Below, in pieces: positions 1 to 64,000 of a DNA stretch of 64,000 nt. The position numbers and the translations under genes were made by a program. The DNA is from an archaeon (GTDB lineage: Archaea > Iainarchaeota > Iainarchaeia > Iainarchaeales > JAAZKV01): the NCBI GenBank assembly GCA_041653195.1, contig JBAZFU010000002.1:23639-87638 (forward strand), in the 5' to 3' direction. The notes under the pieces were generated by a model, which saw only the letters and a list, made by a program, of their open reading frames with translations, had not been told where the DNA came from and ran no database searches. Positions within the stretch are counted from its first letter, which is position 1, and every line of letters starts with the position of its first letter.

Positions 1-490
1 GCGCAGTAAACCAAAAATTACACCACAATTCCTGCGTGCCACAATTCCCACAACTCTGCGTAGGAATCGGATTTGCCGCAACATCACACGCACAAATATT
101 CGGATCAGAATTCAAACACGCTACATCTTTTTTTGTGCAAACAAAAACATGCCCCTCACCATCATCATCACAATACACCATTTTTTGACAACGCGTACTA
201 TATTGAGGCGTTCCAAAAGTAGGATTGGGATACCAAATACTGTTAACATATGCAGGCGCATGAAGCGAAATATAATCAGAAAAACCATTTACATTAACTG
301 CGCATTGACTTGAGTACTCAGCCAAACCAAAACTAGTGCAACTCAACCCCGTTCCACTCAAATTCCATCCGTTCGCCACGTAACCATCACTATTCCAAAC
401 CCACGTGCTTCCGGAAACGCGTCCGCAATCATAGGCGCTGACAAGCCCGAATAACAAAATCAAAAAAAACGCTAGAAAACCTTTTTTCAT
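1..490 (-). CDS. Secreted cysteine-rich protein, N-terminal part (gene runs off the window start)
   Basis: Absent from the ORF track because it has no in-window stop. My reverse-complement translation from the ATG at 490 is open to position 1: MKKGFLAFFLILLFGLVSAYDCGRVSGSTWVWNSDGYVANGWNLSGTGLSC...CGNCGTQELWCNFWFTA. It has a signal-peptide-like N-terminus followed by Cys/Trp/Asn-rich sequence. Confidence 0.5.
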   Translation of the reverse strand, partial: MKKGFLAFFLILLFGLVSAYDCGRVSGSTWVWNSDGYVANGWNLSGTGLSCTSFGLAEYSSQCAVNVNGFSDYISLHAPAYVNSIWYPNPTFGTPQYSTRCQKMVYCDDDGEGHVFVCTKKDVACLNSDPNICACDVAANPIPTQSCGNCGTQELWCNFWFTA

Positions 491-572
491 TTCGCAATAA
501 GTATAATTTAACTAGTATAAAATGTTTTGGTGAACACAAAAAAAACAAAAAATTTTTAGAAAAAATAAATTA

Positions 573-655
573 TGCGAAGCCTTTTTGCCAGCTTTTTTTA
601 AAAAGCTGTTTTTCGCCAATTTTTTCGCAAGACTTTTTTCGAAAAAAAGGCTTAG
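573..655 (-). repeat. Composite hairpin element copy E1, directly 3' of the 712..1179 gene
   Basis: The minus strand reads AAGCCTTTTTTTCGAAAAAAGTC-TTGCGAAAAAA-TTGGCGAAAAA-CAGCTTTTTAAAAAAAGCTG-GCAAAAAGGCTTCGCA. That is two T-run/A-run hairpins, each followed by a GCGAAAAA-like tail. The 20-mer tgcgaagcctttttgccagc (573-592) recurs exactly at 8083-8102. Confidence 0.6.
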
Positions 656-711
656 GCAAAGGAGGGAAGGGAACCAAAAAGTTTCCGCTTTCAACGTGTG
701 GGTTGGGAGAA

Positions 712-1179
712 TCAGAGTGTAAAAAACACTTTTTTTCCCGAGCGGATTCTTTTCAATTGCCCTTCTCTCGCAAGCTTATTGAGCCTCTGTGAGGCTGCAT
801 TAGTTCCTTTATATGCCAGGCGCGCCTGTACGTCCTGAGCCGTAACCGTTCCACTCTGCTGAATTAACTGCATAATGTGCTGGTCGGGCTCAGAAAGCAC
901 GGCTATCTCTAACTTTGTGTGGGAGCTAGGAGATTTTATAAGCGATTCCTGAATTTGTTCAAATTTTTTCTCTAGGCTTTTTAATACTCTGTTCGTCTCT
1001 TCCCTTTCCTTGATGAGCTTATATAGAAGAGCCGCCAGAAAAGAAGGATTTGATGATTCTTTCATGACTTCCTGAATATCCATGCTCAAATCGCTGAACT
1101 CCGGAGAAATACGCTTAACCGCGTTCAGGTCAGTTAACAGCTTATCAGCATCATACTCAAAACTGTCATGATTAACCAT
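712..1179 (-). CDS. Hypothetical protein with C-terminal winged-helix DNA-binding domain (MarR/TrmB-like)
   Basis: 155-aa ORF. The C-terminus IMQLIQQSGTVTAQDVQARLAYKGTNAASQRLNKLAREGQLKRIRSGKKVFFTL has a typical helix-turn-helix plus wing pattern. A TATA-like box lies ~26 nt upstream of the ATG. Confidence 0.6.
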   Translation of the reverse strand: MVNHDSFEYDADKLLTDLNAVKRISPEFSDLSMDIQEVMKESSNPSFLAALLYKLIKEREETNRVLKSLEKKFEQIQESLIKSPSSHTKLEIAVLSEPDQHIMQLIQQSGTVTAQDVQARLAYKGTNAASQRLNKLAREGQLKRIRSGKKVFFTL

Positions 1180-1184
1180 ATGCT

Positions 1185-1203
1185 ATCATGATAGTGTCAT
1201 GAT
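1185..1203. promoter_or_regulatory. Inverted repeat ATCATGA-n5-TCATGAT between TATA box and start codon of the wHTH gene (candidate operator)
   Basis: atcatga (1185-1191) and tcatgat (1197-1203) are perfect inverted repeats. The word tgtcatgat also occurs at 1165-1173 inside the first codons. The TATA-like tttatata at 1205-1212 reads TATATAAA on the minus strand. Confidence 0.4.
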
Positions 1204-1321
1204 GTTTATATACTTTTCGTTTTTAGAAAAACAAAACCACCTTTACTCCGAGAATTTGCTTTCTTAACAAAAAACAGGAAAAGAAGGGCGAAAAAGCCCC
1301 CTTTTCATTCAACTAAAATAC

Positions 1322-1684
1322 TCACTTTTTTATTTTTATTTCAATAGCGGAAACCTTTAACGGCCTGCCGTCCATGGTTTGAACTTCCTCAGTTGAAATT
1401 GCTATTGAAGCCAATTTCGAACCTTCAACCGATCTGTTCCTAACTATTTCAGCAACATCAACAGCCGTTGAGATTGCTCTTCCTCTCGCTTTTATTGTCA
1501 CTTCTTTCGCGCCAGCATTGAACTGGGTTACTACTGCGAGAACATAAGCCATTGTTCCTTTCTTTCCAACGAAAACCATGTTATCGGATGCAGACCTTTC
1601 AGGCCTTTCAACCACTTCTGGTTCGTCCATTTCCTGCGGCTCTTTTGATGCCTTTGATGCTTTTGTTTCTTTTTTTGTTGCCAT
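1322..1684 (-). CDS. albA: DNA/RNA-binding protein Alba with Lys/Glu-rich N-terminal extension
   Basis: The core [53 protein letters not shown]...[11 protein letters not shown] matches the Alba/Sac10b fold pattern. I prefer the internal ATG at 1684 ([11 protein letters not shown]...) because GGAGGA lies ~8 nt upstream. The track ORF extends to 1795. Confidence 0.85.
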
Positions 1685-1881
1685 AATTGAATCCTCCGTG
1701 AAGTTATCGCATATCAAAAAATCTGTTGAACAACTGCTGCTAAAAAATCCTTTTAAATGGATTGTTCTGCTTCGGCGAAAAAACAATTTTTTCACAATAA
1801 CAAAAGCTTTCCGGAAGAAAGCGGAGCAATTGTTTTTAACCTATTTTATCAACAATTAAATTAACCTGGTGAAATATTAAC

Positions 1882-2646
1882 ATGGAAACAAAAATAAATT
1901 TCAAAAACTCGAACGGGTTAAGGCTTTCCGGAATATTGTCGGTTCCAAAAGCAAAAAACCCGCCGATTGTTATTCTGTGCCACGGGCTTAGTGCCACAAA
2001 AGACAGCAGAAAAAATCTTGCACTACAAAAAATACTTGAAAGAAACTATATCGCATCTTTTCGTTTCGATTTTTTCGGACACGGCGAAAGCGAAGGAAAC
2101 TTTTCAGAAATCACTGTAAGCGAAGCGGTTGATGATACGCTTAACGCAATTAAATTCGTTAAAACAAAAGGATTCAAAAAAATCGGTTTATGCGGAACGA
2201 GCTTCGGCGGGATAACCACTCTGATGGCGGCTTCAAAAATAAAAAACTTGTTCGCATTAGTTGCGATTTCACCCGTATCAGACTGGCAAGAAAAGGAACA
2301 ATCAAAGCGTACGCCGAGAGGTTTGAAGGAATGGCAGCAAAAAGGATTTATCAATTACAGAAAATGGTCCGGAGAAGACGCTCAATTAAATTACTCGTTA
2401 TACGAAGATTCAAAAAAACACCTTGTGTATGATGTTGCAAAAAAAATTAAGACTCCTACATTAATCATTCACGGCACACAAGACGAAAAAGTTCCAATAG
2501 AGCAAAGCAGAAAAACCGCAAAACTTATTCCTGATTGCGAGCTTAAAGAAATTTCTGGCGGAGACCACGAGTTTTCTAACAAAAATGATTTCAACGAAGT
2601 GATTCGCTTAGCTTCCGATTTTCTAATTCAAAAAGCGCGTAATTAA
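1882..2646 (+). CDS. Alpha/beta-fold hydrolase (dienelactone hydrolase / S9 peptidase-like)
   Basis: Oxyanion-region HG motif ILCHGLSATKDS, nucleophile elbow GTSFGG (GxSxG), and later HGTQDEKVP and GGDHEF (acid and His of the triad). Confidence 0.8.
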   Translation: METKINFKNSNGLRLSGILSVPKAKNPPIVILCHGLSATKDSRKNLALQKILERNYIASFRFDFFGHGESEGNFSEITVSEAVDDTLNAIKFVKTKGFKKIGLCGTSFGGITTLMAASKIKNLFALVAISPVSDWQEKEQSKRTPRGLKEWQQKGFINYRKWSGEDAQLNYSLYEDSKKHLVYDVAKKIKTPTLIIHGTQDEKVPIEQSRKTAKLIPDCELKEISGGDHEFSNKNDFNEVIRLASDFLIQKARN

Positions 2647-2727
2647 TTTTCGCCACCAAGCAAAAGCCAAAGCTTTTGCGGAATGTGATGCCCTGCAGGG
2701 CACCACAGCCTTTTTCGAAAAAGGCTG
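2647..2727 (-). repeat. Composite three-hairpin element copy A, 3' of the 2789..3637 gene in its sense orientation
   Basis: ttttcgcc (2647-2654); hairpin GCAAAAGC-caaa-GCTTTTGC (2660-2679); 14-nt palindrome TGCCCTGCAGGGCA (2689-2702); 22-nt perfect palindrome CAGCCTTTTTCGAAAAAGGCTG (2706-2727). It is collinear with 9023..9112. Confidence 0.75.
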
Positions 2728-2788
2728 AAATAGAAAATCTGAGGAAGAAAATTTCTTCCCCAAAAAAGAGTTATTGTCGCACCTAATT

Positions 2789-3637
2789 CTACTTCAAGTA
2801 TTCAAGAGTATTCCTGAACACACCTGGTGAGAGACCAGGGTCGTAGTTAAAGTAAACAACTTTTCCTGTCGGGAAGCTTTTCTTCTCGATTATTGCAGGG
2901 TAAGCTTTTGGAGTCATTTCGCTCTTTATAAAAGCGATTGTTTTTGCTCCTTCAGCAGCCTGAACAGGATAAACAACTAACGAATATGGCGGCTTATCGC
3001 CGGGAGGACTCATTGGTATTCCCATCATTATAGGGTGGTCAATGTCCTGTCTCCAAATTCTTCCAACAACAGTTTCTCCTTTTCCTTCGGAGCAAGTAGG
3101 AATGCTGTCCTGGTCAAGCGGACAATCAGCAGGAATTATATCCCCGAAAGTCGCTTTCCAACCAACAACATCAACTGCGGTTAATCCCATTAAACCAACA
3201 TCCTGGTAAATTCCGGAGTTTTGAACAACAATAAGTTTTCCGCCTTTCTTAACATAAGTTTCAACCGCTTTTCCAAGCGCAGTAGTAACGCTTTTGCTCG
3301 GAGAAGTTGACTGGTCAAGTATTACTATATCATACTGAGAAAGCTCTTCTTCGGCACCAAAGTAAAAAGTACTCGGGTCTCTTGTAACGTAAGTCAAAAG
3401 GTCGCCGCTGTTATCAAGAGTAACTTTTTCTCCAGCAGAAGGGTTTCCTATAACTAAAACTTGAATGTGCCCTTCGTTCTGAGGCAAGTAAGGCAGTGTA
3501 ACCACCCCAAAATAGTTCAAAGAAAGAATACCTATTACAACTAGAATAATTAACGGAATCAAACCTTCTAAATTGAAATTCATGCCTCTTCTACCTCCAC
3601 CAGCAGGAGCAACATCAGCGCCTTCATCAGGATACAT
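2789..3637 (-). CDS. Membrane-anchored hypothetical protein (single N-terminal TM, extracellular globular domain)
   Basis: 282-aa ORF with TM segment LIPLIILVVIGILSLNYFGVV. It shares its layout with the next gene (YDIVILDQS...KKGGKLIVV versus YKLVIVENA...QNGGRLVWI, and a C-terminal V.Y..Y.P motif). Confidence 0.6.
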   Translation of the reverse strand: MYPDEGADVAPAGGGRRGMNFNLEGLIPLIILVVIGILSLNYFGVVTLPYLPQNEGHIQVLVIGNPSAGEKVTLDNSGDLLTYVTRDPSTFYFGAEEELSQYDIVILDQSTSPSKSVTTALGKAVETYVKKGGKLIVVQNSGIYQDVGLMGLTAVDVVGWKATFGDIIPADCPLDQDSIPTCSEGKGETVVGRIWRQDIDHPIMMGIPMSPPGDKPPYSLVVYPVQAAEGAKTIAFIKSEMTPKAYPAIIEKKSFPTGKVVYFNYDPGLSPGVFRNTLEYLK

Positions 3638-3807
3638 TTTCTATTCACCCATCCCAGTAAATCTGTTAAATACTATTTTGCTTCTGCTCTTTTTAACCCT
3701 TTCGCTAAGAGCGAAACAACCAATAAATCTAATATTCGCCGTTATTAATAAACTTAACTCTTTGCAAAAAATTCGAACACCTAAACACGCGCGCACAAAA
3801 AAATTTT

Positions 3808-4806
3808 TTACTCGCCGAGCATTCCACGAACCATTTGCTTCATTATTAAGTAAGCGTTATTATCTTCAACCAAGTACTCTGGAGGATAAGCATAGTATGC
3901 TACGCGCTCGCCAAAACCAGAAGTAACAATAAAAGGAACATTTTTCCCAACATCAACTTTATCGCCTGTCAAAAGATTTGTCGGAAAATTAAGGCTAGCC
4001 ACTATTCCAGTATTTGAATTCGGAATAATTCTCACAACAGAAAAATCCCTTCCTTCCTTAACCCGCAAAGTTACGCTCGGAGACATCCCGTAAATCAACG
4101 GGTTATTCCCAGTTTTTTCCGGCTGAATAGAACCAACCGTTTTCAAATTTCCCGAACACTTTCCGGCACCCAAAAGACTGCAATAATTCCCAATATACTC
4201 GACGCCCAAAAACTGTCCAAAATCAGTTATATCATAACTATTATCTTTTTCAAGTACCCTTGACCAAGGATCTTTCAGCGCATCCAAAAGCTCTGATTTT
4301 GTTTTTGCAGGAAGATTCATATCTTCGGGATCCGAATCAATTATTCCCTTCAAATCATTATACACTTCTTTTTCCTCGTCAATAGGCTCTGTTCCCGCAT
4401 CACCTATCCAAACCAAACGACCGCCGTTTTGATTCGTGTATTGCATAAACATTTCAAGCTGCTCACGCGACATTTTTTTCGCATTCTCAACAATCACAAG
4501 CTTATAATTTTTCAAATTGGCCAACGCGACCTGATCAATTTGGTAAGTCGCAACATTTTCCACACCCACGATTTCAGGATTCAAAAGCATCATCTGAAGT
4601 TTCATCGGGTCACCGAGTCCTTCGCCACCGTAAATTATTGCAACACGCGGAGAACCCACAACAGTATAATAAAAATCACAAAGATAAGGAAAAGAACCGC
4701 AGCGAACAACACCCGTCCACATAAGCACTAAAAGAAGAATCGCGACAAGGAGAATTACTCCCACCAGCTTCGGAATCAAATCATACAAATCAACATCTTT
4801 AACCAT
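3808..4806 (-). CDS. Membrane-anchored hypothetical protein, paralogue of 2789..3637
   Basis: 332-aa ORF with N-terminal TM LVGVILLVAILLLVLMWTGVV and the same domain order as its neighbour. Confidence 0.6.
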   Translation of the reverse strand: MVKDVDLYDLIPKLVGVILLVAILLLVLMWTGVVRCGSFPYLCDFYYTVVGSPRVAIIYGGEGLGDPMKLQMMLLNPEIVGVENVATYQIDQVALANLKNYKLVIVENAKKMSREQLEMFMQYTNQNGGRLVWIGDAGTEPIDEEKEVYNDLKGIIDSDPEDMNLPAKTKSELLDALKDPWSRVLEKDNSYDITDFGQFLGVEYIGNYCSLLGAGKCSGNLKTVGSIQPEKTGNNPLIYGMSPSVTLRVKEGRDFSVVRIIPNSNTGIVASLNFPTNLLTGDKVDVGKNVPFIVTSGFGERVAYYAYPPEYLVEDNNAYLIMKQMVRGMLGE

Positions 4807-4953
4807 TCAAACCAAATCCCATAGAAAAACGCCGCGAATCCAAAAAGGAACGGCAGCGCATCACTACCTTTTTAAAAACTCCCTTTTACAAAATCCAATT
4901 AATACAAGATATATAATCTTCAGCTATATTTAATATTAGCGTTTTCAAATGAA

Positions 4954-5136
4954 ATGATTTTTATGGTAAAATTCACAAAATCAAGGGCATCCACTCCGGG
5001 ACCGAGTTCCGCAATAGGAATCACAAGGTTTTTTGACGCGGATACCAAGGGCCCAAAACTGAGCCCCTACTTCGTTGTCGGAGCAACATTTGTTCTGATA
5101 ATCGCAATAGTTATTTTGAAATTGTTCACCAGATAA
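4954..5136 (+). CDS. secG: Preprotein translocase subunit Sec61-beta (archaeal SecG)
   Basis: 60 aa. SSAIGITRFFDADTKGPKLSPYFVVGATFVLIIAIVILKLF matches the archaeal Sec61-beta signature (GL.R(Y/F)f....g.k.sP, then a C-terminal TM). AT-rich TATA-like sequence lies ~25-30 nt upstream. Confidence 0.75.
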   Translation: MIFMVKFTKSRASTPGPSSAIGITRFFDADTKGPKLSPYFVVGATFVLIIAIVILKLFTR

Positions 5137-5177
5137 AACGCTTGAGAAAAGAACCGAACAGCCAATAAAAAACAAGC

Positions 5178-8045
5178 TTATTTTTTTAACTGGAACCAGA
5201 ATTCTTTCTCAACAAGTTTTTGAAGCGGCTTTCCAGAAACAGAAATTATTTTCGTTGAAGTTTTTGACTCAATCTGCGCCCCGTATTTTTCCAAAAACTT
5301 TTTATCGCCGCACTCAATCTCAAGCGAAACTTTTTGCCCCGGTTTAAGACCTTCTTTTTTTCTCGCATCCTGAACCTGACGCAATAACTCGCTCAATTCC
5401 CAATTCTCTTTCAAAACGGGAGACGCCTCGATTTTCAAATAAATTTTCCCGCCGCTGAAATCCTTAGAAGCGAACCCCGCACCCGGATTTTTTCCGACAA
5501 AAGCTTCCTCAACATTGCACATTTTCGCAAGAGTTTCAAGAAGCGAAGAAATTTTTTGATCAGAATCCACAACAACTTTTTCCAACTGCCACCTGAGCCT
5601 CAACTTATTTTCCGTGCGGAGGGAAAGAACTGCTTGAGCCGCATTCTGAACCAACTCAAACTCTTTTTCAAGGTTCTCATTCCTCAAACCCGAAACTTTT
5701 TCAAAATCGGAAAGATGAATGCTTTTCTTGCCGCCGAACTCGCGCCAATAATATTCGGAAGCGTGCGGAGCAATAGGCGCAAACAATTTCAACAAAACTT
5801 TCACAATAATGGAAACGGTTTCCTCAACCCGCATCTGCGTTTTAGTACCGATTCTGTTCCTTATTAGCTTCAAATAGGTTCGCGAAAATTCCAAATCAAC
5901 AAATTCCTCAATCGCGGAACCGGCCTTGTAAAACTCGTAGCAATTGTAAGCGCTCAAAACTTTTTCCGAAAGAGCCTCGAGCCTGCTCAATATCCATTTA
6001 TCTTCGGGCAGCAAACTTTTTGCAGACGCTTTTGAAAAACTTTTTTCCGAATCAATTTCAAGATACATTTTCGCATAATTCAGCGAATTTGTAAGCGTGT
6101 TGAAAAAATTTCCAACATCGGCGATTGCTTTCCCGTCAAAATTAAAATCTGTTCCGCGGCTCTGCGAAAGCAAATAATAGCGCAAAAAATCCCTGTTGTA
6201 TTTCTGAATCATTTCCGCAGGAGTAATAATGTTACCTTTGCTCTTCGACATTTTTTGATGCCCCAAATCGCGCACCATTCCGTGAACGGAAACCGCTTTG
6301 TAAGGAAGTTTCCCGAAAGAAATTGTTGAAAGAATGCTTTGGGAATTCCACCATCCGCGCACCTGCTCCGTCATCTCGATATTCAAATCAGCGGGCCAAA
6401 ATTCGTCGAAAAGTTTTTTGTTCTGAGGAAATCCTAAATTCGCCCAACTGCTAACCCCCGAGTCAAACCAAACATCTAGAACGGCTTTCACCCTGCTCAT
6501 TTCACCGCCGCATTTTTTGCATTTTAATTTTACAGCATCAATGTAAGGTCTGTGCAACTCGACATCTTTTTTCAAACCAGCTTCTTTTTTCAGTTCGGCA
6601 ATCGAACCGATTACTTTTCTTTCGCCGCAATCACAAACCCAAATAGGCAAAGGAGTTCCCCAGTAACGCTCGCGCGAAACCGGCCAATCATTAATATTCT
6701 CGAGCCAGTTCTTCATTCTGTCATTCATCCATTCCGGAACCCAATTTACTTTCGAATTATCACGGAGCATCTGTTCCCTTATTTTTGTTACGCGTAAAAA
6801 CCATTGCGGAGTAGAAATCATTAACAGCGGGGAGTCGCAGCGCCAACACAAAGGATAATCATGCGAGTAAGAATGTTTGTAAGGAATAAGCCCGCGCGCT
6901 TCGAGTTCTGAAATTATTTGAGGATTAGCGTCGCGCGCCTGCATCCCAACATACTTCTCAACCTCAGGAGCAAAAGTCCCGTCAATATTAACAGGGCTCA
7001 ACGCCGGAAGGCCGGCTTTTGTTCCCGCATCGTAATCTTCTTTTCCGTGACCAGGCGCAGTATGCACGAGCCCCGAACCCTCATCAAGGTTCACATAACG
7101 GTCGCTCAAAATTACGCGCCACGCCTTCTCTTTTAATTTCGCATCTTTCAAAACGTTCGGATAAAGCGGCAAATATTTTTTTCCATCCAATTCTTTTCCC
7201 TTAACGACTTTTTCAATAGTGTAACCGACTTCAAAATCATTCATCAATTCTTCAACTTTTTCTTTCGCCATTATCCAGGTTTCGCCGTTGCTCATTTTCA
7301 CATAAGCATATTCGTAAGCAGGGTGAACCATCACGCCGGTGTTAGCTGGAAGCGTCCATGGAGTGGTTGTCCACACTAACAAATAAATGTTCGGCTCGCC
7401 AACGAGTTTCAATTTTACAAAAATCGCGGTGTCGCTAAGTTTTTCATAAATTATTTCGTTGAAAGCTACCGCAGTGGCGCAGTGCGGACAAACATGCACA
7501 GGATATTTCCCCAAATAAAGCAAGTCCTGCTCATCGGCTTTTTTGAAAGTGTGCCAAATCGCTTCAATGTATTCATTTGTAAGAGTAAGGTAAGGATCGT
7601 CGTAGGGCATCCAGTCTCCGAGATTCTGAAACTCTTCACCCATGGTTCCGACAAACTCGGTTGCAAAAGATTTACATTCCTCAACAAAATTTTCTATCCC
7701 GAAAGCCTCAATATCTTTTTTCGTTTTGAAACCGAGTTTTTTCTCAACTTTGTTTTCAATCGGCAAACCGTGCGTATCAAAGCCTGGCCTGTCAAAAATT
7801 TTTTTTCCCTGCATTCTTTGCGAACGAATTGCACAGTCCTTCATTATTTTGTTGAGCGCGGTGCCCATGTGAATATGCCCGGTCGCGTAAGGCGGACCGT
7901 CCATAAAATAAAAAGTTTTTTTGCCCTTCAACTGCTTCGCTCGAACTTTTTTTATCACGCCTTCCTTCTTCCAATAAGCACGAACATTTTCCTCTTCAAC
8001 CAAATTATAGGGCTTAACAGTTCCAACCATTTTTGAATCACACAA
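5178..8045 (-). CDS. ileS: Isoleucyl-tRNA synthetase
   Basis: 955 aa. Class I HIGH-type motif PPYATGHIHMGTALNKIMKD, KMSKS motif (HQKMSKSKGN), editing-domain TTTPWTLPAN and WPVSRERYWGTPLPIW, all typical of IleRS. Confidence 0.9.
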   Translation of the reverse strand: MCDSKMVGTVKPYNLVEEENVRAYWKKEGVIKKVRAKQLKGKKTFYFMDGPPYATGHIHMGTALNKIMKDCAIRSQRMQGKKIFDRPGFDTHGLPIENKVEKKLGFKTKKDIEAFGIENFVEECKSFATEFVGTMGEEFQNLGDWMPYDDPYLTLTNEYIEAIWHTFKKADEQDLLYLGKYPVHVCPHCATAVAFNEIIYEKLSDTAIFVKLKLVGEPNIYLLVWTTTPWTLPANTGVMVHPAYEYAYVKMSNGETWIMAKEKVEELMNDFEVGYTIEKVVKGKELDGKKYLPLYPNVLKDAKLKEKAWRVILSDRYVNLDEGSGLVHTAPGHGKEDYDAGTKAGLPALSPVNIDGTFAPEVEKYVGMQARDANPQIISELEARGLIPYKHSYSHDYPLCWRCDSPLLMISTPQWFLRVTKIREQMLRDNSKVNWVPEWMNDRMKNWLENINDWPVSRERYWGTPLPIWVCDCGERKVIGSIAELKKEAGLKKDVELHRPYIDAVKLKCKKCGGEMSRVKAVLDVWFDSGVSSWANLGFPQNKKLFDEFWPADLNIEMTEQVRGWWNSQSILSTISFGKLPYKAVSVHGMVRDLGHQKMSKSKGNIITPAEMIQKYNRDFLRYYLLSQSRGTDFNFDGKAIADVGNFFNTLTNSLNYAKMYLEIDSEKSFSKASAKSLLPEDKWILSRLEALSEKVLSAYNCYEFYKAGSAIEEFVDLEFSRTYLKLIRNRIGTKTQMRVEETVSIIVKVLLKLFAPIAPHASEYYWREFGGKKSIHLSDFEKVSGLRNENLEKEFELVQNAAQAVLSLRTENKLRLRWQLEKVVVDSDQKISSLLETLAKMCNVEEAFVGKNPGAGFASKDFSGGKIYLKIEASPVLKENWELSELLRQVQDARKKEGLKPGQKVSLEIECGDKKFLEKYGAQIESKTSTKIISVSGKPLQKLVEKEFWFQLKK

Positions 8046-8082
8046 ATAATTTATTTAACAAAATTTTTTCCGTAACATTTTT

Positions 8083-8155
8083 TGCGAAGCCTTTTTGCCA
8101 GCCTTTTTATTAAAAAACCAACTCGTTTTTCGCCGGCCTTTTATAAAAAGGCCGA
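8083..8155 (-). repeat. Composite hairpin element copy T1, abutting the 3' end of tRNA-Ile(UAU)
   Basis: The minus strand directly after the tRNA discriminator reads TCGGCCTTTTTATAAAAGGCCG-GCGAAAAAC...AAAAAGGCTG-GCAAAAAGGCTTCGCA. The hairpin is at 8134-8154. The 20-mer 8083-8102 is identical to 573-592. Confidence 0.7.
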
Positions 8156-8229
8156 TGGGCACGGGCGGATTCGAACCGCCGACGCTTAGTGTATAAGACT
8201 AATGCTCTACCAGGCTGAGCTACGCGCCC
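8156..8229 (-). tRNA. tRNA-Ile, anticodon UAU
   Basis: Hand-folded 74-nt cloverleaf: GGGCGCG-TA-GCTC-AGCCTGGTA-GAGC-A-TTAGT-CTTATAC-ACTAA-GCGTC-GGCGG-TTCGAAT-CCGCC-CGTGCCC-A. Anticodon loop is CTTATAC. CCA is not encoded. Confidence 0.85.
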
Positions 8230-8365
8230 AGCTGTCACGTCAGCTGGCAACGTGCCGGCTTGCGCTCTGCTTAGCCGGCTTGCCTCGCTTTGCTCGGCAA
8301 ATCTTAACAAAATTTAGCAAAAAGAGATTTTAAAAGGTTGTTTCTTTGAAAAATCGGGCAGAACT

Positions 8366-8938
8366 TCAATTATTTAGTTCGTCAGAAATCAATTGCTTGG
8401 TTTCAAAAACCGCGCGCGCCAAATCATCATTAACTACTGCATGGTCAAACTCGTCCGCGCGAGAAAGTTCTTCACTTGCAATGCTCAGACGCTGCTCGAT
8501 TGTTTGCTTACCGTCCTTGCTTCGCTTCTCCAATCTTTCCCTAAGCGATTCAAGGCTCGGAGGTTTCACAAAAATAGTGATGGCTTCCGGAAACTTTTGT
8601 TTAATTGTTTTTGCACCCTGAACATCAACGAGCATCAAAATGCTTTTGCCGGAATTTATCACGTTTTGAACATCCTTTGCAAGGCTTCCGTAATAGTTTC
8701 CATAAACGGTCGCGTGCTCAAGAAACTCGCCCTTTGAAACAAGCTCCTCAAATTTTTCCTTGGAAAAAAAATTGTAATCGACACCGTTCTGCTCGCCTTC
8801 GCGCGGAGCGCGCGTCGTGCATGTAACTATTCTCTGAAAAAAAGGAAGTTCCGAAAGGACCGCATCTGCGATTGTTGTTTTTCCGACGCCAGAGGAGCCC
8901 GTAATAACAAAAAGTTTTCCTTTTTTTGTTTCAGGCAT
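8366..8938 (-). CDS. gmk: Guanylate kinase
   Basis: P-loop GSSGVGKTT, TTRAPREGEQNGVDYNF, and the conserved YGNYYG and LE.RL pattern of guanylate kinases. Confidence 0.9.
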   Translation of the reverse strand: MPETKKGKLFVITGSSGVGKTTIADAVLSELPFFQRIVTCTTRAPREGEQNGVDYNFFSKEKFEELVSKGEFLEHATVYGNYYGSLAKDVQNVINSGKSILMLVDVQGAKTIKQKFPEAITIFVKPPSLESLRERLEKRSKDGKQTIEQRLSIASEELSRADEFDHAVVNDDLARAVFETKQLISDELNN

Positions 8939-9022
8939 GCAGAAAAGAAAATAGAAAAAGAATAAAAACAGGCTGGAAAAAACCCAACTTAAAAATCAGG
9001 TTTTTGTCAGTTTTGTTAAAAA

Positions 9023-9112
9023 ATGCCGAGGGCATTTTCGCCGCTAAGCAAAAGCTCGTGCTTTTGCGAAGCATGACACCCTGCAGGGTGCCATGGCCTT
9101 TTTTAAAAGGCC
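9023..9112 (-). repeat. Composite three-hairpin element copy B, immediately 3' of the thermosome gene
   Basis: Hairpin ATGCC-gag-GGCAT (9023-9035); ttttcgcc (9035-9042); GCAAAAGC-tcgt-GCTTTTGC (9048-9067); palindrome CACCCTGCAGGGTG (9077-9090); GGCC-T6A4-GGCC (9095-9112). It is collinear with copy A and differs from it by paired substitutions in the stems. Confidence 0.75.
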
Positions 9113-9121
9113 GAGGCTGAA

Positions 9122-10750
9122 CTACATCATATCTTCGCCGCCCATTCCGCCCGGAGGCATCATGGAACCTTTCTTCGAAGAACCGAGAATGATATCATCA
9201 ATTCGCAAAATCATTTCAACAACTTCTTCAGCCGCATTGATTGCCTGTGTTTTTACCGCAAGAGGCTCCAAAACTTTCGCGCCTTTCATATCCTCGACTT
9301 TTCCTGCATAAACATTTATTCCGAAAGTTGCGCCGCCTTTCTGCGCGTGCTTGCTTCTCAATGAAACAAGAGCATCAATCGGATCCATTCCAGCGGTTTC
9401 TGCAAGAGTTCTTGGAATTATTTCAAGCGCTTCGGCAAATGCTTCTATTGCGAGCTGTTCCCTTCCGCCGATTGTTTTTGCGAAGTTTCTCAATTTCACA
9501 GCCACATCCATTTCGCAGCTTCCCGCACCCGTTAAAATTTTTCCCTGTCTTACGGCCGCAGAAATTGCGCCGATTGCATCAATCATTGCGCGCTCAGCTT
9601 CATCAATCACATGATCGGTTCCGCCCCTTATCAAAACAGAAACGCTTTTTGGATTCTTACAGCCTTCAATGAAAACCATTGCATCGCCTGCAACTTTTTT
9701 CTCATAAATTTTTCCAGCGTGCCCCAAATCACTTGAGGAAAGTTCCTTCATGCTGGTGACAACGGAAGCGCCGGTAGCTCGAGCAAGAGCATCCATATCG
9801 GATTTCTTAACTCTGCGAACCGCGACTATTTTTTCCTTCGCCAAATAATGCTGCGCAACATCGTCAATTCCCTTCTGAGTAAAGACTGCGTTTGCACCGC
9901 TCTTCTTTATCATTGCAACCATATCTTTCAGCATCTTTTCTTCCTGGTCAAGGAAAGCCTGTAACTGTTCAGGAGAATTAATTTCAATCTTTGTGTCATT
10001 CTCGGGTTCTTTCACCTCAAGCGCAACATCAAGCAAAGCAATTTTTGCATTCGAAATATTTTTCGGCATAGCCGCGTGAACAATCTCCTTATCAATAACG
10101 ATTCCGCTTATCAACACAGTATCGTTCAAAGAAGCGCCGGTCTTTTTCTCCAGCTTTATGTTATCGTGATCAATAACTGTTTTTGTCCCGTCTGTTTCCG
10201 CAACGCTTGAAACGGCTTCAACAACAATTTTGGAAAGCTTGTCTGCGGCTTCAGCGGCCTTTCCGGTCATCGAAGTCATCGCAATGGTTTCCAAAGTTTT
10301 TTTGTCCTTAAATGTTACGGGCTCCGCAATATCCTCATAATATTTTTTCGCTTTCTCAGAAGCGAGCCTATAACCGTTAATTATAACGCTCGGATGAATA
10401 CTATCATCCAACAATTTCTCTGCTTTTTCTAACAGCGTTCCGGCAAGAACAACAACAGTAGTGGTTCCGTCGCCGACTTCCTCGTCCTGAGTTTTTGCAA
10501 CATCAACCAACATTTTCCCAACAGGGTGTTCAATGGCCATTTCGCTCAGAATAGTTGCGCCGTCATTCGAAATTGTGACGTCACCCAAATCATCAACAAT
10601 CATTTTGTCCATTCCCTTCGGACCCAAAGTACTTTTTACCGCCTGTGCAACCGCACGCGCAATAAGAATGTTTACACGCTGGGCATCCCGTCCCCTTGTT
10701 CTCTTACTTCCTTCGTTCATAAACGCGTTATTTTGTTCCTGTTCAGCCAT
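9122..10750 (-). CDS. ths: Thermosome subunit (group II chaperonin)
   Basis: 542 aa with [25 protein letters not shown] and the C-terminal GGMGGEDMM tail typical of thermosomes. Confidence 0.95.
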
Positions 10751-10951
10751 AAAAAATCCTCCAAAAAACCAAACCTTTCTAAACCCTCAAACTCCGCCAA
10801 ACCCCATAAAACTGATTCAGCATCCAAAAATAGGTTCTTTCTGATTTATTGTCCATAAATAATGCATATAAATCTTATTGTACAGCCTTGCCGACGCCAA
10901 AAATCGATTGACGGGTTTTGAAATATATAAACCTTTCCAGCCAACAACTTT

Positions 10952-11554
10952 TTGAGCGCTATGCAAAACCCAAGAAACACAAAAATCAGAAAAATTTCAC
11001 TGATAGGGAAAGGTTGGAGCTCATATATTTGGCTCGCGGAGGCGAAAACCGGCGCAAAAAAAATCAGGTGTGTTGTGAAAGAAGTGAGAGAAAAGAGCCC
11101 GCGCAAGAACTTGGCGGAAAGGGAAGGAAAATTTTTGAAACTGGCAAATTCTGCTAGCGTGGGGCCGAAAATAATTCTTGCCGATGAAAAAAACAATTTT
11201 GTCGCAATGGAATTCATCAAAGGAAAAAGCCTGCTTAACTGGATTCTGGAAAGCGGAGAAAAAAATTCACAAAAAATTTCAAAAAAACAGCTTTACTATT
11301 TCATAAAAGAACTTTACAAGCAATTGCTTGCACTCGATTCTGTTCATTTGAGCCACAACCAGTTACAGGTCGGAAAAAACATTCTGGTGCAGAAGAATGG
11401 AAGAAACTACTTTCCTGCAATAATTGATTTTGAAAAAGCAACGCTGAAAGAAAAAACCAAAAACATCGGCCAGATAGAAAGTTTTTTGTTTTACAACCCG
11501 AACGGCGCGGTCGCAAAAAAAGTGCGCGAAATTTTGAACGTCAGGCTTTGTTAA
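10952..11554 (+). CDS. Small protein-kinase-fold protein (Bud32/RIO-like), catalytic Asp apparently missing
   Basis: Gly-loop-like IGKGWSSYIW, VVKEV (VAIK-like Lys), hinge MEFIKG and IIDFEKA (DFG-like). The catalytic-loop position reads LSHNQLQVGKNILV instead of HGDL...N. Confidence 0.5.
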   Translation: MSAMQNPRNTKIRKISLIGKGWSSYIWLAEAKTGAKKIRCVVKEVREKSPRKNLAEREGKFLKLANSASVGPKIILADEKNNFVAMEFIKGKSLLNWILESGEKNSQKISKKQLYYFIKELYKQLLALDSVHLSHNQLQVGKNILVQKNGRNYFPAIIDFEKATLKEKTKNIGQIESFLFYNPNGAVAKKVREILNVRLC

Positions 11555-12101
11555 ATTCGCTCAAAACTTTTTCAAAAAGCACTTTTGCAGTTTTTGATTT
11601 TATTTTTTTTGAGGCACTGCGAAAAAAATCGGACAAATCTTTTTTCGTGCGATTATTCTTTTTATAGTAAAGTGCTTGAAGGCACATATCCACCAAATCC
11701 ATGTCGCGAACAAATTTTGATTCCAAAGTTTTTTGCGCAAAATATTCTTTTGCAATCTTTGAAATAATTAATTTTTTATTTTCAGGCGCAATTGAAAGAA
11801 GTTTTTCAAGGGCTGAAAGCTCCTTCTCTTCTTTTTCGACATTAGTCATTTCCTGCTCGTGCTCGAACTCGCGCGAACAGATATCTCCGGAAATGCTTTC
11901 GTGCAAATCGTGGACGAGAGCAAGGGAAACACATTTTTCGGCATCAAGGTTTTCGTCATTTGCGAAGAGTCGACACAGAAGCGCAACAGAAAACGAGTGA
12001 TCGGCGACGCTTTCCGGCTTAGAAACTTTTCTAATTTTCCAGCCCGTTCGCTCAACATCCTTAAGCGAAAGAATTTTTGATTCAAATTCCAAAAAGCCCA
12101 T
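11541..12101 (-). CDS. HD-domain phosphohydrolase (YfbR-like 5'-nucleotidase family)
   Basis: VERTGW, ESVADHSFSVALL and LALVHDLHESISGDI contain the H...HD...D metal-binding motif set. Confidence 0.8.
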   Translation of the reverse strand: MGFLEFESKILSLKDVERTGWKIRKVSKPESVADHSFSVALLCRLFANDENLDAEKCVSLALVHDLHESISGDICSREFEHEQEMTNVEKEEKELSALEKLLSIAPENKKLIISKIAKEYFAQKTLESKFVRDMDLVDMCLQALYYKKNNRTKKDLSDFFRSASKKIKSKTAKVLFEKVLSEFNKA

Positions 12102-12127
12102 AAAAAAAATTATTTAGAAAAAAAAGT

Positions 12128-12856
12128 TTAAATACGAAACCTTCTGTCGATTTCCATCACAAGAAGATTGCAAACCGTTTTCATTGATTCCATCTGCTGA
12201 ATAATTCTTTCCTTTTCAAGCTCAATCTCGCCGACAGCCTCATAAGTTTCAACGGATTCCTTAAACATACTCCTGTCAATGTACGCGTAAGGATAGGAAT
12301 CCATTTTTTTTGCAACGCGAGAAACTACTTTCCCGAGCCACAAATTCAAACCTTTTTTCACAGGCCCTTTAATGGTTTTGCCCGAATCAAGATGCGGGCG
12401 CAACTTGTTGGTTATTGTTGCTTTAGGAAAAGGCAGCTCCTCAGAGTCAAGAGGCAAGGAGATGGATTTCGCACCGTGATACTCATCAACTTTAGTTATT
12501 ATAGAATCGCATTCATCATGAATACTTTTTAATTTTTTTATTAGAGCTTCGCGTTCCGCATTAATATTCTGAATATTTTCATAGGGCGCAATCGCCTCTT
12601 TCAGCATATCGTAATTAACAAAAGTGTAAGGCTGGGAATTCATTTTGCGCGCTATTCTCTCAATCATCTTCGCGACCCAAAGATTCATCTCATCTTTCAC
12701 AGTGCCTTTGAGCTGCTTGCCCTTCGAAACATTTTTTCGAACAATATTAGTAATGGTTGCGCGCGGAAAAGGAAGTTTTCTTTCATCCATCAGTTTTTCT
12801 TCAGCTTCTTCAACAATTACGGGAGCAACTTCCAAATCTTTTTTTTCTTCAACCAT
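12128..12856 (-). CDS. Tandem (doublet) histone-fold-like protein with coiled-coil linkers
   Basis: Two internal repeats: LPFPRATITNIVRKNVSKGKQLKGTVKDEMNLWVAKMIERIARKMNSQPYTFVNYDMLKEAI and LPFPKATITNKLRPHLDSGKTIKGPVKKGLNLWLGKVVSRVAKKMDSYPYAYIDRSMFKESV. Both align position for position with the archaeal histone pattern LPIAP..RI.K...(long a2 helix)...RKTI...D...A. Each repeat is followed by a heptad-like segment. Confidence 0.55.
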   Translation of the reverse strand: MVEEKKDLEVAPVIVEEAEEKLMDERKLPFPRATITNIVRKNVSKGKQLKGTVKDEMNLWVAKMIERIARKMNSQPYTFVNYDMLKEAIAPYENIQNINAEREALIKKLKSIHDECDSIITKVDEYHGAKSISLPLDSEELPFPKATITNKLRPHLDSGKTIKGPVKKGLNLWLGKVVSRVAKKMDSYPYAYIDRSMFKESVETYEAVGEIELEKERIIQQMESMKTVCNLLVMEIDRRFRI

Positions 12857-12987
12857 TTAAGCACCTTTTCAAAACAAAAAGAATTATTAAAAAATTTTAT
12901 CCAGCCAATCCTTTAAGAACTTATTTATGGCGCAAAAAAATTCGGCGGGTTTTTAAAGACGCGTGAAACCGGAAAAAAATTTTCGCC

Positions 12988-13638
12988 TTAACTTATTATA
13001 GAAGCAAAAATCAGGGCAAGACTCGCCAACATTAGAACCGCTATCATCATCATCTGGGCACTGTCAAGGGCGTAAAAATTCATGTACAAAAGAGCGGCGC
13101 TGGAAAAAAGAGTTACCGCCCCCAAAATCATCAATATATAAGAAATTAATTTGCCGCCGCGCCTATACTTGTGTATCTTAACCTGCTCCAAATCTATTTC
13201 AAGCTGGGAAAGCCTGTTCTGAATCGAATCAATCGCCATCTTAACCATATTAACGGTTTTCTCCGAAGAACCAATGGTTTTGTCAACACGCCCCTCAAAC
13301 TCCTTTGTTTTATCAATTATGCCTTTCTCAACGTCCCTCAACTCAAATCTCGCAACTTCCGCAACTTTTTCCTTCTCATCCATCTCCGCCTTCGCAATAT
13401 CTCCGTGAATAATCTCCTCAAAATCCTTTCTCTGGGACGCCATCTCATCCTTTACAAGAGAATTTATTTCTTTTTTTAGCAGAGTAAAAGTATCCGCTTC
13501 CGCTATGAGAAGAAGCCTCTTAGCCTGCTCCTCGCTCACACCCAAATCAATGAGTGTTTGAACTATTTTATCCCGCGGCTCGCCGTCACGCACCATCTTC
13601 TGAATAATTTCTATTATCGAATCCTGTTTAGGAGCCAT
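12988..13638 (-). CDS. Coiled-coil protein with two C-terminal transmembrane helices
   Basis: 216 aa. Charged heptad-rich middle region, and a C-terminus LISYILMILGAVTLFSSAALLY...MMMIAVLMLASLALIFASIIS. Confidence 0.55.
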   Translation of the reverse strand: MAPKQDSIIEIIQKMVRDGEPRDKIVQTLIDLGVSEEQAKRLLLIAEADTFTLLKKEINSLVKDEMASQRKDFEEIIHGDIAKAEMDEKEKVAEVARFELRDVEKGIIDKTKEFEGRVDKTIGSSEKTVNMVKMAIDSIQNRLSQLEIDLEQVKIHKYRRGGKLISYILMILGAVTLFSSAALLYMNFYALDSAQMMMIAVLMLASLALIFASIIS

Positions 13639-13783
13639 AAAAAATCACAACCAAAAAACAACCATCATTTTTTCAAAAAACTAAAATAATATTTACCGCT
13701 ATTGCTTTATTTGTTTCCATCCCCTCCAAAAAACTCCCAAACCCCAATAATCCGCGCATTTGCTTTTTCTGTCCGAGTTTAAA

Positions 13784-14509
13784 TTAATTTTCCGGAACGA
13801 TTTTTATCTGCTTACTGGTAGATTTTTCGAAATCTCCAACCTTAACATTAAAATTAATCGTAACGAACCCGGAACTAGTTGGCGTGAGAGTAGTAGTTAT
13901 GGGCTTGCATTCTTTCGGAGAGAGGGAAAAAACATTCGGAAACAACGCTTCCTTAAAATAATTCCCGCTAACCGATTCGGTCCACTCGATTGAAGGCAGT
14001 GCTTCCTCAGAACGATTGCAAATATTTTTCGTCAGCAAATATTCTTGACCAACTACCATCTGCCACTCCGTATTCGCCTGACCGGAAAGAGAAACCTCCG
14101 CCTTAAGAGGATCAACCACCTCAGATTTCAAAGTAAACTCTTCAATTGAAATCGTTTTATTGAAGGGCGCACGCACCTCAACAAAATAAGTCAAATCCGA
14201 AGGAATATCAAGAATCTGCGAAAAATATGCTACCTGTCCCGCATTCAAATCCTCCACGGGAAAAGACTGCGAATTGCCGCTGGTCATAACCACAACAGTT
14301 ATTCCTCTGACAAAATGTTTCGAATAATTTAAAATTTCCATTTTCAATTCGGCTTTGGTTCCCTTAACGCCCATTTCAGGATTTTTTACGCTCAACGCTT
14401 CCTGAAAACTTGCCCAATACACCATTACAAAAAAAATCAGGGCAAAGGCCACGAGAAAAAAAGAATAAACGGTTTTTCTGCTCACCGTCGGCGCCTTCTC
14501 GGATTCCAT
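13784..14509 (-). CDS. Membrane-anchored beta-rich hypothetical protein
   Basis: 241 aa. N-terminal TM VYSFFLVAFALIFFVMVYWASF followed by alternating-pattern beta-sandwich-like sequence. Confidence 0.55.
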   Translation of the reverse strand: MESEKAPTVSRKTVYSFFLVAFALIFFVMVYWASFQEALSVKNPEMGVKGTKAELKMEILNYSKHFVRGITVVVMTSGNSQSFPVEDLNAGQVAYFSQILDIPSDLTYFVEVRAPFNKTISIEEFTLKSEVVDPLKAEVSLSGQANTEWQMVVGQEYLLTKNICNRSEEALPSIEWTESVSGNYFKEALFPNVFSLSPKECKPITTTLTPTSSGFVTINFNVKVGDFEKSTSKQIKIVPEN

Positions 14510-14581
14510 GCCAATAATAACTGCTTTTCAATATTTAATATTTAGCTCGGACAAAAAAAGCAGAAACGCGCGAAAAAACAC

Positions 14582-15262
14582 TTATTCTATTTCAACAGAG
14601 TAATCGAAAAACTGGGAAATTTTTGAAACAATATAATTACTTCCGAAAAAATAATACGCGTTCACGGAATTTTTTCGCAAAATTTTGGTAATTGAATGAA
14701 TGAACTTGAAAATATTTTCGTCGGAATGGAAAAGCCGAAGAATATCAAGAGAATCGAAAACAAACACTGCTTTGGAATAGGCTTCCACAAGCTCGATAAT
14801 TTTGATTTCAAGCCCCGGCAAATCCGCCAGGGAATCGGCGAAAAAAATATTCTCCTTATCTTTTTCACAAAAAATATTTTTAGTAACGCAGTCAACCAAA
14901 ACAACTTTTTTTGTTTCAATGCCCGCGTTTTCAAGTTCCTGAATCATCACCCTGTAGTTGCGCGCAGTGAGAACCATTACTGGAATTTTTCCGGAAGAAA
15001 TAATTTTTTTTGCAGTAACAATCAGCGTGTCACCCAAAAGTTCCGGACGAGTCTTTATAACCGCCTGAAAACGCGAAGCTTTCCCCGGAAGCTGCTTGTC
15101 AATTTCAAGCGAAATTTTGGACTGGCCCGAAAGCTCGCTCTGAAGCTTTTCAAACTGTTTAAGTTGGGCATCAATTTCCACCGAAATGTTTTTCTGATCA
15201 GATAAAAGCTTCTGAAGCTTTTCAAACTGTTTCGGACCGGCGGAATAATCAACTTCAGGCAT
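14582..15262 (-). CDS. KaiC/RecA-fold-like protein lacking a P-loop, with N-terminal 24-aa tandem repeat
   Basis: Walker-B-like hydrophobic strand ending in Asp (KAVFVFDSLDIL), but I find no GxxxxGK[ST]. The layout parallels 29305..29907. The exact 22-nt repeat tctgaagcttttcaaactgttt occurs at 15139-15160 and 15211-15232 (72-nt period), encoding KQFEKLQ twice. Confidence 0.45.
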   Translation of the reverse strand: MPEVDYSAGPKQFEKLQKLLSDQKNISVEIDAQLKQFEKLQSELSGQSKISLEIDKQLPGKASRFQAVIKTRPELLGDTLIVTAKKIISSGKIPVMVLTARNYRVMIQELENAGIETKKVVLVDCVTKNIFCEKDKENIFFADSLADLPGLEIKIIELVEAYSKAVFVFDSLDILRLFHSDENIFKFIHSITKILRKNSVNAYYFFGSNYIVSKISQFFDYSVEIE

Positions 15263-15391
15263 AGCCGAATAAGACAGAAAAATGTTTTAAAACAACCGCG
15301 AAGCGGCACCCCTTAAATTTATTAAATAGAAAGAACTAATTATAGCGAATGCGAATCCGACAAACAACTAGGAGCATAATTTAAAAAAACC

Positions 15392-17806
15392 GTGATTAAA
15401 ATGGCTTTATTCCCTGAAAAAAAAAGCGCAAATTCAAGCTCTCTTGACGAACTAAAAAAACTCGCGATGGGAGAAAAAGTCCCATCAAATCTCAAACCGG
15501 TTTCTCCAAAAGAAAATGAAAATCCTTCAGTTGAAAAAACAGCCGGGCCAAGCGCACTCGACAAACTAAAAAAATTTGCAAACCCAGGAAACGATGCGCC
15601 TGAAGAACCCCAAAAATTAATCGAATCAAAAAAATCCGATAATTACAACATAAGCACAAAAACTGATTCGTTTCTCGGCATGGAAGGAAGAAAGGGGCTC
15701 ATCTCACAAGAACCTGAGGACATAAGCTGGCTAAAAGAAAAAAAAGCCGAACAAAATGCCGCTGAAAATATTTCAGAAAGCGACCCTGAATGGATAATAA
15801 AAAGCGACCCGATAGAAGCGCCCCTGGCAACCGACTTTGAAGGATGGGAAGAACAGGCTGAAAACTCCGCGAAAGAAGCTGAAACAATTGAAGAACAAAA
15901 AAATACGGACTCTGCGGACAAACTTTTAAGAAACAAAACTTTCGGCGGTTCCGCAAAAATTGTTTCGGAAAGCGAAGAAAAAAAAACCGAAGAAGAGGCA
16001 AATCTTGACCTCACCGGAGAGAATCCAAGCAACGAAAAAGAACTCCGAGAAAAAATAGAAAAAATAACTACTCCCATTGACACCATGTTCGAATTGCTTA
16101 CCGCATACAAAGAGGTTGATGCTGGAAACCTCGTTGATTATATAGGATTGTCACTCGACAAAATAGAAGAAATTGCGAGGCTATTTGAAAACGACGGAAT
16201 AATAGAAATCAGTTACCCTCCGGGAATACAAAAAAAACCCAGAATAAAATTAAAAAAAGAAATAAATTCAAGACTAAAAGAACTTCCAAAAGGAAAATTA
16301 GTCGAATCTTACGACCTTGTAGTAGATTACATCCCCGCAAAAATTTCAATAATAGCGGAGCCGGGAGAAGTCAGACCAAAATACTGCCTCGAACTGCCCG
16401 CAATCGGAAAATACACAAAACAATTCCTTGAATACGTGAAAGGAGAAGTCGCCGAAAGCACGCCGATAGAACTGGAAGACATACTTGACCAGGCGAAAGC
16501 AAAAGATTTGAAGAAAAAATACTTCACGCAAGTAAATAAGCATCTACTAAAATATTTTCCAAACACTCCCGAAGAAATGCTGCGCCCGCTTGGGGGAGTT
16601 GTGCTTCATGAAATGTACGGACTCGGCGACCTCGATATTCTAATGGGAGATCCGATGCTTGAAGAATTGGCAATCAACTCTTCAAAGACCCCTGTAACAA
16701 TTTACCACATAGTGCACGGCTGGCTAAAAACAAATATTCAAATACAATCCGAAGAAGAAGTCGTGAATTATTCCGCGCAAATCGGAAGAAAAATCGGAAG
16801 AGAAATAAGCATACTAAACCCAATACTTGATGCGCACCTTACCTCGGGAGACCGTGTAAACGCAACACTCTTCCCCGTTTCAGCAGAAGGAAACACCCTC
16901 ACAATAAGAAGATTTGCGAGAAGACCGTGGACAATGGTTGATTTCATCGGGAAAAGCCATTCGATGAACACGGAGATGGCGGCATTGCTGTGGCTCGCAA
17001 TACAATACGAAATGAACGTGCTGGTGGCGGGAGGAACCGCAAGCGGAAAAACTTCCACGCTAAACGGACTGCTCGCACTAACCCCCGCTTATCACAGATT
17101 AATTTCAATTGAAGATGTAAGAGAACTAATACTTCCGAGTTATTTGAAATGGAACTGGGTTCCGCTTGTGACAAGACCACAGAACCCAGAAGGACTTGGA
17201 GAAGTAAAAATGCTCGACCTAATGGTAACAAGTTTGAGAATGCGACCGGATCGAATAATCGTCGGAGAAATAAGAAGGCATGAAGAGGCGGAAGTGCTCA
17301 TGGAAGCAATCGAAACCGGCCACAGCATTTACTCCACAATGCACGCAAACTCGGCATACCAGGTGCTAAGAAGATTAGCCGAACCGCCGGTAAGTATTCC
17401 GGCAGTACAAATAGAACTCATAGATTTGATACTTGTACAATACAGGGACAGAAAAACAAACAAGAGAAGAACCTACGAGATAGCGGAAATAGAACCTGCT
17501 GCAACCGGAGAAGGACTGCAGGTAAACACGATTTACAAATGGATTCCGAGAATGGACGAATGGGAACAACTAAACAAACCGGTAAAACTTTTAACACTGC
17601 TAAATCTTCACACCGGAATGACAGAAGGCGAAATTTACGAAGAACTTGAAAACAGAAAAATAATTCTCGAATGGATGAGGAATAACAAAATTGATTCAGT
17701 TGAATCAATAGGAAAAGTAATGAAATTATTTTATTCGGACCCTGAAAGGGTTAAAAAACTGGCGAAAAAAAACGCGACCATAGAAGAAGCATACAAAGTC
17801 GAATAA
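15392..17806 (+). CDS. Type IV filament assembly ATPase (ArlI/FlaI/PilB, T2SS-E family) with ~270-aa acidic N-terminal extension
   Basis: Walker A VLVAGGTASGKTSTLNGLL, Walker B/Asp box RPDRIIVGEIRRHEEAEVL and His box ETGHSIYSTMHANSA. The N-terminal third is Glu/Lys/Ser-rich low complexity, followed by a wHTH-like segment (LVDYIGLSLDKIEEIARLFENDGIIEISYP). GTG at 15392, first ATG at 15401. Confidence 0.9.
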   Translation: MIKMALFPEKKSANSSSLDELKKLAMGEKVPSNLKPVSPKENENPSVEKTAGPSALDKLKKFANPGNDAPEEPQKLIESKKSDNYNISTKTDSFLGMEGRKGLISQEPEDISWLKEKKAEQNAAENISESDPEWIIKSDPIEAPLATDFEGWEEQAENSAKEAETIEEQKNTDSADKLLRNKTFGGSAKIVSESEEKKTEEEANLDLTGENPSNEKELREKIEKITTPIDTMFELLTAYKEVDAGNLVDYIGLSLDKIEEIARLFENDGIIEISYPPGIQKKPRIKLKKEINSRLKELPKGKLVESYDLVVDYIPAKISIIAEPGEVRPKYCLELPAIGKYTKQFLEYVKGEVAESTPIELEDILDQAKAKDLKKKYFTQVNKHLLKYFPNTPEEMLRPLGGVVLHEMYGLGDLDILMGDPMLEELAINSSKTPVTIYHIVHGWLKTNIQIQSEEEVVNYSAQIGRKIGREISILNPILDAHLTSGDRVNATLFPVSAEGNTLTIRRFARRPWTMVDFIGKSHSMNTEMAALLWLAIQYEMNVLVAGGTASGKTSTLNGLLALTPAYHRLISIEDVRELILPSYLKWNWVPLVTRPQNPEGLGEVKMLDLMVTSLRMRPDRIIVGEIRRHEEAEVLMEAIETGHSIYSTMHANSAYQVLRRLAEPPVSIPAVQIELIDLILVQYRDRKTNKRRTYEIAEIEPAATGEGLQVNTIYKWIPRMDEWEQLNKPVKLLTLLNLHTGMTEGEIYEELENRKIILEWMRNNKIDSVESIGKVMKLFYSDPERVKKLAKKNATIEEAYKVE

Positions 17807-17850
17807 AAAAATAATCGAAACTTAATTGAAAAAACTGAAGGTGAAAAAAA

Positions 17851-18744
17851 ATGGAAACTAAGATACCAATGATGCTTTTTTCACCGGAAAAAATAAATTC
17901 ATTCAAAAGCAATTATCTTTGGGTCGGAAACCTGCTATCAAAATTAATTTTTTCTTTGAAATACGATTTGGAAAAAGCAGAAATCGGGATAGATATTGAA
18001 AGATATAGTCTTGCCGCATTCCTATCCGCAATATTTTACGCAGTAGTTTTTTTCTTCGTCGGATCGGCATTCGGATTAATACTAAGCAAACAATTCGGGC
18101 CAACGGTTTATTCAACAATGACAATATTCGGAATATTCGGATTCGCAGGATTCTTCCTTTACTTTATGCTGTACCCAAAAATGAGGGCAACACAACTAGC
18201 GAGCGCAATCGACAGCGAATTGGTTTTCGCGATAAGAAGCATGCTCATTCAGTTAAGTTCGGGAGTAAGTTTGTTTGAAACGGTAAAAAGCATTTCACGG
18301 GCAAATTACGGAGTAGTTTCAAACGAATTCAAATACGTTGTTTCGGACATAAGCTCGGGCCAAAGAGAAACCGAAGCGTTGGAAAGACTCGCATTCAAAA
18401 CACAATCAGAGGTTTTGAGGAGGACTGTTTGGCAATTAATAACAACAATAAAAAGCGGCGGCTCACTCGTATCATCACTAGGCGTTCAGGTCGACTCGCT
18501 AATAGCAAGCCAAATGGAATCAATAAAAAATTACGCCGCGGAACTGAATCTCTGGATACTACTGTATCTCATAGTGGCCGCAGCACTTCCCTCACTCGGA
18601 GTGGCTTTTCTAGTAGTAATTTCCTCGCTTAGCGGCGGAGGAGTCGGAAAAGAAATAATAATTTCAATAGTACTGCTTTCGGTTTCAGTACAAATAGGAA
18701 TGATAATGTTTGTTAGGACAAGAACTCCTAAAATAGTGAGATAA
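17851..18744 (+). CDS. Type IV filament platform protein, T2SS-F domain (TadB/ArlJ N-half-like)
   Basis: 297 aa, polytopic. ELVFAIRSMLIQLSSGVSLFETVKSISRANYGVVSNEFKYVVSDISSGQRETEALERLA fits the T2SS-F domain pattern. Confidence 0.8.
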   Translation: METKIPMMLFSPEKINSFKSNYLWVGNLLSKLIFSLKYDLEKAEIGIDIERYSLAAFLSAIFYAVVFFFVGSAFGLILSKQFGPTVYSTMTIFGIFGFAGFFLYFMLYPKMRATQLASAIDSELVFAIRSMLIQLSSGVSLFETVKSISRANYGVVSNEFKYVVSDISSGQRETEALERLAFKTQSEVLRRTVWQLITTIKSGGSLVSSLGVQVDSLIASQMESIKNYAAELNLWILLYLIVAAALPSLGVAFLVVISSLSGGGVGKEIIISIVLLSVSVQIGMIMFVRTRTPKIVR

Positions 18745-18765
18745 AAAAATAAAAACGGTGAAAAA

Positions 18766-19809
18766 ATGATTAGAGACCCTGCATTGATATTTTCCTCGTT
18801 CATTCCGAAAAGTTTTCTTGAAAACTATGTAAAAAAATGGCTTAATTATGCGGGCTCGAAAGCCGATGCGAGAGAATGGGCCGGCGCGAGACTAATACTT
18901 TCCATATTACTCGGATTAATAGGATTTCTTCTGCCAAGCACAATACTCCCTGCCATAGATGTGTTGTACAACTCACACTTCGCGTTCGCAACCCCTAACC
19001 TCTTAATACAAATCGGGCTATTCTTCGTATTTTTCGCAGCAGTTTGGATCGCTTCAATACTTCACATAGCCTACACCATCGACGGACGAAAAAAAATGGT
19101 TGAAGCAGTGCTCCCCGATTTCCTTTTGCTGGTTTCAAGCAATTTGAAAAGCGGAATGACGCCCTTCTCCGCGTTTAGAGCCGCGGTAAGACCAGAGTTT
19201 GGACCGCTCAGCGAAGAAATAAAATTTGCGACACAAAAAAGCCTCGGAATAGAATCATTTTCAAAAGCGCTTCAACACATCGCAGACAGAATCGATTCAA
19301 ACGTGCTGAGAGAAACCTCAAAATTCTTTGCACAGGCGCTCGTTTCCGGCGGCCACCTATCAGAATTAATTGAGTCAAGTGCAAAAGACATCAAGCAAAC
19401 CGAAAGACTGAAAAAAGAACTGGTTTCATCCACAAGAATGTACATAATATTCATTATTTTTGTCGTCCTAATAGCTTCGCCCATGCTTCTCGCAGTAAGC
19501 GTCCAATTCCTCAACATCATGTCCTCAATACAAACACAAAACGGAGGACTGTCACAGGTGAGCGGAGCCGCTGCGGCACAAATAGGATTTGCGGGCGGCG
19601 GTGTAACAATTGAGCCCGATTTCATGAAAACTATCGCCTTCGCACTTCTCATATGCGACTCCATACTCGCAAGCATGTTCATCGGAATAGTCGGCGGAGA
19701 CAAAATAATAACCGGACTTAAATACTCGCCACTGCTTCTCATCGGAAGTATAGGCGTGTTCCTGGTAATGGTCAACATAATCGGTTCTGTGCTAGGCGCA
19801 TTTGTTTAA
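18766..19809 (+). CDS. Type IV filament platform protein, T2SS-F domain (TadC/ArlJ C-half-like)
   Basis: 347 aa, polytopic. LPDFLLLVSSNLKSGMTPFSAFRAAVRPEFGPLSEEIKFATQKSLGIESFSKALQHIA fits the T2SS-F domain pattern. Confidence 0.8.
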   Translation: MIRDPALIFSSFIPKSFLENYVKKWLNYAGSKADAREWAGARLILSILLGLIGFLLPSTILPAIDVLYNSHFAFATPNLLIQIGLFFVFFAAVWIASILHIAYTIDGRKKMVEAVLPDFLLLVSSNLKSGMTPFSAFRAAVRPEFGPLSEEIKFATQKSLGIESFSKALQHIADRIDSNVLRETSKFFAQALVSGGHLSELIESSAKDIKQTERLKKELVSSTRMYIIFIIFVVLIASPMLLAVSVQFLNIMSSIQTQNGGLSQVSGAAAAQIGFAGGGVTIEPDFMKTIAFALLICDSILASMFIGIVGGDKIITGLKYSPLLLIGSIGVFLVMVNIIGSVLGAFV

Positions 19810-19928
19810 TACACAAAAATAAGCAAAAAACTTTGAAAAAACCAACTTACAAAGCTTTAAATATTAGAAAAAGATATACTTAGCAATAAAGTGTTGCTTT
19901 ACAAAGTGAACTTTTAAAATTAGTTAAA

Positions 19929-20417
19929 GTGATGGTTTTGATTCAAGAAAAGAATGCACAAGGCACAATAGAATACCTGATAGTTCTCGCAATAATCGTA
20001 GTAATAGGCCTGATAGTAGTAACACTTTTACTTCAATTTACAGATGCCGGAAGGGGACTACGACAAAACGACTCGGAAATAAAATGGAGAAGCGCGACAC
20101 CTTTTGCAATAGTTAACCATGTTCAAAGCGACCGCAATCTGACAGTGGTTCTGAAAAACAATACCGCCTCGTCAATAAACTTCGTGAAACTCTGCGTCGG
20201 CGGAAACAATGTTGACTGCAACTCGGAAGCACGCCTGAACGTGGCACCAAACGCGACAATAAACGTAATAGTGCGCGACCTCAATTATACCGCTGCATGT
20301 ACCGGCGGCGCATCATACAGTTTCGCAAAAGCCGGAATATTCATAGACTACAATAATTCTGACATAGCATCACACACTCAGCCCGGAGCGGCAGACCTAA
20401 TAGGAACCTGCACATAA
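19929..20417 (+). CDS. Archaeal type IV pilin (class III signal peptide); candidate major pilin
   Basis: N-terminus MMVLIQEKNA|QGTIEYLIVLAIIVVIGLIVVTLLLQF: short basic leader, A|Q junction, Glu at +5, then ~20 hydrophobic residues. The 162-aa size fits a structural pilin. GTG at 19929, ATG at 19932. Confidence 0.8.
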   Translation: MMVLIQEKNAQGTIEYLIVLAIIVVIGLIVVTLLLQFTDAGRGLRQNDSEIKWRSATPFAIVNHVQSDRNLTVVLKNNTASSINFVKLCVGGNNVDCNSEARLNVAPNATINVIVRDLNYTAACTGGASYSFAKAGIFIDYNNSDIASHTQPGAADLIGTCT

Positions 20418-20477
20418 AAAAACTAAACTATTTTGCTAATTAATTCTGCCGAAGTTTCAAAAACAAGTCTGATTCCA

Positions 20478-21335
20478 TTAGCCGGAAATTTTTATTAAAC
20501 TGTTTGAATCAAATCCGTTTCCGGAATAAGCCAAAATAGAATCAAAAAAAATTGGAAGATTATTTGGATAAGAAGACGGGGAATAGGAAGCGAAAATCGA
20601 ATAATTAAAACTGCGAAGCGAATTCGCATTAATATCTACTGAAGAATTAACTCCTCCGATTTGCCCAACAATAATGTACGCGTTTTCATCTCCCTGATAA
20701 ACTATTGCAAGTTTGTTAAGAACACTTGAATTAACCGAAGTTGAAACGGAAAAAGAATTCACATCATCCGTATAATTTATTCTAACAGGAATTGTTCCTG
20801 AAGGGCCAGAAACGGGATTCACCCACTCAAATCGGTTAAGGTCCGAAGCAGAGGCATCAATATTAATATCCAAAGAATTTAGCGACGCCCCGTTCTTCGG
20901 ATAAATTATCGCACTACTATTCGAATAATCAAAGTCATAACTCAAAATGCTTCCCACTGAAAGTTCGGCCTTACCATCTGCCAGCGAAGAAAGGTCTATT
21001 GACTTTACCCCCGAAGTTCTTTCAAAAAAAGTCCGATAAAGGAAAGAATTGTAATCCACAATAGCGGTAGAAACGCCAAAGCCGCGCGGAACCACGCCCG
21101 AAACAAGCAAATTCAAATCCGAATTATAATCCGTCCTAATTGCAAACCCTAAAATTTTTTGCAAATCCGTTCCGATATCGTCGTTCAAAAAAGGCTGATT
21201 GATGAGCTTTGAAGAAAAAATTATTCCCTGCTCGCGAAAAGAATTATTATTCACATATTGCTGCGAATAAAAAACAAGGGTTGAAACAAAAAGAATTACA
21301 GAAATTGTAAACAAATAACCGCGCGAAGACATCAC
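20478..21335 (-). CDS. Pilin-like protein (minor-pilin candidate, no +5 Glu)
   Basis: N-terminus MMSSRG|YLFTISVILFVSTLVFYSQ, followed by Asn/Ser-rich beta-type sequence. It is the last gene of the pilin operon and overlaps the upstream gene by 4 nt. Confidence 0.6.
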   Translation of the reverse strand: MMSSRGYLFTISVILFVSTLVFYSQQYVNNNSFREQGIIFSSKLINQPFLNDDIGTDLQKILGFAIRTDYNSDLNLLVSGVVPRGFGVSTAIVDYNSFLYRTFFERTSGVKSIDLSSLADGKAELSVGSILSYDFDYSNSSAIIYPKNGASLNSLDINIDASASDLNRFEWVNPVSGPSGTIPVRINYTDDVNSFSVSTSVNSSVLNKLAIVYQGDENAYIIVGQIGGVNSSVDINANSLRSFNYSIFASYSPSSYPNNLPIFFDSILAYSGNGFDSNSLIKISG

Positions 21336-21757
21336 TTAGTCCACCCCGAAACCCTTGCAATCAAAAAGTTTGCATCAGCACCATCAACCAGCACAAAAGA
21401 TCTTTCCACGACAACCAGGTTTGAAAAATTTTTTTGACAACCCGCTTTAAGCGCATGAACCAGCGGAACATCAAGATTTTCATCATTAAAAACAGCAACG
21501 TCAAAACAATACGCGAAAGGAGAATTATTAAGCGAAGAAAGAATCAAATCGGATGAGCGCTGCTTAACCGAATTTTCAAGAGCGCCGGATTTTTCAAGAA
21601 CAATCGCTTCATCCATTGAGAGCTGCTTAAGGTCAACAGAATTCCAAGCCGCTACAGAAATTTGTGAAAGATAAAAAAAAGCCATCAAAATCAAAAGCAT
21701 TGAAAGCGTAAGACTCAGGAATGCATCAAGCGAAATCAAAAAGCCGTCACTTCGCAT
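21332..21757 (-). CDS. Pilin-like protein (minor-pilin candidate)
   Basis: N-terminus MRSDG|FLISLDAFLSLTLSMLLILMAFFYLSQ (Gly junction, Asp at +6). It overlaps both neighbouring genes (11 nt and 4 nt). Confidence 0.6.
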   Translation of the reverse strand: MRSDGFLISLDAFLSLTLSMLLILMAFFYLSQISVAAWNSVDLKQLSMDEAIVLEKSGALENSVKQRSSDLILSSLNNSPFAYCFDVAVFNDENLDVPLVHALKAGCQKNFSNLVVVERSFVLVDGADANFLIARVSGWTK

Positions 21758-22295
21758 AAGAAAACACGCCCCTCAAAACAGATTGCCTGCCACCGTAATA
21801 CACCACGCGTTCATAAATCAAAGTATAATCCGCATTTTCATTAATAAAACCGGCTTCGTTAAAATAATCTCCGTTCGAATCAACCATGCTTAACTGAAAA
21901 TCATACCTTGCAATTCCAAGCTTTTCCTTTGCCAAAGAATAATCGGGACCATTCAAATATCCCGCCAACTTTTCAAACTTTCGCGAATCAACAACCCCCT
22001 TAGAAGAAACAATCCCAAAAATATTTACATCAGTTATGCTTCCGTATTCCCAATTCGAAGGTTCGCCCGATGAACCGAGCAAAACACTCATTACAGGATG
22101 CGCAAACTCTTCCACATTTTTTTTAACATCCAAATCGGCAGTTTGAAAAAAAATTTGCTGCGAAGCCGCGAAAAAAAATACCAACCCCATAATAAAAACG
22201 GCAGAAGCAAGCATCAAGTCCGGAAAAAAAAACTGGCCGCGCTCATTCGAAAAGAAACTCTTTGAAAAAAACTTTTTTCGCAAAAACTTTTTCAT
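21747..22295 (-). CDS. Pilin-like protein (minor-pilin candidate)
   Basis: N-terminus ...SNERG|QFFFPDLMLASAVFIMGLVFFFAAS: RG|Q junction, acidic residue at +6, hydrophobic helix. Confidence 0.6.
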   Translation of the reverse strand: MKKFLRKKFFSKSFFSNERGQFFFPDLMLASAVFIMGLVFFFAASQQIFFQTADLDVKKNVEEFAHPVMSVLLGSSGEPSNWEYGSITDVNIFGIVSSKGVVDSRKFEKLAGYLNGPDYSLAKEKLGIARYDFQLSMVDSNGDYFNEAGFINENADYTLIYERVVYYGGRQSVLRGVFSYAK

Positions 22296-22336
22296 AACAA
22301 TGCCTCAAAAAAATAAACAAAAAATTCAAAATATTA

Positions 22337-24430
22337 TCAGCCTGACTGATCCACCTTCCACATAAACATATCATAGCTTCCGGCAGAGGCAAGACTTGCC
22401 GCATCAAAAGCAACTGTTGACGAGAAGGTTCCGCAAATATAAGATTCGTTTTGCGAATCAATTGCTATCCCCATTCCAAAATCAAATCCTGCCCCCCCGG
22501 TGTTCTCGACACGAAGCCAGTTTCCATTAGGGTCAATGCTTGCAAGGAAAGCATCACGAACACTGCTTACTACAAAACTTGTTGTCCCAAAATAAGCCGT
22601 TCCAAGAACATACCCCGTCAAATACGCATTGCCATCTGTTCCAATCGCAATATCACTCGCACCCTCAAAATTAGAACCATTAACCGTATCGCTGCCCGCC
22701 TGCTTCGCCCACAACCAACTTCCGAGCGAATCAAGCTTCACGACAAATATTTCGCTGTTCCCAGAAACATTCAAATCAATGTTACCAAAAAAAGCGTCGC
22801 CGTCAAAACGACCCGCAACATAAACATTATGCGAAGAATCAGCAGCTACGCCATAACCATAAGTATGAACTTCCTGATCCGGTACGCCAGCATTCTTCGC
22901 CCACAACCAGTTCCCATCAGAACCAATTTTAGCAACAAACATATCAAAATAATTTCCAATAGCATTTCTATCAAGAACAGTGCTTCCAAATGTTGCAGTC
23001 GCACTTCTAAAATAACCGGTTACAAAAATGTTTCCATTAGATTCAACAAAAATATCTTTTCCATAATCATAGCTTGTACCGCCGGCTTTGTTAACCCAAA
23101 CCCAATTCCCGTCAGGATTAATTTTGCCGACAAAAATTTCATCCACTCCAGAAGTTGTCAAAGCAATCGCATCAAAAGAAATTGTTGTCCTGTAATAACC
23201 TGTAACATAAGCATTATCATCGGAACCAACAGTTATTCCATACCCTGAATCAATTGAAGTGCTTCCGACCATAACCGCCCAAAGCCAATTTCCATCAGTA
23301 TCAAGTTTTGCAACAAAAATATCCGGACCGGCGCTTATTGAATTCAAATTAAAATTTCCAAAAGAAGCGTTGCCCTGAAACTGTCCTGTAATGTAAACAT
23401 TCCCTTCAGAATCAACCGCAACACTTTGCCCAGCGTCATAATATGACGTAACTGCAGAATCGCTTCCTGCCCTCTTCGCCCACAACCAGTTCCCGTCCGG
23501 ACCGGCTTTTGCAACAACAATATCCGCATAACCGTTACACTCAAGCGAAATGCTTCCAAAATTTGCGTTACCCAAAATGTAACCCGTTACATAAGAATTG
23601 CCCGCAGAATCAACCGCAACGCCCGTTGAATAATCTGCGGCTGTGCCCCCCGCTTTGTTAGCGAAATAAACCGGAAGCGAATAAGTCAAAGTTCTCGGAG
23701 AACCGCTTGAACCCTCATTGCCGTACTCGTCCGTGCAATTAACATCCCACACATAGGTTCCGGCGGAAGTGAACGAATAATTCGCAAATTCAGCGAAAGG
23801 CGCGGAATCCGCAGAAACCTTCGAAACCGCGTTAATTATTAATTCACAACTTTCAATAGAAGAATCATCCGTAACAGTATAAGAAAAATCTACAACCCCG
23901 TCCGAATCGGTTGTACCGTTTTCCGGCAAACCAAGGTATATTACCGGCGGAGTCGTATCTTCTTCAGGCGGAACGGGCTCTTCCTCTTCCGGAACTTCTG
24001 AAGAATAATTTACAACAACTTTATCCCCGCTTTTTGTGAAAAAAATTTCGCCGTTCAAATCCCCGACAAAAAAATCAACATTCTTCGGAATTATCGGCGC
24101 GTCAACAAAACTATTCGCATTAAACCAAACAATCACACTGCCCGAACCGCTTTCAACATAGTAACCCTGCGCGGCGTAATAAAAAGAATCACTGAAAGAA
24201 ATATTTCCATCAGACAAATAAACCGCGTTTATATTGCGGGCGAGCCTGAAAGCGGTTTCCTGCGCCCCGCCTTGCGCAGCATAATCAGTGTTTATCTGCG
24301 ACCTGCTCTGAAAAATCATTAATCCGAAAAGAAAAACCAGCGAAATTATTACGGCAGACATTATGAACTCAATACTTATTTGCCCCGCACTTGAAAAAAA
24401 ATATTTTCGAAAAAATTTTTTCAACACCAT
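22337..24430 (-). CDS. Large pilin-like adhesin: class III signal peptide + pilin core + Ig-like segment + ~7-blade SBBP-type beta-propeller
   Basis: N-terminus ...FFSSAG|QISIEFIMSAVIISLVFLFGLMIF. The C-terminal two thirds contain ~7 repeats of the pattern DGNWLWAK.AG(G/S)....G..(V/I)A.D..GN.Y(V/I)TG.F......FG (for example PDGNWLWAKRAGSDS, TDGNWLWAVMVGSTS, PDGNWVWVNKAGGTS, SDGNWLWAKNAGVPD, SLGSWLWAKQAGSDT, PNGNWLRVENTGGAG). Confidence 0.8.
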   Translation of the reverse strand: MVLKKFFRKYFFSSAGQISIEFIMSAVIISLVFLFGLMIFQSRSQINTDYAAQGGAQETAFRLARNINAVYLSDGNISFSDSFYYAAQGYYVESGSGSVIVWFNANSFVDAPIIPKNVDFFVGDLNGEIFFTKSGDKVVVNYSSEVPEEEEPVPPEEDTTPPVIYLGLPENGTTDSDGVVDFSYTVTDDSSIESCELIINAVSKVSADSAPFAEFANYSFTSAGTYVWDVNCTDEYGNEGSSGSPRTLTYSLPVYFANKAGGTAADYSTGVAVDSAGNSYVTGYILGNANFGSISLECNGYADIVVAKAGPDGNWLWAKRAGSDSAVTSYYDAGQSVAVDSEGNVYITGQFQGNASFGNFNLNSISAGPDIFVAKLDTDGNWLWAVMVGSTSIDSGYGITVGSDDNAYVTGYYRTTISFDAIALTTSGVDEIFVGKINPDGNWVWVNKAGGTSYDYGKDIFVESNGNIFVTGYFRSATATFGSTVLDRNAIGNYFDMFVAKIGSDGNWLWAKNAGVPDQEVHTYGYGVAADSSHNVYVAGRFDGDAFFGNIDLNVSGNSEIFVVKLDSLGSWLWAKQAGSDTVNGSNFEGASDIAIGTDGNAYLTGYVLGTAYFGTTSFVVSSVRDAFLASIDPNGNWLRVENTGGAGFDFGMGIAIDSQNESYICGTFSSTVAFDAASLASAGSYDMFMWKVDQSG

Positions 24431-25488
24431 CAGCTAACCACCATCGATAAATTAGCCCTCGCAGTAAAACCTGAAGAACTCACTACAAGAAACCCCGAAT
24501 ATGCGCCCGGTGGAATAGAAGGATTTATTCTCAATAAAAGCTCTTCACAGGAACCGGAAGCTATTACGCCGGAAAATGTGACTGCCGAATAAGCTGCTAT
24601 GTTTCCGGAAACAATTGAATCCGAAGAAGAAAAATTCGTTGAAGAATTATTGCACACCAAAAATGATTCGCCTGAAGAAGTCGATTCAATTAGTTTCACA
24701 CTGGGGGAAATTACAAGTTCCTGCCCGGAAGAAACGCAAACCAAATCAATTGGCAGGCTCGTGTTCTCATCGCCTGAAAAAATAAGTTCTCCGGAATAGG
24801 CGCCGCTCGCATTCGAATCACATGAAAGCGAAATAGTAAAATCTGCTGATTCATCAATATCAAAAATCTTTTCTCCCGAAGGCGAAACTATTGCCGACGC
24901 ATCAGGATGCAAAAACTCCGTCGAAATCACATAAGGCACTTGAGCGCCGGAAATATTCTCTGCAGAAATAACCACTTCTTTTGAGGAACTTGAGGAAACT
25001 ATTTCTGCAATCCTATGCTGGGACAAAGAAAGCTTTGACGGAGAAATTGAAACGAAACCATCATAAACAGTTATAACAAACTGGTGAAGCCCCGTGTCAT
25101 CCGGCCATGAACCCCTGACCTCGACATTTGTTGTCCCGATAATATCGGAACCCGCAACATTTAACACAATCGTTTTACCGATGAACTCCGATTTGTTAAA
25201 GTCATAAGATTCCGGCAATTGCAAAATAAGTTTTTTTACAGTACCGGGACCGAGAAAATACGCATCATCAATTTCCCGCGAAAGAGATTCAATAAGATTT
25301 TTTCCTGATTGCTGCTGCAACAAAATTTGCGAACCCGAATAGGAATCCCAAATAAGAGCTGTAAAAATAAGCAAACCTGCCATTGCAGCCGCCAGAATCA
25401 TCATTGATTCAATGGAAGCCTGCGCACCCGAACCGCGACAACGCTTATTTCCCAAAAAATTTTTTCTGCAAACCAAAAAACACACCAA
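24430..25488 (-). CDS. Pilin-like protein: class III signal peptide + pilin core + beta-sandwich repeats
   Basis: N-terminus ...CRGSGA|QASIESMMILAAAMAGLLIFTALIW. The pilin core is alignable with those of the 697- and 1211-aa proteins (..IGKTIVLNVAGSDIIGTTNVEVRGSW versus ISGRTVLLKLAGGDALGTADVNILGSW). It shares a one-nucleotide overlap with the downstream gene. Confidence 0.75.
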   Translation of the reverse strand: MVCFLVCRKNFLGNKRCRGSGAQASIESMMILAAAMAGLLIFTALIWDSYSGSQILLQQQSGKNLIESLSREIDDAYFLGPGTVKKLILQLPESYDFNKSEFIGKTIVLNVAGSDIIGTTNVEVRGSWPDDTGLHQFVITVYDGFVSISPSKLSLSQHRIAEIVSSSSSKEVVISAENISGAQVPYVISTEFLHPDASAIVSPSGEKIFDIDESADFTISLSCDSNASGAYSGELIFSGDENTSLPIDLVCVSSGQELVISPSVKLIESTSSGESFLVCNNSSTNFSSSDSIVSGNIAAYSAVTFSGVIASGSCEELLLRINPSIPPGAYSGFLVVSSSGFTARANLSMVVS

Positions 25489-25563
25489 ATCAAGAAAACG
25501 ACAACCAAAATATAAGGGTTTTCCGGTTTAAAATTGTTTTCAGAAGAAAAACTGCAAAAAAAA

Positions 25564-28500
25564 TTAAGAAGAAACGACCGAAACATTAACATCTTTTAGA
25601 AACGCCCCTATCCAAAAAGTGCCCGCAGTATAACCTTCAAAAGTCGATAGCGGTCTGAAAAAAACGTCAAAGCCAAGATAGCGGGAATTACTTAATGAAC
25701 TAATATCAATACTCGAATTATTTTCTGCACCCGAAATATACTGATTACTTGTCTTCGTGCTACAAGCAGAATCGCTGCAGGAATAAACATTCAAATCCAA
25801 GCGAGAAGCGCCTTGACGGTACAAATCCATAACCTGCCGCTGATTCATGGCATAATTTGCCGCAAACATATTCTCAATTTTTCCGTCAAATTTCGCAGTA
25901 CCATTCTGCCCATAAAGCGTACGCTCTTCAGTCCTCTTGCCGATATAAGTTCCAATGCCCACATCATAATATATCAAGCCCGTGCCAACTGCACCTGTCC
26001 CGACAAGAAGCCCGTTAGAATAAATATTCACAGTCCCCTGATTCCTCACAACAACCACCTGTGTCCACTTATTTACATCAACAGCACCGGGCGCAGATGT
26101 CTTAACCACATTATCCATTATTCCTCCCGCGCCGAAAGTAATTATTCCTGCCGGAGTAATCCAAATCGCATAACCACCGTCCGTGCCCGCAATTTCATAT
26201 TTGTTATCAATAAGGCCATGCTCGCGCGCAGAAGTCGGATAAACCCACGCGCCAATCGTCAAATCTTTTCTAAAATTTATTCCCTGATTTAATTCAACAT
26301 GATCCCTGTTTTCAGCATCAAAACTATACGCTTGCGTACCCCATAGCCCGGTTGTTAACATAGCACCGCCCGCGCTACCATCATTGCCACCAACAGCACT
26401 ATCTTCCGCGTCTCCGTTGAAATGCCAAACAGAAACCAAATCCGGTTCATTTCCAACCAATTCTGCACCCTCACCAAAATTGTATCTTTCAGAAACTTCC
26501 GCCGCCGACAAAGCTTTGCCCCAAACCGCAACCTCTTCCAAAACACCGTTAAAATCCGCCTGTCCCCCTTGAGAGTAATCGGCACGCGCAGTCTTCCTGT
26601 GCCCGATGAATCTTCCTGAATCAAGCAATCTGGCCACAGTATCATAGTATAGAGTTCCCGCGCCAACAACTGCACTTGAATTTAAAACTCCGTTCACATA
26701 AAAATTAACATCCTTGCCGCCCCGCACAACCGCAATGTGAGACCACTCATTCAAATTAAAAGAATTCGAAGGAGAAGAAACAACCACATTGCTTAATATT
26801 CCGCCCGCGCCGAAAGTAATATTATTATCTGCAGAAAGCCAAACCGCGTAACCCCCGTCAGTTCCTTCTATCTCATAATAATTATCAAAAATTGAGTGTG
26901 TCCTCGCACTAATCGGATAAATCCAAGCCTCAATCGTCAGGTTATTTACATCAAGAGTATTGTTTACAGGAGCACTTAATTCCAAATATGAATTTATATC
27001 AGCACCAGCGTTAAAACTCGCGGCATTGGTGCTCCACAAACCAGTTTCATACGTTGTTGTACCAACCCAACTGCAATCATTGACTCCGTTCAAACTTGAA
27101 TCATTAACATCATTATTCATGCGCCAAAGAGCCACAGGATTCCCGCCCCAAGCAGCACTATCCCGCTTCAATTCATCCCCAAAATTGTAATCAAAATCTT
27201 TATTGATTTTTATCGCATTCCAATCAACATCCGCACCGGCATCAATAATATTTTCACTCACAAAATTTGAATTGACCCACTGATTATAATCTGCCAACAC
27301 TTCGGACGCGGACAATGCACGATCCCAAATTTTCACTTCATCAATATCCCCGCTAAAAAAATAAAGATTTCCCGCTGTCCACAATTGCTTACCCATGGTA
27401 AGCGGCTGGGCAGACTGGTCAAAACTGTTCACGACACCGGCATTCGTATCTGCAACATCACTCCTAACCCCGTTCACATAAATTGCCATTCCCGAACTCT
27501 TGAAAGTTCCATCCCACACCGCAACAACATGATTCCACTTTCCGGCGCTAATCGGGTTTACAGCAGTTTTTCTTGAAATATATACGCTTGTGGAACTGTC
27601 AAATAAATAAAATTGCAAAGTAGTGTCCGTAAAAAATCTGAAAAAAAATCCGTCTCTGTTAGCGGTTGTTGCGTTATTGCCGTCAAGGTTCGAAATTATT
27701 ACATCGCCCGTTGTTAGAGAATCCATGTTTACCCAAGCGCTTACTGTGAAACCGCCCGCCATGTTGTCATCAATAGTATTATTCAACTGAACAAAATCAG
27801 CTGTCCCGTTGAAACTATAAGAATTCGCGTCCCACAAACCCTGCGCAACAATTGGACTACTTACTGCTCCGCTGTTGCCCCTGCCGGAAAAATCAAAAGC
27901 ATCGCCATTAAACTTGTAATATGCAACAAGATTCGCATCACGCCATCTGTTTGAATCAGCAACTGAATTCAAATTCCAGTCCAACTCGCCCGTAGTGGCA
28001 ATCGATTTATCCGCAAACTTCTGAACCCAATTGGCAAAGTCATAATCCTGATTCAAATCAGAGAGATAAAAAGTAAGAGGCGTTTCCGAAACTGGCGGCT
28101 CGCTCTCACTAACCTCAATCGAAATCGATGCGGCCCCTGAATTTTTATCAGAATAAAGCGCAATAAAATTAGCGTCGTAGGTGCCTGCAGAAACTTCCGA
28201 CGGAACAGTCACCGAAACACTCACATCTAAACATTCAAAAGGACCAATGTTACTTATCGCAGTAAGCGAAAGCCAGGGCGCGGCATTCGCATCCGCACTG
28301 CCATCAACAGCCCAAGAAATTCCGCTTATCTCCGAACCATTATTGCTGCACAAAGCATACTGCGAAGAAACCGCGCTTCCGCCCGATTCCGCCGAAACGC
28401 TTTTTGCAGGCGGAAGAAGCGACAAAGAACTTGAGCTGGAAAAAATCTCTGCGGAAACAAAAACTTGTTTTGAAAAATTTTGGTCGGAAATTTCGCCAAC

Positions 28501-29199
28501 CACATCAACGATTCCTGAATAGTTTCCGAAAGCACTCTGTTCAATATCAAAATTCATCGAAACTTCTTTCATTCCTTGCGCAGGAACCGAAAAAAAGTCG
28601 TCGCCAGCATCAAGAGAAAGAGCAACCCCTGAACGATAAAAATTCGGAATGACCCAAAAAGTCGCTTCAGAATCAGAATTATTTCTCACAACAAATTTTT
28701 TTGAAATCGTGCGCCCTGCAGGAGAAGAAAAATAAATCGATTCGCTACTAATTTCAAAATCCCTGTAACTCAGCCGAACTGCATTCCCGTCATAATACAA
28801 GTAAGCATAATAAACATAGGAACCCTGCTTCCACGAACCCAAAATATTAACATCCGCAGTACCGAGCGCGTCACCGCCCGCAAGTTTCAACAAAACCGTG
28901 CGCCCGCTTATATTGCTATCAAGAAGATTTGCAGAAACAGGCACCTCTATCAAAATTTTTGTTTCCGAACCGATGCCCGAAGAATAAACCTCGTTGGCAG
29001 CATTCACAATTCTTTGAACAGTAGAATTTGCAGTATACACGTCCCTGAAATTTGTTGCCGAATTTATTTGAGAAGCATAAAAAACATAAATAAGCACAAT
29101 AACAATTGCGGCCGCACTCAAAACCATTGACAACTCGATAACCGCCTGCGCCCTATTCTCGTTCAACAAAGCCAAAAACCCGCCATTCAACGAATACAT
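25564..29199 (-). CDS. Giant pilin-like adhesin: class III signal peptide + pilin core + beta-sandwich repeats + three LamG/concanavalin-like lectin modules
   Basis: N-terminus ...LLNENRA|QAVIELSMVLSAAAIVIVLIYVFYASQ. There are three modules with the LamG_3-type pattern (L(V/A).(Y/W).(F/M)NGDA.D.S..GN.G...GLW...A..F......(V/L).L....TI.AW(V/I)...W.H(V/I)(A/V)VV......(I/F)YVNG...(L/I)(D/E)EV.(I/V)W..ALSA.EV). Modules 2 and 3 are close internal duplicates. Confidence 0.8.
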   Translation of the reverse strand: MYSLNGGFLALLNENRAQAVIELSMVLSAAAIVIVLIYVFYASQINSATNFRDVYTANSTVQRIVNAANEVYSSGIGSETKILIEVPVSANLLDSNISGRTVLLKLAGGDALGTADVNILGSWKQGSYVYYAYLYYDGNAVRLSYRDFEISSESIYFSSPAGRTISKKFVVRNNSDSEATFWVIPNFYRSGVALSLDAGDDFFSVPAQGMKEVSMNFDIEQSAFGNYSGIVDVVGEISDQNFSKQVFVSAEIFSSSSSLSLLPPAKSVSAESGGSAVSSQYALCSNNGSEISGISWAVDGSADANAAPWLSLTAISNIGPFECLDVSVSVTVPSEVSAGTYDANFIALYSDKNSGAASISIEVSESEPPVSETPLTFYLSDLNQDYDFANWVQKFADKSIATTGELDWNLNSVADSNRWRDANLVAYYKFNGDAFDFSGRGNSGAVSSPIVAQGLWDANSYSFNGTADFVQLNNTIDDNMAGGFTVSAWVNMDSLTTGDVIISNLDGNNATTANRDGFFFRFFTDTTLQFYLFDSSTSVYISRKTAVNPISAGKWNHVVAVWDGTFKSSGMAIYVNGVRSDVADTNAGVVNSFDQSAQPLTMGKQLWTAGNLYFFSGDIDEVKIWDRALSASEVLADYNQWVNSNFVSENIIDAGADVDWNAIKINKDFDYNFGDELKRDSAAWGGNPVALWRMNNDVNDSSLNGVNDCSWVGTTTYETGLWSTNAASFNAGADINSYLELSAPVNNTLDVNNLTIEAWIYPISARTHSIFDNYYEIEGTDGGYAVWLSADNNITFGAGGILSNVVVSSPSNSFNLNEWSHIAVVRGGKDVNFYVNGVLNSSAVVGAGTLYYDTVARLLDSGRFIGHRKTARADYSQGGQADFNGVLEEVAVWGKALSAAEVSERYNFGEGAELVGNEPDLVSVWHFNGDAEDSAVGGNDGSAGGAMLTTGLWGTQAYSFDAENRDHVELNQGINFRKDLTIGAWVYPTSAREHGLIDNKYEIAGTDGGYAIWITPAGIITFGAGGIMDNVVKTSAPGAVDVNKWTQVVVVRNQGTVNIYSNGLLVGTGAVGTGLIYYDVGIGTYIGKRTEERTLYGQNGTAKFDGKIENMFAANYAMNQRQVMDLYRQGASRLDLNVYSCSDSACSTKTSNQYISGAENNSSIDISSLSNSRYLGFDVFFRPLSTFEGYTAGTFWIGAFLKDVNVSVVSS

Positions 29200-29304
29200 A
29201 AAAGACGAACTAGTAATTAAAATTAATCAATTGAGTTTTTCTTCAAAAAAATGCTTTGAAAACCCGCGAAAAAGGTTTTTATTAACAAAACACGTTCCTT
29301 CTGA

Positions 29305-29907
29305 ATGCAAAATCTCGCTTTCCTAAAACCAATGCTGGCAGAAGCCGAGGAAAGAACAGCACTGGTAGAATTAAACAAAGACCAGTTAAAAGACGCCATG
29401 AAAACAATAGTAACACATTATGAAAAGAACCGAAGAAAAAAAGGAATAATAATTTCACTAAGCGCACCGATAGAACAAATTACCGAAGAAGACGATTTTT
29501 CAATGCTCGACAAGGAACAACTCATACTAATCGACATGTGCTCCGGAAAAAAAGGAAAAGCAACTGTAAACGGATTCAAAACATTCTTTATAGAAACGCC
29601 ATCAGACTTGACAAGTTTGAGAATAATACTCGAAAATCTCCTGCAAAAAAACGAAAACGAAAAAAATGAAAAAAAATTTGTTTTATTCGACTCTATAAGC
29701 GCGCTTTCAACATACGTCGAAAGAAAGGTTCTCGACAAGTTCATGTATTACTTAAACAACAAAATAAGTTTCGAAGGCGATACCGGAATATTTCTTTCAA
29801 TAAAAAATCCGAAAGTAGACGAAGATATTGAAATAATAAAACAATTCTGCTCCAAATTTTACGACTTTTCGGGCGTTGTTACAATGGAAGTAGAAAAAGC
29901 CGAATAA
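29305..29907 (+). CDS. KaiC/RecA-fold-like protein lacking a P-loop (paralogue of 14582..15262)
   Basis: 200 aa. The Walker-B-like strand KKFVLFDSISALSTYV and the overall strand/helix order resemble the core of the neighbouring KaiC-like ATPase. I find no GxxxxGK[ST] motif. Confidence 0.45.
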   Translation: MQNLAFLKPMLAEAEERTALVELNKDQLKDAMKTIVTHYEKNRRKKGIIISLSAPIEQITEEDDFSMLDKEQLILIDMCSGKKGKATVNGFKTFFIETPSDLTSLRIILENLLQKNENEKNEKKFVLFDSISALSTYVERKVLDKFMYYLNNKISFEGDTGIFLSIKNPKVDEDIEIIKQFCSKFYDFSGVVTMEVEKAE

Positions 29908-29920
29908 AACATTCACAAAT

Positions 29921-31012
29921 CTAAAAAATCTCTACGTCAGGATAAACCCTTATCCCGTTCTTCTCAAAATTTATTGCGCAAATCTTGTTAGTGTGGCGGG
30001 TTCCGCGCATTTTTAACACCTCAAGTGCATGAATCCTAATTCCCTTTTCCTCATCATGTTTATAGTAAAGAGAAATTATCGCATCAACAATAAAACCTAT
30101 GCCTCCTTCCTCGCCCTCAAGCTTTTCCGGCGACTCTTCCGAAATTATTAGGGAAGTAACATCCCACTTTTTCAAAGAATTAAAAAACTCAAGAGTTTTG
30201 TCGCGCTTCTCGTATTCGTCCTTAAACAGCAAACCGTAAACCGTTATCGAATCAACAACAACACGCTTCGCTCCGAGCTCGACAAGCGCGTCTCTTATGC
30301 CCGCACCACCCTCTTCCAAAATTTTTGTCATTTGATGCGGCTTGAAAAGCAAAAGGCGAAACTTTCCTTCCTTTTCGAGTTTCGCAAAATCCCACCCGAA
30401 TTGAAGCGCATGAGTGTAAAGCGACTCCCTGTCCTCGCTGAAAGAAATAAACATTCCGGGCTCATCATATTTCATTATCCCTTCATAAATAAACTGCAGA
30501 CCGAACAAAGTTTTTCCAGTGCCTGCCGAGCCGACAACAACCACTGTAGAATTTTTTTCAAATCCTCCTTCAATCAACTCGTCAAAACCGGTAATGCCCG
30601 TTCTTACCCTCTCAAAAGTTTCATGCCCCTCTTCATTTTTTCGCTCTCCGCTAAAAGAAGGTTTTTCCGAATCAAAATTATCCAATCTCACAGGGCGAAC
30701 AGAAAAATTTTCACGTTTCTTCGAATCAACATTCAAAGCACTATCAAAATTTCCGCTTTCTTTAATACTTTCAAACATTTTTATCTTATCATCAAAGCTC
30801 CCACTACTCGAATACGCGGATTTTGGGCTTTCTTTGAAAGAAACCTTCGATTTTTTTAGTTCCTGAATAGCATTATCAAGCGATCCCTTTGATGCTTCCA
30901 TTCTCGAAGTTCGAATATCAGTCCCTGTTCCCCTTAATTGCGCCATCTTTTCCTCAAGGAGCCTTTCCGCTTCGGACTTTTCTTCGTTCTCTTCATCAGC
31001 CATAAAAACCAT
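29921..31012 (-). CDS. KaiC/RadA-like ATPase (ArlH/FlaH-like) with ~130-aa disordered N-terminal extension
   Basis: RVRTGITGFDELIEGGFEKNSTVVVVGSAGTGKTLFGLQFIYEG (Walker A), KRVVVDSITVYG (Walker B) and ALEVLKMRGTRH, the typical KaiC-family single-domain pattern. Confidence 0.85.
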   Translation of the reverse strand: MVFMADEENEEKSEAERLLEEKMAQLRGTGTDIRTSRMEASKGSLDNAIQELKKSKVSFKESPKSAYSSSGSFDDKIKMFESIKESGNFDSALNVDSKKRENFSVRPVRLDNFDSEKPSFSGERKNEEGHETFERVRTGITGFDELIEGGFEKNSTVVVVGSAGTGKTLFGLQFIYEGIMKYDEPGMFISFSEDRESLYTHALQFGWDFAKLEKEGKFRLLLFKPHQMTKILEEGGAGIRDALVELGAKRVVVDSITVYGLLFKDEYEKRDKTLEFFNSLKKWDVTSLIISEESPEKLEGEEGGIGFIVDAIISLYYKHDEEKGIRIHALEVLKMRGTRHTNKICAINFEKNGIRVYPDVEIF

Positions 31013-31234
31013 TTCGGCGCTTTTGCAGAAATAAGGATTTGAAAGTATTTAAAGTTCTCTTTTGTAATTCAAAGTTATTTTTTGTGCCTCAGTACGCCCA
31101 TCACTCATCATGAATCAGTGAAATGCAGTCATCACAGGCAACTAATTCAGGAATAAAAGTATTAAAAACCAAACAATCAGAACCACTCAAATATGCTGTT
31201 TTCGGGGCTTAGAACGCGTTTTCGAACCAAACCG

Positions 31235-31242
31235 TTTATATA
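31235..31242 (+). promoter_or_regulatory. TATA-like box upstream of the 31299 mini histone-fold gene
   Basis: tttatata lies ~60 nt upstream of the start codon. GGAGGT (Shine-Dalgarno-like) lies ~8 nt before the ATG. Confidence 0.3.
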
Positions 31243-31298
31243 TCCTTTCGATTTCAAAATTAATCGCAAAATGCTTTAAACGGCATTTAACGGAGGTT

Positions 31299-31481
31299 TT
31301 GAACATGGCAGAAGTATTAGTTGTTGGATCAAAAGTTAAGGACGCAATAAAAAAAGAAGATTGCAATACTGCTGGAGACGTAATGGACGCTCTTAGCGAC
31401 AAAGTTGCAAAAATGATAAAAGAAGCTGCGGCAAGGGCAAAAGCCAACGGAAGAAAAACCGTTAGAGGCGTAGACTTCTAA
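31299..31481 (+). CDS. Small histone-fold-like protein (DUF1931-like)
   Basis: 60 aa. NTAGDVMDALSDKVAKMIKEAAARAKANGRKTVRGVDF aligns with the a2-L2-a3 region of archaeal histones (..ASEAIKLARHAGRKTIKAEDI). The likely start is MAEVLVV at 31305. Confidence 0.55.
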   Translation: MNMAEVLVVGSKVKDAIKKEDCNTAGDVMDALSDKVAKMIKEAAARAKANGRKTVRGVDF

Positions 31482-31590
31482 AATCAACCTTAAACAAATT
31501 TTTTTGCGAGAAAGTGTTCCAGAAATGGAATGCTTTCCAGCAACTTATTCTAAAACAAATAAATTTTGTAAAAAATTTTTGTGAACAACT

Positions 31591-32016
31591 ATGAAACCAA
31601 AAAAACTCATCGCAATAGTTCTCATAAAAAATCGAAGCGTGTTGGCTGAAGTAAGAAAGGCGAATGATGATTTCGGAGCCGGCGCAATCTGGATTCCTGG
31701 CGGGCATGTTGAAGAAGGCGAAACGGAAGAACAGGCATTCATAAGGGAGGCAGATGAAGAAATGAGAATAAAACCCGTTGAATATTCACTGCTCTGTATT
31801 TTACCATGGGAAAAGGATGGAAAAAATTATACAATTTATTACTACCTCTGCACAAAATGGAAAGGAAAAATCAAAAACAAGGAAGCAAGCAAATTAATTT
31901 GGATAAAAGAAAACGAGGCATCAAAGCTTGACGCCGATACAAAAACCGGTAAACTGGATGAAGATGTGGACAGAACCGCATTCAAAAGGGCTCTTGAAAA
32001 AATCGACGAAAAATAA
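31591..32016 (+). CDS. NUDIX hydrolase
   Basis: Nudix box GGHVEEGETEEQAFIREADEEMRI (Gx5Ex7REx2EE). Confidence 0.8.
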   Translation: MKPKKLIAIVLIKNRSVLAEVRKANDDFGAGAIWIPGGHVEEGETEEQAFIREADEEMRIKPVEYSLLCILPWEKDGKNYTIYYYLCTKWKGKIKNKEASKLIWIKENEASKLDADTKTGKLDEDVDRTAFKRALEKIDEK

Positions 32017-32052
32017 AAATAACTTCCAAGAAAATTAAAGTTTTTAGAAAAA

Positions 32053-32592
32053 TTACAAAACAGACCTGTCAAGCAAATAATAATTCACAGCGTCTTCCGA
32101 ATCGACAACCGCCTGCAAAACTTTCGCATGAATATTTCCGGCAAGGCGAGTCATCCTGCTCAGCTGATGCATCGAAAGCCTTTCAGATTCGGGAACAACA
32201 TTAATCACGTACTGTGTGTGCGCGGAACCCATCTTCTGCCCCTTCGGATAAACCCTGAAATCAAAACCGAATTTGAGACCGGTTTTTACGCAATAACCTT
32301 TCTCGCGCAGATTCGCGTAAACCACAAACTTCGAATAAAACTTTTTATCCTTTTTCAAGCCGAGGTCAAAAATCTTTTTTTCCGAAAGTTTTTTTCCGCG
32401 CGTATCGCAAACGCAGAGCTTTTCGCGAGAAAAAAGAAAAAGCGCTTCAACCAAATCGAGGACAAGAAGTTTGCCTTTGCTTTCTCCGAAACCCTTTTCA
32501 ACAAGCATTCCTTTCAAAGTGGAATCTGAAACGATTACTTTATTTTCCGCAAGAGTTGTTTCAGAGCCTTTTTTTATTTTAGCCATTTTCAA
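32053..32592 (-). CDS. endA: tRNA-splicing endonuclease (179 aa, homotetramer-size subunit)
   Basis: VYANLREKGYCVKTGLKFGFDFRVYPKG...SAHTQYVINVV fits the EndA catalytic C-terminal domain pattern (Tyr/His/Lys triad region). Confidence 0.85.
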   Translation of the reverse strand: MKMAKIKKGSETTLAENKVIVSDSTLKGMLVEKGFGESKGKLLVLDLVEALFLFSREKLCVCDTRGKKLSEKKIFDLGLKKDKKFYSKFVVYANLREKGYCVKTGLKFGFDFRVYPKGQKMGSAHTQYVINVVPESERLSMHQLSRMTRLAGNIHAKVLQAVVDSEDAVNYYLLDRSVL

Positions 32593-32621
32593 TCACTGCA
32601 TTATTTATTCCGATTTTTAAT

Positions 32622-33041
32622 TCACTTGTTTTTTAAATCGTTTTTCTTTTCCTCTTCCGTTTTTTCCTTCACATCAACAAGCTCAACCTTTATTTTTTTC
32701 TCGCGCAATTCGTCCAAAATATCCTGAAAAAATTGATTCCGCTGCTTAACAAAAACAACCTTATCCACCTGCTTCAAAAGCGCGAGCGAAGTTATTTTCT
32801 GAATAGTTGCGCCCCATTCGGTGGCCTCTTCACACTTCTTTTTTTTCGCGCCAACAGCTTTCTTCACTCGCTCCATTAAAATGTGATAGTGCATTACTTC
32901 GCTCATGGCGGCACTCGTTTTTCTCATGAACTCTTTATCAATGACCGCGAGCAAAATAACATGGTCAATTCCCGAAGTTATGGCCGCAATATATTCTGGA
33001 CAATCTTCCTTTCCGGAGAGAAGTGGCGCAAGAACTTTCAT
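32622..33041 (-). CDS. Hypothetical protein (possibly USP/adenine-nucleotide alpha-hydrolase-like)
   Basis: Start preferred at MKVLAPLLSG (33041); the track ORF extends to 33077. The alternating strand/helix pattern and VILLAVID and KVVFVK strands give only a weak similarity call. Confidence 0.4.
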   Translation of the reverse strand: MKVLAPLLSGKEDCPEYIAAITSGIDHVILLAVIDKEFMRKTSAAMSEVMHYHILMERVKKAVGAKKKKCEEATEWGATIQKITSLALLKQVDKVVFVKQRNQFFQDILDELREKKIKVELVDVKEKTEEEKKNDLKNK

Positions 33042-33181
33042 AAACTTCACACAATAAACTAAACAATTACAAAACAATTATTGGTTTAAAGACTTTAAAA
33101 ACCCTTACAATTTTGGGAGAAGCCCCCCAAAAAGTGAATTCATCGCACACTAATGTGAACGGGCCATGTCACTTAAGCACA

Positions 33182-33246
33182 GAAGCCAACAGGCTTCATT
33201 CCTCCTGCTGAAGGAGGATTTTCGCCAGCCTTTTGCCAAAAGGCCG
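33182..33246 (-). repeat. Composite hairpin element copy C in a divergent intergenic region
   Basis: The minus strand reads TCGGCCTTTTGGCAAAAGGCTG-GCGAAAA-TCCTCC-ttcagca-GGAGGA-at-GAAGCC-tgtt-GGCTTC. The first stem closes with a G.U pair on the minus-strand RNA only (an A.C mismatch on the plus strand). Confidence 0.6.
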
Positions 33247-33321
33247 ATAAATTAAGCAAGTATTAAATACTCAAAAGACCAAATCAGTTTCAAAAGGCCG
33301 CGTAAAAAGAAAGGCGAAAAA

Positions 33322-33966
33322 ATGGATGCATTCATAGAATTCTTTCTCCAGACATTCATTTCGATATTCGTAATAGTGGATTCGGTCGGCGCAACCGCGC
33401 TTTACCTGCCGCTTATTTCCAAATTCAGCGACAAACAGAAAAAAAACATGATAATCACAAGCATAATAGTCGCGGCAGGAACACTGCTTGTAATGAGCTT
33501 TGCAGGAATTTACATACTAAACTATTTAGGAATACAAATGTACTCATTAAAAATTGCAGGGGGAATACTTCTCTTTGTAGTGGCAATGGAAATGCTCCTC
33601 GGGTTTGATACAAGAACAAAACACAGCAAAAACGAACACGAAAGCGCGATGCAGGCAAAAGAAATAGCAATAACGCCGCTCGCAATACCTTTCCTAACCG
33701 GCCCCGGCGCCATAACCGCAGGAATACTTCTTTTTAACAGAGCGACATCAATAAACGAAATAAGCGCATTCACACTCGGAATAATCGCAGTGTTCGCAAT
33801 AAGCTATTTTGTCCTAATAGAATCGCAGAGAGTCTACAAAAAACTCGGAATGACGGGCGTAAAAGTTGTTACAAGAATAATGGGACTGCTAATCGCTGCA
33901 CTCGCAGTCCAATTTATTTCAAACGGAATATCTGAATTGGCGGTCGCAATTATTTCAATGCTTTAA
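33322..33966 (+). CDS. MarC-family integral membrane protein (UPF0056)
   Basis: 214 aa with six predicted TM segments. The N-terminus FLQTFISIFVIVDSVGATALYLPL is typical of the MarC family. Confidence 0.75.
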   Translation: MDAFIEFFLQTFISIFVIVDSVGATALYLPLISKFSDKQKKNMIITSIIVAAGTLLVMSFAGIYILNYLGIQMYSLKIAGGILLFVVAMEMLLGFDTRTKHSKNEHESAMQAKEIAITPLAIPFLTGPGAITAGILLFNRATSINEISAFTLGIIAVFAISYFVLIESQRVYKKLGMTGVKVVTRIMGLLIAALAVQFISNGISELAVAIISML

Positions 33967-34016
33967 ATTTTTTTGAGTGCGAAGAATTAAATACAAAAAA
34001 AGCATTACTCTATTGA

Positions 34017-34574
34017 ATGATAAAAACGATTTCTTACGACCTCGGAGAAGTGCTTCGACTTTTCAAAGAAGGAAACACGCGAGAAATGAGAGGGCTAAGC
34101 AACAGACTGATAAAAGAAGCGTCAATGGAAAATAACCTTGCAAAAGCCGAGCTTGGAGTAATGGCCTATGCATTACACAAAATAGAAACAAAAGACCACA
34201 TAATAAACCACGAAAAATGGCCAAAATTAAAAAATGAAATAACCTTGCATTTGGAACAAGCAATGAACGCAATTGAAAACGGAAACAACAAACAATTCAT
34301 GCAAAAACTCAAAGAAGCGATTCAGCACATCGAAGAAGTCGACAGAGAAATGGGACGCTTTGTGCAAAGCATTTATGAAAAAGCAAAAGTAAAACAAGCA
34401 TCGCTCGCCTACAGCTACGGATTAAGCATTTCACAGTCGGCGGAACTGACTGGCGCGAACAAAAAAGAGCTTCAAAGTTACATAGGTTTTACAACAATGC
34501 ACGACGAAGAAACAGAAACAAAAACAATAGCTGAAAGAGTAAAAGAACTTCAAGAACTTTTAGAGGCGAGTTAA
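34017..34574 (+). CDS. Hypothetical helical protein with C-terminal HTH-like segment
   Basis: 185 aa. LAYSYGLSISQSAELTGANKKELQSYIG resembles a helix-turn-helix. The stop lies 2 nt before the next start. Confidence 0.5.
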   Translation: MIKTISYDLGEVLRLFKEGNTREMRGLSNRLIKEASMENNLAKAELGVMAYALHKIETKDHIINHEKWPKLKNEITLHLEQAMNAIENGNNKQFMQKLKEAIQHIEEVDREMGRFVQSIYEKAKVKQASLAYSYGLSISQSAELTGANKKELQSYIGFTTMHDEETETKTIAERVKELQELLEAS

Positions 34575-34576
34575 AA

Positions 34577-35245
34577 ATGAAAGCAGTAATCGATACAGGA
34601 ACAATGATAACGTTTTCAAGCACTTGCCTCATGAACGTTTTCAGAGAATTCATGCGCGCAAATAAAATAGAATTATTGATTTCAAAAAAAGTTGCGGACG
34701 AAAGCGTGTGGAAACCGCTTGAAAATAAGCGGTTTGAGCTTAACGCTGCGAGAATAAAAAAAACAATGAACGAAGGAACAGTAAAAGTTATTCCAATGAC
34801 GGACCAGCTCGAAAAAGAAACAAATGAAATAATCGGATTGGCGAACAGCATTTTCAACAGCGAAGGAGAAGCAATAACACTGCTTCAATACGGCGAATCG
34901 GAGGCTTTGGCAATAGCGAGAATCCGCGGAGCAAAAGCGGTTTTCGTGGATGAAAGAACCACAAGGTCGCTGATAGAAAACCCTTCAAGGCTGAAACAGG
35001 TGCTCGAAAGGAGACAAAACAGAAGAATCAACGTCAATTATACAAATCTCGAAGAATTCAGAAAAATGTTCGAAGGAATAAAAATTTTCAGGAGTGTGGA
35101 CATAATCGCACTGGCCTACAACCAGAATCTTTTCGACGGAGAATTAGAACACGGAAAATTAGAACTGGAAGCCGCGCTCTACGCCACAAAATACGCAGGA
35201 TGCGCCGTAAGCGAAAGGGAAATAGCAGAATACCTCAAAAAATAA
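34577..35245 (+). CDS. PIN-domain-like protein
   Basis: N-terminal AVIDTGTMI (first acidic residue), GESEALAIA and AVFVDERTTR fit the PIN acidic quartet pattern. Confidence 0.5.
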   Translation: MKAVIDTGTMITFSSTCLMNVFREFMRANKIELLISKKVADESVWKPLENKRFELNAARIKKTMNEGTVKVIPMTDQLEKETNEIIGLANSIFNSEGEAITLLQYGESEALAIARIRGAKAVFVDERTTRSLIENPSRLKQVLERRQNRRINVNYTNLEEFRKMFEGIKIFRSVDIIALAYNQNLFDGELEHGKLELEAALYATKYAGCAVSEREIAEYLKK

Positions 35246-35270
35246 AAAAAATAACCCAAAGTGAGCTTAT

Positions 35271-35705
35271 TTGAACATAAGAAAAGCTTCGCAGGAAGAC
35301 GTTCCAATAATAGATGAAATAGTAAAAAGAGAGTTTCCTTACACAAAAATTCCCCAGGAAAGAATCGCCCAAAAAATTTCTGAAAAAAATTTTCTAATAC
35401 TTGTTGCATGCCAGGCAAATATTTTCACAGGATTCGCTGAAACGGAACTGCTTGAAAACGAGGCGAGACTCAACGGGATTTTTGTGGAAGACGCGTGGAG
35501 GGACCAAAAAATAGCCACTAATATCATAAAAAAAACTTTTGAGGAACTAAAAAAACAAAAAATTTTCAGAATATTCCTGCTGGTCAAAGAAAGCAATGAC
35601 GGTGCGAAAAAACTTTACGAAAAAAACGGATTCAAGTTTGAAAAAATCCACGATAAAGAAATCGAAGGAGAAAAAATCGAAATTTGGTCGCAACAACTCA
35701 ATTGA
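35271..35705 (+). CDS. GNAT-family N-acetyltransferase
   Basis: GIFVEDAWRDQKIATNIIKKTFEELKK...AKKLYEKNGFK matches GNAT motif A/B. TTG start. Confidence 0.75.
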   Translation: MNIRKASQEDVPIIDEIVKREFPYTKIPQERIAQKISEKNFLILVACQANIFTGFAETELLENEARLNGIFVEDAWRDQKIATNIIKKTFEELKKQKIFRIFLLVKESNDGAKKLYEKNGFKFEKIHDKEIEGEKIEIWSQQLN

Positions 35706-35730
35706 AAAAATTTAACAAAAAATTCAACGC

Positions 35731-37176
35731 TTAATACTCTTTCGCGACGTAAACAACTTCTTTTGCAGGCTTGCCGCAAACTACGCACTTTCCGCTCGCC
35801 TTTTCTTTAACATCAATCCTTGTTCCCCTTATTCTCCCACCAGTCTCTTTCTCCACAATTTCCGCGCACTTCGCGCCATCTGAATCAACCGAACAAAACC
35901 CGCACCTTGCAATGCCTTTCCCAACAACTTTCTTCGCCTCTTCAAGATTTTTCACATCAACAACCGCTTTATCAAGCAGGGACTTCGCAATTTTTTTCAG
36001 ATTCTCGCTCAAAGCTTTTCCTTCCTTCTCAATTTCATTCAAAAGCCCTGCTTCTGACACAGATTTTTTTTCACCGGTATCGCGCCTATAAAGCATTACC
36101 TTCTTTTCGCTCAAATCGCGCGGACCGACCTCAATCCTTAACGGAACGCCTTTCATTTCCCAAAAATAAAACTTTTCTCCAGGACGCCTATTATCGGAAT
36201 CATCCAACTCGACCCTGTAACCCGCTTCGGAAATTTTTTCCGCAAGCTCCTTTGCTTTCTTCAAAACTTTCGGCTCTTTGTCCGCAAGCACCGGAATAAT
36301 CACAACTTGTTTCGGCGCGATTTCAAAAGGGAAACGCAAACCGTTATTATCGCCATGCGTTAAAACAACTGATGCAAAAATCCTCGAAACACACGGACCA
36401 TAACAAGTAAGGTAACAATATTTTTCTTTTTCGTCCTTGTCAACGAATTTCACATTAAAAGGCTTTGAAAAATTCTGGCCAAGCATGTGCGTACTCGGCA
36501 GTTGAACCGTTTTCCCGTCAGGAGTAATTGCATCCGCGCCGAAAGTATCTACTGCGCCGGCAAACTTGTCCCAGCTCGGGCGCTTGAAAACAATTGTTGG
36601 AATTCCAAAAACACCGAAAACAACGCGCTTAGTGGTTTCCATATCATCAAGAACATTTTTGAAAGCTTCCTCCGCAGTCGCAAAAGCGTTGTGCGTTTCA
36701 ATCCAATAAAATTCTCTGCTGCGCAAAAAAGGGCGCGTCGCCTTAGTTTCATAACGAAAAACATTTGCGCGCTGATAGGTTCTAAAAGGCAAATCTTTGT
36801 AGGAGCGAAGCCACAAAGAAAACATCGAATAAAAAGCGGTTTCGGAAGTCGGGCGAAGCGCAAGACGCTCTTCAAGTTTCGTTTCACCGCCCTTTTCAAC
36901 CCAAAAAACTTCGGGCGAAAATCCTTCAACATGCTCTTTTTCCAAATAAAAATTTTTTTCCGGAATTAGAGTAGGGTACCAATATTTTTTGTGACCGCGC
37001 TTCTGCAAATCTTCTTCCAAATATTTGTACATTAATTCCATCGAATCAACGGACCAAGGCTGATAAACCAGACACCCCTTTACGCCGTAACGCTGGTCGG
37101 CGAGCTCTGCCTCCTGAATAATCCAAGTAAACCACTCGCTCGAATTCTTTTCCTTATCGAATTTTTGCTGTGCCAT
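35731..37176 (-). CDS. proS: Prolyl-tRNA synthetase, archaeal/eukaryotic type
   Basis: 481 aa. N-terminal FSEWFTWIIQEAELADQRYGVKGCLVYQPW, class II motifs (FRYETKATRPFLRSREFYWIETH; GRIRGT near the C-terminus) and the C-terminal Zn-binding-type extension CVVCGKPA. Confidence 0.9.
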   Translation of the reverse strand: MAQQKFDKEKNSSEWFTWIIQEAELADQRYGVKGCLVYQPWSVDSMELMYKYLEEDLQKRGHKKYWYPTLIPEKNFYLEKEHVEGFSPEVFWVEKGGETKLEERLALRPTSETAFYSMFSLWLRSYKDLPFRTYQRANVFRYETKATRPFLRSREFYWIETHNAFATAEEAFKNVLDDMETTKRVVFGVFGIPTIVFKRPSWDKFAGAVDTFGADAITPDGKTVQLPSTHMLGQNFSKPFNVKFVDKDEKEKYCYLTCYGPCVSRIFASVVLTHGDNNGLRFPFEIAPKQVVIIPVLADKEPKVLKKAKELAEKISEAGYRVELDDSDNRRPGEKFYFWEMKGVPLRIEVGPRDLSEKKVMLYRRDTGEKKSVSEAGLLNEIEKEGKALSENLKKIAKSLLDKAVVDVKNLEEAKKVVGKGIARCGFCSVDSDGAKCAEIVEKETGGRIRGTRIDVKEKASGKCVVCGKPAKEVVYVAKEY

Positions 37177-37238
37177 CGAACCACTTTCTTTGAAATATGA
37201 GAGTTAAAGATTATTTAAAGGTTTTCAGTCGGGAAAAA

Positions 37239-37988
37239 TCATTTCGAAGGAACAAAAGTGCCCCGCGCCTTTCCGCTTGAAAAACCTTTAAAAGAACCGG
37301 GCCCGGAAACGAAAACATCGCACTTGGAAGAAACCGCCGTTTTGATTGAGGCGAGCTTCGAATTTATTCCGCCGCGGCCGTCCCGCGAGCTTCTCCCCAT
37401 ATCGCAAACCGAATTGAAATCATTCAATTCTGAAATGATTTCGCCGCTGCGCGCGACCAAACCGCTCTTCGAAGTAAGCATTACCAAAAGGTCTGCGCCG
37501 ATTTGCTTTGCGAGAAGCGCCGCAAGCGCATCATTATCACTAAACATTCCATCTTTTCGCAACTCCTCAATCGCAACAACGTCATTTTCATTCACGACAG
37601 GAACAACTTTATGCGAGAAAAGAAAATCGAGCGTGTTCTCCAAATTATTGAGACATGCTTTGTTGAGGAGGTCGTGTTGAGAAACAAGGATTTGCGCGGC
37701 TTCAATTCCTTCAAGTTCGAAACGCGTAACATACTCATCCATCAAAGCGACTTGGCCGATGGCGGCGAGCCCCTGCTGCTCCACAATACTCTTCGGCACC
37801 AAATTCAACTTTCTTTTTCCGAGACCGATTGCGCCGCTCGAAACAATCACTACTTTCTTTCCTTCTTTTATGAGCTTAACCACTTCTGAAATGAGCACGG
37901 AAAAAAAATCCTTTTTCAGCCCCGAATCACCCATTATTGTGTTCGTCCCGACTTTCACAATAATCAAAGAATACTTTTCAGGATTCAT
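37239..37988 (-). CDS. proB: Glutamate 5-kinase (no PUA domain)
   Basis: IVKVGTNTIM, VVIVSSGAIGLGKRKL, QQGLAAIGQVALMDEY, VPVVNENDVVA and FSDNDALAALLA are the diagnostic ProB blocks of the amino-acid-kinase family. Confidence 0.85.
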   Translation of the reverse strand: MNPEKYSLIIVKVGTNTIMGDSGLKKDFFSVLISEVVKLIKEGKKVVIVSSGAIGLGKRKLNLVPKSIVEQQGLAAIGQVALMDEYVTRFELEGIEAAQILVSQHDLLNKACLNNLENTLDFLFSHKVVPVVNENDVVAIEELRKDGMFSDNDALAALLAKQIGADLLVMLTSKSGLVARSGEIISELNDFNSVCDMGRSSRDGRGGINSKLASIKTAVSSKCDVFVSGPGSFKGFSSGKARGTFVPSK

Positions 37989-38069
37989 TTCAACACAATT
38001 AACTTGCGCAAGATTTTGTTTTTAAAAAGGAGGGTGGGGGAAATTTCCCCCGTCCAAAAAAATTCTTAT

Positions 38070-38879
38070 TTACTGAATCTCGAAAACAGCCGAAACGGAT
38101 GCGGTAACATCAACGTCTCCGGCAGTTATAGGAGTTTCAGCCATCGCACTATCCCCCGCAGCCTTCGAATACATTACATTCGTTACATTAGGCGCGTAGT
38201 AATAAGTGTTCTCGCTCGCCGAAACCAATTGCCCGACTTTAACGCCAAGACCATCAGCCATTGTGCTCGCTTTCAATTTTGCTTCTGCAGCAGCGTCCTT
38301 CAAAGCCAAAAGCTTTGTTTCAGCCTGCTTCGCAGTTGAAAGAGTGAAAACAATGCTACTAACACTGTTCGCTCCGCCCTGAACCGCAGCATCAACAACT
38401 TTTCCGGCCATTGAAGTGTCACTCAAAGTAATCATAATCGAGTTAACGGTTTTGTAACCCTTGAACTCTGATTTCCTTGAGAGGTCATTCCACTCGTAAT
38501 CCGCATAAACTGAATACGAAACGGTTTTGACATCTTTATCTGCAATACCCGCTCCTTTCAAAGCATCCCTAACTCTGGTTGAAAGAGCCGCATTATCCGA
38601 CTGGCTTTTCGAAGCCAGCGTCGCAAGCGTCTCGACACTCAAAGTAATGTCAACTTCATCAGGCGTCACTTTCTTAGTGACTGTTGAGGAAACTGAAAGT
38701 GTTCTTTGCTGTTCGCAATCCGAAGAGCTCGTTCCGCTGTCCGCCGCCGCAAGTTTTGCAGTTTCGGAAACGTAAGAATTCTTTGAATCAGGAACAGCTA
38801 CATTGAAAACCATTGCAATCAGCAAAACAGCAACAATTCCCACTGCTGCGGAAAGCAAATAATTTCTCGCATTCTCCAT
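38070..38879 (-). CDS. SIMPL/DUF541-domain protein with N-terminal membrane anchor
   Basis: N-terminal TM LLSAAVGIVAVLLIAMVF. VSYSVYADYEWN, KGYKTVNSIMITL, GGANSVSSIVFTLS and ALKDAAAEAKLKASTMADGLGVKVGQLV fit the SIMPL pattern. Confidence 0.65.
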   Translation of the reverse strand: MENARNYLLSAAVGIVAVLLIAMVFNVAVPDSKNSYVSETAKLAAADSGTSSSDCEQQRTLSVSSTVTKKVTPDEVDITLSVETLATLASKSQSDNAALSTRVRDALKGAGIADKDVKTVSYSVYADYEWNDLSRKSEFKGYKTVNSIMITLSDTSMAGKVVDAAVQGGANSVSSIVFTLSTAKQAETKLLALKDAAAEAKLKASTMADGLGVKVGQLVSASENTYYYAPNVTNVMYSKAAGDSAMAETPITAGDVDVTASVSAVFEIQ

Positions 38880-38998
38880 AAAATTAACCTCCGTTAAATT
38901 TTAACACGACTAAAATAGAAAAGAGTAATTTTATTTAAAAACAGTTGTTTTTAGTTAGGGAAAAACCAAAACGAGTTTTTGAATTAAAAAAATAAAAA

Positions 38999-39069
38999 TG
39001 AGGCTGGAGAGAATCGAACTCCCGTCAGAAGCTCCCAAAGCTCCGATCATACCACTAGACCACAGCCCC
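38999..39069 (-). tRNA. tRNA-Pro, anticodon UGG
   Basis: Hand-folded 71 nt: GGGGCTG-TG-GTCT-AGTGGTA-TGAT-C-GGAGC-TTTGGGA-GCTTC-TGAC-GGGAG-TTCGATT-CTCTC-CAGCCTC-A. The D stem has one U.U mismatch and the variable loop is 4 nt. It is followed by T-runs. Confidence 0.8.
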
Positions 39070-39172
39070 TAACCATTTTCAAAAAAGATTCGGGAAAATT
39101 GCCTCACTTCGTTCGGCAGAAAAACTGTAAGCGGATAGATTTAAAAGGGATTTCGCGGAGCAAAAAAAGGCT

Positions 39173-39616
39173 TCACTTTTTTTCTTCTTTTTTGCTCTTG
39201 CGCTTCTCGTGCATTCTTCTCTCCGCAATCGCGTAAGCGAAAAACAAAAACAAAACCATGAAAATCAGACCTATGACGCCGTCAAGCATCGAAAATATCA
39301 TTAAAAATATCATGACACTTATAACGACTTTAAGCCATTCATTGAAATCAACCTCTGTATAATGCTTGTAGGAAATAAAATAAGCCGCGAGAACAACAAA
39401 GCCCACAATAATGGAATTTTGTATGAAAAGCGGAAGGAAAAAAGCAATTATCAGCGGGGGTAAAAGAATTTGGAGCGAAAACTCATCCGCTTTTTTATCA
39501 GTACCCCTCATCGCAATGTAAGTGTAAATCCAGAAATACAGGAAAAGAAGTATTGCGCTAAAAAGCCCGCCTGAAAAAATATCATAAAAAGCGAAAAACT
39601 CCACGCCAGTTGCCAT
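39173..39616 (-). CDS. Integral membrane protein, hypothetical
   Basis: 147 aa with four hydrophobic segments and a Lys-rich C-terminal tail. Confidence 0.55.
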   Translation of the reverse strand: MATGVEFFAFYDIFSGGLFSAILLFLYFWIYTYIAMRGTDKKADEFSLQILLPPLIIAFFLPLFIQNSIIVGFVVLAAYFISYKHYTEVDFNEWLKVVISVMIFLMIFSMLDGVIGLIFMVLFLFFAYAIAERRMHEKRKSKKEEKK

Positions 39617-39666
39617 GCAATAAATAGCGCTGATTTGGTATAAAAAGGTTTTCTGGGCTTATATTA

Positions 39667-41610
39667 TTGAAAGAATTCCAGAAGGCGAAAACAATGATTT
39701 TTAGAGAAGCGGCTGAAGGATTCGGAAAAATAGAGGCGGCATCATCGCGCCTCGTAATGACCGATCACTTAGCCGAATTGCTAAAAAAAATTCCCTCAAA
39801 CGAGGTAAAAAAACTGGTTTACCTCATGCAGGGAAAAATAGCTCCGAATTTTGAGGGAAAAGAAATAGGATTCGGAGAAAAACTGGTGATAGAAGCAATT
39901 GTAAAAGCGACGGGCTTTACGAGAAAAGAAGTTGACGACTTGTTCAACAAAACGGGCGACATGGGCACAGTTGCGGAAAAACTCGTTGAAAAAAAACAGC
40001 AATCCGCGCTGTTCAAGCAAGAACTCACAATAGAAAAAGTTTTTTCAAACCTGAAAAAAATGTCGGAAACCGAGGGCACGGGAAGCCAAGAACTCAAAAA
40101 AAAGCTACTTGCCGAATTATTCAATTCATCAATTCCGATTGAAGCGAGGTACATTGCAAGAATCCCGCTGGGAAACATCAGGCTTGGAATGGGCGACCCC
40201 ACGGTAATGGACGCTTTCGCAATAATGTTCGCGGAACAAGAACTAAAAAAGAAAAAATTCATGAAAGAAGTCGAAGAAAAAATAGCGGAAAAGCGAGATA
40301 AAAAAAGCGATGAAAACAAAAGCAAAAAAGGAAACGGCAAAAAAAATGAAATAAAAAATGAAGAACTAAAACAAAGGGCAAAAATGATTTTACGGGAAAA
40401 AATCGAAGCGGCTTACAATGTTTACTCTGATTTGGGAGAAATTGCGGAAATACTAAAAAAAGAAGGGATTGAAGGAATAGAAAAAGTAAAAATAAGGCCG
40501 GGAACGCCGATAAGGCCGACAGCCGCGGAAAGGCTTCCGAGCGGAAAAGAAATAATCGAAAAATTGGGAAAGTGCGCGGTTGAAGCAAAATACGACGGCT
40601 TCAGACTGCAAGTTTCGAAAAACGGAAACGAAATAAAAATATTTTCAAGGCAAAGCGAAGATGTTACGGAAATGTTCCCTGAAATAATTGAGGCGGCGCG
40701 AAAACAATTGAAGCCGAAAACCTGTTTTGTTGAAGGAGAAGCGCTCGCATTCAACGAATTAACACAAGAGTATTATCCTTTTCAAGTAACTATCCAAAGA
40801 AAAAGAAAATATGAGGTCGAGAAAAAGGCGAAGGAATATCCGCTGAATTTGTTTCTTTTTGATATAATGTTTTCTGACGGAAAAAATTTGATGAACGAGC
40901 CTTTCATCGAAAGAAGAAAAGCGCTTGAGAGAATTCTGGAAAAAGGAAATGTGATTAGGCTGAGTGAAATGAAAATTGTTGACAAGGCGAAGGATTTGGA
41001 AGACTTTTTCGAAGAAAAAATTTCGCAGGGCCTTGAAGGAGTAATGGCAAAAGATTTGAGCGCGCCTTACATTGCGGGAGCGAGAAAATTCGCGTGGATA
41101 AAACTGAAGAGATCTTACAAAGGTTTGCTGCAGGATACTGTTGATTTGGTAATAATCGGTTACGATGCCGGAAAGGGAAAAAGAACAAAGTTCGGTTTGG
41201 GCGCACTGCTCGTCGCCGCGTACAACAAAGAGAAGGATTTATTTGAAAGTGCCGCAAAAATCGGAACGGGGATGAGCGAAGACATGTTGCAACAACTCGA
41301 AGAAATGCTTTCAAAAATTTCTTCCAAAAAAAAGCCCACGCGCGTCATCTCCGAAGTCGAACCCGATTCATGGGTTGAACCCAAACATGTTATTGAGGTG
41401 CGGGCGGACGAAATAACGAAGAGCCCGATGCACAGCTGCTGCAAAAAAGAAGGAAAAGGATTCGCACTCAGGTTCCCGAGAATGATTTCAATTAGAGTAG
41501 ATAAAAAAGCGGAAGACGCGACAACAAATAAAGAAATCGAACAAATGTTTGCGAACCAGAAAAGAGTTGCGCTGGAAAACCCCTATTCGAAGGAAAGCGG
41601 CGGGCAATAA
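39667..41610 (+). CDS. lig: ATP-dependent DNA ligase
   Basis: Adenylation motif VEAKYDGFRLQV (KxDG), EGVMAK, and the WIKLK and LVIIGY blocks. There is a Lys/Glu-rich insertion around aa 195-240. TTG at 39667; the likelier ATG at 39694 gives MIFREAAEGF. Confidence 0.9.
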   Translation: MKEFQKAKTMIFREAAEGFGKIEAASSRLVMTDHLAELLKKIPSNEVKKLVYLMQGKIAPNFEGKEIGFGEKLVIEAIVKATGFTRKEVDDLFNKTGDMGTVAEKLVEKKQQSALFKQELTIEKVFSNLKKMSETEGTGSQELKKKLLAELFNSSIPIEARYIARIPLGNIRLGMGDPTVMDAFAIMFAEQELKKKKFMKEVEEKIAEKRDKKSDENKSKKGNGKKNEIKNEELKQRAKMILREKIEAAYNVYSDLGEIAEILKKEGIEGIEKVKIRPGTPIRPTAAERLPSGKEIIEKLGKCAVEAKYDGFRLQVSKNGNEIKIFSRQSEDVTEMFPEIIEAARKQLKPKTCFVEGEALAFNELTQEYYPFQVTIQRKRKYEVEKKAKEYPLNLFLFDIMFSDGKNLMNEPFIERRKALERILEKGNVIRLSEMKIVDKAKDLEDFFEEKISQGLEGVMAKDLSAPYIAGARKFAWIKLKRSYKGLLQDTVDLVIIGYDAGKGKRTKFGLGALLVAAYNKEKDLFESAAKIGTGMSEDMLQQLEEMLSKISSKKKPTRVISEVEPDSWVEPKHVIEVRADEITKSPMHSCCKKEGKGFALRFPRMISIRVDKKAEDATTNKEIEQMFANQKRVALENPYSKESGGQ

Positions 41611-41641
41611 AATTTAAGTACTACTTTACTGTTGTTTTGTC

Positions 41642-41863
41642 ATGGGCGCTTATAGATGGATTCTCATAATCGCTACCAGTGCGATTGCTATATGGTTAAC
41701 ATTCCTCTTCTACGTCTGGTCGAACGAATTCAAAGAAAGATTCTTTTACAGCAACGATTGGGTTAGCCTTGCAGTAATCTTCATATTCATATTCGCAATC
41801 GGCGGAATATTCAGGTGGTTCGTGACCGAAGAAATCAGAATCACAAAACCAAAAAAAAAGTGA
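41642..41863 (+). CDS. Small two-TM membrane protein, hypothetical
   Basis: 73 aa with two hydrophobic helices. It is tightly followed by the next gene. Confidence 0.45.
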   Translation: MGAYRWILIIATSAIAIWLTFLFYVWSNEFKERFFYSNDWVSLAVIFIFIFAIGGIFRWFVTEEIRITKPKKK

Positions 41864-41869
41864 TATTGG

Positions 41870-42823
41870 ATGAGGCCTTTTGAAATACTTGCTTATTCGA
41901 TAGCCGCACTTGCAATTCTTTTTGTCTTTTACAGCCTTTACCAATACTATTTTCCGCCTCAAAATGTACAAAAAGAAATAAGTGACGCGCTTGACCTTGC
42001 CCAATCACCGCTCTATCTTGGAAAAACCGTCCAGATAGGAAGCAGAACAATGAACGAAGGCTCGGGAATATACAAAAGCGCATTCGAAAAAGAAAAAAGA
42101 TTGGTGGCAATTGAATGCAACTCCGAGCAAGTGTGCTGTTCCCTTGGAGAAAAGTGCTCAGGAAAAATAAATTGGAGCTATGAAACAATAGAATTCAAAA
42201 ACAGCGAAACGATTAACATAAGTGCGAGATGCATAACCCAAGAAAAACTTCCCGTATGCAGAATTTATTTTGGCGAATCACCGCTGCAGGCAAAAATAAA
42301 AAAAATATTGCTTGTTGAAAACGTTGAAGGAAAAGCAAAAATAAATGTAACAGTTAGAAACGAAAACGCCAACCCGATGGGATTCGGAGTAAATACAATC
42401 AAATTGTACAAGCTGGTCGGAACAAACTGGCTAGAAACGGACAAGACGTTTGAAGCGAAAGAAATCGAAATTTTGGAACCAAAAAGCGATTACAACTTCG
42501 AATGGGAAATAAACATTACGATGCCGGGAAGCTACAAAGCAGTTTTTAGATTCGAATCAATGAACGCAGGCTATGATGAAAACTCAATAAATTTCGAGGT
42601 TGAAACCGGGGCGAACTGCAAAGCTGACGAAAGTGCGATTGCGGAAACAACATTAATCTTGGATTCCGATCCTGCGCAATACAAAGAAACACATTATTGC
42701 ACAGGATGCATACAAGCTTATGAATGCGCTTCCGCATGGGAAGAAAAAATCGGAAAAGGATTCGAACCGCTAAGCCCTGAACAAACCTATTGCATAAAAG
42801 ATTCTTACGAAGGCCAGTGCTGA
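41870..42823 (+). CDS. Membrane-anchored Cys-containing extracellular protein, hypothetical
   Basis: 317 aa. N-terminal anchor ILAYSIAALAILFVFYSLY and several paired cysteines (CNSEQVCCSLGEKCSG, HYCTGCIQAYECA). Confidence 0.55.
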   Translation: MRPFEILAYSIAALAILFVFYSLYQYYFPPQNVQKEISDALDLAQSPLYLGKTVQIGSRTMNEGSGIYKSAFEKEKRLVAIECNSEQVCCSLGEKCSGKINWSYETIEFKNSETINISARCITQEKLPVCRIYFGESPLQAKIKKILLVENVEGKAKINVTVRNENANPMGFGVNTIKLYKLVGTNWLETDKTFEAKEIEILEPKSDYNFEWEINITMPGSYKAVFRFESMNAGYDENSINFEVETGANCKADESAIAETTLILDSDPAQYKETHYCTGCIQAYECASAWEEKIGKGFEPLSPEQTYCIKDSYEGQC

Positions 42824-42851
42824 AAAAAAAATTCAAAATAATTTATTTTAT

Positions 42852-44762
42852 TCAATATTCTTTTTTCAACGCGACCAAAAACAAAACCACTATTACCAGC
42901 AACAACAACACCAATATTTCTATAACCGAGTCAGATAAATGCGCGCCCTTAACAATAACAGAAACCAAAAGATTGTTCGCAGCAGTCAGAGGCATCACAC
43001 GGCTTATTGATTGCATAAACGGTTTCATGAACTCCAACGGAAGAATAGCGCCACTGAGGAAAAGCATCGGAACAATTACCAAAAGCGAAGCAAGAATAGC
43101 AGTTGACTGCGTTTTTGCAAAAAAAGCGATGAGCATACCGAAAGAAATAAATGCAAGCGAAACCAAAGTAACTGCTGCAAAAAGTTCGGGCAACGAAACA
43201 TTTGAAACCAAGCCAAAACCAATATGAGAGACTCCGAAAATTTCAAACGGAAGCGGAATTTTCGCAAATGCCACCACAAGAATTATCGCGGTTTCAATCC
43301 ACGCAAGAACAAGCTGACCGATTATTTTTCCCAACAGCAAATACGCTTTGCTTGTTGAACTAAGACGGAACCTCATGGAAACATTCTGAGTTCTCTCGAG
43401 AATTATTAAAATAGATGTCAAAAGCATGCAGGTCATAACAAGAACTATTGCAATTACATTCGAAGCAAGAATTCCGAACGGATCAACATCATAAATTCTA
43501 TTTTCAAAAAAAATTGCGGGCTGGGCAAGGGTCGAAGGATCCATTTTTCTGAAATCTCCTAACTGCGAAGAAAAAGACGAAAGCATTCCTTCTGAGGAAG
43601 CGAGTTTTGTGCTTATTTCCTGCTTTGATTTTTTCGCCTCGGAAATCAAACCCTTAACTTCGTCAACAGATTCTTTGAAAAGCGCAAGTTTTGAATGCAC
43701 ATTCCCTATCGCAGTAGAAGACGAAGTCAATTGGGAATCAACCTTACTCATAGTAGAATCTACTCTTGCAAAAATAACATCCGCTTTTTTCATCGACTCC
43801 TCTATTTTTGCAAAATCGGCTTCAGCCTGTGCAATGGAAGCAAGAGCCTGATTTATATTTGATTGATAATCCGCCAAAGTTTGCCGCGTGGTTCGAAGCT
43901 GCGCCAAAGCAGAATCAATTGCCTCAGGACTGGAATCTCTCACAGCCTCGAGACTTGAAATAATCTCGTCCAAAGAAGCTGCCGAATCATTCAATTGAGA
44001 AGACGCCGCTTGAAGAGACGCCTTGTAGGAAGAAATTGCAGGCTTTAATGCGAGGACCTCGGCCTCCATCGAGTTGAAAGAAGATTTGAATTCGGCAAAA
44101 TCTTTTCTAAACTGATTTGAATCGGATTTCAAATCGGAAATCGCGGTTCCCTGTTCGTCCAAAGTGCCTTCAATTTCCGAAAAATCAAGCGCATTCAAAT
44201 CAGTTTCAAGCTTTCCAAGAGAAACTTCGGAAGCGTCAAGCTTCGCCTGAAAATCGCGCACATTTTCCAATTCCGAACTAATATTGCTGCTCAAATTTGA
44301 AATCGTCAGCCAAATAGACGAAAGCTTTTGCTGAGATGCCGTTGTAGTAATGTTTCTTACCATCGCTTGTGCGATCTGCAAAAAAAACTGGGATGCCAAA
44401 AGATTAGAATTATCATAATAAAGATCGACTTTTACTTTGGAATAGGCTGATTCGGAAGAAAGTTTCATTCCAACCATGACTTCTTTTTTCTTAACCGCCG
44501 AAACCATTTGATTTGTGTCGCTAAAAGTAATAATTGAAAGTTCTTTCAGAGAACTTACCTGAGAAAGCATGTTAGAATCTGCGCTCAATTCATTAACCAG
44601 CCCGACAGTCACTTTATCAGGCGCATTAATCCCCGCAAACGAAGTTCCAAGGAGCGCGATTGCAATAAACGGATAAATGAAAATAAGAAGAAGCGCCACT
44701 TTCTGACTCTTCACGAGAGAAATCTCCTTCCAAACAATATCAAAAAGTTTCACAAACACCAC
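42852..44762 (-). CDS. ABC-2-type transporter permease with ~300-aa coiled-coil ectodomain (YhgE/Pip-like)
   Basis: N-terminal TM, a long Ser/Ala/Leu/Asp-rich heptad region, then a C-terminal bundle of ~5 TM helices. It is co-oriented with the ATPase gene 12 nt upstream. Confidence 0.7.
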   Translation of the reverse strand: MVFVKLFDIVWKEISLVKSQKVALLLIFIYPFIAIALLGTSFAGINAPDKVTVGLVNELSADSNMLSQVSSLKELSIITFSDTNQMVSAVKKKEVMVGMKLSSESAYSKVKVDLYYDNSNLLASQFFLQIAQAMVRNITTTASQQKLSSIWLTISNLSSNISSELENVRDFQAKLDASEVSLGKLETDLNALDFSEIEGTLDEQGTAISDLKSDSNQFRKDFAEFKSSFNSMEAEVLALKPAISSYKASLQAASSQLNDSAASLDEIISSLEAVRDSSPEAIDSALAQLRTTRQTLADYQSNINQALASIAQAEADFAKIEESMKKADVIFARVDSTMSKVDSQLTSSSTAIGNVHSKLALFKESVDEVKGLISEAKKSKQEISTKLASSEGMLSSFSSQLGDFRKMDPSTLAQPAIFFENRIYDVDPFGILASNVIAIVLVMTCMLLTSILIILERTQNVSMRFRLSSTSKAYLLLGKIIGQLVLAWIETAIILVVAFAKIPLPFEIFGVSHIGFGLVSNVSLPELFAAVTLVSLAFISFGMLIAFFAKTQSTAILASLLVIVPMLFLSGAILPLEFMKPFMQSISRVMPLTAANNLLVSVIVKGAHLSDSVIEILVLLLLVIVVLFLVALKKEY

Positions 44763-44774
44763 CGAAAAAAATTA

Positions 44775-45713
44775 CTATCCTGTAACCATTTTCTCCCCTG
44801 TTAAATTGAGGAAAACATCTTCCAAATCAGGCTCTTTTGTAACTGCTGAAAGAATATTATAACCCTTATCAATAAGCCACTGGGTAATGGCTGAAATTTT
44901 TTCAACACTGTGAGATTGCTCAAGCGGAATTATAAGCAAATCACCGCGCTCAATAATGCTTTCCTGCTTCAATGCTTTCTTTATGCCGTCAATGTGCTCA
45001 GGCAAAACACTTTTTTCCATTTTGAAAATTATTATTTTTATCCCCCCGTATTTCTTTATCAATTCCTCAGGAGTGCCTATACACAAAACCTTTCCCTTCT
45101 TGAGCAACGCTATTCGCGTGCAAAGCGCCTCAGCTTCATCCATGTAATGCGTCGTTATCACAATAGTTTTTCCGCCTTTCTTAAGCTCCCTTATTTTCTG
45201 CCAAAACATCTGCCTCATTTTAGGATCAAGGCCCGCAGTAGGCTCGTCCATCAAAATAAGTTGGGGGTCATGGAGCAACGAAAGCGCTATATTCAAAAGA
45301 CGCTGATAACCGCCGCTCAAAAAATCGGCTTTCAATTTTCTAAATTCATCGAGCCCAAGCCACTTCAACAAAAAATCGACACGCGCATTTCTAATTTTCC
45401 CATTCAAACCGCTTATGCTTCCGAAAAAATTCATATTCTTTTCAACAGAAAAATCGTTATAAAAAGAAGATTCCTGCGGAACAAGCGCAATTTTTTCCGC
45501 AACCCTTCGCACACCAGTCGCGCCAAAAAGAGAAATCTCTCCCGAATCAGGATTCTGAAGGCCGAGAATTATGCTTGTAAGAGTGCTTTTTCCGGCGCCG
45601 TTGCTTCCGAGCAAACCGAAAATTTCCCCTTCCTCAATTTCAAGCGAAACTCCATCAAGAACTTTTTTGCCATCAAAAGACTTTGAAACATTTTTAACAG
45701 AAAGAAGAGCCAT
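44775..45713 (-). CDS. ABC transporter ATP-binding protein (ABC-2/DrrA-like)
   Basis: Walker A GSNGAGKST, signature LSGGYQRLLNIA, Walker B LILMDEPTAGLD and H-loop TTHYMDEAE. Confidence 0.9.
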   Translation of the reverse strand: MALLSVKNVSKSFDGKKVLDGVSLEIEEGEIFGLLGSNGAGKSTLTSIILGLQNPDSGEISLFGATGVRRVAEKIALVPQESSFYNDFSVEKNMNFFGSISGLNGKIRNARVDFLLKWLGLDEFRKLKADFLSGGYQRLLNIALSLLHDPQLILMDEPTAGLDPKMRQMFWQKIRELKKGGKTIVITTHYMDEAEALCTRIALLKKGKVLCIGTPEELIKKYGGIKIIIFKMEKSVLPEHIDGIKKALKQESIIERGDLLIIPLEQSHSVEKISAITQWLIDKGYNILSAVTKEPDLEDVFLNLTGEKMVTG

Positions 45714-45785
45714 TATTTCACTTCACAAAAATCAAATTCAGAAAACTTTACAGAAAATTATGCTAGAATAATGAAAAAAGAAGTA

Positions 45786-45816
45786 TATAAAAGTGCGCAA
45801 AAAGCGCACTTTTATA
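45786..45816. terminator. 13-bp perfect inverted repeat between two co-oriented genes (terminator, overlapping the promoter region of the ABC operon)
   Basis: tataaaagtgcgc (45786-45798), aaaaa, gcgcacttttata (45804-45816). The stem includes T- and A-runs on both strands. Confidence 0.5.
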
Positions 45817-45826
45817 CAAAAATTGT

Positions 45827-47308
45827 TTAGTCTGTGGAGTCGTCCGAAGCGCTGTTCGAATCAAAAACCCAATTCTTTACGTGATAGCCCTGTTCCATTG
45901 TCAGGGAAAAGTTTTTGTCTACACCGCCATTCCTGAAGGTTAAAATATACTCTACCTGAGCCGACTCATCAATATTAGCTTCGCTTGAAAAGTACCCCCA
46001 AACATCCCATGGATTTTGCGATAGCACATACGGAGGATCCGGGTTATAGCACCCTGTATTTTCCCCCTGATAATAAATGCACTCGCCAACTATTGGAACA
46101 TCTGCCGGTTCGAGAAGCACACCATTCGCACTCAAAAGACTAATCAAAAACCTATACCCAAGAAGAGCCTTTGCCTGAACTACCGAGTTCACATCAGACA
46201 CTTCCGCGTAAGTGTTTTGAATATTTAGAGGCGACTGATTCGCATCAATAGAATCCGCCGAGCCGTAAATACTGTAATTTCCGTACAAAATATTTTCGAA
46301 ATATGCCGAGGAATTTGATACAATTGATTCCCCACAAACATAAGGGTGAGAATTCTGGCAGGCCATTAACTTTGTGCCTTCCATTCTTTCAACATCCTCA
46401 ATTGAAGTTCCTTTTCCCGGAACGATATTTACTGTCAAGTTTCCTCTTTCAGTAGGAGCGTTTTTCTCCAAATAAAAAGAGTTCTCAGAGTATTTGCTTC
46501 CGGTCCAAACGTATTGTTCCTGGCCAATGTAGCCGTCTCTTTCAACAACCGCTTTGTACCAATAATTTCTACTTTCGAAATCATATGGCGTGTAGAGGAA
46601 GAACAATGCGTTCATTTCTTCGCTGTCTGAAAAGTCGCGCTGGTCGTAAAGCCACTCGTTGTGAGTGCACTCGCCGTATTCACAGCGGTCTTCTTCGTAA
46701 TACAATTTTATTGAACCGTTGCCTGTTAAAGGCGAACCGCTTTCATACTCGTAAGCCTTTATCCTTACTGCAGGATTGCTCGGAACAATATCCAAATAAA
46801 CATTGTATTCCTTGTCTTCTGAAATAACTACTTTTTCAGAAACTGCCCTGTATGCATAATCTTCCGAGCGAGCTTCGAAATAATAATCTCCGGGTTCGGT
46901 AACGTTCATTGAAACCATTCTGCTGTCACCAATCGGAAGTTCTCCGCCCTTCGAATCATCGAAATTTATATACAAATTTTTTGATTGTTCCCCGAACCAG
47001 TGTTCGCCGATTCTTGAAACGAGATTATTGTATGCGGAAAAGCTCACGTTCTTGCTGTGATACCAGTGCATGTATAAGCTGCCTTCAGCATCCCAAGCAC
47101 CAGAAACATAAACATTAACTTTCGCATTGACCGCTTGTGCGCAGTCGGTTGGACAAGTGTTTTCTTCACCTGTTGAACAAATGCTGTCCCCACAAATTGT
47201 CGGCTGCGTGCAGCCAAACAAAAGCGCGAAGAGCAAAACAACTAATACAGAAAATAAAACTTTCTTCATGAGCCCACCTCCAAAGGGGCAACAATTAGGG
47301 AAATTCAC
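45827..47308 (-). CDS. Secreted lipoprotein-like hypothetical protein
   Basis: Signal and lipobox-like VLLFALLFGCTQ, then the CGDSICSTGEENTCPTDC motif, followed by Tyr/Asn/Glu-rich beta-type sequence. Confidence 0.6.
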   Translation of the reverse strand: MNFPNCCPFGGGLMKKVLFSVLVVLLFALLFGCTQPTICGDSICSTGEENTCPTDCAQAVNAKVNVYVSGAWDAEGSLYMHWYHSKNVSFSAYNNLVSRIGEHWFGEQSKNLYINFDDSKGGELPIGDSRMVSMNVTEPGDYYFEARSEDYAYRAVSEKVVISEDKEYNVYLDIVPSNPAVRIKAYEYESGSPLTGNGSIKLYYEEDRCEYGECTHNEWLYDQRDFSDSEEMNALFFLYTPYDFESRNYWYKAVVERDGYIGQEQYVWTGSKYSENSFYLEKNAPTERGNLTVNIVPGKGTSIEDVERMEGTKLMACQNSHPYVCGESIVSNSSAYFENILYGNYSIYGSADSIDANQSPLNIQNTYAEVSDVNSVVQAKALLGYRFLISLLSANGVLLEPADVPIVGECIYYQGENTGCYNPDPPYVLSQNPWDVWGYFSSEANIDESAQVEYILTFRNGGVDKNFSLTMEQGYHVKNWVFDSNSASDDSTD

Positions 47309-47410
47309 GCTTGAAGCAGTATATATATATTTCTTTATTCATAGAACATCTGTAATAATAAGTAAACAAGAATTCGAACAAAATAATTTACAAATACGGG
47401 TGAAAAATAT

Positions 47411-48724
47411 TTGAAACTCTCACAATTCCTAAAAAAAAATTCTGCAAAAGAGGGCTCGCTCGTAACATTCAACATTGACGGGCAGATTACCGGCGGAACA
47501 ATAATCCCGTCAAGAGATGAAACGCTTATGCTCAAACTTAAATCAGGGTATAACGCAGGTTTCGATACTTCGAAAATAAAAAAACTCAAAGTTCTCGGAA
47601 CCGCAAAAAGTGTCGGAAAACCGAAAGCGATTACGGTGCCGAAAAAAGAAGGGCTGCCAAAAATTTCAATCCTTCACACCGGAGGAACAATTGCATCACG
47701 CGTGAACTATTCGACCGGCGGGGTTTATGCTTCTTTCAATGTTGAAGACTTGGTAACAATGTTTCCGGAACTATTTGAAATTGCAAACATCGAATCAGTT
47801 TTTGTCAGCAACATGATGTCCGAAGACATAACAATTAAGGATTACCAAAAAATAGCAAAAGCGGTTGAGGGTGAAATAAAAAAAGGAGTAAAAGGAATAA
47901 TTATCGGACACGGAACGGACACGCTCGGATACAGCGCGGCCGCACTAGCTTTCATGCTTGAAAATTGCCCGATTCCGGTGCTGCTTGTGGGCGCGCAAAG
48001 AAGCAGCGACAGGGGAAGCAGCGATGCAGGAATGAATCTTGTTTGTGCCGCGCACTTCATTACGAAAGAAAATTTCAAAGGAGTGGCGGTTTGCATGCAC
48101 AATTCGACCAACGATAATAACTGCGCGATTCTTCCGGCTACAAAAACGAGAAAAATGCACACTTCAAGGAGAGATGCATTCAAAGCAATAAACGACACGC
48201 CGATAGCGCTTGTGGATTACAACACAAAAGAAATCAAGTGGATGAAAGACAAAAAAAATTTTACCTCCGAGAAAGGAAAATTCAAATTAGCAGACAAATT
48301 CGAGGAAAAAGTAGGGATTGTAAAAATGCATCCGGGAATTTCAACAAAAGTGATTGATTTTTATCGAAAAGAAAAATATAAAGGGGTTATAATTGAAAGC
48401 ACCGGGTTGGGGCACACTCCTATCGGAAAAAATGATTCGTTTGTAAAAGAATTAAAGAAGCTCGTTGATTCAGGATGTGTTGTTGGATTAACTTCACAAT
48501 GCATAAATGGAAGGGTGCACACGAGCGTTTACACTAACATTAGAAAAGTGGCTTCAGCAGGAGTAATTTACTGCGAGGACATGCTGACGGAAACCGCTTA
48601 CATCAAACTTTCATGGCTCCTTGGAAACTACTCAAAAAAAGAAGCGGAGCAGATGCTCAACAAAAACCTTCGCGGAGAAATTGCCGAATTCAGCAGGGTT
48701 GACACCTACAAACCAGAAATGTGA
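47411..48724 (+). CDS. gatD: Glutamyl-tRNA(Gln) amidotransferase subunit D
   Basis: Asparaginase-type motifs ILHTGGTIAS and GIIIGHGTDTLGYSAAAL. The 437-aa size and N-terminal extension are typical of GatD. TTG start. Confidence 0.9.
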   Translation: MKLSQFLKKNSAKEGSLVTFNIDGQITGGTIIPSRDETLMLKLKSGYNAGFDTSKIKKLKVLGTAKSVGKPKAITVPKKEGLPKISILHTGGTIASRVNYSTGGVYASFNVEDLVTMFPELFEIANIESVFVSNMMSEDITIKDYQKIAKAVEGEIKKGVKGIIIGHGTDTLGYSAAALAFMLENCPIPVLLVGAQRSSDRGSSDAGMNLVCAAHFITKENFKGVAVCMHNSTNDNNCAILPATKTRKMHTSRRDAFKAINDTPIALVDYNTKEIKWMKDKKNFTSEKGKFKLADKFEEKVGIVKMHPGISTKVIDFYRKEKYKGVIIESTGLGHTPIGKNDSFVKELKKLVDSGCVVGLTSQCINGRVHTSVYTNIRKVASAGVIYCEDMLTETAYIKLSWLLGNYSKKEAEQMLNKNLRGEIAEFSRVDTYKPEM

Positions 48725-48864
48725 AAATTTCCAAAAGTGCCAATAAGCAGCTTAAAATGCCAACGAAAGGCAAAATGGATAAAAGAGACTAATTAGTTAA
48801 CTTATTACGGTTAACAAAAGGTTTATATATTTGTGTGGATGAATGTAAGTATTAGGTGAGCAAA

Positions 48865-49215
48865 ATGAAGATGAAAATACTTGGAATAATTTTGGTACTT
48901 GCGCTGATGATTAGCGGAGCATACGCATACCAAGGATACAGCGGATACAACACATACTATTACACGAACAACTACAAATCAAATTATTATTCAACGCCTG
49001 CACAAGCTTACGTTTACAATCATTACGCTTACCCTTACTACGGGACTTACGGTTACAATTACTACTATCCAGCGGTGCCGGCGTATTATGGATATTACCC
49101 CGTTTACGGATACTACGGCGGCGGTTCATACAACAGCCTCTCAATCTACGGAAACGGATACGCCCTAACTTACACGCGCGGATACGGCTGCGGATACTAC
49201 GGATACTACTGCTAA
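48865..49215 (+). CDS. Secreted, extremely Tyr/Gly/Asn-rich small protein
   Basis: Signal peptide MKMKILGIILVLALMISGAYA, then YQGYSGYNTYYYTNNYKSNYYS...GYGCGYYGYYC. By hand count more than one third of mature residues are Tyr. AGGTGA lies ahead of the ATG at 48865; the track start GTG is at 48856. Confidence 0.6.
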   Translation: MKMKILGIILVLALMISGAYAYQGYSGYNTYYYTNNYKSNYYSTPAQAYVYNHYAYPYYGTYGYNYYYPAVPAYYGYYPVYGYYGGGSYNSLSIYGNGYALTYTRGYGCGYYGYYC

Positions 49216-49244
49216 AGCACACAAAAAATTAGAAAGCCGGAAAA

Positions 49245-50513
49245 TTAGGAAAAATCTTCTATCCTAATAACAACCGCTTCTTCTTTAACAACGCCGAGTT
49301 TATTGCAGAGCGCAACAGCCTTCGCCATCTGCTCCTCAAAAGCCATATGCGTCAACAAAACAATCGGAACAATTTCTTTGTTAACTTCCTTTTGAGAAAA
49401 AGCTGCAATTGAAATGGAAGCATCGCCAAAAATTTTTGTTATTTCAGCAAGAACGCCCGGCTTGTCAATCACACCGAATCTTACAAAGTAGCGCGACTGC
49501 ATCTGCGACAACGGCTTCATTTTCACTTTCTCAAAATTTCTTTGGGTTATCCTGCCGCGCGAACCCATCTCAATAATATCAGTGACAACTACCGTCGCTG
49601 TCGGAAACTTGCCCGCGCCTTTTCCCGAAAGAAAAATTTCGCCGGTGTTCTTTCCCGACAAAAGAACTGCATTTAATTCGTTATTCACGTTCGCAAAAAT
49701 GTGATTTAAAGGAATCATCGCGGGATGCACCTTCAACTCAACGGCATCGCCGTCTTTTCTTGCAACTGCCAACAACTTAATCGCATAACCGAGTTCCCTC
49801 GCATATTCAATATCTTTTTTGGAAATATTCGTTATACCGAGAGTAAAGGGCTCACCTTCAATCTTTGCATCAAAAGCAAGCGAAGCCAAAATGGAAATCT
49901 TTTGCGCAGCATCTTTTCCTTCAACATCAAAGGAAGGGTTCGCTTCGGCAAAGCCAAGTTCCTGCGCTTTTTTCAAAGCATCGGAATAATCCATCCCTTC
50001 GCCCATGCGCGTAAGAATATAATTTGTCGTGCCATTCAGGATCCCATAAATCGCCTGAATCTTATCAGACGAATAACTTTCTTCAATTGTCTTTATCACC
50101 GGAATGCAACCACCTACCGATGCTTCAAACAAAACGTTCACTTTCTTTTCCTGCGCCGCTGCAAAAATTTCGTAACCGAACTTTGCGAGAACTGCTTTAT
50201 TCGCGGTAACGACATGCTTGCCCGCGGAAATAGAATCCATTATAATCGTGCGGGCGGGCTCGTAACCGCCGACCAACTCAACAACCACCGAAACTTCTTT
50301 GTTCCCAATCACTTCTGCGTAATTCGAAGTAAAAATTTTCTTGTCAATGCCCAACTGCCCAGCTTTCTCAGGAGATTTGTCGCAAACAGCTTTCAAAACA
50401 ATTTTAACACCGGTGCGCTTCTCAATAAGCGCGGCATTTTTCGAAATTATTTCTGCCACACCGGACCCGATGGTCCCCAAACCGATTATTCCGATTCCAA
50501 CTTCCGTCACCAT
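49245..50513 (-). CDS. hom: Homoserine dehydrogenase with C-terminal ACT domain
   Basis: GIGIIGLGTIGSGV (NAD-binding), GILNGTTNYILT and the EANPSFDVEGKDAAQK block. Start preferred at MVTEVGIG (50513); the track ORF extends to 50561. Confidence 0.9.
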   Translation of the reverse strand: MVTEVGIGIIGLGTIGSGVAEIISKNAALIEKRTGVKIVLKAVCDKSPEKAGQLGIDKKIFTSNYAEVIGNKEVSVVVELVGGYEPARTIIMDSISAGKHVVTANKAVLAKFGYEIFAAAQEKKVNVLFEASVGGCIPVIKTIEESYSSDKIQAIYGILNGTTNYILTRMGEGMDYSDALKKAQELGFAEANPSFDVEGKDAAQKISILASLAFDAKIEGEPFTLGITNISKKDIEYARELGYAIKLLAVARKDGDAVELKVHPAMIPLNHIFANVNNELNAVLLSGKNTGEIFLSGKGAGKFPTATVVVTDIIEMGSRGRITQRNFEKVKMKPLSQMQSRYFVRFGVIDKPGVLAEITKIFGDASISIAAFSQKEVNKEIVPIVLLTHMAFEEQMAKAVALCNKLGVVKEEAVVIRIEDFS

Positions 50514-50611
50514 ATAAACACTACAAACAATTCCAAGAAAGGAATAAATAACGTGCGTCAAAAAGAGGCGAGCGCATGCTTATTTTAATTCCTTTCTGCC
50601 CTAAGTTTTTC

Positions 50612-52495
50612 ATGCAATTCGATTACGCGAAACTCGGGCTCAAATGCGGGCTGGAAGTTCACCAACAGCTGGACACCGGAAAACTCTTTATCAGAACGCC
50701 GAGCAAACTCACGGACGAAATAAATTTCTCAGTAGAAAGAAAACTAAGACCTGTAGCATCGGAACTCGGAGAATACGACCGCGCGGCGCTGGACGCATTC
50801 AGGCGCGGAGAAAAATTCTGCTACACTGGAAACGCGGAAAATATTTCACTTGTTGAAATAGATGAGGAGCCGCCACAACCTCTGAACAAAGAAGCGCTAA
50901 AAACCGCGCTCGAAATAGCACTGCTTTCAAACAGCAAACCTGTGGACAAAGCAATCGTAATGAGAAAAACAGTTATTGACGGAAGCAACACCTCCGCATT
51001 CCAAAGAACAATGCTCGTTTCGCTCGGCGGAGAAATCGAAGCCGCGGGAAAAAAAATAGGCGTAGAACAAATAGTACTGGAAGAAGACGCGGCACGACCG
51101 ATAAAAAAAGAACACGGAATCGTTTACTACAATTTAGACAGACTCGGAATTCCGCTCGTTGAATTTACCACTGCCCCGGAAATAAAAAGTCCACAAGAAG
51201 CGATTGAAGTCGCGAGAAAAATCGGCGAAATAATGAGGCTTACAGGAAAAACGAAAAGAGGAAAAGGAACGATAAGACAGGATGTAAATATTTCAATCGC
51301 AGAGGGAGCGAGGTGTGAAATCAAAGGATGCCAGGAATTAGAAATGATTGGAACGGTTCTGGAAAAGGAAGTCGAACGGCAAATTGATTTGTTAGAATTG
51401 AAAAGAAAGCTGAACCAAATTTTCGCGGCACAAAAAACAAAACAACCGAACACCCAAAACATTTTCGGCGCACCGAAAGAAATTTCGGAAGCATTCGCAA
51501 ACACCGAAGCAAAATTCATAAAAGGAAGAAAAGCGTTCGGAATGAAACTCGGCGAAATGAAAGGAATTTTAGGAACAAAAATAGGCGCAAAAAGATTCGG
51601 AACGGAACTCAGCAACTACGCAAAAGCGGTCGGAGTTTCGGGATTGCTTCACAGGGACGAACTGCCCGCATACGGAATCTCGGAAAGCGAAGTCGAAACG
51701 GTTCTGAATGAGCTGGAATGCAACAAAAATGATTCATTTGTAATAATTGTTTCGGAAAAAGAAAAAGCGGAAAAAGCATTCGAAGAAATCAAAAAAAGAA
51801 TTTTAATCGCTTTTGAAAAAGTGCCTGAAGAAACAAGGGGGGCGCTGGAAGACGGCTCTTCAGAATACCAAAGGCCGCTTTCGGGCGAAGCAAGAATGTA
51901 CCCCGAAACAGACCTCCATGAAGAAGAAATTTCGGAAAAAATGCTCAAAAAAATTTCAAAGGAGCTGCCGAAAAGCGCGGAGCAAAGGAAAAAAAATTAT
52001 TTGAAATTGGGCTTAAGCGAACAACTCGCAGAAAAAATGAAGCTAAACAATTATGCGCGCTTCTTCGAAGAAGCGGTCAAAAGCGGGGCGAATGCTAAAA
52101 CGGCCGCCGCATTGCTGCTGGAACTTCTTGTCGAACTCAAAAGAGAAGGAATTGAAATTGATGAAATTGATTTAACGGAAGTAAAAGAAATTCTTGTCGC
52201 CGAAGCGAAAGGAAAAATCGGAAAAAGCCATTTGAGGCAGGCTGTAATCGAAATAAGCAGAGGAAGGGGCACGCAGAAAATAATTTCCGAACAGAAAAAA
52301 TTTGGCGAAAGCGAACTTGGAAAAAAAGTTAAAGAAATTGTTGAAAAAAACGCTGCACTCGTAAAAGCAAGGGGAATGGATGCAATAAAACCATTAATGG
52401 GAGATTTGATGAGAGATTCTGCGCTACGAGGAACCGACGGAAAAGTTTTGAGCGAACTGCTGAAAAAAGAAATTGAAAGAATCGAAAAAACCTAA
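50612..52495 (+). CDS. gatE: Glutamyl-tRNA(Gln) amidotransferase subunit E
   Basis: MQFDYAKLGLKCGLEVHQQLDT and the later GatB/E-type blocks (RQDVNISI, YPETDL). Start preferred at the ATG at 50612; the track ORF begins at 50576. Confidence 0.9.
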   Translation: MQFDYAKLGLKCGLEVHQQLDTGKLFIRTPSKLTDEINFSVERKLRPVASELGEYDRAALDAFRRGEKFCYTGNAENISLVEIDEEPPQPLNKEALKTALEIALLSNSKPVDKAIVMRKTVIDGSNTSAFQRTMLVSLGGEIEAAGKKIGVEQIVLEEDAARPIKKEHGIVYYNLDRLGIPLVEFTTAPEIKSPQEAIEVARKIGEIMRLTGKTKRGKGTIRQDVNISIAEGARCEIKGCQELEMIGTVLEKEVERQIDLLELKRKLNQIFAAQKTKQPNTQNIFGAPKEISEAFANTEAKFIKGRKAFGMKLGEMKGILGTKIGAKRFGTELSNYAKAVGVSGLLHRDELPAYGISESEVETVLNELECNKNDSFVIIVSEKEKAEKAFEEIKKRILIAFEKVPEETRGALEDGSSEYQRPLSGEARMYPETDLHEEEISEKMLKKISKELPKSAEQRKKNYLKLGLSEQLAEKMKLNNYARFFEEAVKSGANAKTAAALLLELLVELKREGIEIDEIDLTEVKEILVAEAKGKIGKSHLRQAVIEISRGRGTQKIISEQKKFGESELGKKVKEIVEKNAALVKARGMDAIKPLMGDLMRDSALRGTDGKVLSELLKKEIERIEKT

Positions 52496-52510
52496 AAATT
52501 AATAAAAAAG

Positions 52511-53335
52511 TTATAATTTTGAAAATTGCTCTGCCAACATTTTGCTTCTGTTTATCAAAACCTCAACTTTCACCTTCTTTTCAAAAATACGCGGATAAAA
52601 CTCTGTGAGGTTTATGCTTGAAATTTCCCTGTGGCGCAAAAAAGTTTCCTTTATTTTTTTCATCACATTCTTCGGATAAAAAATTTGAATAACATAATCG
52701 CCAAAAATTATCAAATCGGATTCATGGCGATGCTTGAAACCGGTTTTAACTTTGAAACCGAAGCCGGAATAATATTTCGCGCACCACTTGTCAATGACAG
52801 TATCTCCTCTGCAAAAAATCTCCAAATCTATTTTCTCGCCGATTTGTTTTATGGACAAATATTCTTTGAAGGAATAAAAAAGCGGCCACCACAAGTGTTC
52901 CAAAAACATTTTTGAGGAAACTTTTTTCTCGCTCCTCGGGTAGCTTTCAAGTTTCGAAAAAATAAACTTATCAACATCGGCAATTGTTTGGAATTCAAGC
53001 GAAAGGTTTCCATTCTCTCCAATTACCGGAAGACCTGCACCGTTGCAATAATTTAATTCGAGGTCGGCGGCAAAAGATTTTAGACCATTAATCCACTTTC
53101 GACTAAGAGAATAATCTTTCCCGCTCTTTTCAATAACGCCGTTTTCAACAAGATAAGAAATGGCCTTGAAAGTCGCCTGCAAACTGGAATCGGCGCCGTA
53201 TTTTCTTACCACGAGATGATGAACTTGCTTAAGAGAAAGAGGAAATTCAGTACTCAGAATTAGAACAACCAAATCCTTTACCGAATGCTCTTTGCTATGC
53301 GGGCCTATCTCAGGCACAAAAAGGTTCAGCGCCAT
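52511..53335 (-). CDS. Hypothetical protein with N-terminal winged-helix domain
   Basis: DLVVLILSTEFPLSLKQVHHLVVRKYGADSSLQATFKAISYLVENGVIEKSGKDYSLSRKW is wHTH-like. Start preferred at MALNLF (53335). Confidence 0.5.
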   Translation of the reverse strand: MALNLFVPEIGPHSKEHSVKDLVVLILSTEFPLSLKQVHHLVVRKYGADSSLQATFKAISYLVENGVIEKSGKDYSLSRKWINGLKSFAADLELNYCNGAGLPVIGENGNLSLEFQTIADVDKFIFSKLESYPRSEKKVSSKMFLEHLWWPLFYSFKEYLSIKQIGEKIDLEIFCRGDTVIDKWCAKYYSGFGFKVKTGFKHRHESDLIIFGDYVIQIFYPKNVMKKIKETFLRHREISSINLTEFYPRIFEKKVKVEVLINRSKMLAEQFSKL

Positions 53336-53426
53336 GAAATAACTCCGAAAAGAAAGGAATTTAACCTTTTGGTTTAAAACAACCAAACGGTTTAAAACGG
53401 CTAACTCGAAAAAAAGCATTCAAAAA

Positions 53427-53555
53427 TTAAACCATTTTCATTGCGCCCTTTCTCATTTTTCTCAAACATTTCTTGTGCCAGTACTGACCGGCCCAATTTT
53501 TATCACTGGGGGCTTTCCCGCAAAGGGAGCAGGGCTCGTTGTATTTTCCTTCCAT
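53427..53555 (-). CDS. Possible 42-aa zinc-finger-like micro-protein
   Basis: Below the track threshold. My translation is MEGKYNEPCSLCGKAPSDKNWAGQYWHKKCLRKMRKGAMKMV, with a CxxC...HxxC arrangement and a basic tail. It fills an otherwise empty 150-nt gap. Confidence 0.3.
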   Translation of the reverse strand: MEGKYNEPCSLCGKAPSDKNWAGQYWHKKCLRKMRKGAMKMV

Positions 53556-53575
53556 AATAACCATATCTCAACAAT

Positions 53576-54856
53576 TCAGTTGCTTAAAGATTTAAATTCT
53601 GAACCCTTGAAATCAAATGTTGCAAAATAATCCGCAGGGCTTTCCGCGCGCCGGATAAGTTTTACTTTTCCGTTTTCCTGAAGCAGAAGCTCCGTGGAGC
53701 GAAGCTTGCCGTTGTAATTGAATCCCATCGCATAACCATGACCACCCGCATTATGAATTGCAACAATATCTCCAATTTCGATTTTCGGAAACATCCTGTC
53801 AACAGCAAATTTATCATTGTTCTCGCACAACGAACCAACCACATCATACTTATTTGTAAGCTCGGCATTCCCCTTTCCAAGAACGGTAATATGATGATAG
53901 GCGCCGTAAAGCGCAGGCCTCATCAAATTAGCCATGCACGCATCCAAACCGATATACTCTTTGTAAATGTGCTTTTCATGAATTACCGTTGAAACCAGAT
54001 AACCAAAAGGCGCAGTCATCATTCTCCCGTTTTCCATAAATATTTTCAACGGAGCCAAACCATTTTTCACAATTATTTCATCATACTCGTGGCGAACGCC
54101 ATCAGAAACAACATTCAAATCAACTTCCTTCTGCTCAGGCCTGTAAGGAACGCCAATTCCTCCGCCCAAATTCACAAACTCAAATTTAATACCAACTTTC
54201 TTAGAAATCTCAGCAACAAGTTCGAAAAGCATCCGCGCGGTTTCAATAAATGCAGAAGCATCAAGCTCGTTAGAAGCAATCATCGTGTGAATGCCGAACC
54301 TTTTCACCCCTTTTTCCTTCATTGTTTTATAAGCTTCGAAAAGTTGCCCTCTAGTTAGACCATATTTTGCGTTCTCAGGATTCCCTATAACATTGCCCGC
54401 TTTTGTCTGCCTCAAAGGCCCAGGGTTATACCTGAAACAAATAATTTCAGGAATGCCTGCGCTTTTTTCAAGAAAAGAAATGTGCGTAATATCATCAAGA
54501 TTTATTATTGCACCGAGCTCTTTCGCTTTTTTAAATTCCCCCACAGGAGTGTCATTCGAAGTAAACATTATGCCTTCGCCAATGATTCCGACCTTTTCCG
54601 CAAGCAAAAGTTCAGGAAGAGAACTGCAATCGGCACCACAACCTTCCTCTTTCAAAATTTCCATAATGTAAGGGTTCGGGCACGCCTTAACGGCAAAATA
54701 TTCTTTGAAGCCCTTGCACCAGGAAAAAGCTTTGTAAAGCTTTCTCGCATTTTCTCTGATGCCTTTCTCATCATAAATGTGAAACGGCGTCGAATATTTT
54801 TTTGTTATTTCAATCATCTGTTTTTTTGTAAAAGGCAAATCAGAGTCCTTGTTCAT
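53576..54856 (-). CDS. lysA: Diaminopimelate decarboxylase (PLP-dependent Orn/DAP/Arg decarboxylase family)
   Basis: YFAVKACPNP (PLP Lys), NLGGGIGVPY, GSLCENNDKF and the HNAGGHGYAMGFNYNG blocks. It is the last gene of the dap operon. Confidence 0.8.
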   Translation of the reverse strand: MNKDSDLPFTKKQMIEITKKYSTPFHIYDEKGIRENARKLYKAFSWCKGFKEYFAVKACPNPYIMEILKEEGCGADCSSLPELLLAEKVGIIGEGIMFTSNDTPVGEFKKAKELGAIINLDDITHISFLEKSAGIPEIICFRYNPGPLRQTKAGNVIGNPENAKYGLTRGQLFEAYKTMKEKGVKRFGIHTMIASNELDASAFIETARMLFELVAEISKKVGIKFEFVNLGGGIGVPYRPEQKEVDLNVVSDGVRHEYDEIIVKNGLAPLKIFMENGRMMTAPFGYLVSTVIHEKHIYKEYIGLDACMANLMRPALYGAYHHITVLGKGNAELTNKYDVVGSLCENNDKFAVDRMFPKIEIGDIVAIHNAGGHGYAMGFNYNGKLRSTELLLQENGKVKLIRRAESPADYFATFDFKGSEFKSLSN

Positions 54857-54897
54857 AAAAAACACCAAAAAATTTAATTTCCACCATCAAAAAAGTT

Positions 54898-56121
54898 TTA
54901 AACTTTCAAATTATTTTTCACGCTCTCAACGGCTTTCAAAATGTTTTCCCTGTGACCAAAAGCGCTCACCCTAAAATAGCCTTCGCCGCTCGGACCAAAG
55001 CCGGAACCCGGAGTTACAACAACATGCGCTTCCGAAAGAATCTTATCGAAAAAATCCCACGACTTCATCCCGCCGGGAGTTTTTACCCACAAATAAGGCG
55101 CATTAATACCGCCGAAAACCTTCAAACCTTTTTCTTCAAGGCCTTTTTTTATTATGCCTGCATTTTCAAGATAATAATCAACAATTTTTTTGTTTTCAGC
55201 CAAACCTTCCGCGCTTAAAGACGCTATCCCCCCTTCCTGCGCAATATTCGAAGCGCCATTGAACATGGTACACTGCCTCCTGTTCCACAAAGAATTTATT
55301 TTTCCGGGAGAAGCGCCCTCCGCTACGAGAGATTTCGGAACAATCGACCACCCGAGCCTCACGCCCGTAAAGCCCGCACTCTTCGAAAAACTGTTTATTT
55401 CAATTGCACATTCTTTTGCGCCGTCAATTTCATAAATACTTTTCGGAAGGCTTTCATCAGTTATAAAAATCGCGTAAGCCGCATCAAAAATTATAATCGC
55501 CTTATTTTTCATCGCGTAATCGACAAATTTTTTGAGCTGCATTTTTGTTGCAACCGCCCCAGTCGGATTATTCGGAGAACACAAATAAATCAAATCAACT
55601 TTCTTTTCAGGAACGCTTGGAAAAAAACCGTTTTTTTCATTACAAGGCATGTAAACGAAACCCCTGTAAGTCCCATTAATTGATTCGCCGCTTCGCCCCG
55701 CAATAACATTACTATCAACATAAACCGGATACGCAGGATCCTGAACCGCAATCACCGAATCCTCGCTGAAAATCGACTGAATATTTGCGGAATCGGGTTT
55801 TGCGCCATCACTCACAAAAACTTCGTCCGCCTCAATCGAAACACCTCTGCCCGAATAAAAATTTGCAATCGCTTTCCTCAACCTCGCATCGCCTTGCTCA
55901 TCACCATAACCAGTATAAGTTTCAGTTTTACCAAGCTTTTCGACTCCAAACTGAAGAGCCTTAAGTATGCTCGACGCAAGGGGCTCCGTAGTGTTGCCTA
56001 TACCGAGGCGCATAACCTGAACACCCGGATTTTTTTCCTGAAAAAGCTTTGTACGCTTGGCGATTTCCGGAAACAAATACCCCGCAGCGAGCTTATCATA
56101 ATTCGAGTTCGTTTTAACCAT
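54898..56121 (-). CDS. dapL: LL-diaminopimelate aminotransferase
   Basis: N-terminal NYDKLAAGYLFPEIAKR, CSPNNPTG and NSFSKSAGFTGVRLGW (PLP Lys) match the DapL signature. Confidence 0.85.
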   Translation of the reverse strand: MVKTNSNYDKLAAGYLFPEIAKRTKLFQEKNPGVQVMRLGIGNTTEPLASSILKALQFGVEKLGKTETYTGYGDEQGDARLRKAIANFYSGRGVSIEADEVFVSDGAKPDSANIQSIFSEDSVIAVQDPAYPVYVDSNVIAGRSGESINGTYRGFVYMPCNEKNGFFPSVPEKKVDLIYLCSPNNPTGAVATKMQLKKFVDYAMKNKAIIIFDAAYAIFITDESLPKSIYEIDGAKECAIEINSFSKSAGFTGVRLGWSIVPKSLVAEGASPGKINSLWNRRQCTMFNGASNIAQEGGIASLSAEGLAENKKIVDYYLENAGIIKKGLEEKGLKVFGGINAPYLWVKTPGGMKSWDFFDKILSEAHVVVTPGSGFGPSGEGYFRVSAFGHRENILKAVESVKNNLKV

Positions 56122-56170
56122 TTACGCGCCCCTCAAAAATAATTTTTTTAAAATTCCTCCCAGAAAAAAA

Positions 56171-57064
56171 TCACTTCAAAATTTTTAGTTCCTTCATCAC
56201 CTGCAAAACCTTTTCCTTATGCTCCGCACTCATCTCGCACATCGGAAGCCTGTAAACTTCCTCGCACTTCCCCATTTGCGAAACCATGAACTTAATCGGA
56301 ATCGGATTCGTTTCAATAAACTCGGCGGAAAAAAGCGGAGCAAGTTCCTTGTTAACAATTTCCGCTTCACCAAATTTTCCTTCGAGCGCGAGGTTGACCA
56401 GCTTAACCATTCTGTCCGGAATGGCATTGCTTGCTACACTTATGACACCATTGCCTCCCGATTTAATCAATTCAAGCGCAATATTATCATCGCCGCTCAA
56501 AACGCTAAAACCATTCGGTCGCTGCGCAATAACATTCCTTATCTGGTTCATGTCACCCGAAGCTTCTTTTACTCCGACAACATTTTTACATTCAGCAACA
56601 ATTCTCATCAAAGTAGGAGTTTCAACATTAACCGCCGTTCGACCCTTGATATTGTAAACAATAACGGGAATTTTTACAGAATCAGCTATTGCTTTGAAGT
56701 GCCTGTAAAGCCCTTCCTGCGTCGGTTTGTTATAATAAGGATTAACTATGAGAAGCGCATCAGCACCGTCTGCCTCTGCGTGCTGCGAAAGCGAAATAGC
56801 CTCCTTCGTACTGTTACTGCCAGTGCCTGCAATAACCAAACATCTTCCCTTCACTTTCTTTATTGTAAATTTTATTACCTTCGCGTGCTCCTTATGGTCA
56901 AGCGTAGGGCTTTCTCCCGTAGTGCCGCATGGAACGATACCTGCCACACCTTTTTTTATCTGAAAATTAATTAATTTGCCCAAAGCTTGGTAATCAACAC
57001 CCTCATCCTTCTTGAAAGGAGTAATTATCGCGGTAAAAACACCCTCAAATTTTTTTTCAACCAT
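56171..57064 (-). CDS. dapA: 4-hydroxy-tetrahydrodipicolinate synthase
   Basis: TAIITPF, GIVPCGTTGESPTL, YNKPTQEGLY and VGVKEASGD (catalytic Lys). Confidence 0.9.
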   Translation of the reverse strand: MVEKKFEGVFTAIITPFKKDEGVDYQALGKLINFQIKKGVAGIVPCGTTGESPTLDHKEHAKVIKFTIKKVKGRCLVIAGTGSNSTKEAISLSQHAEADGADALLIVNPYYNKPTQEGLYRHFKAIADSVKIPVIVYNIKGRTAVNVETPTLMRIVAECKNVVGVKEASGDMNQIRNVIAQRPNGFSVLSGDDNIALELIKSGGNGVISVASNAIPDRMVKLVNLALEGKFGEAEIVNKELAPLFSAEFIETNPIPIKFMVSQMGKCEEVYRLPMCEMSAEHKEKVLQVMKELKILK

Positions 57065-57126
57065 TAAAACGCCTCCAAAAAAATTATTTAAATTATTTAT
57101 CTTTCAAATTGTTCATTCCCCTAAAA

Positions 57127-57885
57127 TTATTTTTCCTCACCGATTATTCCATTCATCAAATCATCAATACTAAAAAACCCTTTTTTGCCATTTACAAACT
57201 CGGCGGCGAGAACAGCACCGAAAGCAAAGCCCTCGCGCCCTCGCGCAATATGCTTCAACTCAATCGTATCCACGGGACAATCGAACAAAACCGCATGGGT
57301 TCCGGGAATCGAGCCGCACCGCACGCTTGCAACATGAAGTTCGTCCGCTTCAGGCTTTCTGTCAGTAAAACGATCGGCAACAATTTTTTTCTTGCGCGGC
57401 ATATTTTCAAGAATTATTTTTCCGATTATCTGGGCGCTGCCGCCAGGAGAATCCTTTTTCTGATTGTGATGAATCTCATAAACCGCCGCATCATACTCTG
57501 GCAGTTTATCGGCCATTTTCGAAACCGATTTAACTGCGCGAAAAAAAACATTCATTCCGATGCTGAAGTTCCCGCTCCACAAACAGCCGATTCCTTCGAC
57601 TGCCTTTTTCATTTCATCAGTTTTTCCGTACCATCCAGTTGTCCCTATAACAAGATTCTTTTTCAAACTAGAAACTTTTTTCGCATTTTCCAAAACTGAA
57701 TTCGCATTCGTAAAATCAACACAAACATCAACGCCCGAGAGGCTTTGAGAATTTATTTCCCTAAAATCCGCGCTATCCGCGAAAGAATCGATTTTCACAA
57801 CCGAGTGATTTCTTTCAAGAGCGGCTTTTTCCACCGCTTTGCCCATTTTACCGTAACCAATCAGCGCGATTTTCAAGGAACCCAC
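57127..57885 (-). CDS. dapB: 4-hydroxy-tetrahydrodipicolinate reductase
   Basis: IALIGYGKMGKAV (NAD(P)-binding), VIGTTGW, SGNFSIGMN and EIHHNQKKDSPGGSA (E.HH..K.D.PSGTA-type motif). Confidence 0.9.
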   Translation of the reverse strand: MGSLKIALIGYGKMGKAVEKAALERNHSVVKIDSFADSADFREINSQSLSGVDVCVDFTNANSVLENAKKVSSLKKNLVIGTTGWYGKTDEMKKAVEGIGCLWSGNFSIGMNVFFRAVKSVSKMADKLPEYDAAVYEIHHNQKKDSPGGSAQIIGKIILENMPRKKKIVADRFTDRKPEADELHVASVRCGSIPGTHAVLFDCPVDTIELKHIARGREGFAFGAVLAAEFVNGKKGFFSIDDLMNGIIGEEK

Positions 57886-57925
57886 ACCGCAAAATTACTG
57901 CCGCAAAAAGATTATAAAACAACAA

Positions 57926-58366
57926 TTACGCTTCCAAACCGAGAAGATTAATTGCCTTTTTCAAAGAATCCTTGTTGTCCTTGTGAGTGAGCCTTGCAAC
58001 CGCTTCCTCCGGAAAAAACCATTTGAAAGAATCGTGCTCTATTTCTTTTTCGCCGTTCTCAAGAATTGCCTGATGCTCGAAACTTATTTTGGAATTGCTT
58101 GAAACACGAACCAAATAATTCGTTATCCGCGAAGGAACCTTCCGCACCCTGTCAAAAAATTCCGCCTCGTTCACCTTCGAAACCAGCTCAAATTTTTTTA
58201 TTCCGGTTTCCTCAAACAATTCCCTTCCGACCGCGCTTTGAGAATCCTCTCCATCGTTAAGACCGCCCTTCGGATACTCCCAGCCGCGCCAGTTCAGGAT
58301 TCGGTGAAGAAGCAAAAATCTTTCCCCGTCAAAAACAATCAGCCCGACAAGTTCTCTTCTGTTCAT
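57926..58366 (-). CDS. NUDIX hydrolase
   Basis: Canonical Nudix box GGLNDGEDSQSAVGRELFEETGI. Confidence 0.85.
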   Translation of the reverse strand: MNRRELVGLIVFDGERFLLLHRILNWRGWEYPKGGLNDGEDSQSAVGRELFEETGIKKFELVSKVNEAEFFDRVRKVPSRITNYLVRVSSNSKISFEHQAILENGEKEIEHDSFKWFFPEEAVARLTHKDNKDSLKKAINLLGLEA

Positions 58367-58422
58367 GCAATCAAAAAAGATTCTTCAATATAAATAAAAA
58401 GGCGAGCATAAGGGATTGCTTT

Positions 58423-59451
58423 ATGCCGAAAGTTTATCTAAAAAAAATAGATTCTTATTCAAAAACAAAAGAAATCAGCTCCTCTGCGGCGGAACTTCTT
58501 GAAAAAGTTGCACAAGAAAACGGAATAAAATTCAGAGGCGAAATACCGATAAAAGTGCACTTCGGCGAGAGAGGAAACGCGACTTTCATTGGAGCGGAAA
58601 ATTTTAAGGCCCTTGCGGAGCAAGTGAAAAAAAGCGGGGCAATCCCGTTTTTCACCGACACGAATGTACTTTACAAGGGAGAGAGAATCAAAGAGGAAAC
58701 ACACATTGCGCTTGCAAAAAAACACAACTTCGATTATTTGCCGATAAAAATTGCGGACGGGAAAACCGGCGACGATTTCAAAGAAGTTGAAATAAACAAA
58801 AAACATTTCAAAAAATGCAGAATCGGAAAAAAAATTGCAGACGCAAATCAAATGATAGTGCTCGCGCACTTCAAGGGGCATATGCTCGCAGGATTCGGCG
58901 GCGCACTCAAACAATTAGGAATGGGGTGCGCATCAAGAGCGGGAAAACTCGCGATGCACTCAAACTCGAAGCCCGCACTCAACCCACTCAAATGCAAAAA
59001 ATGCAAACTCTGCGTTCAGAGTTGCCCTTCCGACGCGATAATAATAGACATTATTCCGAGAATTGACTCTAATAAATGCACCGGCTGTGCAAAGTGCATC
59101 GCAGTTTGCCCGAACGGCGCGATGAATATTAATTGGTTATCCATTCTGCCAAACACATTCACAGAAAAACTGGCGGAATACGCTTACGCCGCACAAAAAG
59201 ACAAAGAAGTTATTTACATAAACTTTGTTTTGAATATTACAAAGGACTGCGACTGCATGGGACACAAAATGAAACCTATTTACAAGGACTTGGGCGTTCT
59301 GGCATCCACGGATGCGGTCGCGTTGGACAAAGCGTGCTTTGATTTGCTGAGCGAACAGGAAGGGAAAAAAGTTTTCGGCGGAGAACACGTATTCGATTAC
59401 GCCGAAGAAAACGGGCTCGGAAAAAAAGAATACACACTAATAAAAATTTAA
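58423..59451 (+). CDS. DUF362-domain protein with inserted 2x[4Fe-4S] ferredoxin domain
   Basis: Two CxxCxxCxxxCP motifs (CKKCKLCVQSCP and CTGCAKCIAVCP). The N-terminal part PIKVHFGERGN...FFTDTNVLY is DUF362-like. Confidence 0.65.
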   Translation: MPKVYLKKIDSYSKTKEISSSAAELLEKVAQENGIKFRGEIPIKVHFGERGNATFIGAENFKALAEQVKKSGAIPFFTDTNVLYKGERIKEETHIALAKKHNFDYLPIKIADGKTGDDFKEVEINKKHFKKCRIGKKIADANQMIVLAHFKGHMLAGFGGALKQLGMGCASRAGKLAMHSNSKPALNPLKCKKCKLCVQSCPSDAIIIDIIPRIDSNKCTGCAKCIAVCPNGAMNINWLSILPNTFTEKLAEYAYAAQKDKEVIYINFVLNITKDCDCMGHKMKPIYKDLGVLASTDAVALDKACFDLLSEQEGKKVFGGEHVFDYAEENGLGKKEYTLIKI

Positions 59452-59478
59452 AAAAACTCTTGAAAAAATAACAAAAAT

Positions 59479-60333
59479 TCATTTTACCCTTTGGACTAAC
59501 AAACACCCTGCGTGCAAAGCATATTCATTTCTTTCATATGGCGCCTTATAATAAAACTTTGCTCTGAAACCGCGCTTTTCAAAAGCCCTTTCTATTCCAT
59601 CCATCTCCTGCCTCAAAGATATTCTTTTGCCGCGCTTTGGAGTTTCAAGCAAAGTAGCCGCTTGTTTTAAACCATGAAGATTTTTTTTTACGCCCGCATC
59701 GAAAATTATTGCCATAATCCCGCCACGATTTAAAGCAGATGCAAATTTTAACAGATGCGCCTTTTGAATTGAGTTCATAGAGTAAGTTATTGACCCGTTA
59801 TAAGACACAATCCAATCAACAGGAGACTTTGGAAAATAGAGCTCCGCCGGACCCGTTACAATTCGATCTATTTTTCCAACAGTTCTTAACTCCTTTAAAG
59901 ATTCGTTTTCTTTGACCGCCAATGCAGTTGTTTTGCACGGAATTCCGTTAATTGCAAGCAACTCCTTAAGCGTTGCCAAAAAATATCCTTGCCCAGCACC
60001 GTCTTCAACAATCGCAAGCGGTCGATTTCCCTTTCTAGGAATTATTTTTGCAACATCCACCCATTGGGATTCCAACTGACGCTGCCATAGAAACTCACTG
60101 TTACTCACCACTTGGGGGCGAGTACGATTATGCACATTTATCCCAAAAAAATCAGCAAAGCGCGACTCAAAAGCAAACCCATAATTAAAAAATCGTCGCT
60201 CATCTTTCCAGAAATATTTACTTTCTTGCTGGCCATACCTCTTCAAAGTGCGCGCTCTTTTTATGAACTTTTCGCGATTGGCACGAATTTTTTGCCTCAT
60301 TACTTTACGCGACCGAACCATTCTTGAATCCAT
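59479..60333 (-). CDS. SAM-dependent methyltransferase (class I fold), substrate unknown
   Basis: Motif I-like LAIVEDGAGQGYF and a later acidic loop. Basic N-terminal region. Confidence 0.5.
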   Translation of the reverse strand: MDSRMVRSRKVMRQKIRANREKFIKRARTLKRYGQQESKYFWKDERRFFNYGFAFESRFADFFGINVHNRTRPQVVSNSEFLWQRQLESQWVDVAKIIPRKGNRPLAIVEDGAGQGYFLATLKELLAINGIPCKTTALAVKENESLKELRTVGKIDRIVTGPAELYFPKSPVDWIVSYNGSITYSMNSIQKAHLLKFASALNRGGIMAIIFDAGVKKNLHGLKQAATLLETPKRGKRISLRQEMDGIERAFEKRGFRAKFYYKAPYERNEYALHAGCLLVQRVK

Positions 60334-60390
60334 AATAAGTATTTCGCAATCTGCAATTTATATTCTTTTCCTTAAAAATTCTAATGTAAT

Positions 60391-61110
60391 ATGGCAACTG
60401 CAAACGAAACAAAAAAAGAACTTCAAAAACTTTCAAATCCGGCGCAGGCGAAAACCCTCCAAAGGTTTTTCAAAACAGGAAAGGGCGAATACGGCGAAGG
60501 AGACATTTTTCTCGGAATAAAGGTTCCGAAACAGCGCGAAGTTGCAAAAAAATTTTTGGAAATGCCCCTTGAAGAAACACGCAAATTGTTGGACAGTGAA
60601 GTGCATGAACACCGCATGGTTGGTTTGTTCATACTTGTCGCAAATTATGAAAGAGCGAAAAAGAAAAACGACGAAAACGAAATGAAACGAATCTTCGAAT
60701 TTTATTTGAAACATGCGAAAAGAATCAATAATTGGGATTTGGTGGATTTGTCCGCGCCGAACATTTCAGGAAATTATTTGCTCGGCAAAAACAAAAAAAC
60801 CCTTTACTCGCTTGCAAAATCAAAAAATTTGTGGAAAAAAAGAATTTCAATACTTTCAACATACGCTTTCATAAAGCAAAACCAATTTTCCGACACCCTG
60901 CAAATTTCAGAAATTCTGCTGATGGATAAACATGACTTGATTCACAAAGCAGTCGGGTGGATGCTCCGCGAAGTCGGCAAAAAAAATCTCGCGGCGGAAG
61001 AAAAATTTCTGAAAAAACATTACAAAAAAATGCCACGCACCATGCTCAGATACGCGATAGAAAAATTTCCGGAAAAAAAGAGACTAACTTATCTTCATGC
61101 CACGAAATAA
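60391..61110 (+). CDS. DNA alkylation repair protein (AlkD-like HEAT-repeat family)
   Basis: N-terminal LQKLSNPAQAKTLQRFFKTGKGEYGEGDIFLGIKVPKQREVAK and the later NNWDLVD and AVGWMLRE blocks. Confidence 0.75.
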   Translation: MATANETKKELQKLSNPAQAKTLQRFFKTGKGEYGEGDIFLGIKVPKQREVAKKFLEMPLEETRKLLDSEVHEHRMVGLFILVANYERAKKKNDENEMKRIFEFYLKHAKRINNWDLVDLSAPNISGNYLLGKNKKTLYSLAKSKNLWKKRISILSTYAFIKQNQFSDTLQISEILLMDKHDLIHKAVGWMLREVGKKNLAAEEKFLKKHYKKMPRTMLRYAIEKFPEKKRLTYLHATK

Positions 61111-62168
61111 AAAGCCACAATCAGGATAAGGTAAATAGCAAGCAACTGTACACCTTCGAGCCAATTGCACTTTCCGTCGGCAGAAAGATAATTAATAATC
61201 ATAACGGCCATTATCACAGCAACTATATCAAAAATCGGAAAAACGAGCGAAAAACTATAATTCAAAAGATGCCCCGCGAGCATCAATATAGGAACAACAA
61301 AAAGCGAAATCTGTATTCCGCTGCTCAATCCGATTTCTAAAGCAACATCCAAATGATTCTTCAAAGAAAAGTAAATCGCATTCGCTTTCTCAGCAATGTT
61401 TGTAATTATTGCAATTATTACAATTCCGATAAAAGTCTGTGTGAGGCCTATTGTTTCAGAAACAGCTTGCACCTGCGAAACCAAAACTTCGGAAGTAACA
61501 GCCGCAAATACTGTCGCAATTAAAACAATTAGAAGTGCGCGCCTCAAACCCATAGTAGGCTTCTCTTTCACCGCCCTTATTTCATCACTAGAATCAAACA
61601 AATCCTTATGAGTAAAAAGCGAAAACACTAACCCTGCAATATAAGTGAATGCAAGGATTATCGCAACTGCATTACTCACCGCCTGAACATCCGGTGAGGA
61701 TTCGGCTGCACCCGTAGTAATCGCGTACGCCGTAGGAACCAAAAGCCCTGCAACCGCAATTATTAACATCGTGGCAGAGATTCCCACCGCAGTTTTGTTA
61801 AATTTCTGCTCCTTATACCTCAACCCGCCGAATAAAACACTTAATCCTATCAATAGCAAAATGTTTCCGATAATACTTCCAATAATTGAAGCTTGAACGA
61901 CGCGCACAAGCCCCGCCTGCAAAGCTAGAATCGCAATAATCAATTCAATCATATTCCCGAAAGTCGCGTTAACCAGCCCGCTTATTGTGGGATTTGTCTG
62001 CAAAACAATTTCATTCGTCGCATAACCGATTACGCGCGCAAGAGCCGCTATGGCAAAAATAGACGTAATAAAAGTGACAATCGGATTTGCAGTAAAAAAA
62101 CCAAAGTAAAAAGTTATGGGCACAAAAACAAGGAACAATAAAAAAATTCGCTCAAGTTTTCTAATCAT
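61095..62168 (-). CDS. Ca2+/cation:proton antiporter (CaCA/CAX family)
   Basis: 357 aa with ~11 TM segments and two alpha-repeat regions, ATFGNMIELIIAILAL and IAIITNIAEKANAIYFSL. Confidence 0.7.
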   Translation of the reverse strand: MIRKLERIFLLFLVFVPITFYFGFFTANPIVTFITSIFAIAALARVIGYATNEIVLQTNPTISGLVNATFGNMIELIIAILALQAGLVRVVQASIIGSIIGNILLLIGLSVLFGGLRYKEQKFNKTAVGISATMLIIAVAGLLVPTAYAITTGAAESSPDVQAVSNAVAIILAFTYIAGLVFSLFTHKDLFDSSDEIRAVKEKPTMGLRRALLIVLIATVFAAVTSEVLVSQVQAVSETIGLTQTFIGIVIIAIITNIAEKANAIYFSLKNHLDVALEIGLSSGIQISLFVVPILMLAGHLLNYSFSLVFPIFDIVAVIMAVMIINYLSADGKCNWLEGVQLLAIYLILIVAFYFVA

Positions 62169-62203
62169 TTTTTCGCCCCAAAAAAATTTCTAATTCTTAC
62201 AAC

Positions 62204-62524
62204 TCAAATTGCAATGCTTTTTTTCTGCAAAGAAGAAAGCCCCATTATGATAATAACTGCAATAATTGTGACAAAAAAAGCCGTCAAAAGCTCATATGCC
62301 CATGCCCCGCTTTCAATCGGAATAAAAACTTTTATAGTGTCAGTTATTGCCGACTGCCAAAAAAGCGCCGCGACAACACCCAACGCAGTTGTAAGAAGCG
62401 TTATCAACCTGTTTTGAAATTCGATTTCAAATTCTTTCCGCACCTTACGCGCCAGCATAACTCTTTCAAGAATCCGCGCTCTTCTTTCAACATCTTCTTC
62501 CTCACTCAAAACCTTTCGAACCAA
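62204..62524 (-). CDS. Small two-TM membrane protein, hypothetical
   Basis: 106 aa with a charged N-terminus, then LITLLTTALGVVAALFW and LLTAFFVTIIAVIIIMGL. Confidence 0.5.
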   Translation of the reverse strand: MVRKVLSEEEDVERRARILERVMLARKVRKEFEIEFQNRLITLLTTALGVVAALFWQSAITDTIKVFIPIESGAWAYELLTAFFVTIIAVIIIMGLSSLQKKSIAI

Positions 62525-62735
62525 AAAGATCCCCTTCTAACAAAACGTGTCAGAAATAATGCATCATCTTAACTTATATAAATTACGCCAATGAATGAAA
62601 AGACCTTGCACAGCAACATCGCGCCCCGACAATCAAAATTGCTCCGAGCACAATTTCATCACCAAAAAATAAAACTCAAACAATAGTTTACAAATAATAA
62701 CCTTTTGTTCCAAAAAATTGGCGAGAGGTGATTGA

Positions 62736-63449
62736 TTGAAAAAAGCTATATGCTTTGCAACAATTCTTTTAGTAACAGTTTTTCTGCTGCTTGGATGCAC
62801 CCAGGAAAACCAAACAACAAACAACACAACAAATAACAACACGCCCGGCACAACAATAAACGACGGGACAAACACTAATCCTGAAGGAGATTCTTCAACA
62901 CAACCTTCGGAGAACGCTACTGACTCAGCGTACAACGAATTCAAATCAAAAATAACTGGCTTACCAACATACTACGTTGCTTACGACATGGTAACGCCGC
63001 AAATGACTGCAAAATTAAAACAATGGCTCAAAACGGACAGGATGCGACAAGACACAATAGCACAAGGAACGGAAACAAGCGTTTTCGTAGTCGACGGAAC
63101 AATAACTATTTGCACAAACGCTGCCGGCCAAACAATGTGCTTTCCTTCATCCGAAGAGCAGGGCGCAACCGACACAGGCTCGGATGTAAAAAACAATGTG
63201 GATTCTTTGGCAGGAAAAGTAACAAAACTTGCGGACAAAACTATCGCAGGAACTGCTACGAGCTGCTACAAAATAAATGACCCGCAGTACGACTACTCAT
63301 TCTGCTATTCTGCGGACGGAGTGCCATTATACATTGAAGTCACGGCAAACGGCACAACCACAACTATGACCTCATACGAATACAGCAAAACAGTTGATGA
63401 TTCGGTGTTCACAATACCTGAGCATCAAACAATACAATTGCCGAGCTGA
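62736..63449 (+). CDS. Secreted lipoprotein-like hypothetical protein
   Basis: MKKAICFATILLVTVFLLLGCTQ (lipobox-like), a Thr/Asn-rich linker, then a globular part. TTG start. Confidence 0.6.
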   Translation: MKKAICFATILLVTVFLLLGCTQENQTTNNTTNNNTPGTTINDGTNTNPEGDSSTQPSENATDSAYNEFKSKITGLPTYYVAYDMVTPQMTAKLKQWLKTDRMRQDTIAQGTETSVFVVDGTITICTNAAGQTMCFPSSEEQGATDTGSDVKNNVDSLAGKVTKLADKTIAGTATSCYKINDPQYDYSFCYSADGVPLYIEVTANGTTTTMTSYEYSKTVDDSVFTIPEHQTIQLPS

Positions 63450-63466
63450 TTCAAACAAAATTTGAA

Positions 63467-63497
63467 GGGCCGCAAAACCGGCCCGCTTTCTTTTTTT
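63467..63497 (+). terminator. Hairpin plus T-run terminator after the 62736..63449 gene
   Basis: GGGCCG-caaaac-CGGCCC (63467-63484), followed by gctttcttttttt. Confidence 0.55.
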
Positions 63498-63522
63498 ATT
63501 TTAAAAAACGCGTTAAAAAAAA

Positions 63523-63596
63523 TAGCCCCGCCCAGATTCGGAACGCCCAGTCCCTTGGGCAACGGGCGCGATTGCTCCGCAATCCCGCGAAAGCAT
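63523..63596 (-). other. tRNA-sized GC-rich segment carrying a copy of the tRNA-Gln 3' end (degenerate tRNA or att-like remnant)
   Basis: tagccccgcccagatt (63523-63538) is identical to 63597-63612, the 3' acceptor and T-arm of tRNA-Gln. The 74-nt segment lacks a matching 5' acceptor strand and its T-stem cannot pair (GGGCG versus CTGGG). Confidence 0.4.
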
Positions 63597-63669
63597 TAGC
63601 CCCGCCCAGATTTGAACTGGGGTCTCAGGCTTCAAAGGCCTGCATCCTTGGCCACTAGACGACGGGGCT
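63597..63669 (-). tRNA. tRNA-Gln, anticodon UUG
   Basis: Hand-folded 73 nt: AGCCCCG-TC-GTCT-AGTGGCCAA-GGAT-G-CAGGC-CTTTGAA-GCCTG-AGAC-CCCAG-TTCAAAT-CTGGG-CGGGGCT-A. It has the A1-U72 pair typical of archaeal tRNA-Gln. Confidence 0.85.
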
Positions 63670-63766
63670 CAACTGCTCGCCCAGTTGACATGCGGGCAGC
63701 ATCTTCGCTTTCAGCTCGATGCAGCATGCTTCGCATGCGAGCTAATTGGAATATTGGGAAAGATAA

Positions 63767-63774
63767 TTTATAAA
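63767..63774. promoter_or_regulatory. Palindromic TATA box TTTATAAA between divergent tRNA-Gln and tRNA-Ile(GAU)
   Basis: It ends 28 nt upstream of tRNA-Ile(GAU) position +1. In the opposite direction it would start a ~70-nt leader ahead of tRNA-Gln. Confidence 0.4.
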
Positions 63775-63801
63775 ATCTCTCACACCAATATTTTTGCCCA
63801 T

Positions 63802-63873
63802 GGGAGGGTAGCTCAGTGGTGGAGCACACGACTGATAATCGTGAGGTCGGGAGTTCGAGCCTCCCCCTTCCCA
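63802..63873 (+). tRNA. tRNA-Ile, anticodon GAU
   Basis: Hand-folded 72 nt: GGGAGGG-TA-GCTC-AGTGGTG-GAGC-A-CACGA-CTGATAA-TCGTG-AGGTC-GGGAG-TTCGAGC-CTCCC-CCTTCCC-A. Confidence 0.85.
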
Positions 63874-63874
63874 T

Positions 63875-63954
63875 CAGCCTTTTTGCGAAAAAGGCTGGCG
63901 AAAAAATGTTGACGAAAAACGAATGCCTTTTTGCGAAAAAGGCTGGCGAAAAAA
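63875..63954 (+). repeat. Composite hairpin element copy T2 (two tandem units), abutting the 3' end of tRNA-Ile(GAU)
   Basis: CAGCCTTTTTGCGAAAAAGGCTG-GCGAAAAAA starts one nt after the discriminator. The 30-mer gcctttttgcgaaaaaggctggcgaaaaaa occurs at 63877-63906 and again at 63925-63954. Confidence 0.7.
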
Positions 63955-64000
63955 CGAAACGAAAAATAATTTTAATGAGTGAAAAAAATGAAAACTACAA

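Follow-up and report, generated by a model that had tools for sequence, protein, structure and literature searches.

In bacteria, each REP/BIME repeat is a short imperfect palindrome whose stem is flanked by a conserved word, and a genome carries tens to hundreds of them, confined to intergenic regions and 3′ UTRs. Either orientation is found, and together with other short motifs the repeats build mosaic or tandem clusters. They turn over rapidly between relatives, and roles in mRNA-end stability and transcription attenuation have been proposed for them. The hairpin elements described here, termed cassettes, share each of these traits, with 63–74 copies of which all but one lie outside ORFs, clusters made of arrays, inverted pairs and linker motifs, and comparable candidate roles. 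Unlike REP/BIME repeats, the cassettes belong to an archaeon (DPANN) in which no RAYT/Y1 transposase was found, their stems consist of a T-run paired with an A-run, and they are tied to tRNA ends, tRNA introns and rRNA spacers. Furthermore, REPs are species-specific, whereas the cassette core sequence is conserved across phyla.

Other archaeal systems share parts of this architecture. Archaeal oligo-U terminators, often with consecutive U-tracts, have been established by Term-seq in Sulfolobus, Methanosarcina, Haloferax and Methanococcus. Like these, the cassettes place T4–T7 directly downstream of tRNA 3′ ends or stop codons and, read one way, carry two U-tracts within 12 nt; unlike these, the cassette U-run is buried in a conserved stem, and cassettes lie inside read-through transcripts, at gene 5′ ends and in divergent spacers. 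In the case of archaeal bulge-helix-bulge introns, seven cassettes form the first helix of 37/38 introns whose 3′ ends pair with the anticodon loop as the bulge-helix-bulge motif requires. The cassette itself is not that motif, with ~50–100 nt between its 3′ arm and the central helix, and, unlike bulge-helix-bulge elements, cassettes are also found beside protein genes, outside splicing contexts. Similarly, in the pre-rRNA spacers one cassette sits within the loop closed by the 16S processing stem. CRISPR repeats resemble the cassettes in having a ~29-nt unit with a palindromic hairpin and then an 8-nt purine-rich tail ending in GAAAA. Unlike CRISPR repeats, the cassettes form no arrays with 30–40-nt unique spacers: tandem cassettes have a 48-nt period with identical 19–21-nt spacers, and most cassettes are solitary, at gene boundaries. 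Archaeal MITEs, such as the Sulfolobus SM elements and the haloarchaeal PATEs, are likewise small, non-coding, multi-copy and hairpin-forming, and their presence varies between relatives, but the cassette unit is much shorter (25 nt), has no defined terminal inverted repeats or target duplications and no parent IS that could be found, and its core is conserved far past the species level. Compared with structured RNAs of the Rfam type, the family shows covariation that supports its helices and matches no curated covariance model.

Anatomy of the composites and of the core unit

The window, a stretch of 64,000 nt, corresponds to C2:23639–87638 (contig 2) in the genome of an Iainarchaeum-like DPANN archaeon (871 kb, 25 contigs, 40% G+C, 89% complete). 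Two loci within it, copy A (2647–2727) and copy B (9035–9114), are collinear and form three hairpins each, and the sequence bears out their description in the earlier note as composite hairpin elements. We refer to them as type-1 composites and assign neither to a strand. On the plus strand both run from TTTTCGCC through a 5-nt linker (NCNAA) into hp1 (GCAAAAGC-loop-GCTTTTGC), and from there through a GCGAAGC-like linker into hp2, centred on CCCTGCAGGG, and hp3, of the form R-GCC-Tn-loop-An-GGC-Y. In copy A, TTTTCGCC occupies 2647–2654, hp1 spans 2660–2679 (GCAAAAGC-CAAA-GCTTTTGC), hp2 spans 2684–2707 (TGTGATGCCC-TGCA-GGGCACCACA) and contains an A·C/G·U position, and hp3, the core hairpin, spans 2707–2726 (AGCCTTTTT-CG-AAAAAGGCT, that is, AGCC-T5-CG-A5-GGCT). 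Copy B, counted over 9023–9114, begins with an extra small hairpin, ATGCCGAGGGCAT (9023–9035), after which a T6 run comes next on the minus strand. Its TTTTCGCC lies at 9035–9042, hp1 at 9048–9067, hp2 at 9072–9095 (CATGACACCC-TGCA-GGGTGCCATG) and hp3 at 9095–9112 (GGCCTTTTTTAAAAGGCC, that is, GGCC-T6-A4-GGCC), with a GCGAAGC linker between hp1 and hp2. The paired differences between the copies that had been listed earlier are all present: TGCCC/GGGCA versus CACCC/GGGTG, and AGCC/GGCT versus GGCC/GGCC. Both copies fold much more stably than dinucleotide shuffles, with z = −3.6 (plus) and −3.9 (minus) for A and z = −4.3 (plus) and −6.1 (minus) for B; only 0–1 of 200 shuffles fold as well as either.

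Copy A sits between two converging genes. The plus-strand gene 1882–2646 encodes an alpha/beta hydrolase (Pfam), and its TAA stop codon (2644–2646) directly touches the TTTTCGCC of A. The minus-strand gene 2789–3637 has no function assigned by Pfam, and between its stop codon and A lies a separate 12-bp hairpin followed by a T-run (2764–2728, minus strand), which is terminator-like for this gene. The earlier note had tied A to the stop codon of this minus-strand gene at a distance of 59 nt; the measured distance is 61 nt, the gene's own hairpin and T-run intervene, and it is the stop codon of the opposite gene that A adjoins. For copy B the claimed distance of ~10 nt from the thermosome gene (Pfam; 9122–10750, minus strand) agrees with the 9 nt measured between the stop codon (9122–9124) and hp3. 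The next gene on that strand, 8366–8938, encodes guanylate kinase (Pfam). In a metagenome contig of a relative, a joint skipping 8980–9137 would remove B; one side of the joint is only 26 nt, too little support for it to count. Two further readings of these loci were rejected: a gene cassette bounded by inverted ends, as no element lies upstream of the thermosome gene, and a C/D-box sRNA in A (GUGAUGC…CUGA), as the pattern is not kept in the other four composites.

Four simpler relatives named alongside A and B all proved real, with core units at 583–606, 8128–8152, 33220–33244, and 63877–63903 plus 63925–63951. The simple units at 583–655 (plus strand) read GCGAAGC-C-TTTTTGCC-AGC-T7-A5-GCT and then a further TTTTTCGCC and hairpin (C2:24221–24244). 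The unit at 8128–8152 (plus strand), TTTCGCC-GGCC-T4-AT-A5-GGCC, has its hairpin 1 nt from the 3′ end of tRNA-Ile(UAU) (8154–8230, minus strand). The unit at 33220–33244 (plus strand) lies in a divergent spacer with a TATA-like box ~20 nt past the hairpin; the sister species' spacer is without the unit. Two tandem units with a 48-nt period (63877–63951, minus strand) begin 1 nt past the 3′ end of tRNA-Ile(GAU) (63801–63875, plus strand) and read from hairpin to GGCGAAAA on the tRNA strand, and the first of them is conserved in the sister species.

The shared core can be written, oriented, as [GCGAAGC]-N-TTTTCGCC-R-GCC-T3-9-loop-A3-9-GGC-Y, with GCGAAGC frequently found just before TTTTCGCC; on the opposite strand it reads hairpin, then GGCGAAAA, often followed by a second small hairpin. 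GGCGAAA is followed by the complementary TTCGC within 40 nt in 32 of 116 cases, against 3–7 for most control words and 14 for TTCGG, an excess which indicates that GGCGAAA is usually the first arm of that second hairpin. The dispersed family of structured repeats that had been proposed is thus real and far larger than claimed, with 63 oriented (T)TTTCGCC-N-hairpin copies genome-wide and 74 under a looser pattern; all but one of the core copies are intergenic or intronic. The genome contains 45 exact matches to TTTCGCCRGCCTTTT..AAAAGGC and none to the reversed control, so the family is not a chance pattern, and TCGCCAG, CCAGCCT and GCCAGCC are the top enriched intergenic 7-mers behind TATA-type words only. 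Mosaic or tandem arrays are found at C2:380–600, C3:77939–78090 and C17:9743–9998, with GGCGAAAA recurring in arrays at a period of 13–15 nt; inverted cassette pairs flank tRNAs, and GCGAAGC and GGCGAAAA serve as linker motifs.

Cassettes beside tRNA, rRNA and protein genes

Positions were judged with tRNAs annotated, including those that contain introns. The strongest geometric rule is that the hairpin points toward the RNA gene and TTTTCGCC/GGCGAAAA away from it. About 27 units place the hairpin 0–4 nt from a tRNA 5′ or 3′ end, four tRNAs (tRNA-Pro, tRNA-Arg, tRNA-Ser and tRNA-Trp) carry cassettes on both sides, and a cassette opens seven tRNA introns at the canonical position (37/38). At 13 tRNAs the TTTTCGCC-hairpin is flush with the 5′ end, leaving no space for a canonical TATA box, and none is present at −45 to −20. 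Beside protein genes both cassette orientations are found. The hairpin lies 3–10 nt past a stop codon in four cases, B among them, and TTTTCGCC lies 0–41 nt past one in about seven, including A relative to the hydrolase gene; several cassettes fall 0–35 nt past stop codons. Other cassettes precede a start codon, with the hairpin 11–19 or 50–85 nt away from it and an ordinary TATA box past the hairpin, and about nine copies sit in divergent (head-to-head) spacers. Spacers between protein genes of the same direction hold the TTTTCGCC-then-hairpin order more commonly (~16 versus 6–8). The proposal that the elements follow genes in the sense orientation therefore does not hold, given both orientations near protein genes and copies at tRNA 5′ ends, 3′ ends and intron starts. 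A promoter role was rejected for the cassettes: the genome's promoters use canonical TTTAAATA-type boxes, where a cassette precedes a protein gene, a normal TATA box past the hairpin is kept in the sister species without the cassette, and TTTTCGCC lies anywhere between −24 and −31 relative to the tRNA +1. Such a role may still apply at the 13 tRNAs whose 5′ copy is flush.

The rRNA operon on contig C11 (minus strand; 16S 5193–3710, tRNA-Ala 3320–3248, 23S 3004–51) helps to place cassettes within transcripts. The 16S flanks form a processing stem (duplex −37.7 kcal/mol versus −19.3 ± 3.5 for shuffles), as do the 23S flanks (−35.2 versus −15.9 ± 3.4), and the leader's sole TATA-like word precedes the 16S stem. 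The cassette at C11:5315–5341, with a T5 run, is 33 nt 3′ of the 5′ strand of the 16S stem, which places it inside the pre-16S RNA. A second cassette, C11:3217–3244, carries a T6 run and directly adjoins the spacer tRNA-Ala at its 3′ end; both cassettes are conserved in the sister species. These positions and those of the intron copies show that cassettes are transcribed at least in the rRNA leader, the rRNA spacer and tRNA introns. In such obligatorily transcribed spacers, all 9–11 copies read from hairpin to GGCGAAAA in the RNA sense (p = 0.004–0.001). The opposite direction, U4-CGCCRGCC-U5-6, is not seen there and is often preceded by more UUUUCGCC repeats.

These positions bear directly on termination. 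The first T4+ run after tRNAs with a 3′ cassette is at +3 to +7, within the hairpin, and reaches T5 or longer at 12 of 14; tRNAs without a cassette have a plain T-run at the equivalent position. At the protein genes the run is T5 in A and T4 on the thermosome sense strand in B. A scan for bacterial-type terminators did not flag the cassettes and found no enrichment (16 found versus 15.7 expected). The terminator role called plausible in the earlier note agrees with the T-runs at tRNA 3′ ends and sits poorly with the T4–T6 runs in the pre-16S leader, the 16S–23S spacer and seven introns; copies of this kind, inside rRNA and intron spacers that must be transcribed, weaken the idea of a simple terminator. 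A polar U-tract terminator, acting in the TTTTCGCC-then-hairpin direction, is possible, given the T-run position at tRNA 3′ ends and the predominance of this order between same-direction protein genes, but it conflicts with the 13 tRNAs at which the same direction is flush with the 5′ end, leaving their promoters unexplained.

Pairing, turnover and distribution

With few exceptions an A-T or a G-C pair closes the core hairpin, and the two bases covary strongly (Fisher p = 9e-8 for this genome, 2e-6 for the sister species and 5e-26 for other genomes). Among ~14 hairpins orthologous between this genome and the sister species, six carry double compensatory changes and two G·T wobbles, and none is disrupted, while loops and run lengths drift freely. 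Examples include the 5′ flank of tRNA-Cys (GGCC/GGCC to AACC/GGTT), the 3′ flank of tRNA-Ile and the tRNA-Gly intron (A-T to G-C). In the five type-1 composites, 12 stem positions of hp1 and hp2 covary with zero mispairs; the sample is five copies only, and some of the changes are whole-module swaps. Specifically, entire modules have been exchanged in hp1 (GCAAAAGC to GTCCCC) and in upper hp2 (CACCC to CAAAAC), and these modules are found again in composites of a second type (C1:39776, C5:20921 and C7:32222). Part of the covariation signal accordingly represents mosaic recombination between composites. The earlier view that the structure is selected rather than merely copied is supported by the compensatory pairing, with the reservation that part of it reflects swaps of whole hairpins rather than stepwise compensation. 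In addition, template switching can preserve palindromic symmetry in DNA without selection on RNA.

The strand on which the structure might act was approached through wobble positions. In all five composites hp2 keeps an A·C mismatch on the TTTTCGCC strand that corresponds to a G·U on the GGCGAAAA strand, which hints that B may form as RNA in the thermosome sense. The core closing-pair wobbles favour the TTTTCGCC strand, 14 to 5 (p = 0.06). The two lean opposite ways, and the strand evidence is therefore mixed.

The whole genome of the sister species was taken and syntenic spacers were aligned. The A/B architecture exists in five copies, two here and three in the sister species, all at non-orthologous sites; none was found in 194 other genomes of the order, and the architecture is confined to this genus. 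The sister species lacks the core in 19 of 33 syntenic spacers, including that of B and those of two of the three type-2 composites; the spacer orthologous to B's is a plain A/T-rich stretch with T-runs and no element. The alignments show no clean insertion boundaries or target duplications: whole spacers are replaced, with no recognisable footprints. Cassettes at tRNAs and rRNA are mostly conserved, whereas those at protein genes come and go. The 5′ cassette of tRNA-Ser(GCU) is found in two genera, and other genera have a different hairpin 1–2 nt past the end of the spacer tRNA-Ala. The persistence of a flush hairpin at tRNA ends despite the turnover of its sequence favours a role at the RNA level, at least for copies beside tRNAs.

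The exact core occurs in 45 copies here, 31 in the sister species and 0–8 elsewhere in the order. It is also present in MAGs of Iainarchaeum (including AR10), Micrarchaeota, Pacearchaeota, Woesearchaeota, Altiarchaeota and Undinarchaeota, often adjoining tRNAs. Clostridia carry the core as AAAGTTTTCGCCRGCCTTTTTCAAAAGGCYGCGGG followed by arrays of GC-rich hairpins, with 12 copies in the isolate Butyricicoccus pullicaecorum DSM 23266 and 43 in one MAG (reversed control 0). Here TTTTCGCC usually lies 2–35 nt past a stop codon, 23 of the 30 cases that could be classified have the TTTTCGCC end pointing toward the 3′ end of a gene, and the A-T/G-C covariation of the closing pair holds as well. Searches of plasmid and phage databases with the Clostridial version returned one unannotated plasmid match. 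Across the two domains, the presence of the core in REP-like repeats of gut Clostridia may reflect a shared factor, horizontal transfer or convergence.

The family corresponds to none of the catalogued ones consulted. Rfam at the gathering score identified only tRNAs in the window, and for B and a Clostridial copy, searched with gathering and E-value thresholds, it gave no family, the best B matches being far below the cut-offs. Full-text literature searches with the motif strings returned unrelated primers only, and those on REP in DPANN or on Iainarchaeota tRNA introns found nothing relevant. Among RNA-seq runs, none contained this organism or AR10 at a usable level, and the organism turned up in DNA metagenomes only. 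The RAYT/Y1 transposase domain PF01797 has no match in this genome, while controls match in 6 of 14 genomes; a RAYT/IS200 origin was rejected on this basis, with some doubt over the transposase's absence at 89% completeness. Loss of RNase P was likewise rejected as an explanation for the hairpins at tRNA 5′ ends. The sister species has RNase P RNA, as do 31 of 38 genomes of the family, so its absence here reflects the incomplete assembly, and tRNAs should have 5′ leaders that undergo processing. In the sister species no cassette flanks the gene for RNase P RNA.

Competing explanations and the role of the cassettes

The competing explanations differ mainly in what they make of transcribed copies and of turnover. 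Purely selfish or neutral REP/MITE-like palindromes would settle wherever insertion is tolerated and keep their symmetry through DNA-level mechanisms, with no host function. Such an origin fits the differences in presence at 19 of 33 syntenic spacers, the expansion within the genus (45 and 31 copies against 0–8 elsewhere in the order), the tandem arrays and module shuffling, the A/B type occurring only five times at non-orthologous sites, and the similar repeat families in Clostridia. However, the 89%-complete genome yielded no Y1/RAYT-type transposase, clean insertion boundaries or target duplications are not visible, and the core is preserved across order- and phylum-level distances, beside tRNAs in many DPANN lineages. 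The orthologous conservation of tRNA-adjacent cassettes with compensatory changes, their strict orientation within transcribed spacers and the different hairpin that other genera maintain at the same tRNA-Ala end further argue against it, and we consider this explanation unlikely. Beside protein genes, where turnover is high, a neutral or selfish repeat suits the data equally well. Factor-independent, bidirectional archaeal terminators, in which oligo-T in either arm stops RNA polymerase at gene ends, seem quite unlikely. T5–T7 runs are present on both strands, the hairpin's T-run takes the place of the plain T-run of other tRNAs, and several cassettes follow stop codons within 0–35 nt, but read-through of the T4–T6 copies in the pre-16S leader, the rRNA spacer and seven tRNA introns is obligatory, and ~9 copies lie in divergent spacers and 13 flush with tRNA 5′ ends. 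Stopping in the first arm would also preclude the RNA hairpin whose pairing is conserved, and the bacterial-type scan showed no enrichment (16 versus 15.7 expected).

The invariance of the single-stranded 8-mer beside a covarying stem raises the option of a specific recognition site, hairpin plus 8-nt tail (GGCGAAAA/TTTTCGCC), for a dedicated protein. Such a protein might process RNA as an endonuclease, or bind it, at tRNA and rRNA spacer boundaries, or it might bind DNA or take part in recombination. The GGCGAAAA arrays with their 13–15-nt period, hairpins flush with processing sites, a motif identical across DPANN phyla and Clostridia, and a shape like that of a CRISPR repeat (hairpin, then 8-nt handle) all speak for such a site. 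Against it, no candidate protein has been identified, the T- and A-runs and the loop differ in length by as much as 8 nt, an amount uncommon at protein sites on dsDNA, no cassette flanks RNase P RNA in the sister species, and CRISPR-like spacers of normal length are absent; we regard this option as very unlikely. A bolder version, to which we give little chance, is that the cassette would be the recognition module of a factor specific for a hairpin with a single-stranded tail and, in the DPANN, would set how tRNAs, introns and rRNA spacers are cut out. Many DPANN and, by horizontal transfer, some Clostridia would share this factor, which might be a nuclease that processes RNA, an RNA binder or a recombinase acting on single-stranded DNA. 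If so, A, B and the copies at protein genes would be the spill-over of the system into mRNA UTRs.

The explanation that we tentatively favour, with somewhat less than even confidence, is that the cassettes are REP/BIME-like modular hairpins of transcribed spacers and UTRs that may delimit or protect RNA ends, with possible polar U-tract termination. Cassettes populate the discarded or untranslated parts of transcripts, namely spacers, leaders, trailers, introns and UTRs, and multiply, shuffle modules and turn over as bacterial REP/BIME repeats do. There each may fold on its own and so delimit, insulate and protect RNA ends, with a putative role in processing beside tRNAs and in 3′-end stability after stop codons. 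In the TTTTCGCC-then-hairpin direction the consecutive U-tracts (U4-CGCCRGCC-U5-6) probably terminate archaeal transcription, while polymerase would pass in the opposite one. At B, the transcript of the thermosome gene would cross hp3, hp2, hp1 and GGCGAAAA before ending at the next hairpin and U6. Copy A could serve as a U-tract terminator or 3′ UTR of the plus-strand hydrolase gene, or a read-through structure of the minus-strand gene. A and B are best described as rare, genus-specific three-hairpin mosaics of the cassette family. The interpretation in the earlier note is partly supported: the family is a dispersed structured repeat with real covariation, but it is not a motif specific to gene 3′ ends, and it is not a plain terminator. 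Against the favoured explanation, conservation of the TTTTCGCC/GGCGAAAA word as a single strand and the presence of the core in Clostridia suggest a sequence-specific partner that lies outside this cassette model.

Minimal DPANN genomes have hardly any spare DNA, yet one kind of hairpin cassette takes a large share of the ~94 kb of intergenic sequence in this one. If cassettes shape the 5′ and 3′ ends of RNAs, they would represent an undescribed layer of archaeal RNA maturation and would give the annotation of uncultured archaea a practical marker of transcript boundaries.

Structured 5′ flanks of tRNA genes

A conserved hairpin of the form NNATC-GAGC-loop-GCGAA-GATNN is common to many tRNA 5′ flanks of the source genome. 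Upstream flanks of this type belong to tRNA-Val (C1:127277), tRNA-Ala (C11:3248), tRNA-His (C7:41276), tRNA-Gln (window 63597-63669, minus strand), tRNA-Cys, tRNA-Trp and the tRNA-Ser on contig C17. The hairpin encloses an internal loop of the tandem G.A type, resembling a K-turn or loop E. A second hairpin, CAACTG-loop-CAGTTG, is found in six tRNA 5′ flanks and ends flush with position +1 of the tRNA. Together, these upstream hairpins suggest that the tRNAs carry long structured 5′ leaders. The genes for tRNA-Gln and tRNA-Ile(GAU), which are divergently oriented, have a single palindromic TATA-like box in common (ATAATTTATAAAAT; window 63670-63800), situated ~35 nt upstream of tRNA-Ile(GAU) and ~95 nt upstream of tRNA-Gln, the latter distance implying a structured tRNA-Gln leader of ~70 nt.

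tRNA introns, the rRNA operon and RNase P RNA

Outside the window, ~11 tRNA genes of the source genome, among them those at C1:129238-129407, C1:132760-132921, C1:105812-105942, C4:5596-5751, C7:11883-12062, C7:39606-39788 and C15:6642-6837, contain long introns (60-120 nt) at the canonical 37/38 position. The majority of the introns open with the hairpin-GGCGAAAA cassette. The intron 3′ ends, such as ..GCAATTA|G and ..GGAGTTA|G, are able to base-pair with the anticodon loop in the way that a bulge-helix-bulge motif requires. The rRNA operon, also outside the window (C11:1-5600), has the linked order 16S, tRNA-Ala(UGC), 23S; clear processing stems enclose 16S and 23S separately. Upstream of the 16S stem region lies a block of ~80 nt whose sequence is nearly the same in the sister species. 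RNase P RNA was not detected in the whole source assembly, most likely reflecting an assembly gap in a genome that is 89% complete; it is present in the sister species and in 31 of 38 family genomes.

Clostridial copies of the core and a motif upstream of protein genes

The 25-nt core of the archaeal cassette, TTTTCGCC-R-GCC-T4-6-N-A4-GGC-Y, also exists in Oscillospiraceae and Butyricicoccus genomes at 12-43 copies per genome, a cross-domain occurrence. These Clostridial copies (loci L008, L015-L017, L021-L028, L066, L081 and others; genomes G196 and G197) usually lie 2-35 nt past a stop codon, and in these Clostridia the core stands at the head of REP-like arrays made up of GC-rich hairpins. 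In the source genome, outside the window, three cassettes upstream of protein genes have a third motif, GACCGGCAYGRAAC.CT.AAAAGGGTTT, after them (C1:4017-4046, C1:152588-152617 and C1:114633-114662). The sister species keeps this motif, there without the cassette. The motif possibly serves a small regulon as a promoter or regulator site.

Follow-up and report, generated by a model that had tools for sequence, protein, structure and literature searches.

Here, we describe a genuine type IV pilus gene cluster of a small DPANN archaeon, a member of the Iainarchaeota (JAAZKV01). Judged by its gene content, the pilus machine belongs to a family that is already known across DPANN archaea, and some of its minor pilins, which bear large lectin or propeller domains, probably act as adhesins. 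The most likely function, by analogy, is that of an adhesion pilus displaying variable adhesins on its minor pilins, and binding to a host cell appears plausible for such a predicted pilus. A non-archaellar archaeal type IV pilus, conserved in DPANN, equipped with minor-pilin adhesins and linked to KaiC, is in our judgement the best explanation of the locus and a likely one. Two aspects are new on sequence evidence: the minor-pilin families A, B, C, D and E of the minus-strand operon form a conserved set in fixed order, and the giant LamG and SBBP parts are lineage-specific C-terminal add-ons.

The window analysed comprises 64,000 nt (GCA_041653195.1, contig JBAZFU010000002.1, positions 23,639-87,638 of the forward strand). 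ORF calls place the 13 genes of the module at 14582-31012, and their domains were confirmed with Pfam, in agreement with an earlier note on this DNA that had proposed a thirteen-gene type IV filament locus. A possible accessory surface protein is encoded next to the module; its gene adjoins that of the 226-aa protein only in the Iainarchaeota loci L001, L003 and L018, and its membership is uncertain. The window also encodes lysine biosynthesis genes, and thus host dependence cannot be assumed.

Table. Genes of the pilus locus in window coordinates. A slash marks the predicted prepilin cleavage site.
Feature	Length (aa)	Position	Strand	Evidence
Possible accessory surface protein, N-terminal TM	241	13784..14509	-	weak CARDB match
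P-loop-less KaiC-like protein 1	226	14582..15262	-	DUF7504, 30.7 bits, cutoff 27
PilB/VirB11-family secretion ATPase	804	15392..17806	+	T2SSE, E 2e-31 (Pfam)
Platform protein 1	297	17851..18744	+	single T2SSF domain, E 5.8e-15
Platform protein 2	347	18766..19809	+	single T2SSF domain, E 2.7e-15
Candidate major pilin	162	19929..20417	+	weak Class_IIIsignal; KNA/QGTIEYL
Minor pilin-like protein, family E	285	20478..21335	-	SRG/YLFTIS
Minor pilin-like protein, family D, DUF7288-like	141	21332..21757	-	DG/FLISLDA
Minor pilin-like protein, family C, DUF7287-like	182	21747..22295	-	RG/QFFFPD
Modular minor pilin, family B	697	22337..24430	-	SBBP, E 1e-22; AG/QISIEF
Modular minor pilin, family A	352	24430..25488	-	pilin module + two Ig-like domains; GA/QASIES
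Giant modular minor pilin, family A	1211	25564..29199	-	three Laminin_G_3, 1.5e-65; RA/QAVIEL
P-loop-less KaiC-like protein 2	200	29305..29907	+	weak KaiC, DUF7504 and DUF7090 matches
Single-domain KaiC-like ATPase	363	29921..31012	-	KaiC (Pfam), E 1.4e-57

The plus-strand operon encodes an ATPase and, as the earlier note had said, two single-domain T2SSF platform proteins, which are paralogs of each other. The ATPase, which probably starts with the ATG at 15401, has its Walker A motif (GGTASGKT) at residue 547. Its N-terminus is extended by a long stretch that many relatives encode upstream in a gene of its own. The nearest solved structure is A. fulgidus GspE 2OAP (2e-68, 234 bits), compared with 7e-49 and 170 bits for FlaI and 1e-37 and 133 bits for CpaF. 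A weak PilB3_C domain is found in its homologs. Its identification as archaellum FlaI was rejected (model score 259 bits, cutoff 550), and the reported absence of archaellum accessory genes was borne out.

The ATPase family, followed by platform 1 and platform 2 in that order, is found again in 53 of 72 usable related loci, which stem from Iainarchaeota, Micrarchaeota, Aenigmatarchaeota, Woesearchaeota, Nanoarchaeota, Nanohaloarchaeota and Altiarchaeota; the families of the pilin, C, D and E as well as kaiC also recur near the ATPase and platform genes of DPANN loci. This bears on two statements of the earlier note that do not hold. The split platform had been set against the fused archaeal ArlJ, but two platform genes are archaeal too: they define the Epd-like archaeal TFF System 1, reported in DPANN (preprint 10.64898/2026.04.22.720090), and occur in many clade 2 systems (PMC4858521). 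The gene combination had been regarded as unmatched among archaeal filaments, but besides the conserved core, DPANN clusters annotated as TadA/TadB/TadC with kaiC are already published (PMC9563170), and so are pilus-linked LamG proteins of DPANN, for which a part in host interaction was proposed (PMC5498576). Since ATPase and platform fall into a described class with the same gene order, the claim of novelty fails for the core machinery.

The 162-aa protein is a candidate major pilin, judged by its size, its motif, the place of its gene and the tandem duplicates seen in relatives. Its Class_IIIsignal match (17.4 bits) lies below the cutoff of 23.7, and a Glu is found at +5 of the predicted site. 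Related loci yield 81 matches to the family; these show the motif [KR][GA]Q-x-x-x-E-[YF]-L and frequently lie as two to three tandem copies behind platform gene 2.

Six minor pilin-like proteins from five conserved families are encoded by the minus-strand operon in the order A, A', B, C, D, E. Overlapping stop and start codons had been described for this operon; they are present at three of five junctions (-1, -11 and -4 nt), while gaps of +75 and +41 nt separate the genes at the remaining two. The family E gene, without a Pfam match for its 285-aa product, invariably closes the minor-pilin set in related loci; its 47 members there conserve the N-terminus KKG-[FLI]-x-F-[ST], without an acidic residue near the predicted cleavage site. 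Family D (42 members, motif KGF[IV]F[ST]LDA) includes proteins of 600-1350 aa in Woese-, Nano- and Aenigmatarchaeota. In family C, Q21 and D26 are invariant among 30 DPANN homologs, and 2,659 cluster representatives were found in a library of 1.84 billion proteins. The AF2 model of the 182-aa protein (pLDDT 76) predicts a helix of 52 residues (23-74) and a four-stranded sheet; a Foldseek search returned no solved pilin structure that resembles it (best E 0.024). DUF7287 is matched by 12 of the 30 family C members and DUF7288, weakly, by 2 of 23 family D members. In a haloarchaeal pilus locus, both domains occur in the same order on the 3' side of the genes for ATPase and platform; the proteins of that locus are not detected directly by the DPANN family C, D and E HMMs.

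The large proteins are built from modules. At the same operon position, relatives encode stand-alone pilin-like proteins of 130-160 aa, to which the N-terminal modules of the 697-, 352- and 1211-aa proteins are homologous. In the 697-aa protein, the pilin module is followed by an Ig-like repeat-type domain and an SBBP beta-propeller with four SBBP stretches. Its residues 14-142 match a stand-alone 143-aa pilin (E 2e-53) in L003, the closest relative, where the B pilin is bare, and its pilin module also matches pilins of 132 aa (L006) and 151 aa (L005). The 352-aa protein, whose gene requires TTG or another non-ATG start for retaining the signal, aligns to the first 346 aa of a LamG protein of 2092 aa (E 1e-48) and, less strongly, to the N-terminus of the 1211-aa protein (E 2e-10). 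Its AF2 model (pLDDT 72, from a 6-sequence alignment) predicts a helix of 58 residues (21-78), a beta head and two beta-sandwiches; Foldseek matches are tandem Ig/PapD-like domains, in a search dominated by Ig-like domains. The 1211-aa protein continues from its pilin module into an Ig-like region and three LamG domains and closes with a conserved C-terminus that contains Cys, and each of its four full-length homologs starts with [KR][GA]Q-x-x-V-E and a hydrophobic stretch. In other lineages, a giant module is grafted onto family D. Since their N-termini are pilin-type, the LamG and SBBP proteins fit the modular-pilin pattern, and by sequence they are pilin fusions.

In good agreement with the prepilin-like signals noticed earlier on seven proteins, the large ones included, each of the seven N-termini shows a [KR]-x-[GA] site and, behind it, some 20 hydrophobic residues. 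These class III-type N-termini are kept in every family at 15-30% overall identity, with a conserved Glu at +5 in the major pilin as well as families A and B. The model helices of the 182- and 352-aa proteins begin within one residue of the predicted cleavage site (23 vs Q21; 21 vs Q22). Of the 287 ORFs in the window with 50 aa or more, the family HMMs match these seven genes only. A prepilin peptidase had been reported missing from the locus, and indeed Peptidase_A24 is absent from the 64 kb window (tblastn, HMM) and from its multi-pass membrane ORFs. In Nanohaloarchaeota and Nanoarchaeota relatives, it is encoded within 10 kb of the ATPase; the A24 peptidases of relatives are FlaK/PibD-like with Arc_PepC tails.

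As described before, the locus holds one intact KaiC-like ATPase and two P-loop-less relatives. The 363-aa KaiC has a charged N-terminal extension of about 130 aa and the Walker A motif GSAGTGKT at residue 161; KaiC structures score up to 200 bits. As ArlH, it was rejected (19.6 bits, cutoff 215). A Walker A scan found the motif only in this protein and the ATPase, and not in the 226- and 200-aa proteins. The latter two form one DPANN family, linked via shared DPANN homologs, which is homologous to KaiC in profile-profile comparison (hhalign probability 91.8%, E 7e-7); the P-loop position is unconserved, and a Walker-B-like FDS motif is kept. The 226-aa gene adjoins the ATPase gene in L001, L003 and L018, and the counterpart of the 200-aa gene lies beside kaiC in 12 related loci. 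That the KaiC proteins belong to the pilus module is supported.

From a mechanistic point of view, the plus-strand operon would supply the motor, in which a PilB-type ATPase hexamer docks onto the two paralogous T2SSF proteins as its platform, as well as the fibre, built of the 162-aa pilin. The six products of the convergent operon, by analogy to bacterial minor-pilin complexes, would assemble first via their N-terminal helices, prime polymerisation and finish at the pilus tip. There, modules that bind glycans or proteins may be offered to a surface or a second cell by the A-type pilins (Ig-like plus three LamG, or Ig-like only) and by the B-type pilin (Ig-like plus SBBP propeller). Cleavage behind the [GA] preceding Q, F or Y would fall to a prepilin peptidase encoded in another part of the genome, and the KaiC-like ATPase with its two P-loop-less paralogs might modulate the motor or its expression.

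Other readings have to be weighed. A bindosome-like machine or pseudopilus, i.e., a short envelope-spanning stub or membrane extraction that anchors the LamG, Ig and propeller proteins for glycan or substrate capture, is unlikely. It has precedents in what has been proposed for the Bas system of Sulfolobus and for archaeal binding proteins bearing a class III signal; such binding proteins are reported to be widespread and to "functionalise" TFF machineries (2026 TFF preprint, 10.64898/2026.04.22.720090). The ATPase matches the BasE model partially (148.7 bits, far under the cutoff of 1000), and six of the seven pilin-like genes encode something other than simple fibre subunits. However, a canonical PilA-like small pilin, often in tandem, is conserved right behind the platform genes, the large proteins carry lectin/propeller adhesin-type domains and not solute-binding-protein folds, and DPANN-sized cells show pili-like filaments; such appendages were observed on ultrasmall episymbionts (PMC7906910).

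We consider it improbable that the filament mainly imports DNA or macromolecules, with the large proteins as incidental surface proteins: the locus lacks DNA-binding or nuclease domains (Pfam), its variable cargo of lectin, Ig and propeller modules is typical of adhesins, and DNA import via homologous pili of Undinarchaeota and Nanohaloarchaeota, proposed from genomes (PMC7414124, PMC9563170), remains a proposal. Least probable of all is Sec export of the LamG, Ig and SBBP proteins, which an uncleaved N-terminal TM anchor would then hold outside any filament, with only the small proteins being pilins. Sec export of DPANN LamG proteins is assumed in published work (PMC9563170), the window has no prepilin peptidase, and NCBI labels the large genes as hypothetical proteins and trims off the signal of the 182-aa protein. 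Yet the large proteins share [KR][GA]Q-x-x-x-E with the major pilin, also in full-length homologs, their first 130-150 residues are homologous to the stand-alone pilin-like proteins at the same operon position, and the predicted 58-residue helix of the 352-aa protein is far beyond TM anchor length.

The adhesion pilus favoured here shares features with several known systems. With System 1 in the classification of Sivabalasarma and Albers 2026 and Makarova et al. 2016 (clade 1 of the latter; Epd pilus of Methanococcus maripaludis), the likeness lies in the gene layout, a single ATPase gene ahead of two separate platform genes, and in a wide range of pilins and adhesin-like proteins that bear class III signals. 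System 1 is reported in DPANN, and its QxSxE-type (DUF361/Class_IIIsignal) pilin N-termini match those of the present locus. In contrast, the Epd major pilin has about 70 aa and no globular head, compared with 162 aa here, and a 9-TM EppA-type peptidase is not seen here, whereas relatives carry the FlaK/PibD-like A24. To clade 2, or System 2, adhesion pili (Haloferax PilB3-PilC3 + PilA; A. fulgidus GspE) the locus is linked by its nearest solved ATPase, the extended ATPase N-terminus, the weak PilB3_C of homologs, a PilA-like pilin of about 150 aa, and DUF7287-like and DUF7288-like proteins in the same order. Linkage to kaiC and large adhesin-like proteins are likewise described for this class. 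The haloarchaeal System 2 loci examined, however, encode one fused platform protein of about 690 aa instead of two single-domain proteins, and their ATPase shows only about 31% identity to the present one.

The published DPANN TadA/TadB/TadC clusters (Nanohaloarchaeota, Undinarchaeota, Micrarchaeota Mia14; with or without TadV and kaiC) have the same core genes, kaiC linkage and neighbouring LamG proteins; PMC9563170 annotates no pilins in its Nanohaloarchaeota MAGs or Undinarchaeota, whereas we find one major and five minor families. The bacterial Tad pilus (CpaF/TadA, TadB, TadC, Flp) likewise combines a pair of single-domain T2SSF proteins with one ATPase and lacks PilT, but the present ATPase is nearer to archaeal GspE and FlaI than to CpaF, and the locus lacks a Flp-size pilin, a secretin and TadZ/D/E/F/G. 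As in the archaellum (ArlH-ArlI) and other archaeal KaiC-like regulators, a single-domain KaiC-family ATPase is encoded with a PilB-type motor; unlike in the archaellum, it is not an ArlH ortholog, two P-loop-less paralogs stand alongside, and archaellins and ArlC/D/E/F/G/X are missing.

A precedent for the mechanism is found in bacterial modular pilins, i.e., Streptococcus sanguinis PilB (vWA) and PilC (ConA-like lectin) with PilA, modelled as a tip-located complex (PMC8179133, PMC9934059), and the GspK/HIJK tip complexes. Here as there, several minor pilins are encoded together, including ConA/LamG-type lectins, and a class III signal and a small pilin are combined with a grafted adhesin. 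Tip location and priming of assembly are proposed for the bacterial minor pilins; for those of the present locus, tip location and glycan binding are predictions. The two sets have no detectable sequence homology; the pilin modules here are archaeal, and their cargo is far larger, reaching 1211 aa with three LamG domains.

All 13 genes listed in the earlier note were recovered at their positions by ORF listing and translation. They encode a motor ATPase of 804 aa with a T2SSE domain, two platform proteins of 297 and 347 aa with one T2SSF domain each (Pfam), a candidate major pilin of 162 aa, six minor pilin-like proteins in a minus-strand operon, and three KaiC-like proteins. Pfam also agrees with the SBBP repeats read in the 697-aa protein and with the three Laminin_G_3 domains of the 1211-aa protein. 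Overlapping stop and start codons, which had been ascribed to the whole operon, are present at three of its five junctions and absent from the other two. The suggestion that the filament is unlike the named archaeal kinds was not borne out: the locus is a member of a recognised and widespread class of DPANN and euryarchaeal pili. Family HMMs constructed from related loci match only the seven pilin-like genes among the 287 ORFs of the window. Since the GC content of the locus (0.39-0.44) lies in the range of the remaining window, a horizontally acquired island is not indicated.

At the sequence level, the seven pilin-like proteins all carry the N-terminus of type IV filament (TFF) subunits, with a motif conserved within each family; the Class_IIIsignal match of the 162-aa protein is weak (Pfam). 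All four full-length homologs of the 1211-aa protein start with [KR][GA]Q-x-x-V-E and continue with about 20 hydrophobic residues, and the pattern G/A↓Q...E(+5), in which the arrow marks the predicted cleavage site, is common to the 162-, 352- and 697-aa proteins as well. Family C, represented here by the 182-aa protein, has the motif [KR][GA]↓Q-x-F-x-x-D, whose Q and D are invariant in 30 sequences; identity among these is 17-26%, and 63% for the nearest relative. Families D (141 aa here) and E (285 aa) exhibit KG↓F[IV]F[ST]LDA and KKG↓[FLI]xF[ST], respectively, and a Pfam search with family E gave no match. The AF2 model of family C (pLDDT 76, alignment of 28 sequences) predicts a helix at residues 23-74 and a four-strand sheet. 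That of the 352-aa protein (pLDDT 72, shallow alignment) predicts a helix at residues 21-78, a beta head and two Ig-like sandwiches. A Foldseek comparison of the family C model with solved structures yielded no significant pilin match (best E 0.024), and the 352-aa model returned solely generic tandem Ig/PapD-like domains. The NCBI entry for this gene, P0162 (WC308_01170, 147 aa), covers 81% of the 182-aa protein, with 100% identity in that part. Its NCBI annotation begins at an internal Met, so that the class III signal is lost. Start-codon trimming of such signals may be one reason why DPANN pilins stay unannotated.

The large proteins with LamG or propeller domains proved to be fusions with a pilin. 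A pilin module is joined to three LamG domains in the 1211-aa protein and to two Ig-like domains in the 352-aa protein, both of family A, and to SBBP repeats in the 697-aa protein of family B; in relatives, these pilin modules occur as stand-alone genes. The 352-aa protein can be aligned over its whole length with residues 1-346 of a 2092-aa LamG protein (E 1e-48), and over residues 22-129 with the N-terminal end of the 1211-aa protein (E 2e-10). In L003, the locus of the nearest relative (Iainarchaeum MAG JAPLVR01), a stand-alone protein of 143 aa at the same operon position corresponds to residues 14-142 of the 697-aa protein (E 2e-53). L003 has the same operon with this bare B pilin and an A pilin of 270 aa; the 1211-aa LamG gene is missing at the corresponding position, and an unrelated 432-aa P-loop protein is encoded upstream. 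The propeller is truly absent from L003, since only 60 bp separate the 143-aa gene from the next one. With its bare B pilin and no LamG gene, L003 thus indicates that the cargo varies among close relatives, whose ATPases are 77-89% identical. Iterated HMMs reveal families A and B to be paralogous, and in most DPANN loci the two lie in tandem (about 137 and 130 aa), preceding C, D and E. Large extensions are found on family A in Iainarchaeota, Micrarchaeota and some Woesearchaeota (513-763 aa), and on family D in Woese-, Nano- and Aenigmatarchaeota (644-1352 aa). Modular pilins are known from bacteria, where a ConA-like lectin pilin binds glycans and was modelled in a tip-located minor-pilin complex (Pelicic laboratory, PMC8179133, PMC9934059).

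We also observe that the LamG pilin homologs P0122-P0125 share with the 1211-aa protein a C-terminal segment of about 90 aa (LDLNVYSCSD..C...QYIS...YLG.D..F) with two conserved cysteines. The segment has no match to known families; a role as a capping or interaction domain is conceivable.

Scanning genomes for the ATPase gave 80 related loci (43-89% identity) from Iainarchaeota, Micrarchaeota, Aenigmatarchaeota, Nanohaloarchaeota, Woesearchaeota, Nanoarchaeota and Altiarchaeota. The top match, with 77% identity, comes from a Candidatus Diapherotrites/Iainarchaeum MAG. ORFs in these loci were predicted with a simple in-house caller and then matched to the window proteins. Of the pilin families, the small pilin was found in 43 loci, C in 36, D in 39 and E in 45; kaiC is present in 20 and a P-loop-less KaiC relative in 12. 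Large proteins (500 aa or more) whose N-terminus is class III-like are encoded in 27 related loci. In a library of 1.84 billion proteins, family C is represented by 2,659 clusters. Unannotated putative pilins were described for DPANN pilus islands (Makarova et al. 2019), and in Micrarchaeota LamG proteins were linked to pilus loci and a role in host interaction was proposed (Golyshina et al. 2017, PMC5498576). For Nanohaloarchaeota, TadA/TadB/TadC clusters with two kaiC copies were reported, with no pilins annotatable in the MAGs examined or in Undinarchaeota (Xie et al. 2022, PMC9563170). In the Nanohaloarchaeota loci of our scan, the opposite strand encodes a further pair of ATPase and platform, which is divergent.

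The claim of one intact KaiC accompanied by two relatives that lack the P-loop held up in motif search and profile comparison. Walker A is confined, among the locus proteins, to the motor ATPase and the 363-aa KaiC. The latter scores 195 bits on Pfam KaiC and has the Walker motifs; on the NCBIfam subfamily models every score stays under its cutoff. The 226-aa protein belongs to DUF7504, and the 200-aa protein has weak matches to KaiC, DUF7504 and DUF7090 only. BLAST of one against the other gave no significant match, and their kinship follows from shared homologs and hhalign: both match one DPANN family of 185-200 aa, which aligns with the KaiC profile over 157 columns (91.8%, E 7e-7) and has lost the P-loop and retained an FDS Walker-B-like motif. 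By profile comparison, we therefore regard it as established that the two proteins are related to each other and to KaiC. In the Iainarchaeota locus L018, the pilin genes are immediately followed by a P-loop-less gene and kaiC, and the KaiC genes are thus assigned to the motor module. A further case was seen on the Salinibaculum plasmid NZ_CP129994.1 (L081), where a DUF7125 protein that aligns with the KaiC N-terminus is encoded directly upstream of a pilus ATPase and shows VADPASVG in place of the GxxGxGKT P-loop. Since this protein, too, is without a P-loop, the association of pilus ATPases with such partners may be more widespread in archaea.

No A24 prepilin peptidase was found within the 64 kb window by Pfam on all multi-pass ORFs, by tblastn, or by an HMM built from four DPANN A24 peptidases. 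Peptidase_A24 genes lie at most 10 kb from the ATPase in two Nanohaloarchaeota loci (L034 and L050) and in the Nanoarchaeota locus L068; the L068 peptidase and, more weakly, that of L034 give Arc_PepC-type C-terminal matches. A further such gene near the ATPase, in L036, was assigned by sequence similarity.

Coordinates of features in the window and in related loci
Sequence	Feature	Position	Strand
Window	tRNA-Ile(GAU)	8154-8230	-
Window	242-aa repeat protein	12128-12856	-
Window	Pilus locus, 13 genes	14582-31012	
Window	N-terminal part of the motor ATPase	15392-16600	
Window	182-aa protein, family C (P0162)	21747-22295	-
Window	C-terminal segment of the 1211-aa LamG pilin	25564-25900	
Window	Lysine biosynthesis cluster	53576-57885	-
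Window	tRNA-Ile with UAU anticodon	63801-63875	+
L003	Minor-pilin operon	14040-17183	
L022	Separate pre-core gene	9088-9861	
L034	A24 peptidase gene	8176-9099	
L036	A24 peptidase gene (by sequence similarity)	8166-9047	
L050	A24 peptidase gene	7791-8669	
L068	A24 peptidase gene	1538-2467	
L068	Separate pre-core gene	8910-9920	
L081	DUF7125 protein	7454-8131	

Outside the locus, the window encodes a thermosome, a tRNA-splicing endonuclease and GatD/GatE, which mark it as archaeal. An Rfam search of the window returned tRNAs only and no other families; two isoleucine tRNAs are present, one with a GAU and one with a UAU anticodon. Among archaea, isoleucine tRNAs whose UAU anticodon is encoded in the genome are uncommon; they were noted in Nanoarchaeum and Korarchaeum. 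The 242-aa protein near the locus has two internal repeats of about 100 aa (LPFP[RK]ATITN...MFKE...) and no Pfam match; it is syntenic upstream of the pilus locus in the Iainarchaeota loci L003 and L018. A lysine biosynthesis cluster comprises DapB, DapA, a class I/II aminotransferase and a DAP-decarboxylase-type PLP enzyme. As this DAP-pathway cluster points to more biosynthetic autonomy than in many DPANN, the organism may be less host-dependent than is typical of the group.

Most DPANN archaea have not been cultured; their means of recognising partners or surfaces are the wider question here. From our locus and its 80 relatives, a parts list is obtained that consists of one major pilin and five ordered minor-pilin families. 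An adhesive function of the pilus is a reasonable prediction. What is new here is incremental, namely a scaffold of five minor-pilin families in fixed order, together with evidence that the giant adhesin-type domains are movable and were added recently. The statement that pili may mediate attachment is thereby turned into testable points: cleavage at [GA]↓Q, tip localisation and glycan binding by LamG. A family C/DUF7287-like gene can serve as a sequence marker for such systems in metagenomes. A more far-reaching reading, to which we assign a rather low probability, is that the five families form a conserved, DPANN-wide minor-pilin complex that acts as an exchangeable holder for adhesins. Depending on the lineage, A, B or D would bear giant lectin, Ig or propeller modules, which would be gained or lost even between close relatives, and the variable tip would be the main determinant of the host cell or surface attached.

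With respect to known systems, the class of the ATPase was judged by comparison with PDB structures and NCBIfam models. It matches T2SSE with E 2e-31, has Walker A at residue 547, and its Asp box (RLISIEDVRE), Walker B (RPDRIIVGEIR) and His box (GHSIYSTMHAN) are readable in the translation. These four boxes, together with matches to GspE, FlaI and CpaF structures, place it in the TFF superfamily, as the two paralogous T2SSF genes do for the platform. The nearest solved structure is GspE of A. fulgidus (2OAP, 234 bits), followed by S. acidocaldarius FlaI (170) and CpaF (133). An archaellum is rejected by scores of 259 bits on the FlaI model (cutoff 550), about 21 on ArlJ (400) and 19.6 on ArlH (215); archaellin and archaellum accessory families were not detected in the locus by Pfam. 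A bacterial Tad pilus, which resembles the locus in its split platform only, is rejected too: CpaF scores below the archaeal ATPases, TIGR03819 reaches 169 bits (cutoff 373), and Pfam found neither Flp pilin nor secretin genes at the locus. On the BasE and TadA models, the ATPase likewise stays far under the cutoffs.

Within the archaeal pilus class, the locus shares features with two described systems. System 1 (Epd-like) is defined by two platform genes and has DPANN among its hosts (Sivabalasarma and Albers 2026, 10.64898/2026.04.22.720090). Two separate platform genes directly after the ATPase are shared by the window and 53 of the 72 related loci with enough downstream sequence. However, the major pilin of System 1 has about 70 aa and no globular domain (arCOG06620), compared with 162 aa for the candidate here, and its EppA peptidase has 9 TM segments, whereas the peptidases of related loci have about 300 aa and, by our own estimate, 6-7 hydrophobic segments. 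With System 2 or clade 2 (PilB3/PilA type), the locus shares an N-terminally extended ATPase (about 400 aa here), a PilA-like pilin of about 150 aa, DUF7287/DUF7288-type accessory pilins, kaiC and afGspE as nearest structure; a PilB3_C domain is weakly present in some ATPase homologs. This is in line with the literature, where N-terminally extended ATPases and large adhesin-like proteins are attributed to System 2 (Sivabalasarma and Albers 2026), and a kaiC association of clade 2 as well as adhesins in pilus loci were described (Makarova et al. 2016, PMC4858521). The platform differs, with two genes in the window versus a single fused gene in System 2. On this point the literature is inconsistent: the preprint gives a single fused gene, while two tadC-like genes were reported for clade 1 and many clade 2 systems (Makarova et al. 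2016). The region preceding the ATPase core (about residues 201-300) is part of the ATPase in the window and in Micrarchaeota, whereas some 40 related loci from Woese-, Aenigmat-, Nano- and Nanohaloarchaeota have it as the C-terminal ~60 residues of a separate gene of 220-380 aa directly upstream. It looks like a conserved cytoplasmic accessory component that is fused or split by lineage.

The haloarchaeal loci used for comparison have one platform gene of about 690 aa. HMMs of the DPANN families C, D and E gave no matches in haloarchaeal plasmid loci, and the link between the two groups holds only via Pfam DUF7287, which matches 12 of 30 family C members, and DUF7288, which weakly matches 2 of 23 family D members. 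On a Halobaculum plasmid, an ATPase and a single fused platform gene of 680 aa are followed by DUF7287, DUF7288, DUF7261-like, DUF7266 and DUF7289 genes, and the succession of DUF7287 and DUF7288 is the C-then-D order of our locus.

Follow-up and report, generated by a model that had tools for sequence, protein, structure and literature searches.

Organization of the locus

The window, that is the whole 64-kb stretch of DNA analyzed here, comes from an uncultured MAG of a tiny DPANN archaeon of the Iainarchaeota (Diapherotrites). Seven of its genes encode pilin-like proteins, named hereafter by their lengths (Table 1). Around them, Pfam and NCBIfam searches identify a T2SSE ATPase, two T2SSF platform proteins, a KaiC protein and two degenerate KaiC-like proteins. 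Because the seven genes adjoin a FlaI/TadA-like ATPase, two TadC-like platform genes and KaiC-like proteins, the region is considered a type IV pilus (T4P) locus. Gene order is fixed in about 12 distinct loci. KaiC, p200, p1211, p352, p697 (the latter three called carriers A, B and C, respectively), p182, p141 and p285 follow one another, and p162 (one or two copies), the two TadC genes and the ATPase gene come next, on the opposite strand. Overall identity between the compared genomes is only 30-45%. The genes from p1211 to p285 form a six-gene operon, inside which stop and start codons overlap; p141 overlaps both p182 and p285, the start of p285 overlapping the end of p141.

Table 1. Features of the locus, in window coordinates (↓, cleavage junction predicted from the translation)
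Feature	Position	Strand	Basis or remark
p226, DUF7504 (KaiC-like), upstream of ATPase	14582..15262	-	Pfam DUF7504 E=5e-7, over cut-off
Secretion/assembly ATPase, 804 aa	15392..17806	+	FlaI/TadA/VirB11-type T2SSE domain, C-terminal half
Platform protein 1, 297 aa, TadB/TadC-like, ~5 TM	17851..18744	+	Pfam T2SSF E=6e-15
Platform protein 2, 347 aa, TadC-like, ~5 TM	18766..19809	+	Pfam T2SSF E=3e-15; synteny
p162, candidate major pilin, NA↓QGTIEYL, 162 aa	19929..20417	+	junction, PF04021, AF2, Foldseek
p285, minor-pilin-like, RG↓YLFTISV, 285 aa	20478..21335	-	last gene of six-gene operon
p141, minor-pilin-like, DG↓FLISLDAF, 141 aa	21332..21757	-	invariant Asp +6, invariant Cys pair
p182, minor-pilin-like, RG↓QFFFPDL, 182 aa	21747..22295	-	Q+1, P+5, D+6 invariant
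p697 C-terminal graft: acidic/Pro-rich linker, weak Ig-like (Big_7), SBBP beta-propeller	22337..23995	-	Pfam
p697 N-terminal pilin module, aa 1 to ~145, AG↓QISIEFI	23996..24430	-	family C
p352, bare carrier B pilin, GA↓QASIESM, 352 aa	24430..25488	-	AF2, homologues
p1211 C-terminal graft: three Laminin_G_3 (ConA-like lectin/glucanase) domains and flanks	25564..28104	-	Pfam Laminin_G_3
p1211 N-terminal carrier A, aa 1 to ~365, RA↓QAVIELS	28105..29199	-	paralogue of p352
p200, degenerate KaiC/FlaH-like, conserved neighbour	29305..29907	+	weak KaiC, DUF7504, FlaH matches
KaiC-family ATPase, 363 aa, conserved neighbour	29921..31012	-	Pfam KaiC E=1.4e-57

The 804-residue ATPase carries a charged N-terminal extension of about 360 residues. 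Its T2SSE domain is recognized by Pfam (E=2e-31), and it matches the NCBIfam FlaI-like (E=8.5e-77) and TadA-family (E=1.6e-49) models, in both cases under the equivalog cut-offs. Its orthologues in the syntenic loci are 55-76% identical. Platform protein 1 is syntenic in every related locus, and the splitting of the platform over two genes is likewise found in Tad/Epd-type systems. p200 is syntenic in all loci; p226 is its distant paralogue, and p200-like ORFs occupy the p226 position in L005, L006 and L007. The 363-residue KaiC-family ATPase, whose syntenic orthologues are 62-73% identical, is probably a regulator. Association of KaiC-like ATPases with archaeal T4P loci has been described (PMC4858521). 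A prepilin peptidase gene was found neither in the window nor in the flanks of the related loci.

Predicted class III signal peptides

Upon re-reading of the translations, the seven ORFs and N-termini quoted in the first-pass annotation matched exactly. The hydrophobic segment that it placed after each junction is also there, the uncharged stretch reaching +18 to +26 in all seven. Each junction is kept in 10-13 orthologues from syntenic Iainarchaeota loci. By the conservation of these junctions and the location of the genes inside a T4P locus, the seven N-termini have the appearance of class III (prepilin-type) signal peptides, as had been proposed. Those of p162, p1211, p352 and p697 share [G/A]↓Q-x-x-I-E. 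Translated in six frames, the window yields only four [GA]Q...E patterns that run into 14 or more hydrophobic residues, and all four lie at these N-termini. Given this rarity and the conservation in 10-13 syntenic loci, the Q...E junctions are not due to chance. The Lys/Arg that usually stands at -2 is missing from p697 and p352.

Gln+1 and Glu+5 had been likened to those of bacterial pilins. The feature itself stands, but not its framing: it is the published DUF361 (PF04021) signature of Methanococcus-type archaeal pilins, which are cleaved by EppA (PMC3875500, PMC4390842), and is therefore already known. In the same way, p182, p141 and p285 do lack Glu+5, but their proposed likeness to GspK is an analogy only. 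Two of the three families keep a strictly conserved Asp at +6 (QFF[SF]PD in p182 and xxx[ST]xD in p141).

In the p182 alignment (A4), G20, Q21, F22, F23, P25 and D26 are invariant. The 55 homologues of this protein, from Diapherotrites or unclassified archaea, are all annotated as hypothetical, and two of 11 orthologues match DUF7287 slightly under the cut-off. In p141, G5, D11, F13, C84 and C107 are invariant. p285 has no acidic residue near its N-terminus, and its junction, [KR]G↓[FY][LF]FT, is kept in ten or more orthologues (alignment A6); Pfam, NCBIfam and PDB searches returned no relatives of it. A relative of known structure was not detected for any of these three small proteins.

A candidate major pilin

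In p162, the leader ...KNA↓QGTIEYL is followed by a hydrophobic helix and a predicted Ig-like beta-sandwich head. The junction is Flp-like (G/A↓xxxxEY) and, as [KR][AG]↓QGT[IV]EYL, shows no variation in 13 orthologues; an LKNNT sequon and a Cys pair are also conserved. p162 itself scores 17.4 bits against PF04021 (Class_IIIsignal), under the gathering cut-off of 23.7, and three of the four orthologues tested reach 26.6-29.2 bits, above the cut-off. The AF2 model (pLDDT 82) has a helix at residues 13-54 and then beta strands. With Foldseek, its best PDB fold matches are archaeal type IV pilins, namely Aap of S. acidocaldarius (8q30, E=6e-4) and the pilin of P. calidifontis (8fk7, E=2e-3). The Aap pilin also ranks first in a PDB profile search (E=0.011). 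In L003 and L005, the orthologue is present as two tandem copies. Conservation, duplication and position make p162 the candidate major pilin.

Two paralogous carriers and a separate small pilin

p1211 and p352 are similar in blastp (E=6e-11 across 266 aa). Past the helix, hhalign aligns their families over 120 columns (99.3% probability, E=3.4e-20). The two proteins are true paralogues, judging from their sequences. Their likeness spans about 345 residues, well beyond the core of about 100 residues, ending in G.T(I/V).L..AG.D..GT..V...GSW, that had been attributed to the 352-, 697- and 1211-residue proteins together. This core is present without mismatch at aa 104 of p352 and aa 99 of p1211. 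It is absent from p697, where the best match to the motif has seven substitutions, falls within the propeller and does not exceed what shuffled sequence gives.

The carrier of about 345 residues combines a pilin helix with a beta-sheet head and a pair of Ig-like domains, as predicted by the AF2 model of p352 (pLDDT 80.8). This model has a 60-residue helix (20-79), strands at 84-155 and beta-sandwiches at 160-252 and 258-351; a long N-terminal helix followed by beta-sheet is thus common to the p162 and p352 models. According to Foldseek, the Ig domains resemble HYDIN/ASH-, CEP192- and RbmA-type folds, and these domains, rather than the pilin head, dominate the matches of the full-length model. 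Pfam and NCBIfam searches gave no match for p352. Its start varies between gene callers, JGI using Leu12 (341 aa) and Logan Met36, which would remove the signal peptide. The true start, itself uncertain, is probably Leu12, at 25455. In p1211, Laminin_G_3 is found in three stretches (E=1.5e-65).

p697 belongs, on sequence grounds, to a separate family of small pilins. In hhalign, its post-helix region gives only 3-4% probability against the p1211 or p352 family. With a 123-sequence profile, the value rises to 30% (P=5e-4, 29 columns in the same register), with the match confined to the latter half of the long helix. Its orthologues, stand-alone pilin-like proteins of 130-198 aa in all other genomes, align to residues 4-145 alone and conserve the junction [GA]↓Q[IVA]S[IML]EF; one scores 20.3 bits against PF04021, under the cut-off. 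None of 11 orthologues has the C-terminal graft, which occurs at this position in the present genome only. This graft matches SBBP (five repeats, E=1e-22) and Big_7 (E=0.037) in Pfam, and an SBBP-propeller lipoprotein model of NCBIfam (E=5e-45, under cut-off). For five of the seven families, profile-profile comparison detects no similarity to one another outside the helix.

The proposal that the giant adhesins are pilins and not unrelated anchored proteins is thus strengthened, by the extent of the resemblance between p1211 and p352 and, for p697, by its orthology with a stand-alone pilin-like protein in every other genome. Two of the seven proteins join a pilin to large domains of the sugar-binding or propeller type.

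Modularity of the carriers

Carrier lengths range from 343 to 2055 aa for A, from 344 to 2287 aa for B and from 130 to 198 aa for C (697 aa here). Bare A orthologues (343-372 aa) align to residues 16-363 of p1211. A search with an HMM of the A/B family, for which no matching Pfam or NCBIfam model was found, returned 1733 representatives at E<=1e-3, and 550 cluster representatives when the limit was E<=1e-10. Nearly all of the top 150, which are 134-3095 aa long, have the module at their extreme N-terminus. Of the 144 top representatives, 125 have the junction [KR][AG]↓Q-x-[ST]-[IV]-E, the others being truncated gene calls or Ig-repeat-only matches. Laminin_G_3 domains occur in 23 of 47 long members; others have SBBP, WD40 or FG-GAP propellers, MG2, DUF285 or Big_7, and one family member has a GH130 domain. 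LamG arrays homologous to the p1211 C-terminus are borne by A in four genomes and by B in eight loci, and the N-terminal carrier type follows gene position, whichever carrier holds the array. It is proposed that modules are gained, lost and swapped between carriers.

Interpretation of the locus

The region is probably the filament-subunit part of a Tad/Epd-like T4P locus in a DPANN archaeon, with a p162 shaft and minor pilins displaying adhesive modules. Best read in this way, p162 would be the major pilin and the operon would encode a minor-pilin complex. Other explanations have to be weighed. It could be imagined that the seven genes encode unrelated secreted proteins clustered by chance, with a likeness due to the compositional bias of hydrophobic leaders. 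The lack of mutual similarity outside the helix for five families would agree with this idea, as would the few unrelated ORFs of the window that also match a crude FlaFind-like regular expression. However, the junctions are conserved position by position within each family despite the overall divergence of the genomes, the gene order beside the T4P machinery is fixed, and p162 orthologues exceed the PF04021 threshold. Together with the uniqueness of the Q...E pattern in the window, synteny and junction conservation effectively refute this explanation. Another idea is that the large proteins, possibly together with the small, stay in the membrane as adhesins displayed over the cell surface, either uncleaved or cleaved and unpolymerized, beside a pilus made of p162 only. 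A lone N-terminal transmembrane segment also fits a bitopic anchor, C-terminal modules of up to about 1900 aa are hard to fit into a filament body, and both the missing peptidase gene and the missing basic residue at -2 in p697 and p352 go in the same direction. Nevertheless, an invariant Gln+1 and a Glu+5 buried in a membrane helix, as in the 125 representatives mentioned above, are unexpected for a simple anchor, and the continuous helix packed with a beta-sheet in the p352 model is a pilin design. Moreover, strict operonic linkage and translational coupling to pilin-like genes next to the T4P machinery are seen in all genomes, and the conservation of bare carriers makes sense for structural subunits. 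Membrane anchoring is therefore unlikely, if still the more plausible of the alternatives considered.

DPANN archaea have a reduced metabolism and a scavenging lifestyle. This would suit a short, envelope-embedded structure, bindosome-like or pseudopilus-like, holding lectin-type proteins for carbohydrate or nutrient capture and forming no long pilus. The model here is the Sulfolobus bindosome, whose sugar-binding proteins bear class III signal peptides. The ATPase does match the model of the bindosome ATPase BasE (E=2e-43, far under the cut-off), and the grafted modules are mostly ConA-like lectin/glucanase domains, with GH130 in one family member. On the other hand, the ATPase scores far better on FlaI- and TadA-type models, and genes for ABC transporters and solute-binding proteins are absent from the conserved locus. 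The locus also has a dedicated small pilin, which is highly conserved, duplicated in some cases and similar in fold to archaeal pilins, as would be expected of a real filament. Both the splitting of the TadB/C-type platform and the EY junction, which is Flp-like, speak for Tad/Epd-type pili. A nutrient-capture structure appears improbable, somewhat more so than membrane anchoring.

With the T4P interpretation, the following scheme may be envisaged. The seven proteins would carry class III signal peptides when synthesized, and their hydrophobic N-terminal helix would insert them in the membrane. Cleavage after Gly/Ala, by a prepilin peptidase whose gene lies elsewhere, would leave five proteins starting with Gln+1 and two with Phe/Tyr+1. 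p162, with its Flp-like QGTIEY and Ig-like head, would then be polymerized into the filament shaft by the ATPase and the split TadC-like platform. The operon would supply the three small proteins without Glu+5 and the three Q+1/E+5 carriers. In A and B, pilin helix, head and two-Ig stalk would bear C-terminally grafted ConA-like lectin arrays or other binding modules, for example propellers, and C would have also gained a beta-propeller in the present genome. By analogy with known pili, the grafted modules would form an adhesive pilus end, whose targets would be glycans or other ligands borne by a surface or by a partner cell, and would evolve through gain, loss and exchange between carriers.

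Comparison with known systems

Fusion of a pilin with adhesive domains is a known design for sticky pilus tips, scarcely described in archaea. In Streptococcus sanguinis, PilC combines a pilin, an Ig and a ConA-like lectin domain and belongs to a tip complex (PMC9934059). Two TadC genes, five or more minor pilins and two large proteins of the ConA-like (DUF2341) type are found in clade 1, or "system 1", archaeal T4P (PMC4858521, bioRxiv 10.64898/2026.04.22.720090). PilC and the archaeal system 1 T4P are precedents for the organization proposed for the present locus.

Organization of the locus and of its relatives

The ORF list of the 17-33 kb region gives the seven pilin-like proteins, named here by their length in amino acids, and their N-termini exactly as quoted in the first-pass annotation. 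Six of them are encoded head-to-tail, with stop/start overlap at three of the five operon junctions (p352/p697, p182/p141, and p141/p285), and form a translationally coupled set. Directly 5′ of the gene of the seventh, p162, and on the same strand lie an ATPase gene and two platform genes. The 804-aa ATPase belongs to the T2SSE family (Pfam, E=2e-31); among NCBIfam models, it matches FlaI-like and TadA-like ones best, in neither case reaching the equivalog cut-off. The two adjoining genes encode separate T2SSF (TadB/TadC-like) membrane proteins (Pfam). The block is flanked by a KaiC-family ATPase and by two degenerate KaiC/FlaH-like proteins, p200 and p226 (DUF7504). The gene content is that of an archaeal type IV pilus (T4P) locus in which the platform is split.

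Eighteen loci were retrieved when the p352 alignment was used to scan GTDB genomes and JGI metagenomes. ORF calling and blastp on these loci reveal a single gene order in about 12 distinct genomes: KaiC, p200, A, B, C, p182, p141, p285, where A, B, and C designate the positions held here by p1211, p352, and p697. On the convergent side, the same genomes carry p162 in one or two copies, two TadC genes, and the ATPase gene, so that the ATPase and the two T2SSF genes are syntenic in about 12 loci and the conserved T4P machinery goes with one conserved small pilin. There are few homologues of p352, p162, and p182, and each is labelled "hypothetical"; where a source is named, it is Candidatus Diapherotrites/Iainarchaeum or an unclassified archaeal MAG.

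Several features of the locus and its surroundings may be mentioned. The N-terminal ~360 residues of the ATPase are charged, rich in Lys, Glu, and Ser, and match no domain; orthologues measure 738-918 aa, hence the length of this long extension is variable. Three KaiC-family proteins bracket the locus: an intact KaiC of 363 aa and two short, degenerate, DUF7504-like proteins that weakly resemble FlaH. All three are kept in syntenic loci, and this points to a dedicated set with a regulatory or FlaH-like accessory role. Upstream of p226 are two ORFs for membrane or secreted proteins, one of 216 aa with two transmembrane segments and one of 241 aa that has an N-terminal transmembrane segment and weakly matches CARDB; they are only possible members of the pilus locus. 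A simpler, rearranged version of the locus occurs in Woesearchaeota (L009). It contains a B-like pilin of 141 aa that has the ADEVYFLGPG motif but lacks Ig domains, together with a p182-like gene, two TadC genes, a p200-like gene, and an ATPase whose gene seems to be divided between two ORFs. Thus, the carrier pilin head exists without an Ig stalk in another DPANN lineage. Elsewhere in the window, a tRNA-Ile gene with the anticodon TAT (UAU) is predicted beside one with GAT. An isoleucine tRNA with UAU is unusual in archaea, where a modified CAU is the normal choice. Two further ORFs start with lipoprotein-signal-like sequences, in which LFGC or LLGC precedes TQ (…LLFALLFGCTQ… and …VFLLLGCTQ…, respectively); in the second, an Asn/Thr-rich low-complexity stretch follows.

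Coordinates of the features discussed (window coordinates, unless a related locus is named)
Feature	Coordinates	Strand	Remark
p162	19929-20417	+	
p1211, p352, p697, p182, p141, p285	29199 down to 20478	-	operon, in this order
p352	24430-25488	-	
p182	21747-22295	-	
p1211, first laminin-G module	27280-27825	-	aa 459-640
ATPase, N-terminal extension	15392-16470	+	
KaiC-family proteins	14582-15262; 29305-29907; 29921-31012		
216-aa and 241-aa ORFs	12988-14509		
tRNA-Ile(TAT)	8154-8230		predicted
tRNA-Ile(GAT)	63801-63875		
ORFs with lipoprotein-signal-like N-termini	45827-47308; 62736-63449		
Woesearchaeota locus	L009 4865-13302		
Tandem p162 duplicates	L003 17077-18092; L005 14525-15558		

N-terminal junctions

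The leaders of all seven proteins have 5-22 residues with Gly or Ala at -1, and the junction is followed in each case by an uncharged run that extends up to +18 to +26. Lys or Arg occupies -2 in three of the seven (p1211, p182, and p285) and in most orthologues. Within the A/B family, position -1 is Ala or Gly in 125 of 125 sequences and -2 is Lys or Arg in 104 of 125. When the entire window is translated in six frames, [GA]-Q-x3-E with a run of 14 or more hydrophobic or small residues behind it is seen four times only, and all four occurrences are the N-termini of p162, p1211, p352, and p697. This specific pattern count, together with orthologue conservation, replaced a home-made FlaFind-like regular expression, which had recovered four of the seven proteins along with four unrelated ORFs and was dropped as a statistic. 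The set of seven N-termini is real and goes beyond chance.

Gln+1 and Glu+5 are kept in the orthologues of p162, p1211, p352, and p697. The pair is not found in p182, which has Gln+1 but Pro+5 and Asp+6, nor in p141 and p285. Since overall identity among these proteins is only 30-45%, the junctions are under selection. The division into four proteins with Glu+5 and three without it is correct and conserved in orthologues, with the refinement that Asp+6 is invariant in two of the latter three. The Gln+1/Glu+5 pair is not new: it is the signature already published for the "Class III signal peptide" pilins (DUF361/PF04021) that Methanococcus and its relatives possess.

Junctions of the seven families and lengths of proteins at the carrier positions (slash, predicted cleavage site)
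Family	Junction	Remark	Length in related loci (aa)	Length in the window (aa)
p162	[KR][AG]/QGT[IV]EYL	next ~20 residues nearly invariant		
A	[KR][GA]/Q[TA]T[IV]ELL		343-2055	1211
B	x[AGC]/Q[AST][STV][IV]E[TSN]		344-2287	352
C	[GA]/Q[IVA]S[IML]EF		130-198	697
p182	[KR]G/QFF[SF]PD	Gln+1, Pro+5, Asp+6 invariant		
p141	[KRD]G/[FL]xx[ST]xD[AS]F	Asp+6 invariant		
p285	[KR][GA]/[FY][LF]FT	acidic residue absent		

A likeness to the GspK-type minor pilins of bacteria had been proposed for p182, p141, and p285. It holds for the lack of Glu5 in all three, but two of them keep Asp+6 and searches of PDB sequences with the three family profiles gave nothing credible. Matches of p141 at E~0.02 to PDB chains of 325-476 aa ("pilin" 6ixy, the others "probable surface protein") extended over ~50 residues and were rejected. 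Borderline DUF7287 matches in 2 of 11 p182 orthologues brought no functional information.

Public gene calls trim p352 to 317 aa (Logan, Met36) or 341 aa (JGI, Leu12), and p182 is called as 147 aa by NCBI (WC308_01170). Such calls often remove the class III signal peptides and hide the pilin nature of these proteins, which are then listed as unrelated "hypothetical proteins". A look-up of p352 as an exact 352-aa sequence was empty because public calls start elsewhere; the same look-up with p697 succeeded.

Two paralogous carriers and the case of p697

According to the first-pass annotation, p352, p697, and p1211 shared a core of ~100 aa after the helix. Motif and profile comparisons find this core in p352 and p1211 only. 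An exact copy of the motif G.T[IV].L..AG.D..GT..V...GSW stands at aa 104 of p352 and at aa 99 of p1211; the best p697 match has seven substitutions, lies inside the propeller, and is at the level of shuffled sequences. Whole p1211 and p352 are aligned by blastp over 266 aa (E=6e-11) and, after the helix, hhalign relates the A and B families at 99.3% (E=3.4e-20, 120 columns). The C family scores 3-4% against A or B and 30% against a 123-sequence A/B profile (P=5e-4), over 29 columns that are in the same register and correspond to the amphipathic second half of the long helix only (A..v..L..AaNdVY vs A..riArNINnVYL). Between other pairs of families, hhalign detects no similarity outside the helix. 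Judging from these alignments, p352 and p1211 are true paralogues over ~345 aa, as compared to the 100 aa claimed. On three tests, the idea that p697 shares their core was rejected, the ~29-residue helix segment excepted, and p697 is at best a very distant relative.

The AF2 model of p352, obtained with an 8-sequence alignment (pLDDT 80.8), displays a continuous helix (20-79), a β-sheet (84-155), and two β-sandwich domains, an order of secondary structures that would be that of the pilin fold. Foldseek comparison of the full model with the PDB returned Ig-type matches only (HYDIN/ASH, CEP192, RbmA), which do not cover the pilin head. Matches of p352 to PDB sequences in phmmer were at chance level. 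No Pfam or NCBIfam model matches the carrier module, made of the pilin helix, the head, and two Ig-like domains, and PF04021 is absent from p352, p1211, and p697 at E<=0.1 (Pfam scan). One C-family orthologue reaches 20.3 bits with PF04021, below the 23.7-bit threshold.

The large p697 is nonetheless a pilin-type protein, as had been proposed, by way of a module gained on a C pilin and not by way of a shared core. In every other genome, the same position is taken by a stand-alone protein that is the orthologue of residues 1 to ~145 of p697. The extension, unique to this genome, comprises an acidic Pro-rich linker, a weak Ig-like match, and an SBBP β-propeller. Thus, p697 is a pilin-like protein that gained a module. 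Overall, the first observation was largely right, save for the three-way core, and its interpretation was right in its main thrust.

Exchangeable binding modules

In the compared loci, the N-terminal type always tracks the gene position, and the modules move. In the window, p1211 is a carrier with three Laminin_G_3 domains and p697 a C-type pilin module with the SBBP propeller (Pfam); the same carriers occur module-free in other genomes. Homologues of the C-terminal array of p1211 are found on A in the window, L003, L014, and L016, and on B in L008 (the top match, 301 bits), L015, L003, L006, L005, L007, L016, and L012. The extensions hold one to seven Laminin_G_3 (ConA-like lectin/glucanase) domains (Pfam), and at least one array is present in every locus where A and B are intact, except L004, where both carriers are bare. 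The locus thus has two paralogous carriers with exchangeable binding modules.

A search of 1.84 billion cluster representatives (50% identity) with an HMM of the carrier alignment retrieved 1733 proteins at E<=1e-3, 550 at E<=1e-10, and 159 at E<=1e-30. Among the best 150 matches, with lengths of 134-3095 aa, the module is at the extreme N-terminus in nearly all. The junction [KR][AG]/QxxxE is present in 125 of the 144 top matches, the rest being truncated calls or Ig-repeat matches. Laminin_G_3 occurs in 23 of 47 long members; other members have SBBP, WD40, or FG-GAP propellers, MG2, DUF285, Big_7, GH130, or a glycine-rich domain. As far as the literature searched goes, neither this ~345-aa archaeal carrier family nor the movement of lectin arrays between paralogous DPANN carrier pilins has been described.

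The candidate major pilin and the search for a prepilin peptidase

The best candidate for the major pilin is p162, which is small, better conserved than the six other proteins, duplicated in some genomes, and encoded beside the machinery genes. With PF04021, it scores 17.4 bits, below the 23.7-bit gathering threshold, and three of four orthologues tested pass at 26.6-29.2 bits. Its AF2 model (pLDDT 82.3) consists of a helix (13-54) and a β-sandwich. In the PDB, this model is matched best by two type IV pilins of archaea, that of the Aap filament of S. acidocaldarius (8q30, E=6e-4) and that of the pilus of P. calidifontis (8fk7, E=2e-3), with TM-scores that are low owing to helix orientation. 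An S. islandicus pilin and FlaF rank next. A sequence-profile search with the p162 family also places the Aap pilin first (E=0.011).

Tandem p162 duplicates occur in two genomes (L003 and L005). The copies have identical mature N-termini and diverged heads; in L003, the leaders also differ slightly. In the alignment of the family, VLKNN is invariant and runs into an N-x-T/S sequon (LKNNT in seven of eight sequences), and most members have a conserved head Cys and a C-terminal GTC[ST]. Sequon density is higher in p162 than in the six other proteins (3.7 per 100 aa). These features suggest N-glycosylation and a disulfide bond in p162.

No A24-like peptidase was recognized among the multi-TM ORFs of the window, of the related loci, or of their conserved flanks. 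Those inspected are MarC, a Na/Ca exchanger, the TadC proteins, and a probable ABC-type permease, assigned by position only; the remaining few are unassigned and not conserved between loci. The prepilin peptidase may be encoded elsewhere in the genome. Because the predicted +1 residue is Gln in five substrates and Phe or Tyr in two, either one enzyme of broad specificity or two enzymes would be at work.

A proposed mechanism and its alternatives

From the behavior of the named families, the following scheme is proposed as the most likely one. A prepilin peptidase would cleave after the Gly or Ala, the ATPase and the platform would polymerize p162, and the six minor pilins would prime assembly and, by analogy, occupy the distal end of the filament, where the lectin and propeller modules would bind ligands. 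This scheme is modeled on four precedents: the clade 1 model, the 2026 "system 1" survey, the PilA-PilB-PilC complex of Streptococcus sanguinis, and TafC, all considered below.

In the main competing explanation, the large proteins would be no more than adhesins anchored in the membrane. We disfavor it because Gln+1 and Glu+5 are invariant inside the membrane helix, the architecture is pilin-like, and bare, module-free carriers are conserved. A bindosome-like system is a less likely reading, and transporter genes are missing from the conserved locus. Under the pilus reading, it may be imagined that the ~345-aa carrier with its exchangeable lectin and propeller cassettes is a device for partner or host recognition in DPANN, tip modules being swapped between two paralogous carriers, and occasionally a third, to set to which cell-surface glycans these tiny cells can attach, for example those of host S-layer glycoproteins. 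We consider this extension rather unlikely. If true, the modules would diversify between close genomes in a manner similar to the receptor-binding proteins of phages, the family would form a large class of modular pilins in archaea that has escaped annotation, with at least 550 representatives of 50%-identity clusters (E<=1e-10), and a handle for predicting DPANN-host pairings would be available.

The locus bears on how DPANN archaea and other ultra-small episymbionts recognize surfaces or partner cells and attach to them. In Saccharibacteria, their bacterial counterparts, host association is reportedly driven by type IV pili (PMC9894109). The present locus supplies concrete, conserved candidates: a defined candidate for the major pilin, a set of six minor-pilin genes, and modules of lectin or propeller type that vary in carrier and copy number between related genomes. 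The bacterial "modular pilin" strategy exists in archaea, on a carrier module missed by current domain libraries, and annotation would gain from profiles for the carrier and the three small families. Both the Gln+1/Glu+5 signature and this general type of locus have been described before, and the current understanding of type IV filaments is not overturned.

Comparison with known systems

DUF361 pilins have leaders of 5-13 residues ending in Gly; position +1 is Gln, position +5 is Glu, and a dedicated peptidase, EppA, processes them (PMC3875500). When the +1 Gln and the +3 residue were changed in combination, processing by EppA was lost, and the authors deduced that the +1 Gln is essential (PMC4390842). 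The Epd system of Methanococcus maripaludis resembles the present locus in its short leaders ending in Gly or Ala with Gln+1 and Glu+5 (PMC3875500, PMC4390842), in the several minor pilins per operon, in the two platform genes, and in the occurrence of large beside small pilin-like proteins. However, its host is a methanogen instead of a DPANN archaeon, and its major pilin is a head-less protein of ~70 aa (arCOG06620-like), whereas p162 is predicted to have an Ig-like head; the window contains no further Q...E class III ORF that could be a head-less ~70-aa pilin. Moreover, EppA lies inside the Epd operon, in contrast with the window and the conserved locus flanks, where no peptidase was found; with Phe or Tyr at +1, p141 and p285 would not fit a strictly Gln-specific enzyme. 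The bacterial Tad/Flp system shares the split TadB/TadC-type platform and the TadA-like ATPase, and the platform fits the Tad/Epd type. The p162 junction, G/A before QGTIEY, also fits the Flp motif, in which G precedes xxxxEY with Glu+5 and Tyr+6 (PMC3875500). Nevertheless, Flp pilins are head-less proteins of ~50-70 aa, mature p162 has 152 aa and a modeled Ig-like head resembling that of crenarchaeal pilins, and no Flp-family model matches it (Pfam scan, E<=0.1).

Clade 1 archaeal T4P have two TadC genes, at least five minor pilins with class III signal peptides, and two large ConA-superfamily proteins proposed to be tip adhesins (PMC4858521), and KaiC-like ATPases have been linked to archaeal T4P loci (Makarova, Koonin & Albers 2016, PMC4858521). 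A 2026 survey describes a "system 1" in methanogens and some DPANN, as well as DPANN variants of subsystem 4A (bioRxiv 10.64898/2026.04.22.720090), and "dark-matter" pilins of DPANN were noted before (PMC6393860). Our locus is similar to clade 1/"system 1" in its ATPase with two separate TadC-like genes, its A and B positions, at which Laminin_G_3 arrays of the ConA superfamily occur, and its six minor-pilin-like genes. Differences are that MinD/FleN and EppA are absent from this locus, that DUF2341 itself has no match in the large proteins (Pfam), and that these are here themselves of pilin type, built on a conserved ~345-aa carrier.

In bacteria, the GspH-I-J-K set of T2SS and FimU-PilVWX with PilY1 in T4aP are likewise co-encoded pilins of low abundance, with a presumed role in priming assembly and capping the filament. 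The proteins of the present locus show no sequence similarity to them. Among the bacterial members, GspK alone lacks Glu5, as against three proteins here, two of them with a conserved Asp+6. PilY1 is a separate large tip adhesin, whereas the adhesins here are fused to pilins.

Haloarchaeal TafC, a Tat-fimbriae protein with a subunit-like N-terminal domain and a laminin-G-like domain, has been modeled as the first, tip-located subunit (PMC11821415). TafC relies on the Tat pathway and donor-strand exchange, with neither a class III signal peptide nor T4P machinery. The first laminin-G module of p1211 matches the NCBIfam TafC model (E=3.6e-13, below its cut-off); on follow-up, the similarity proved to be limited to this shared module. 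Two unrelated archaeal filament systems seem to display one type of binding module on carriers that resemble filament subunits.

A parallel for the large proteins is offered by S. sanguinis, where PilB combines a pilin with vWA, PilC combines a pilin with Ig-like and ConA-like lectin domains, and PilA-B-C form a tip complex (PMC8179133, PMC9934059). Like PilC, p1211 has a class III signal peptide, a pilin module, Ig-like domains, and a ConA-like lectin, and in both cases tip display would involve modules grafted on a carrier pilin, with two modular pilins and small partners. In the absence of sequence homology, this resemblance looks convergent. Bacterial modular pilins carry the IPR012902 N-methylation motif, in contrast with the archaeal DUF361-type junction; none of the seven proteins matches a bacterial prepilin N-terminal model in Pfam and NCBIfam scans, and the published survey of modular pilins (Raynaud et al. 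2021) covered bacteria only. Judged by their domain composition, p1211 and p697 work like modular pilins outside the bacterial family, with the further difference that the archaeal lectin arrays comprise one to seven copies and move between two paralogous carriers.
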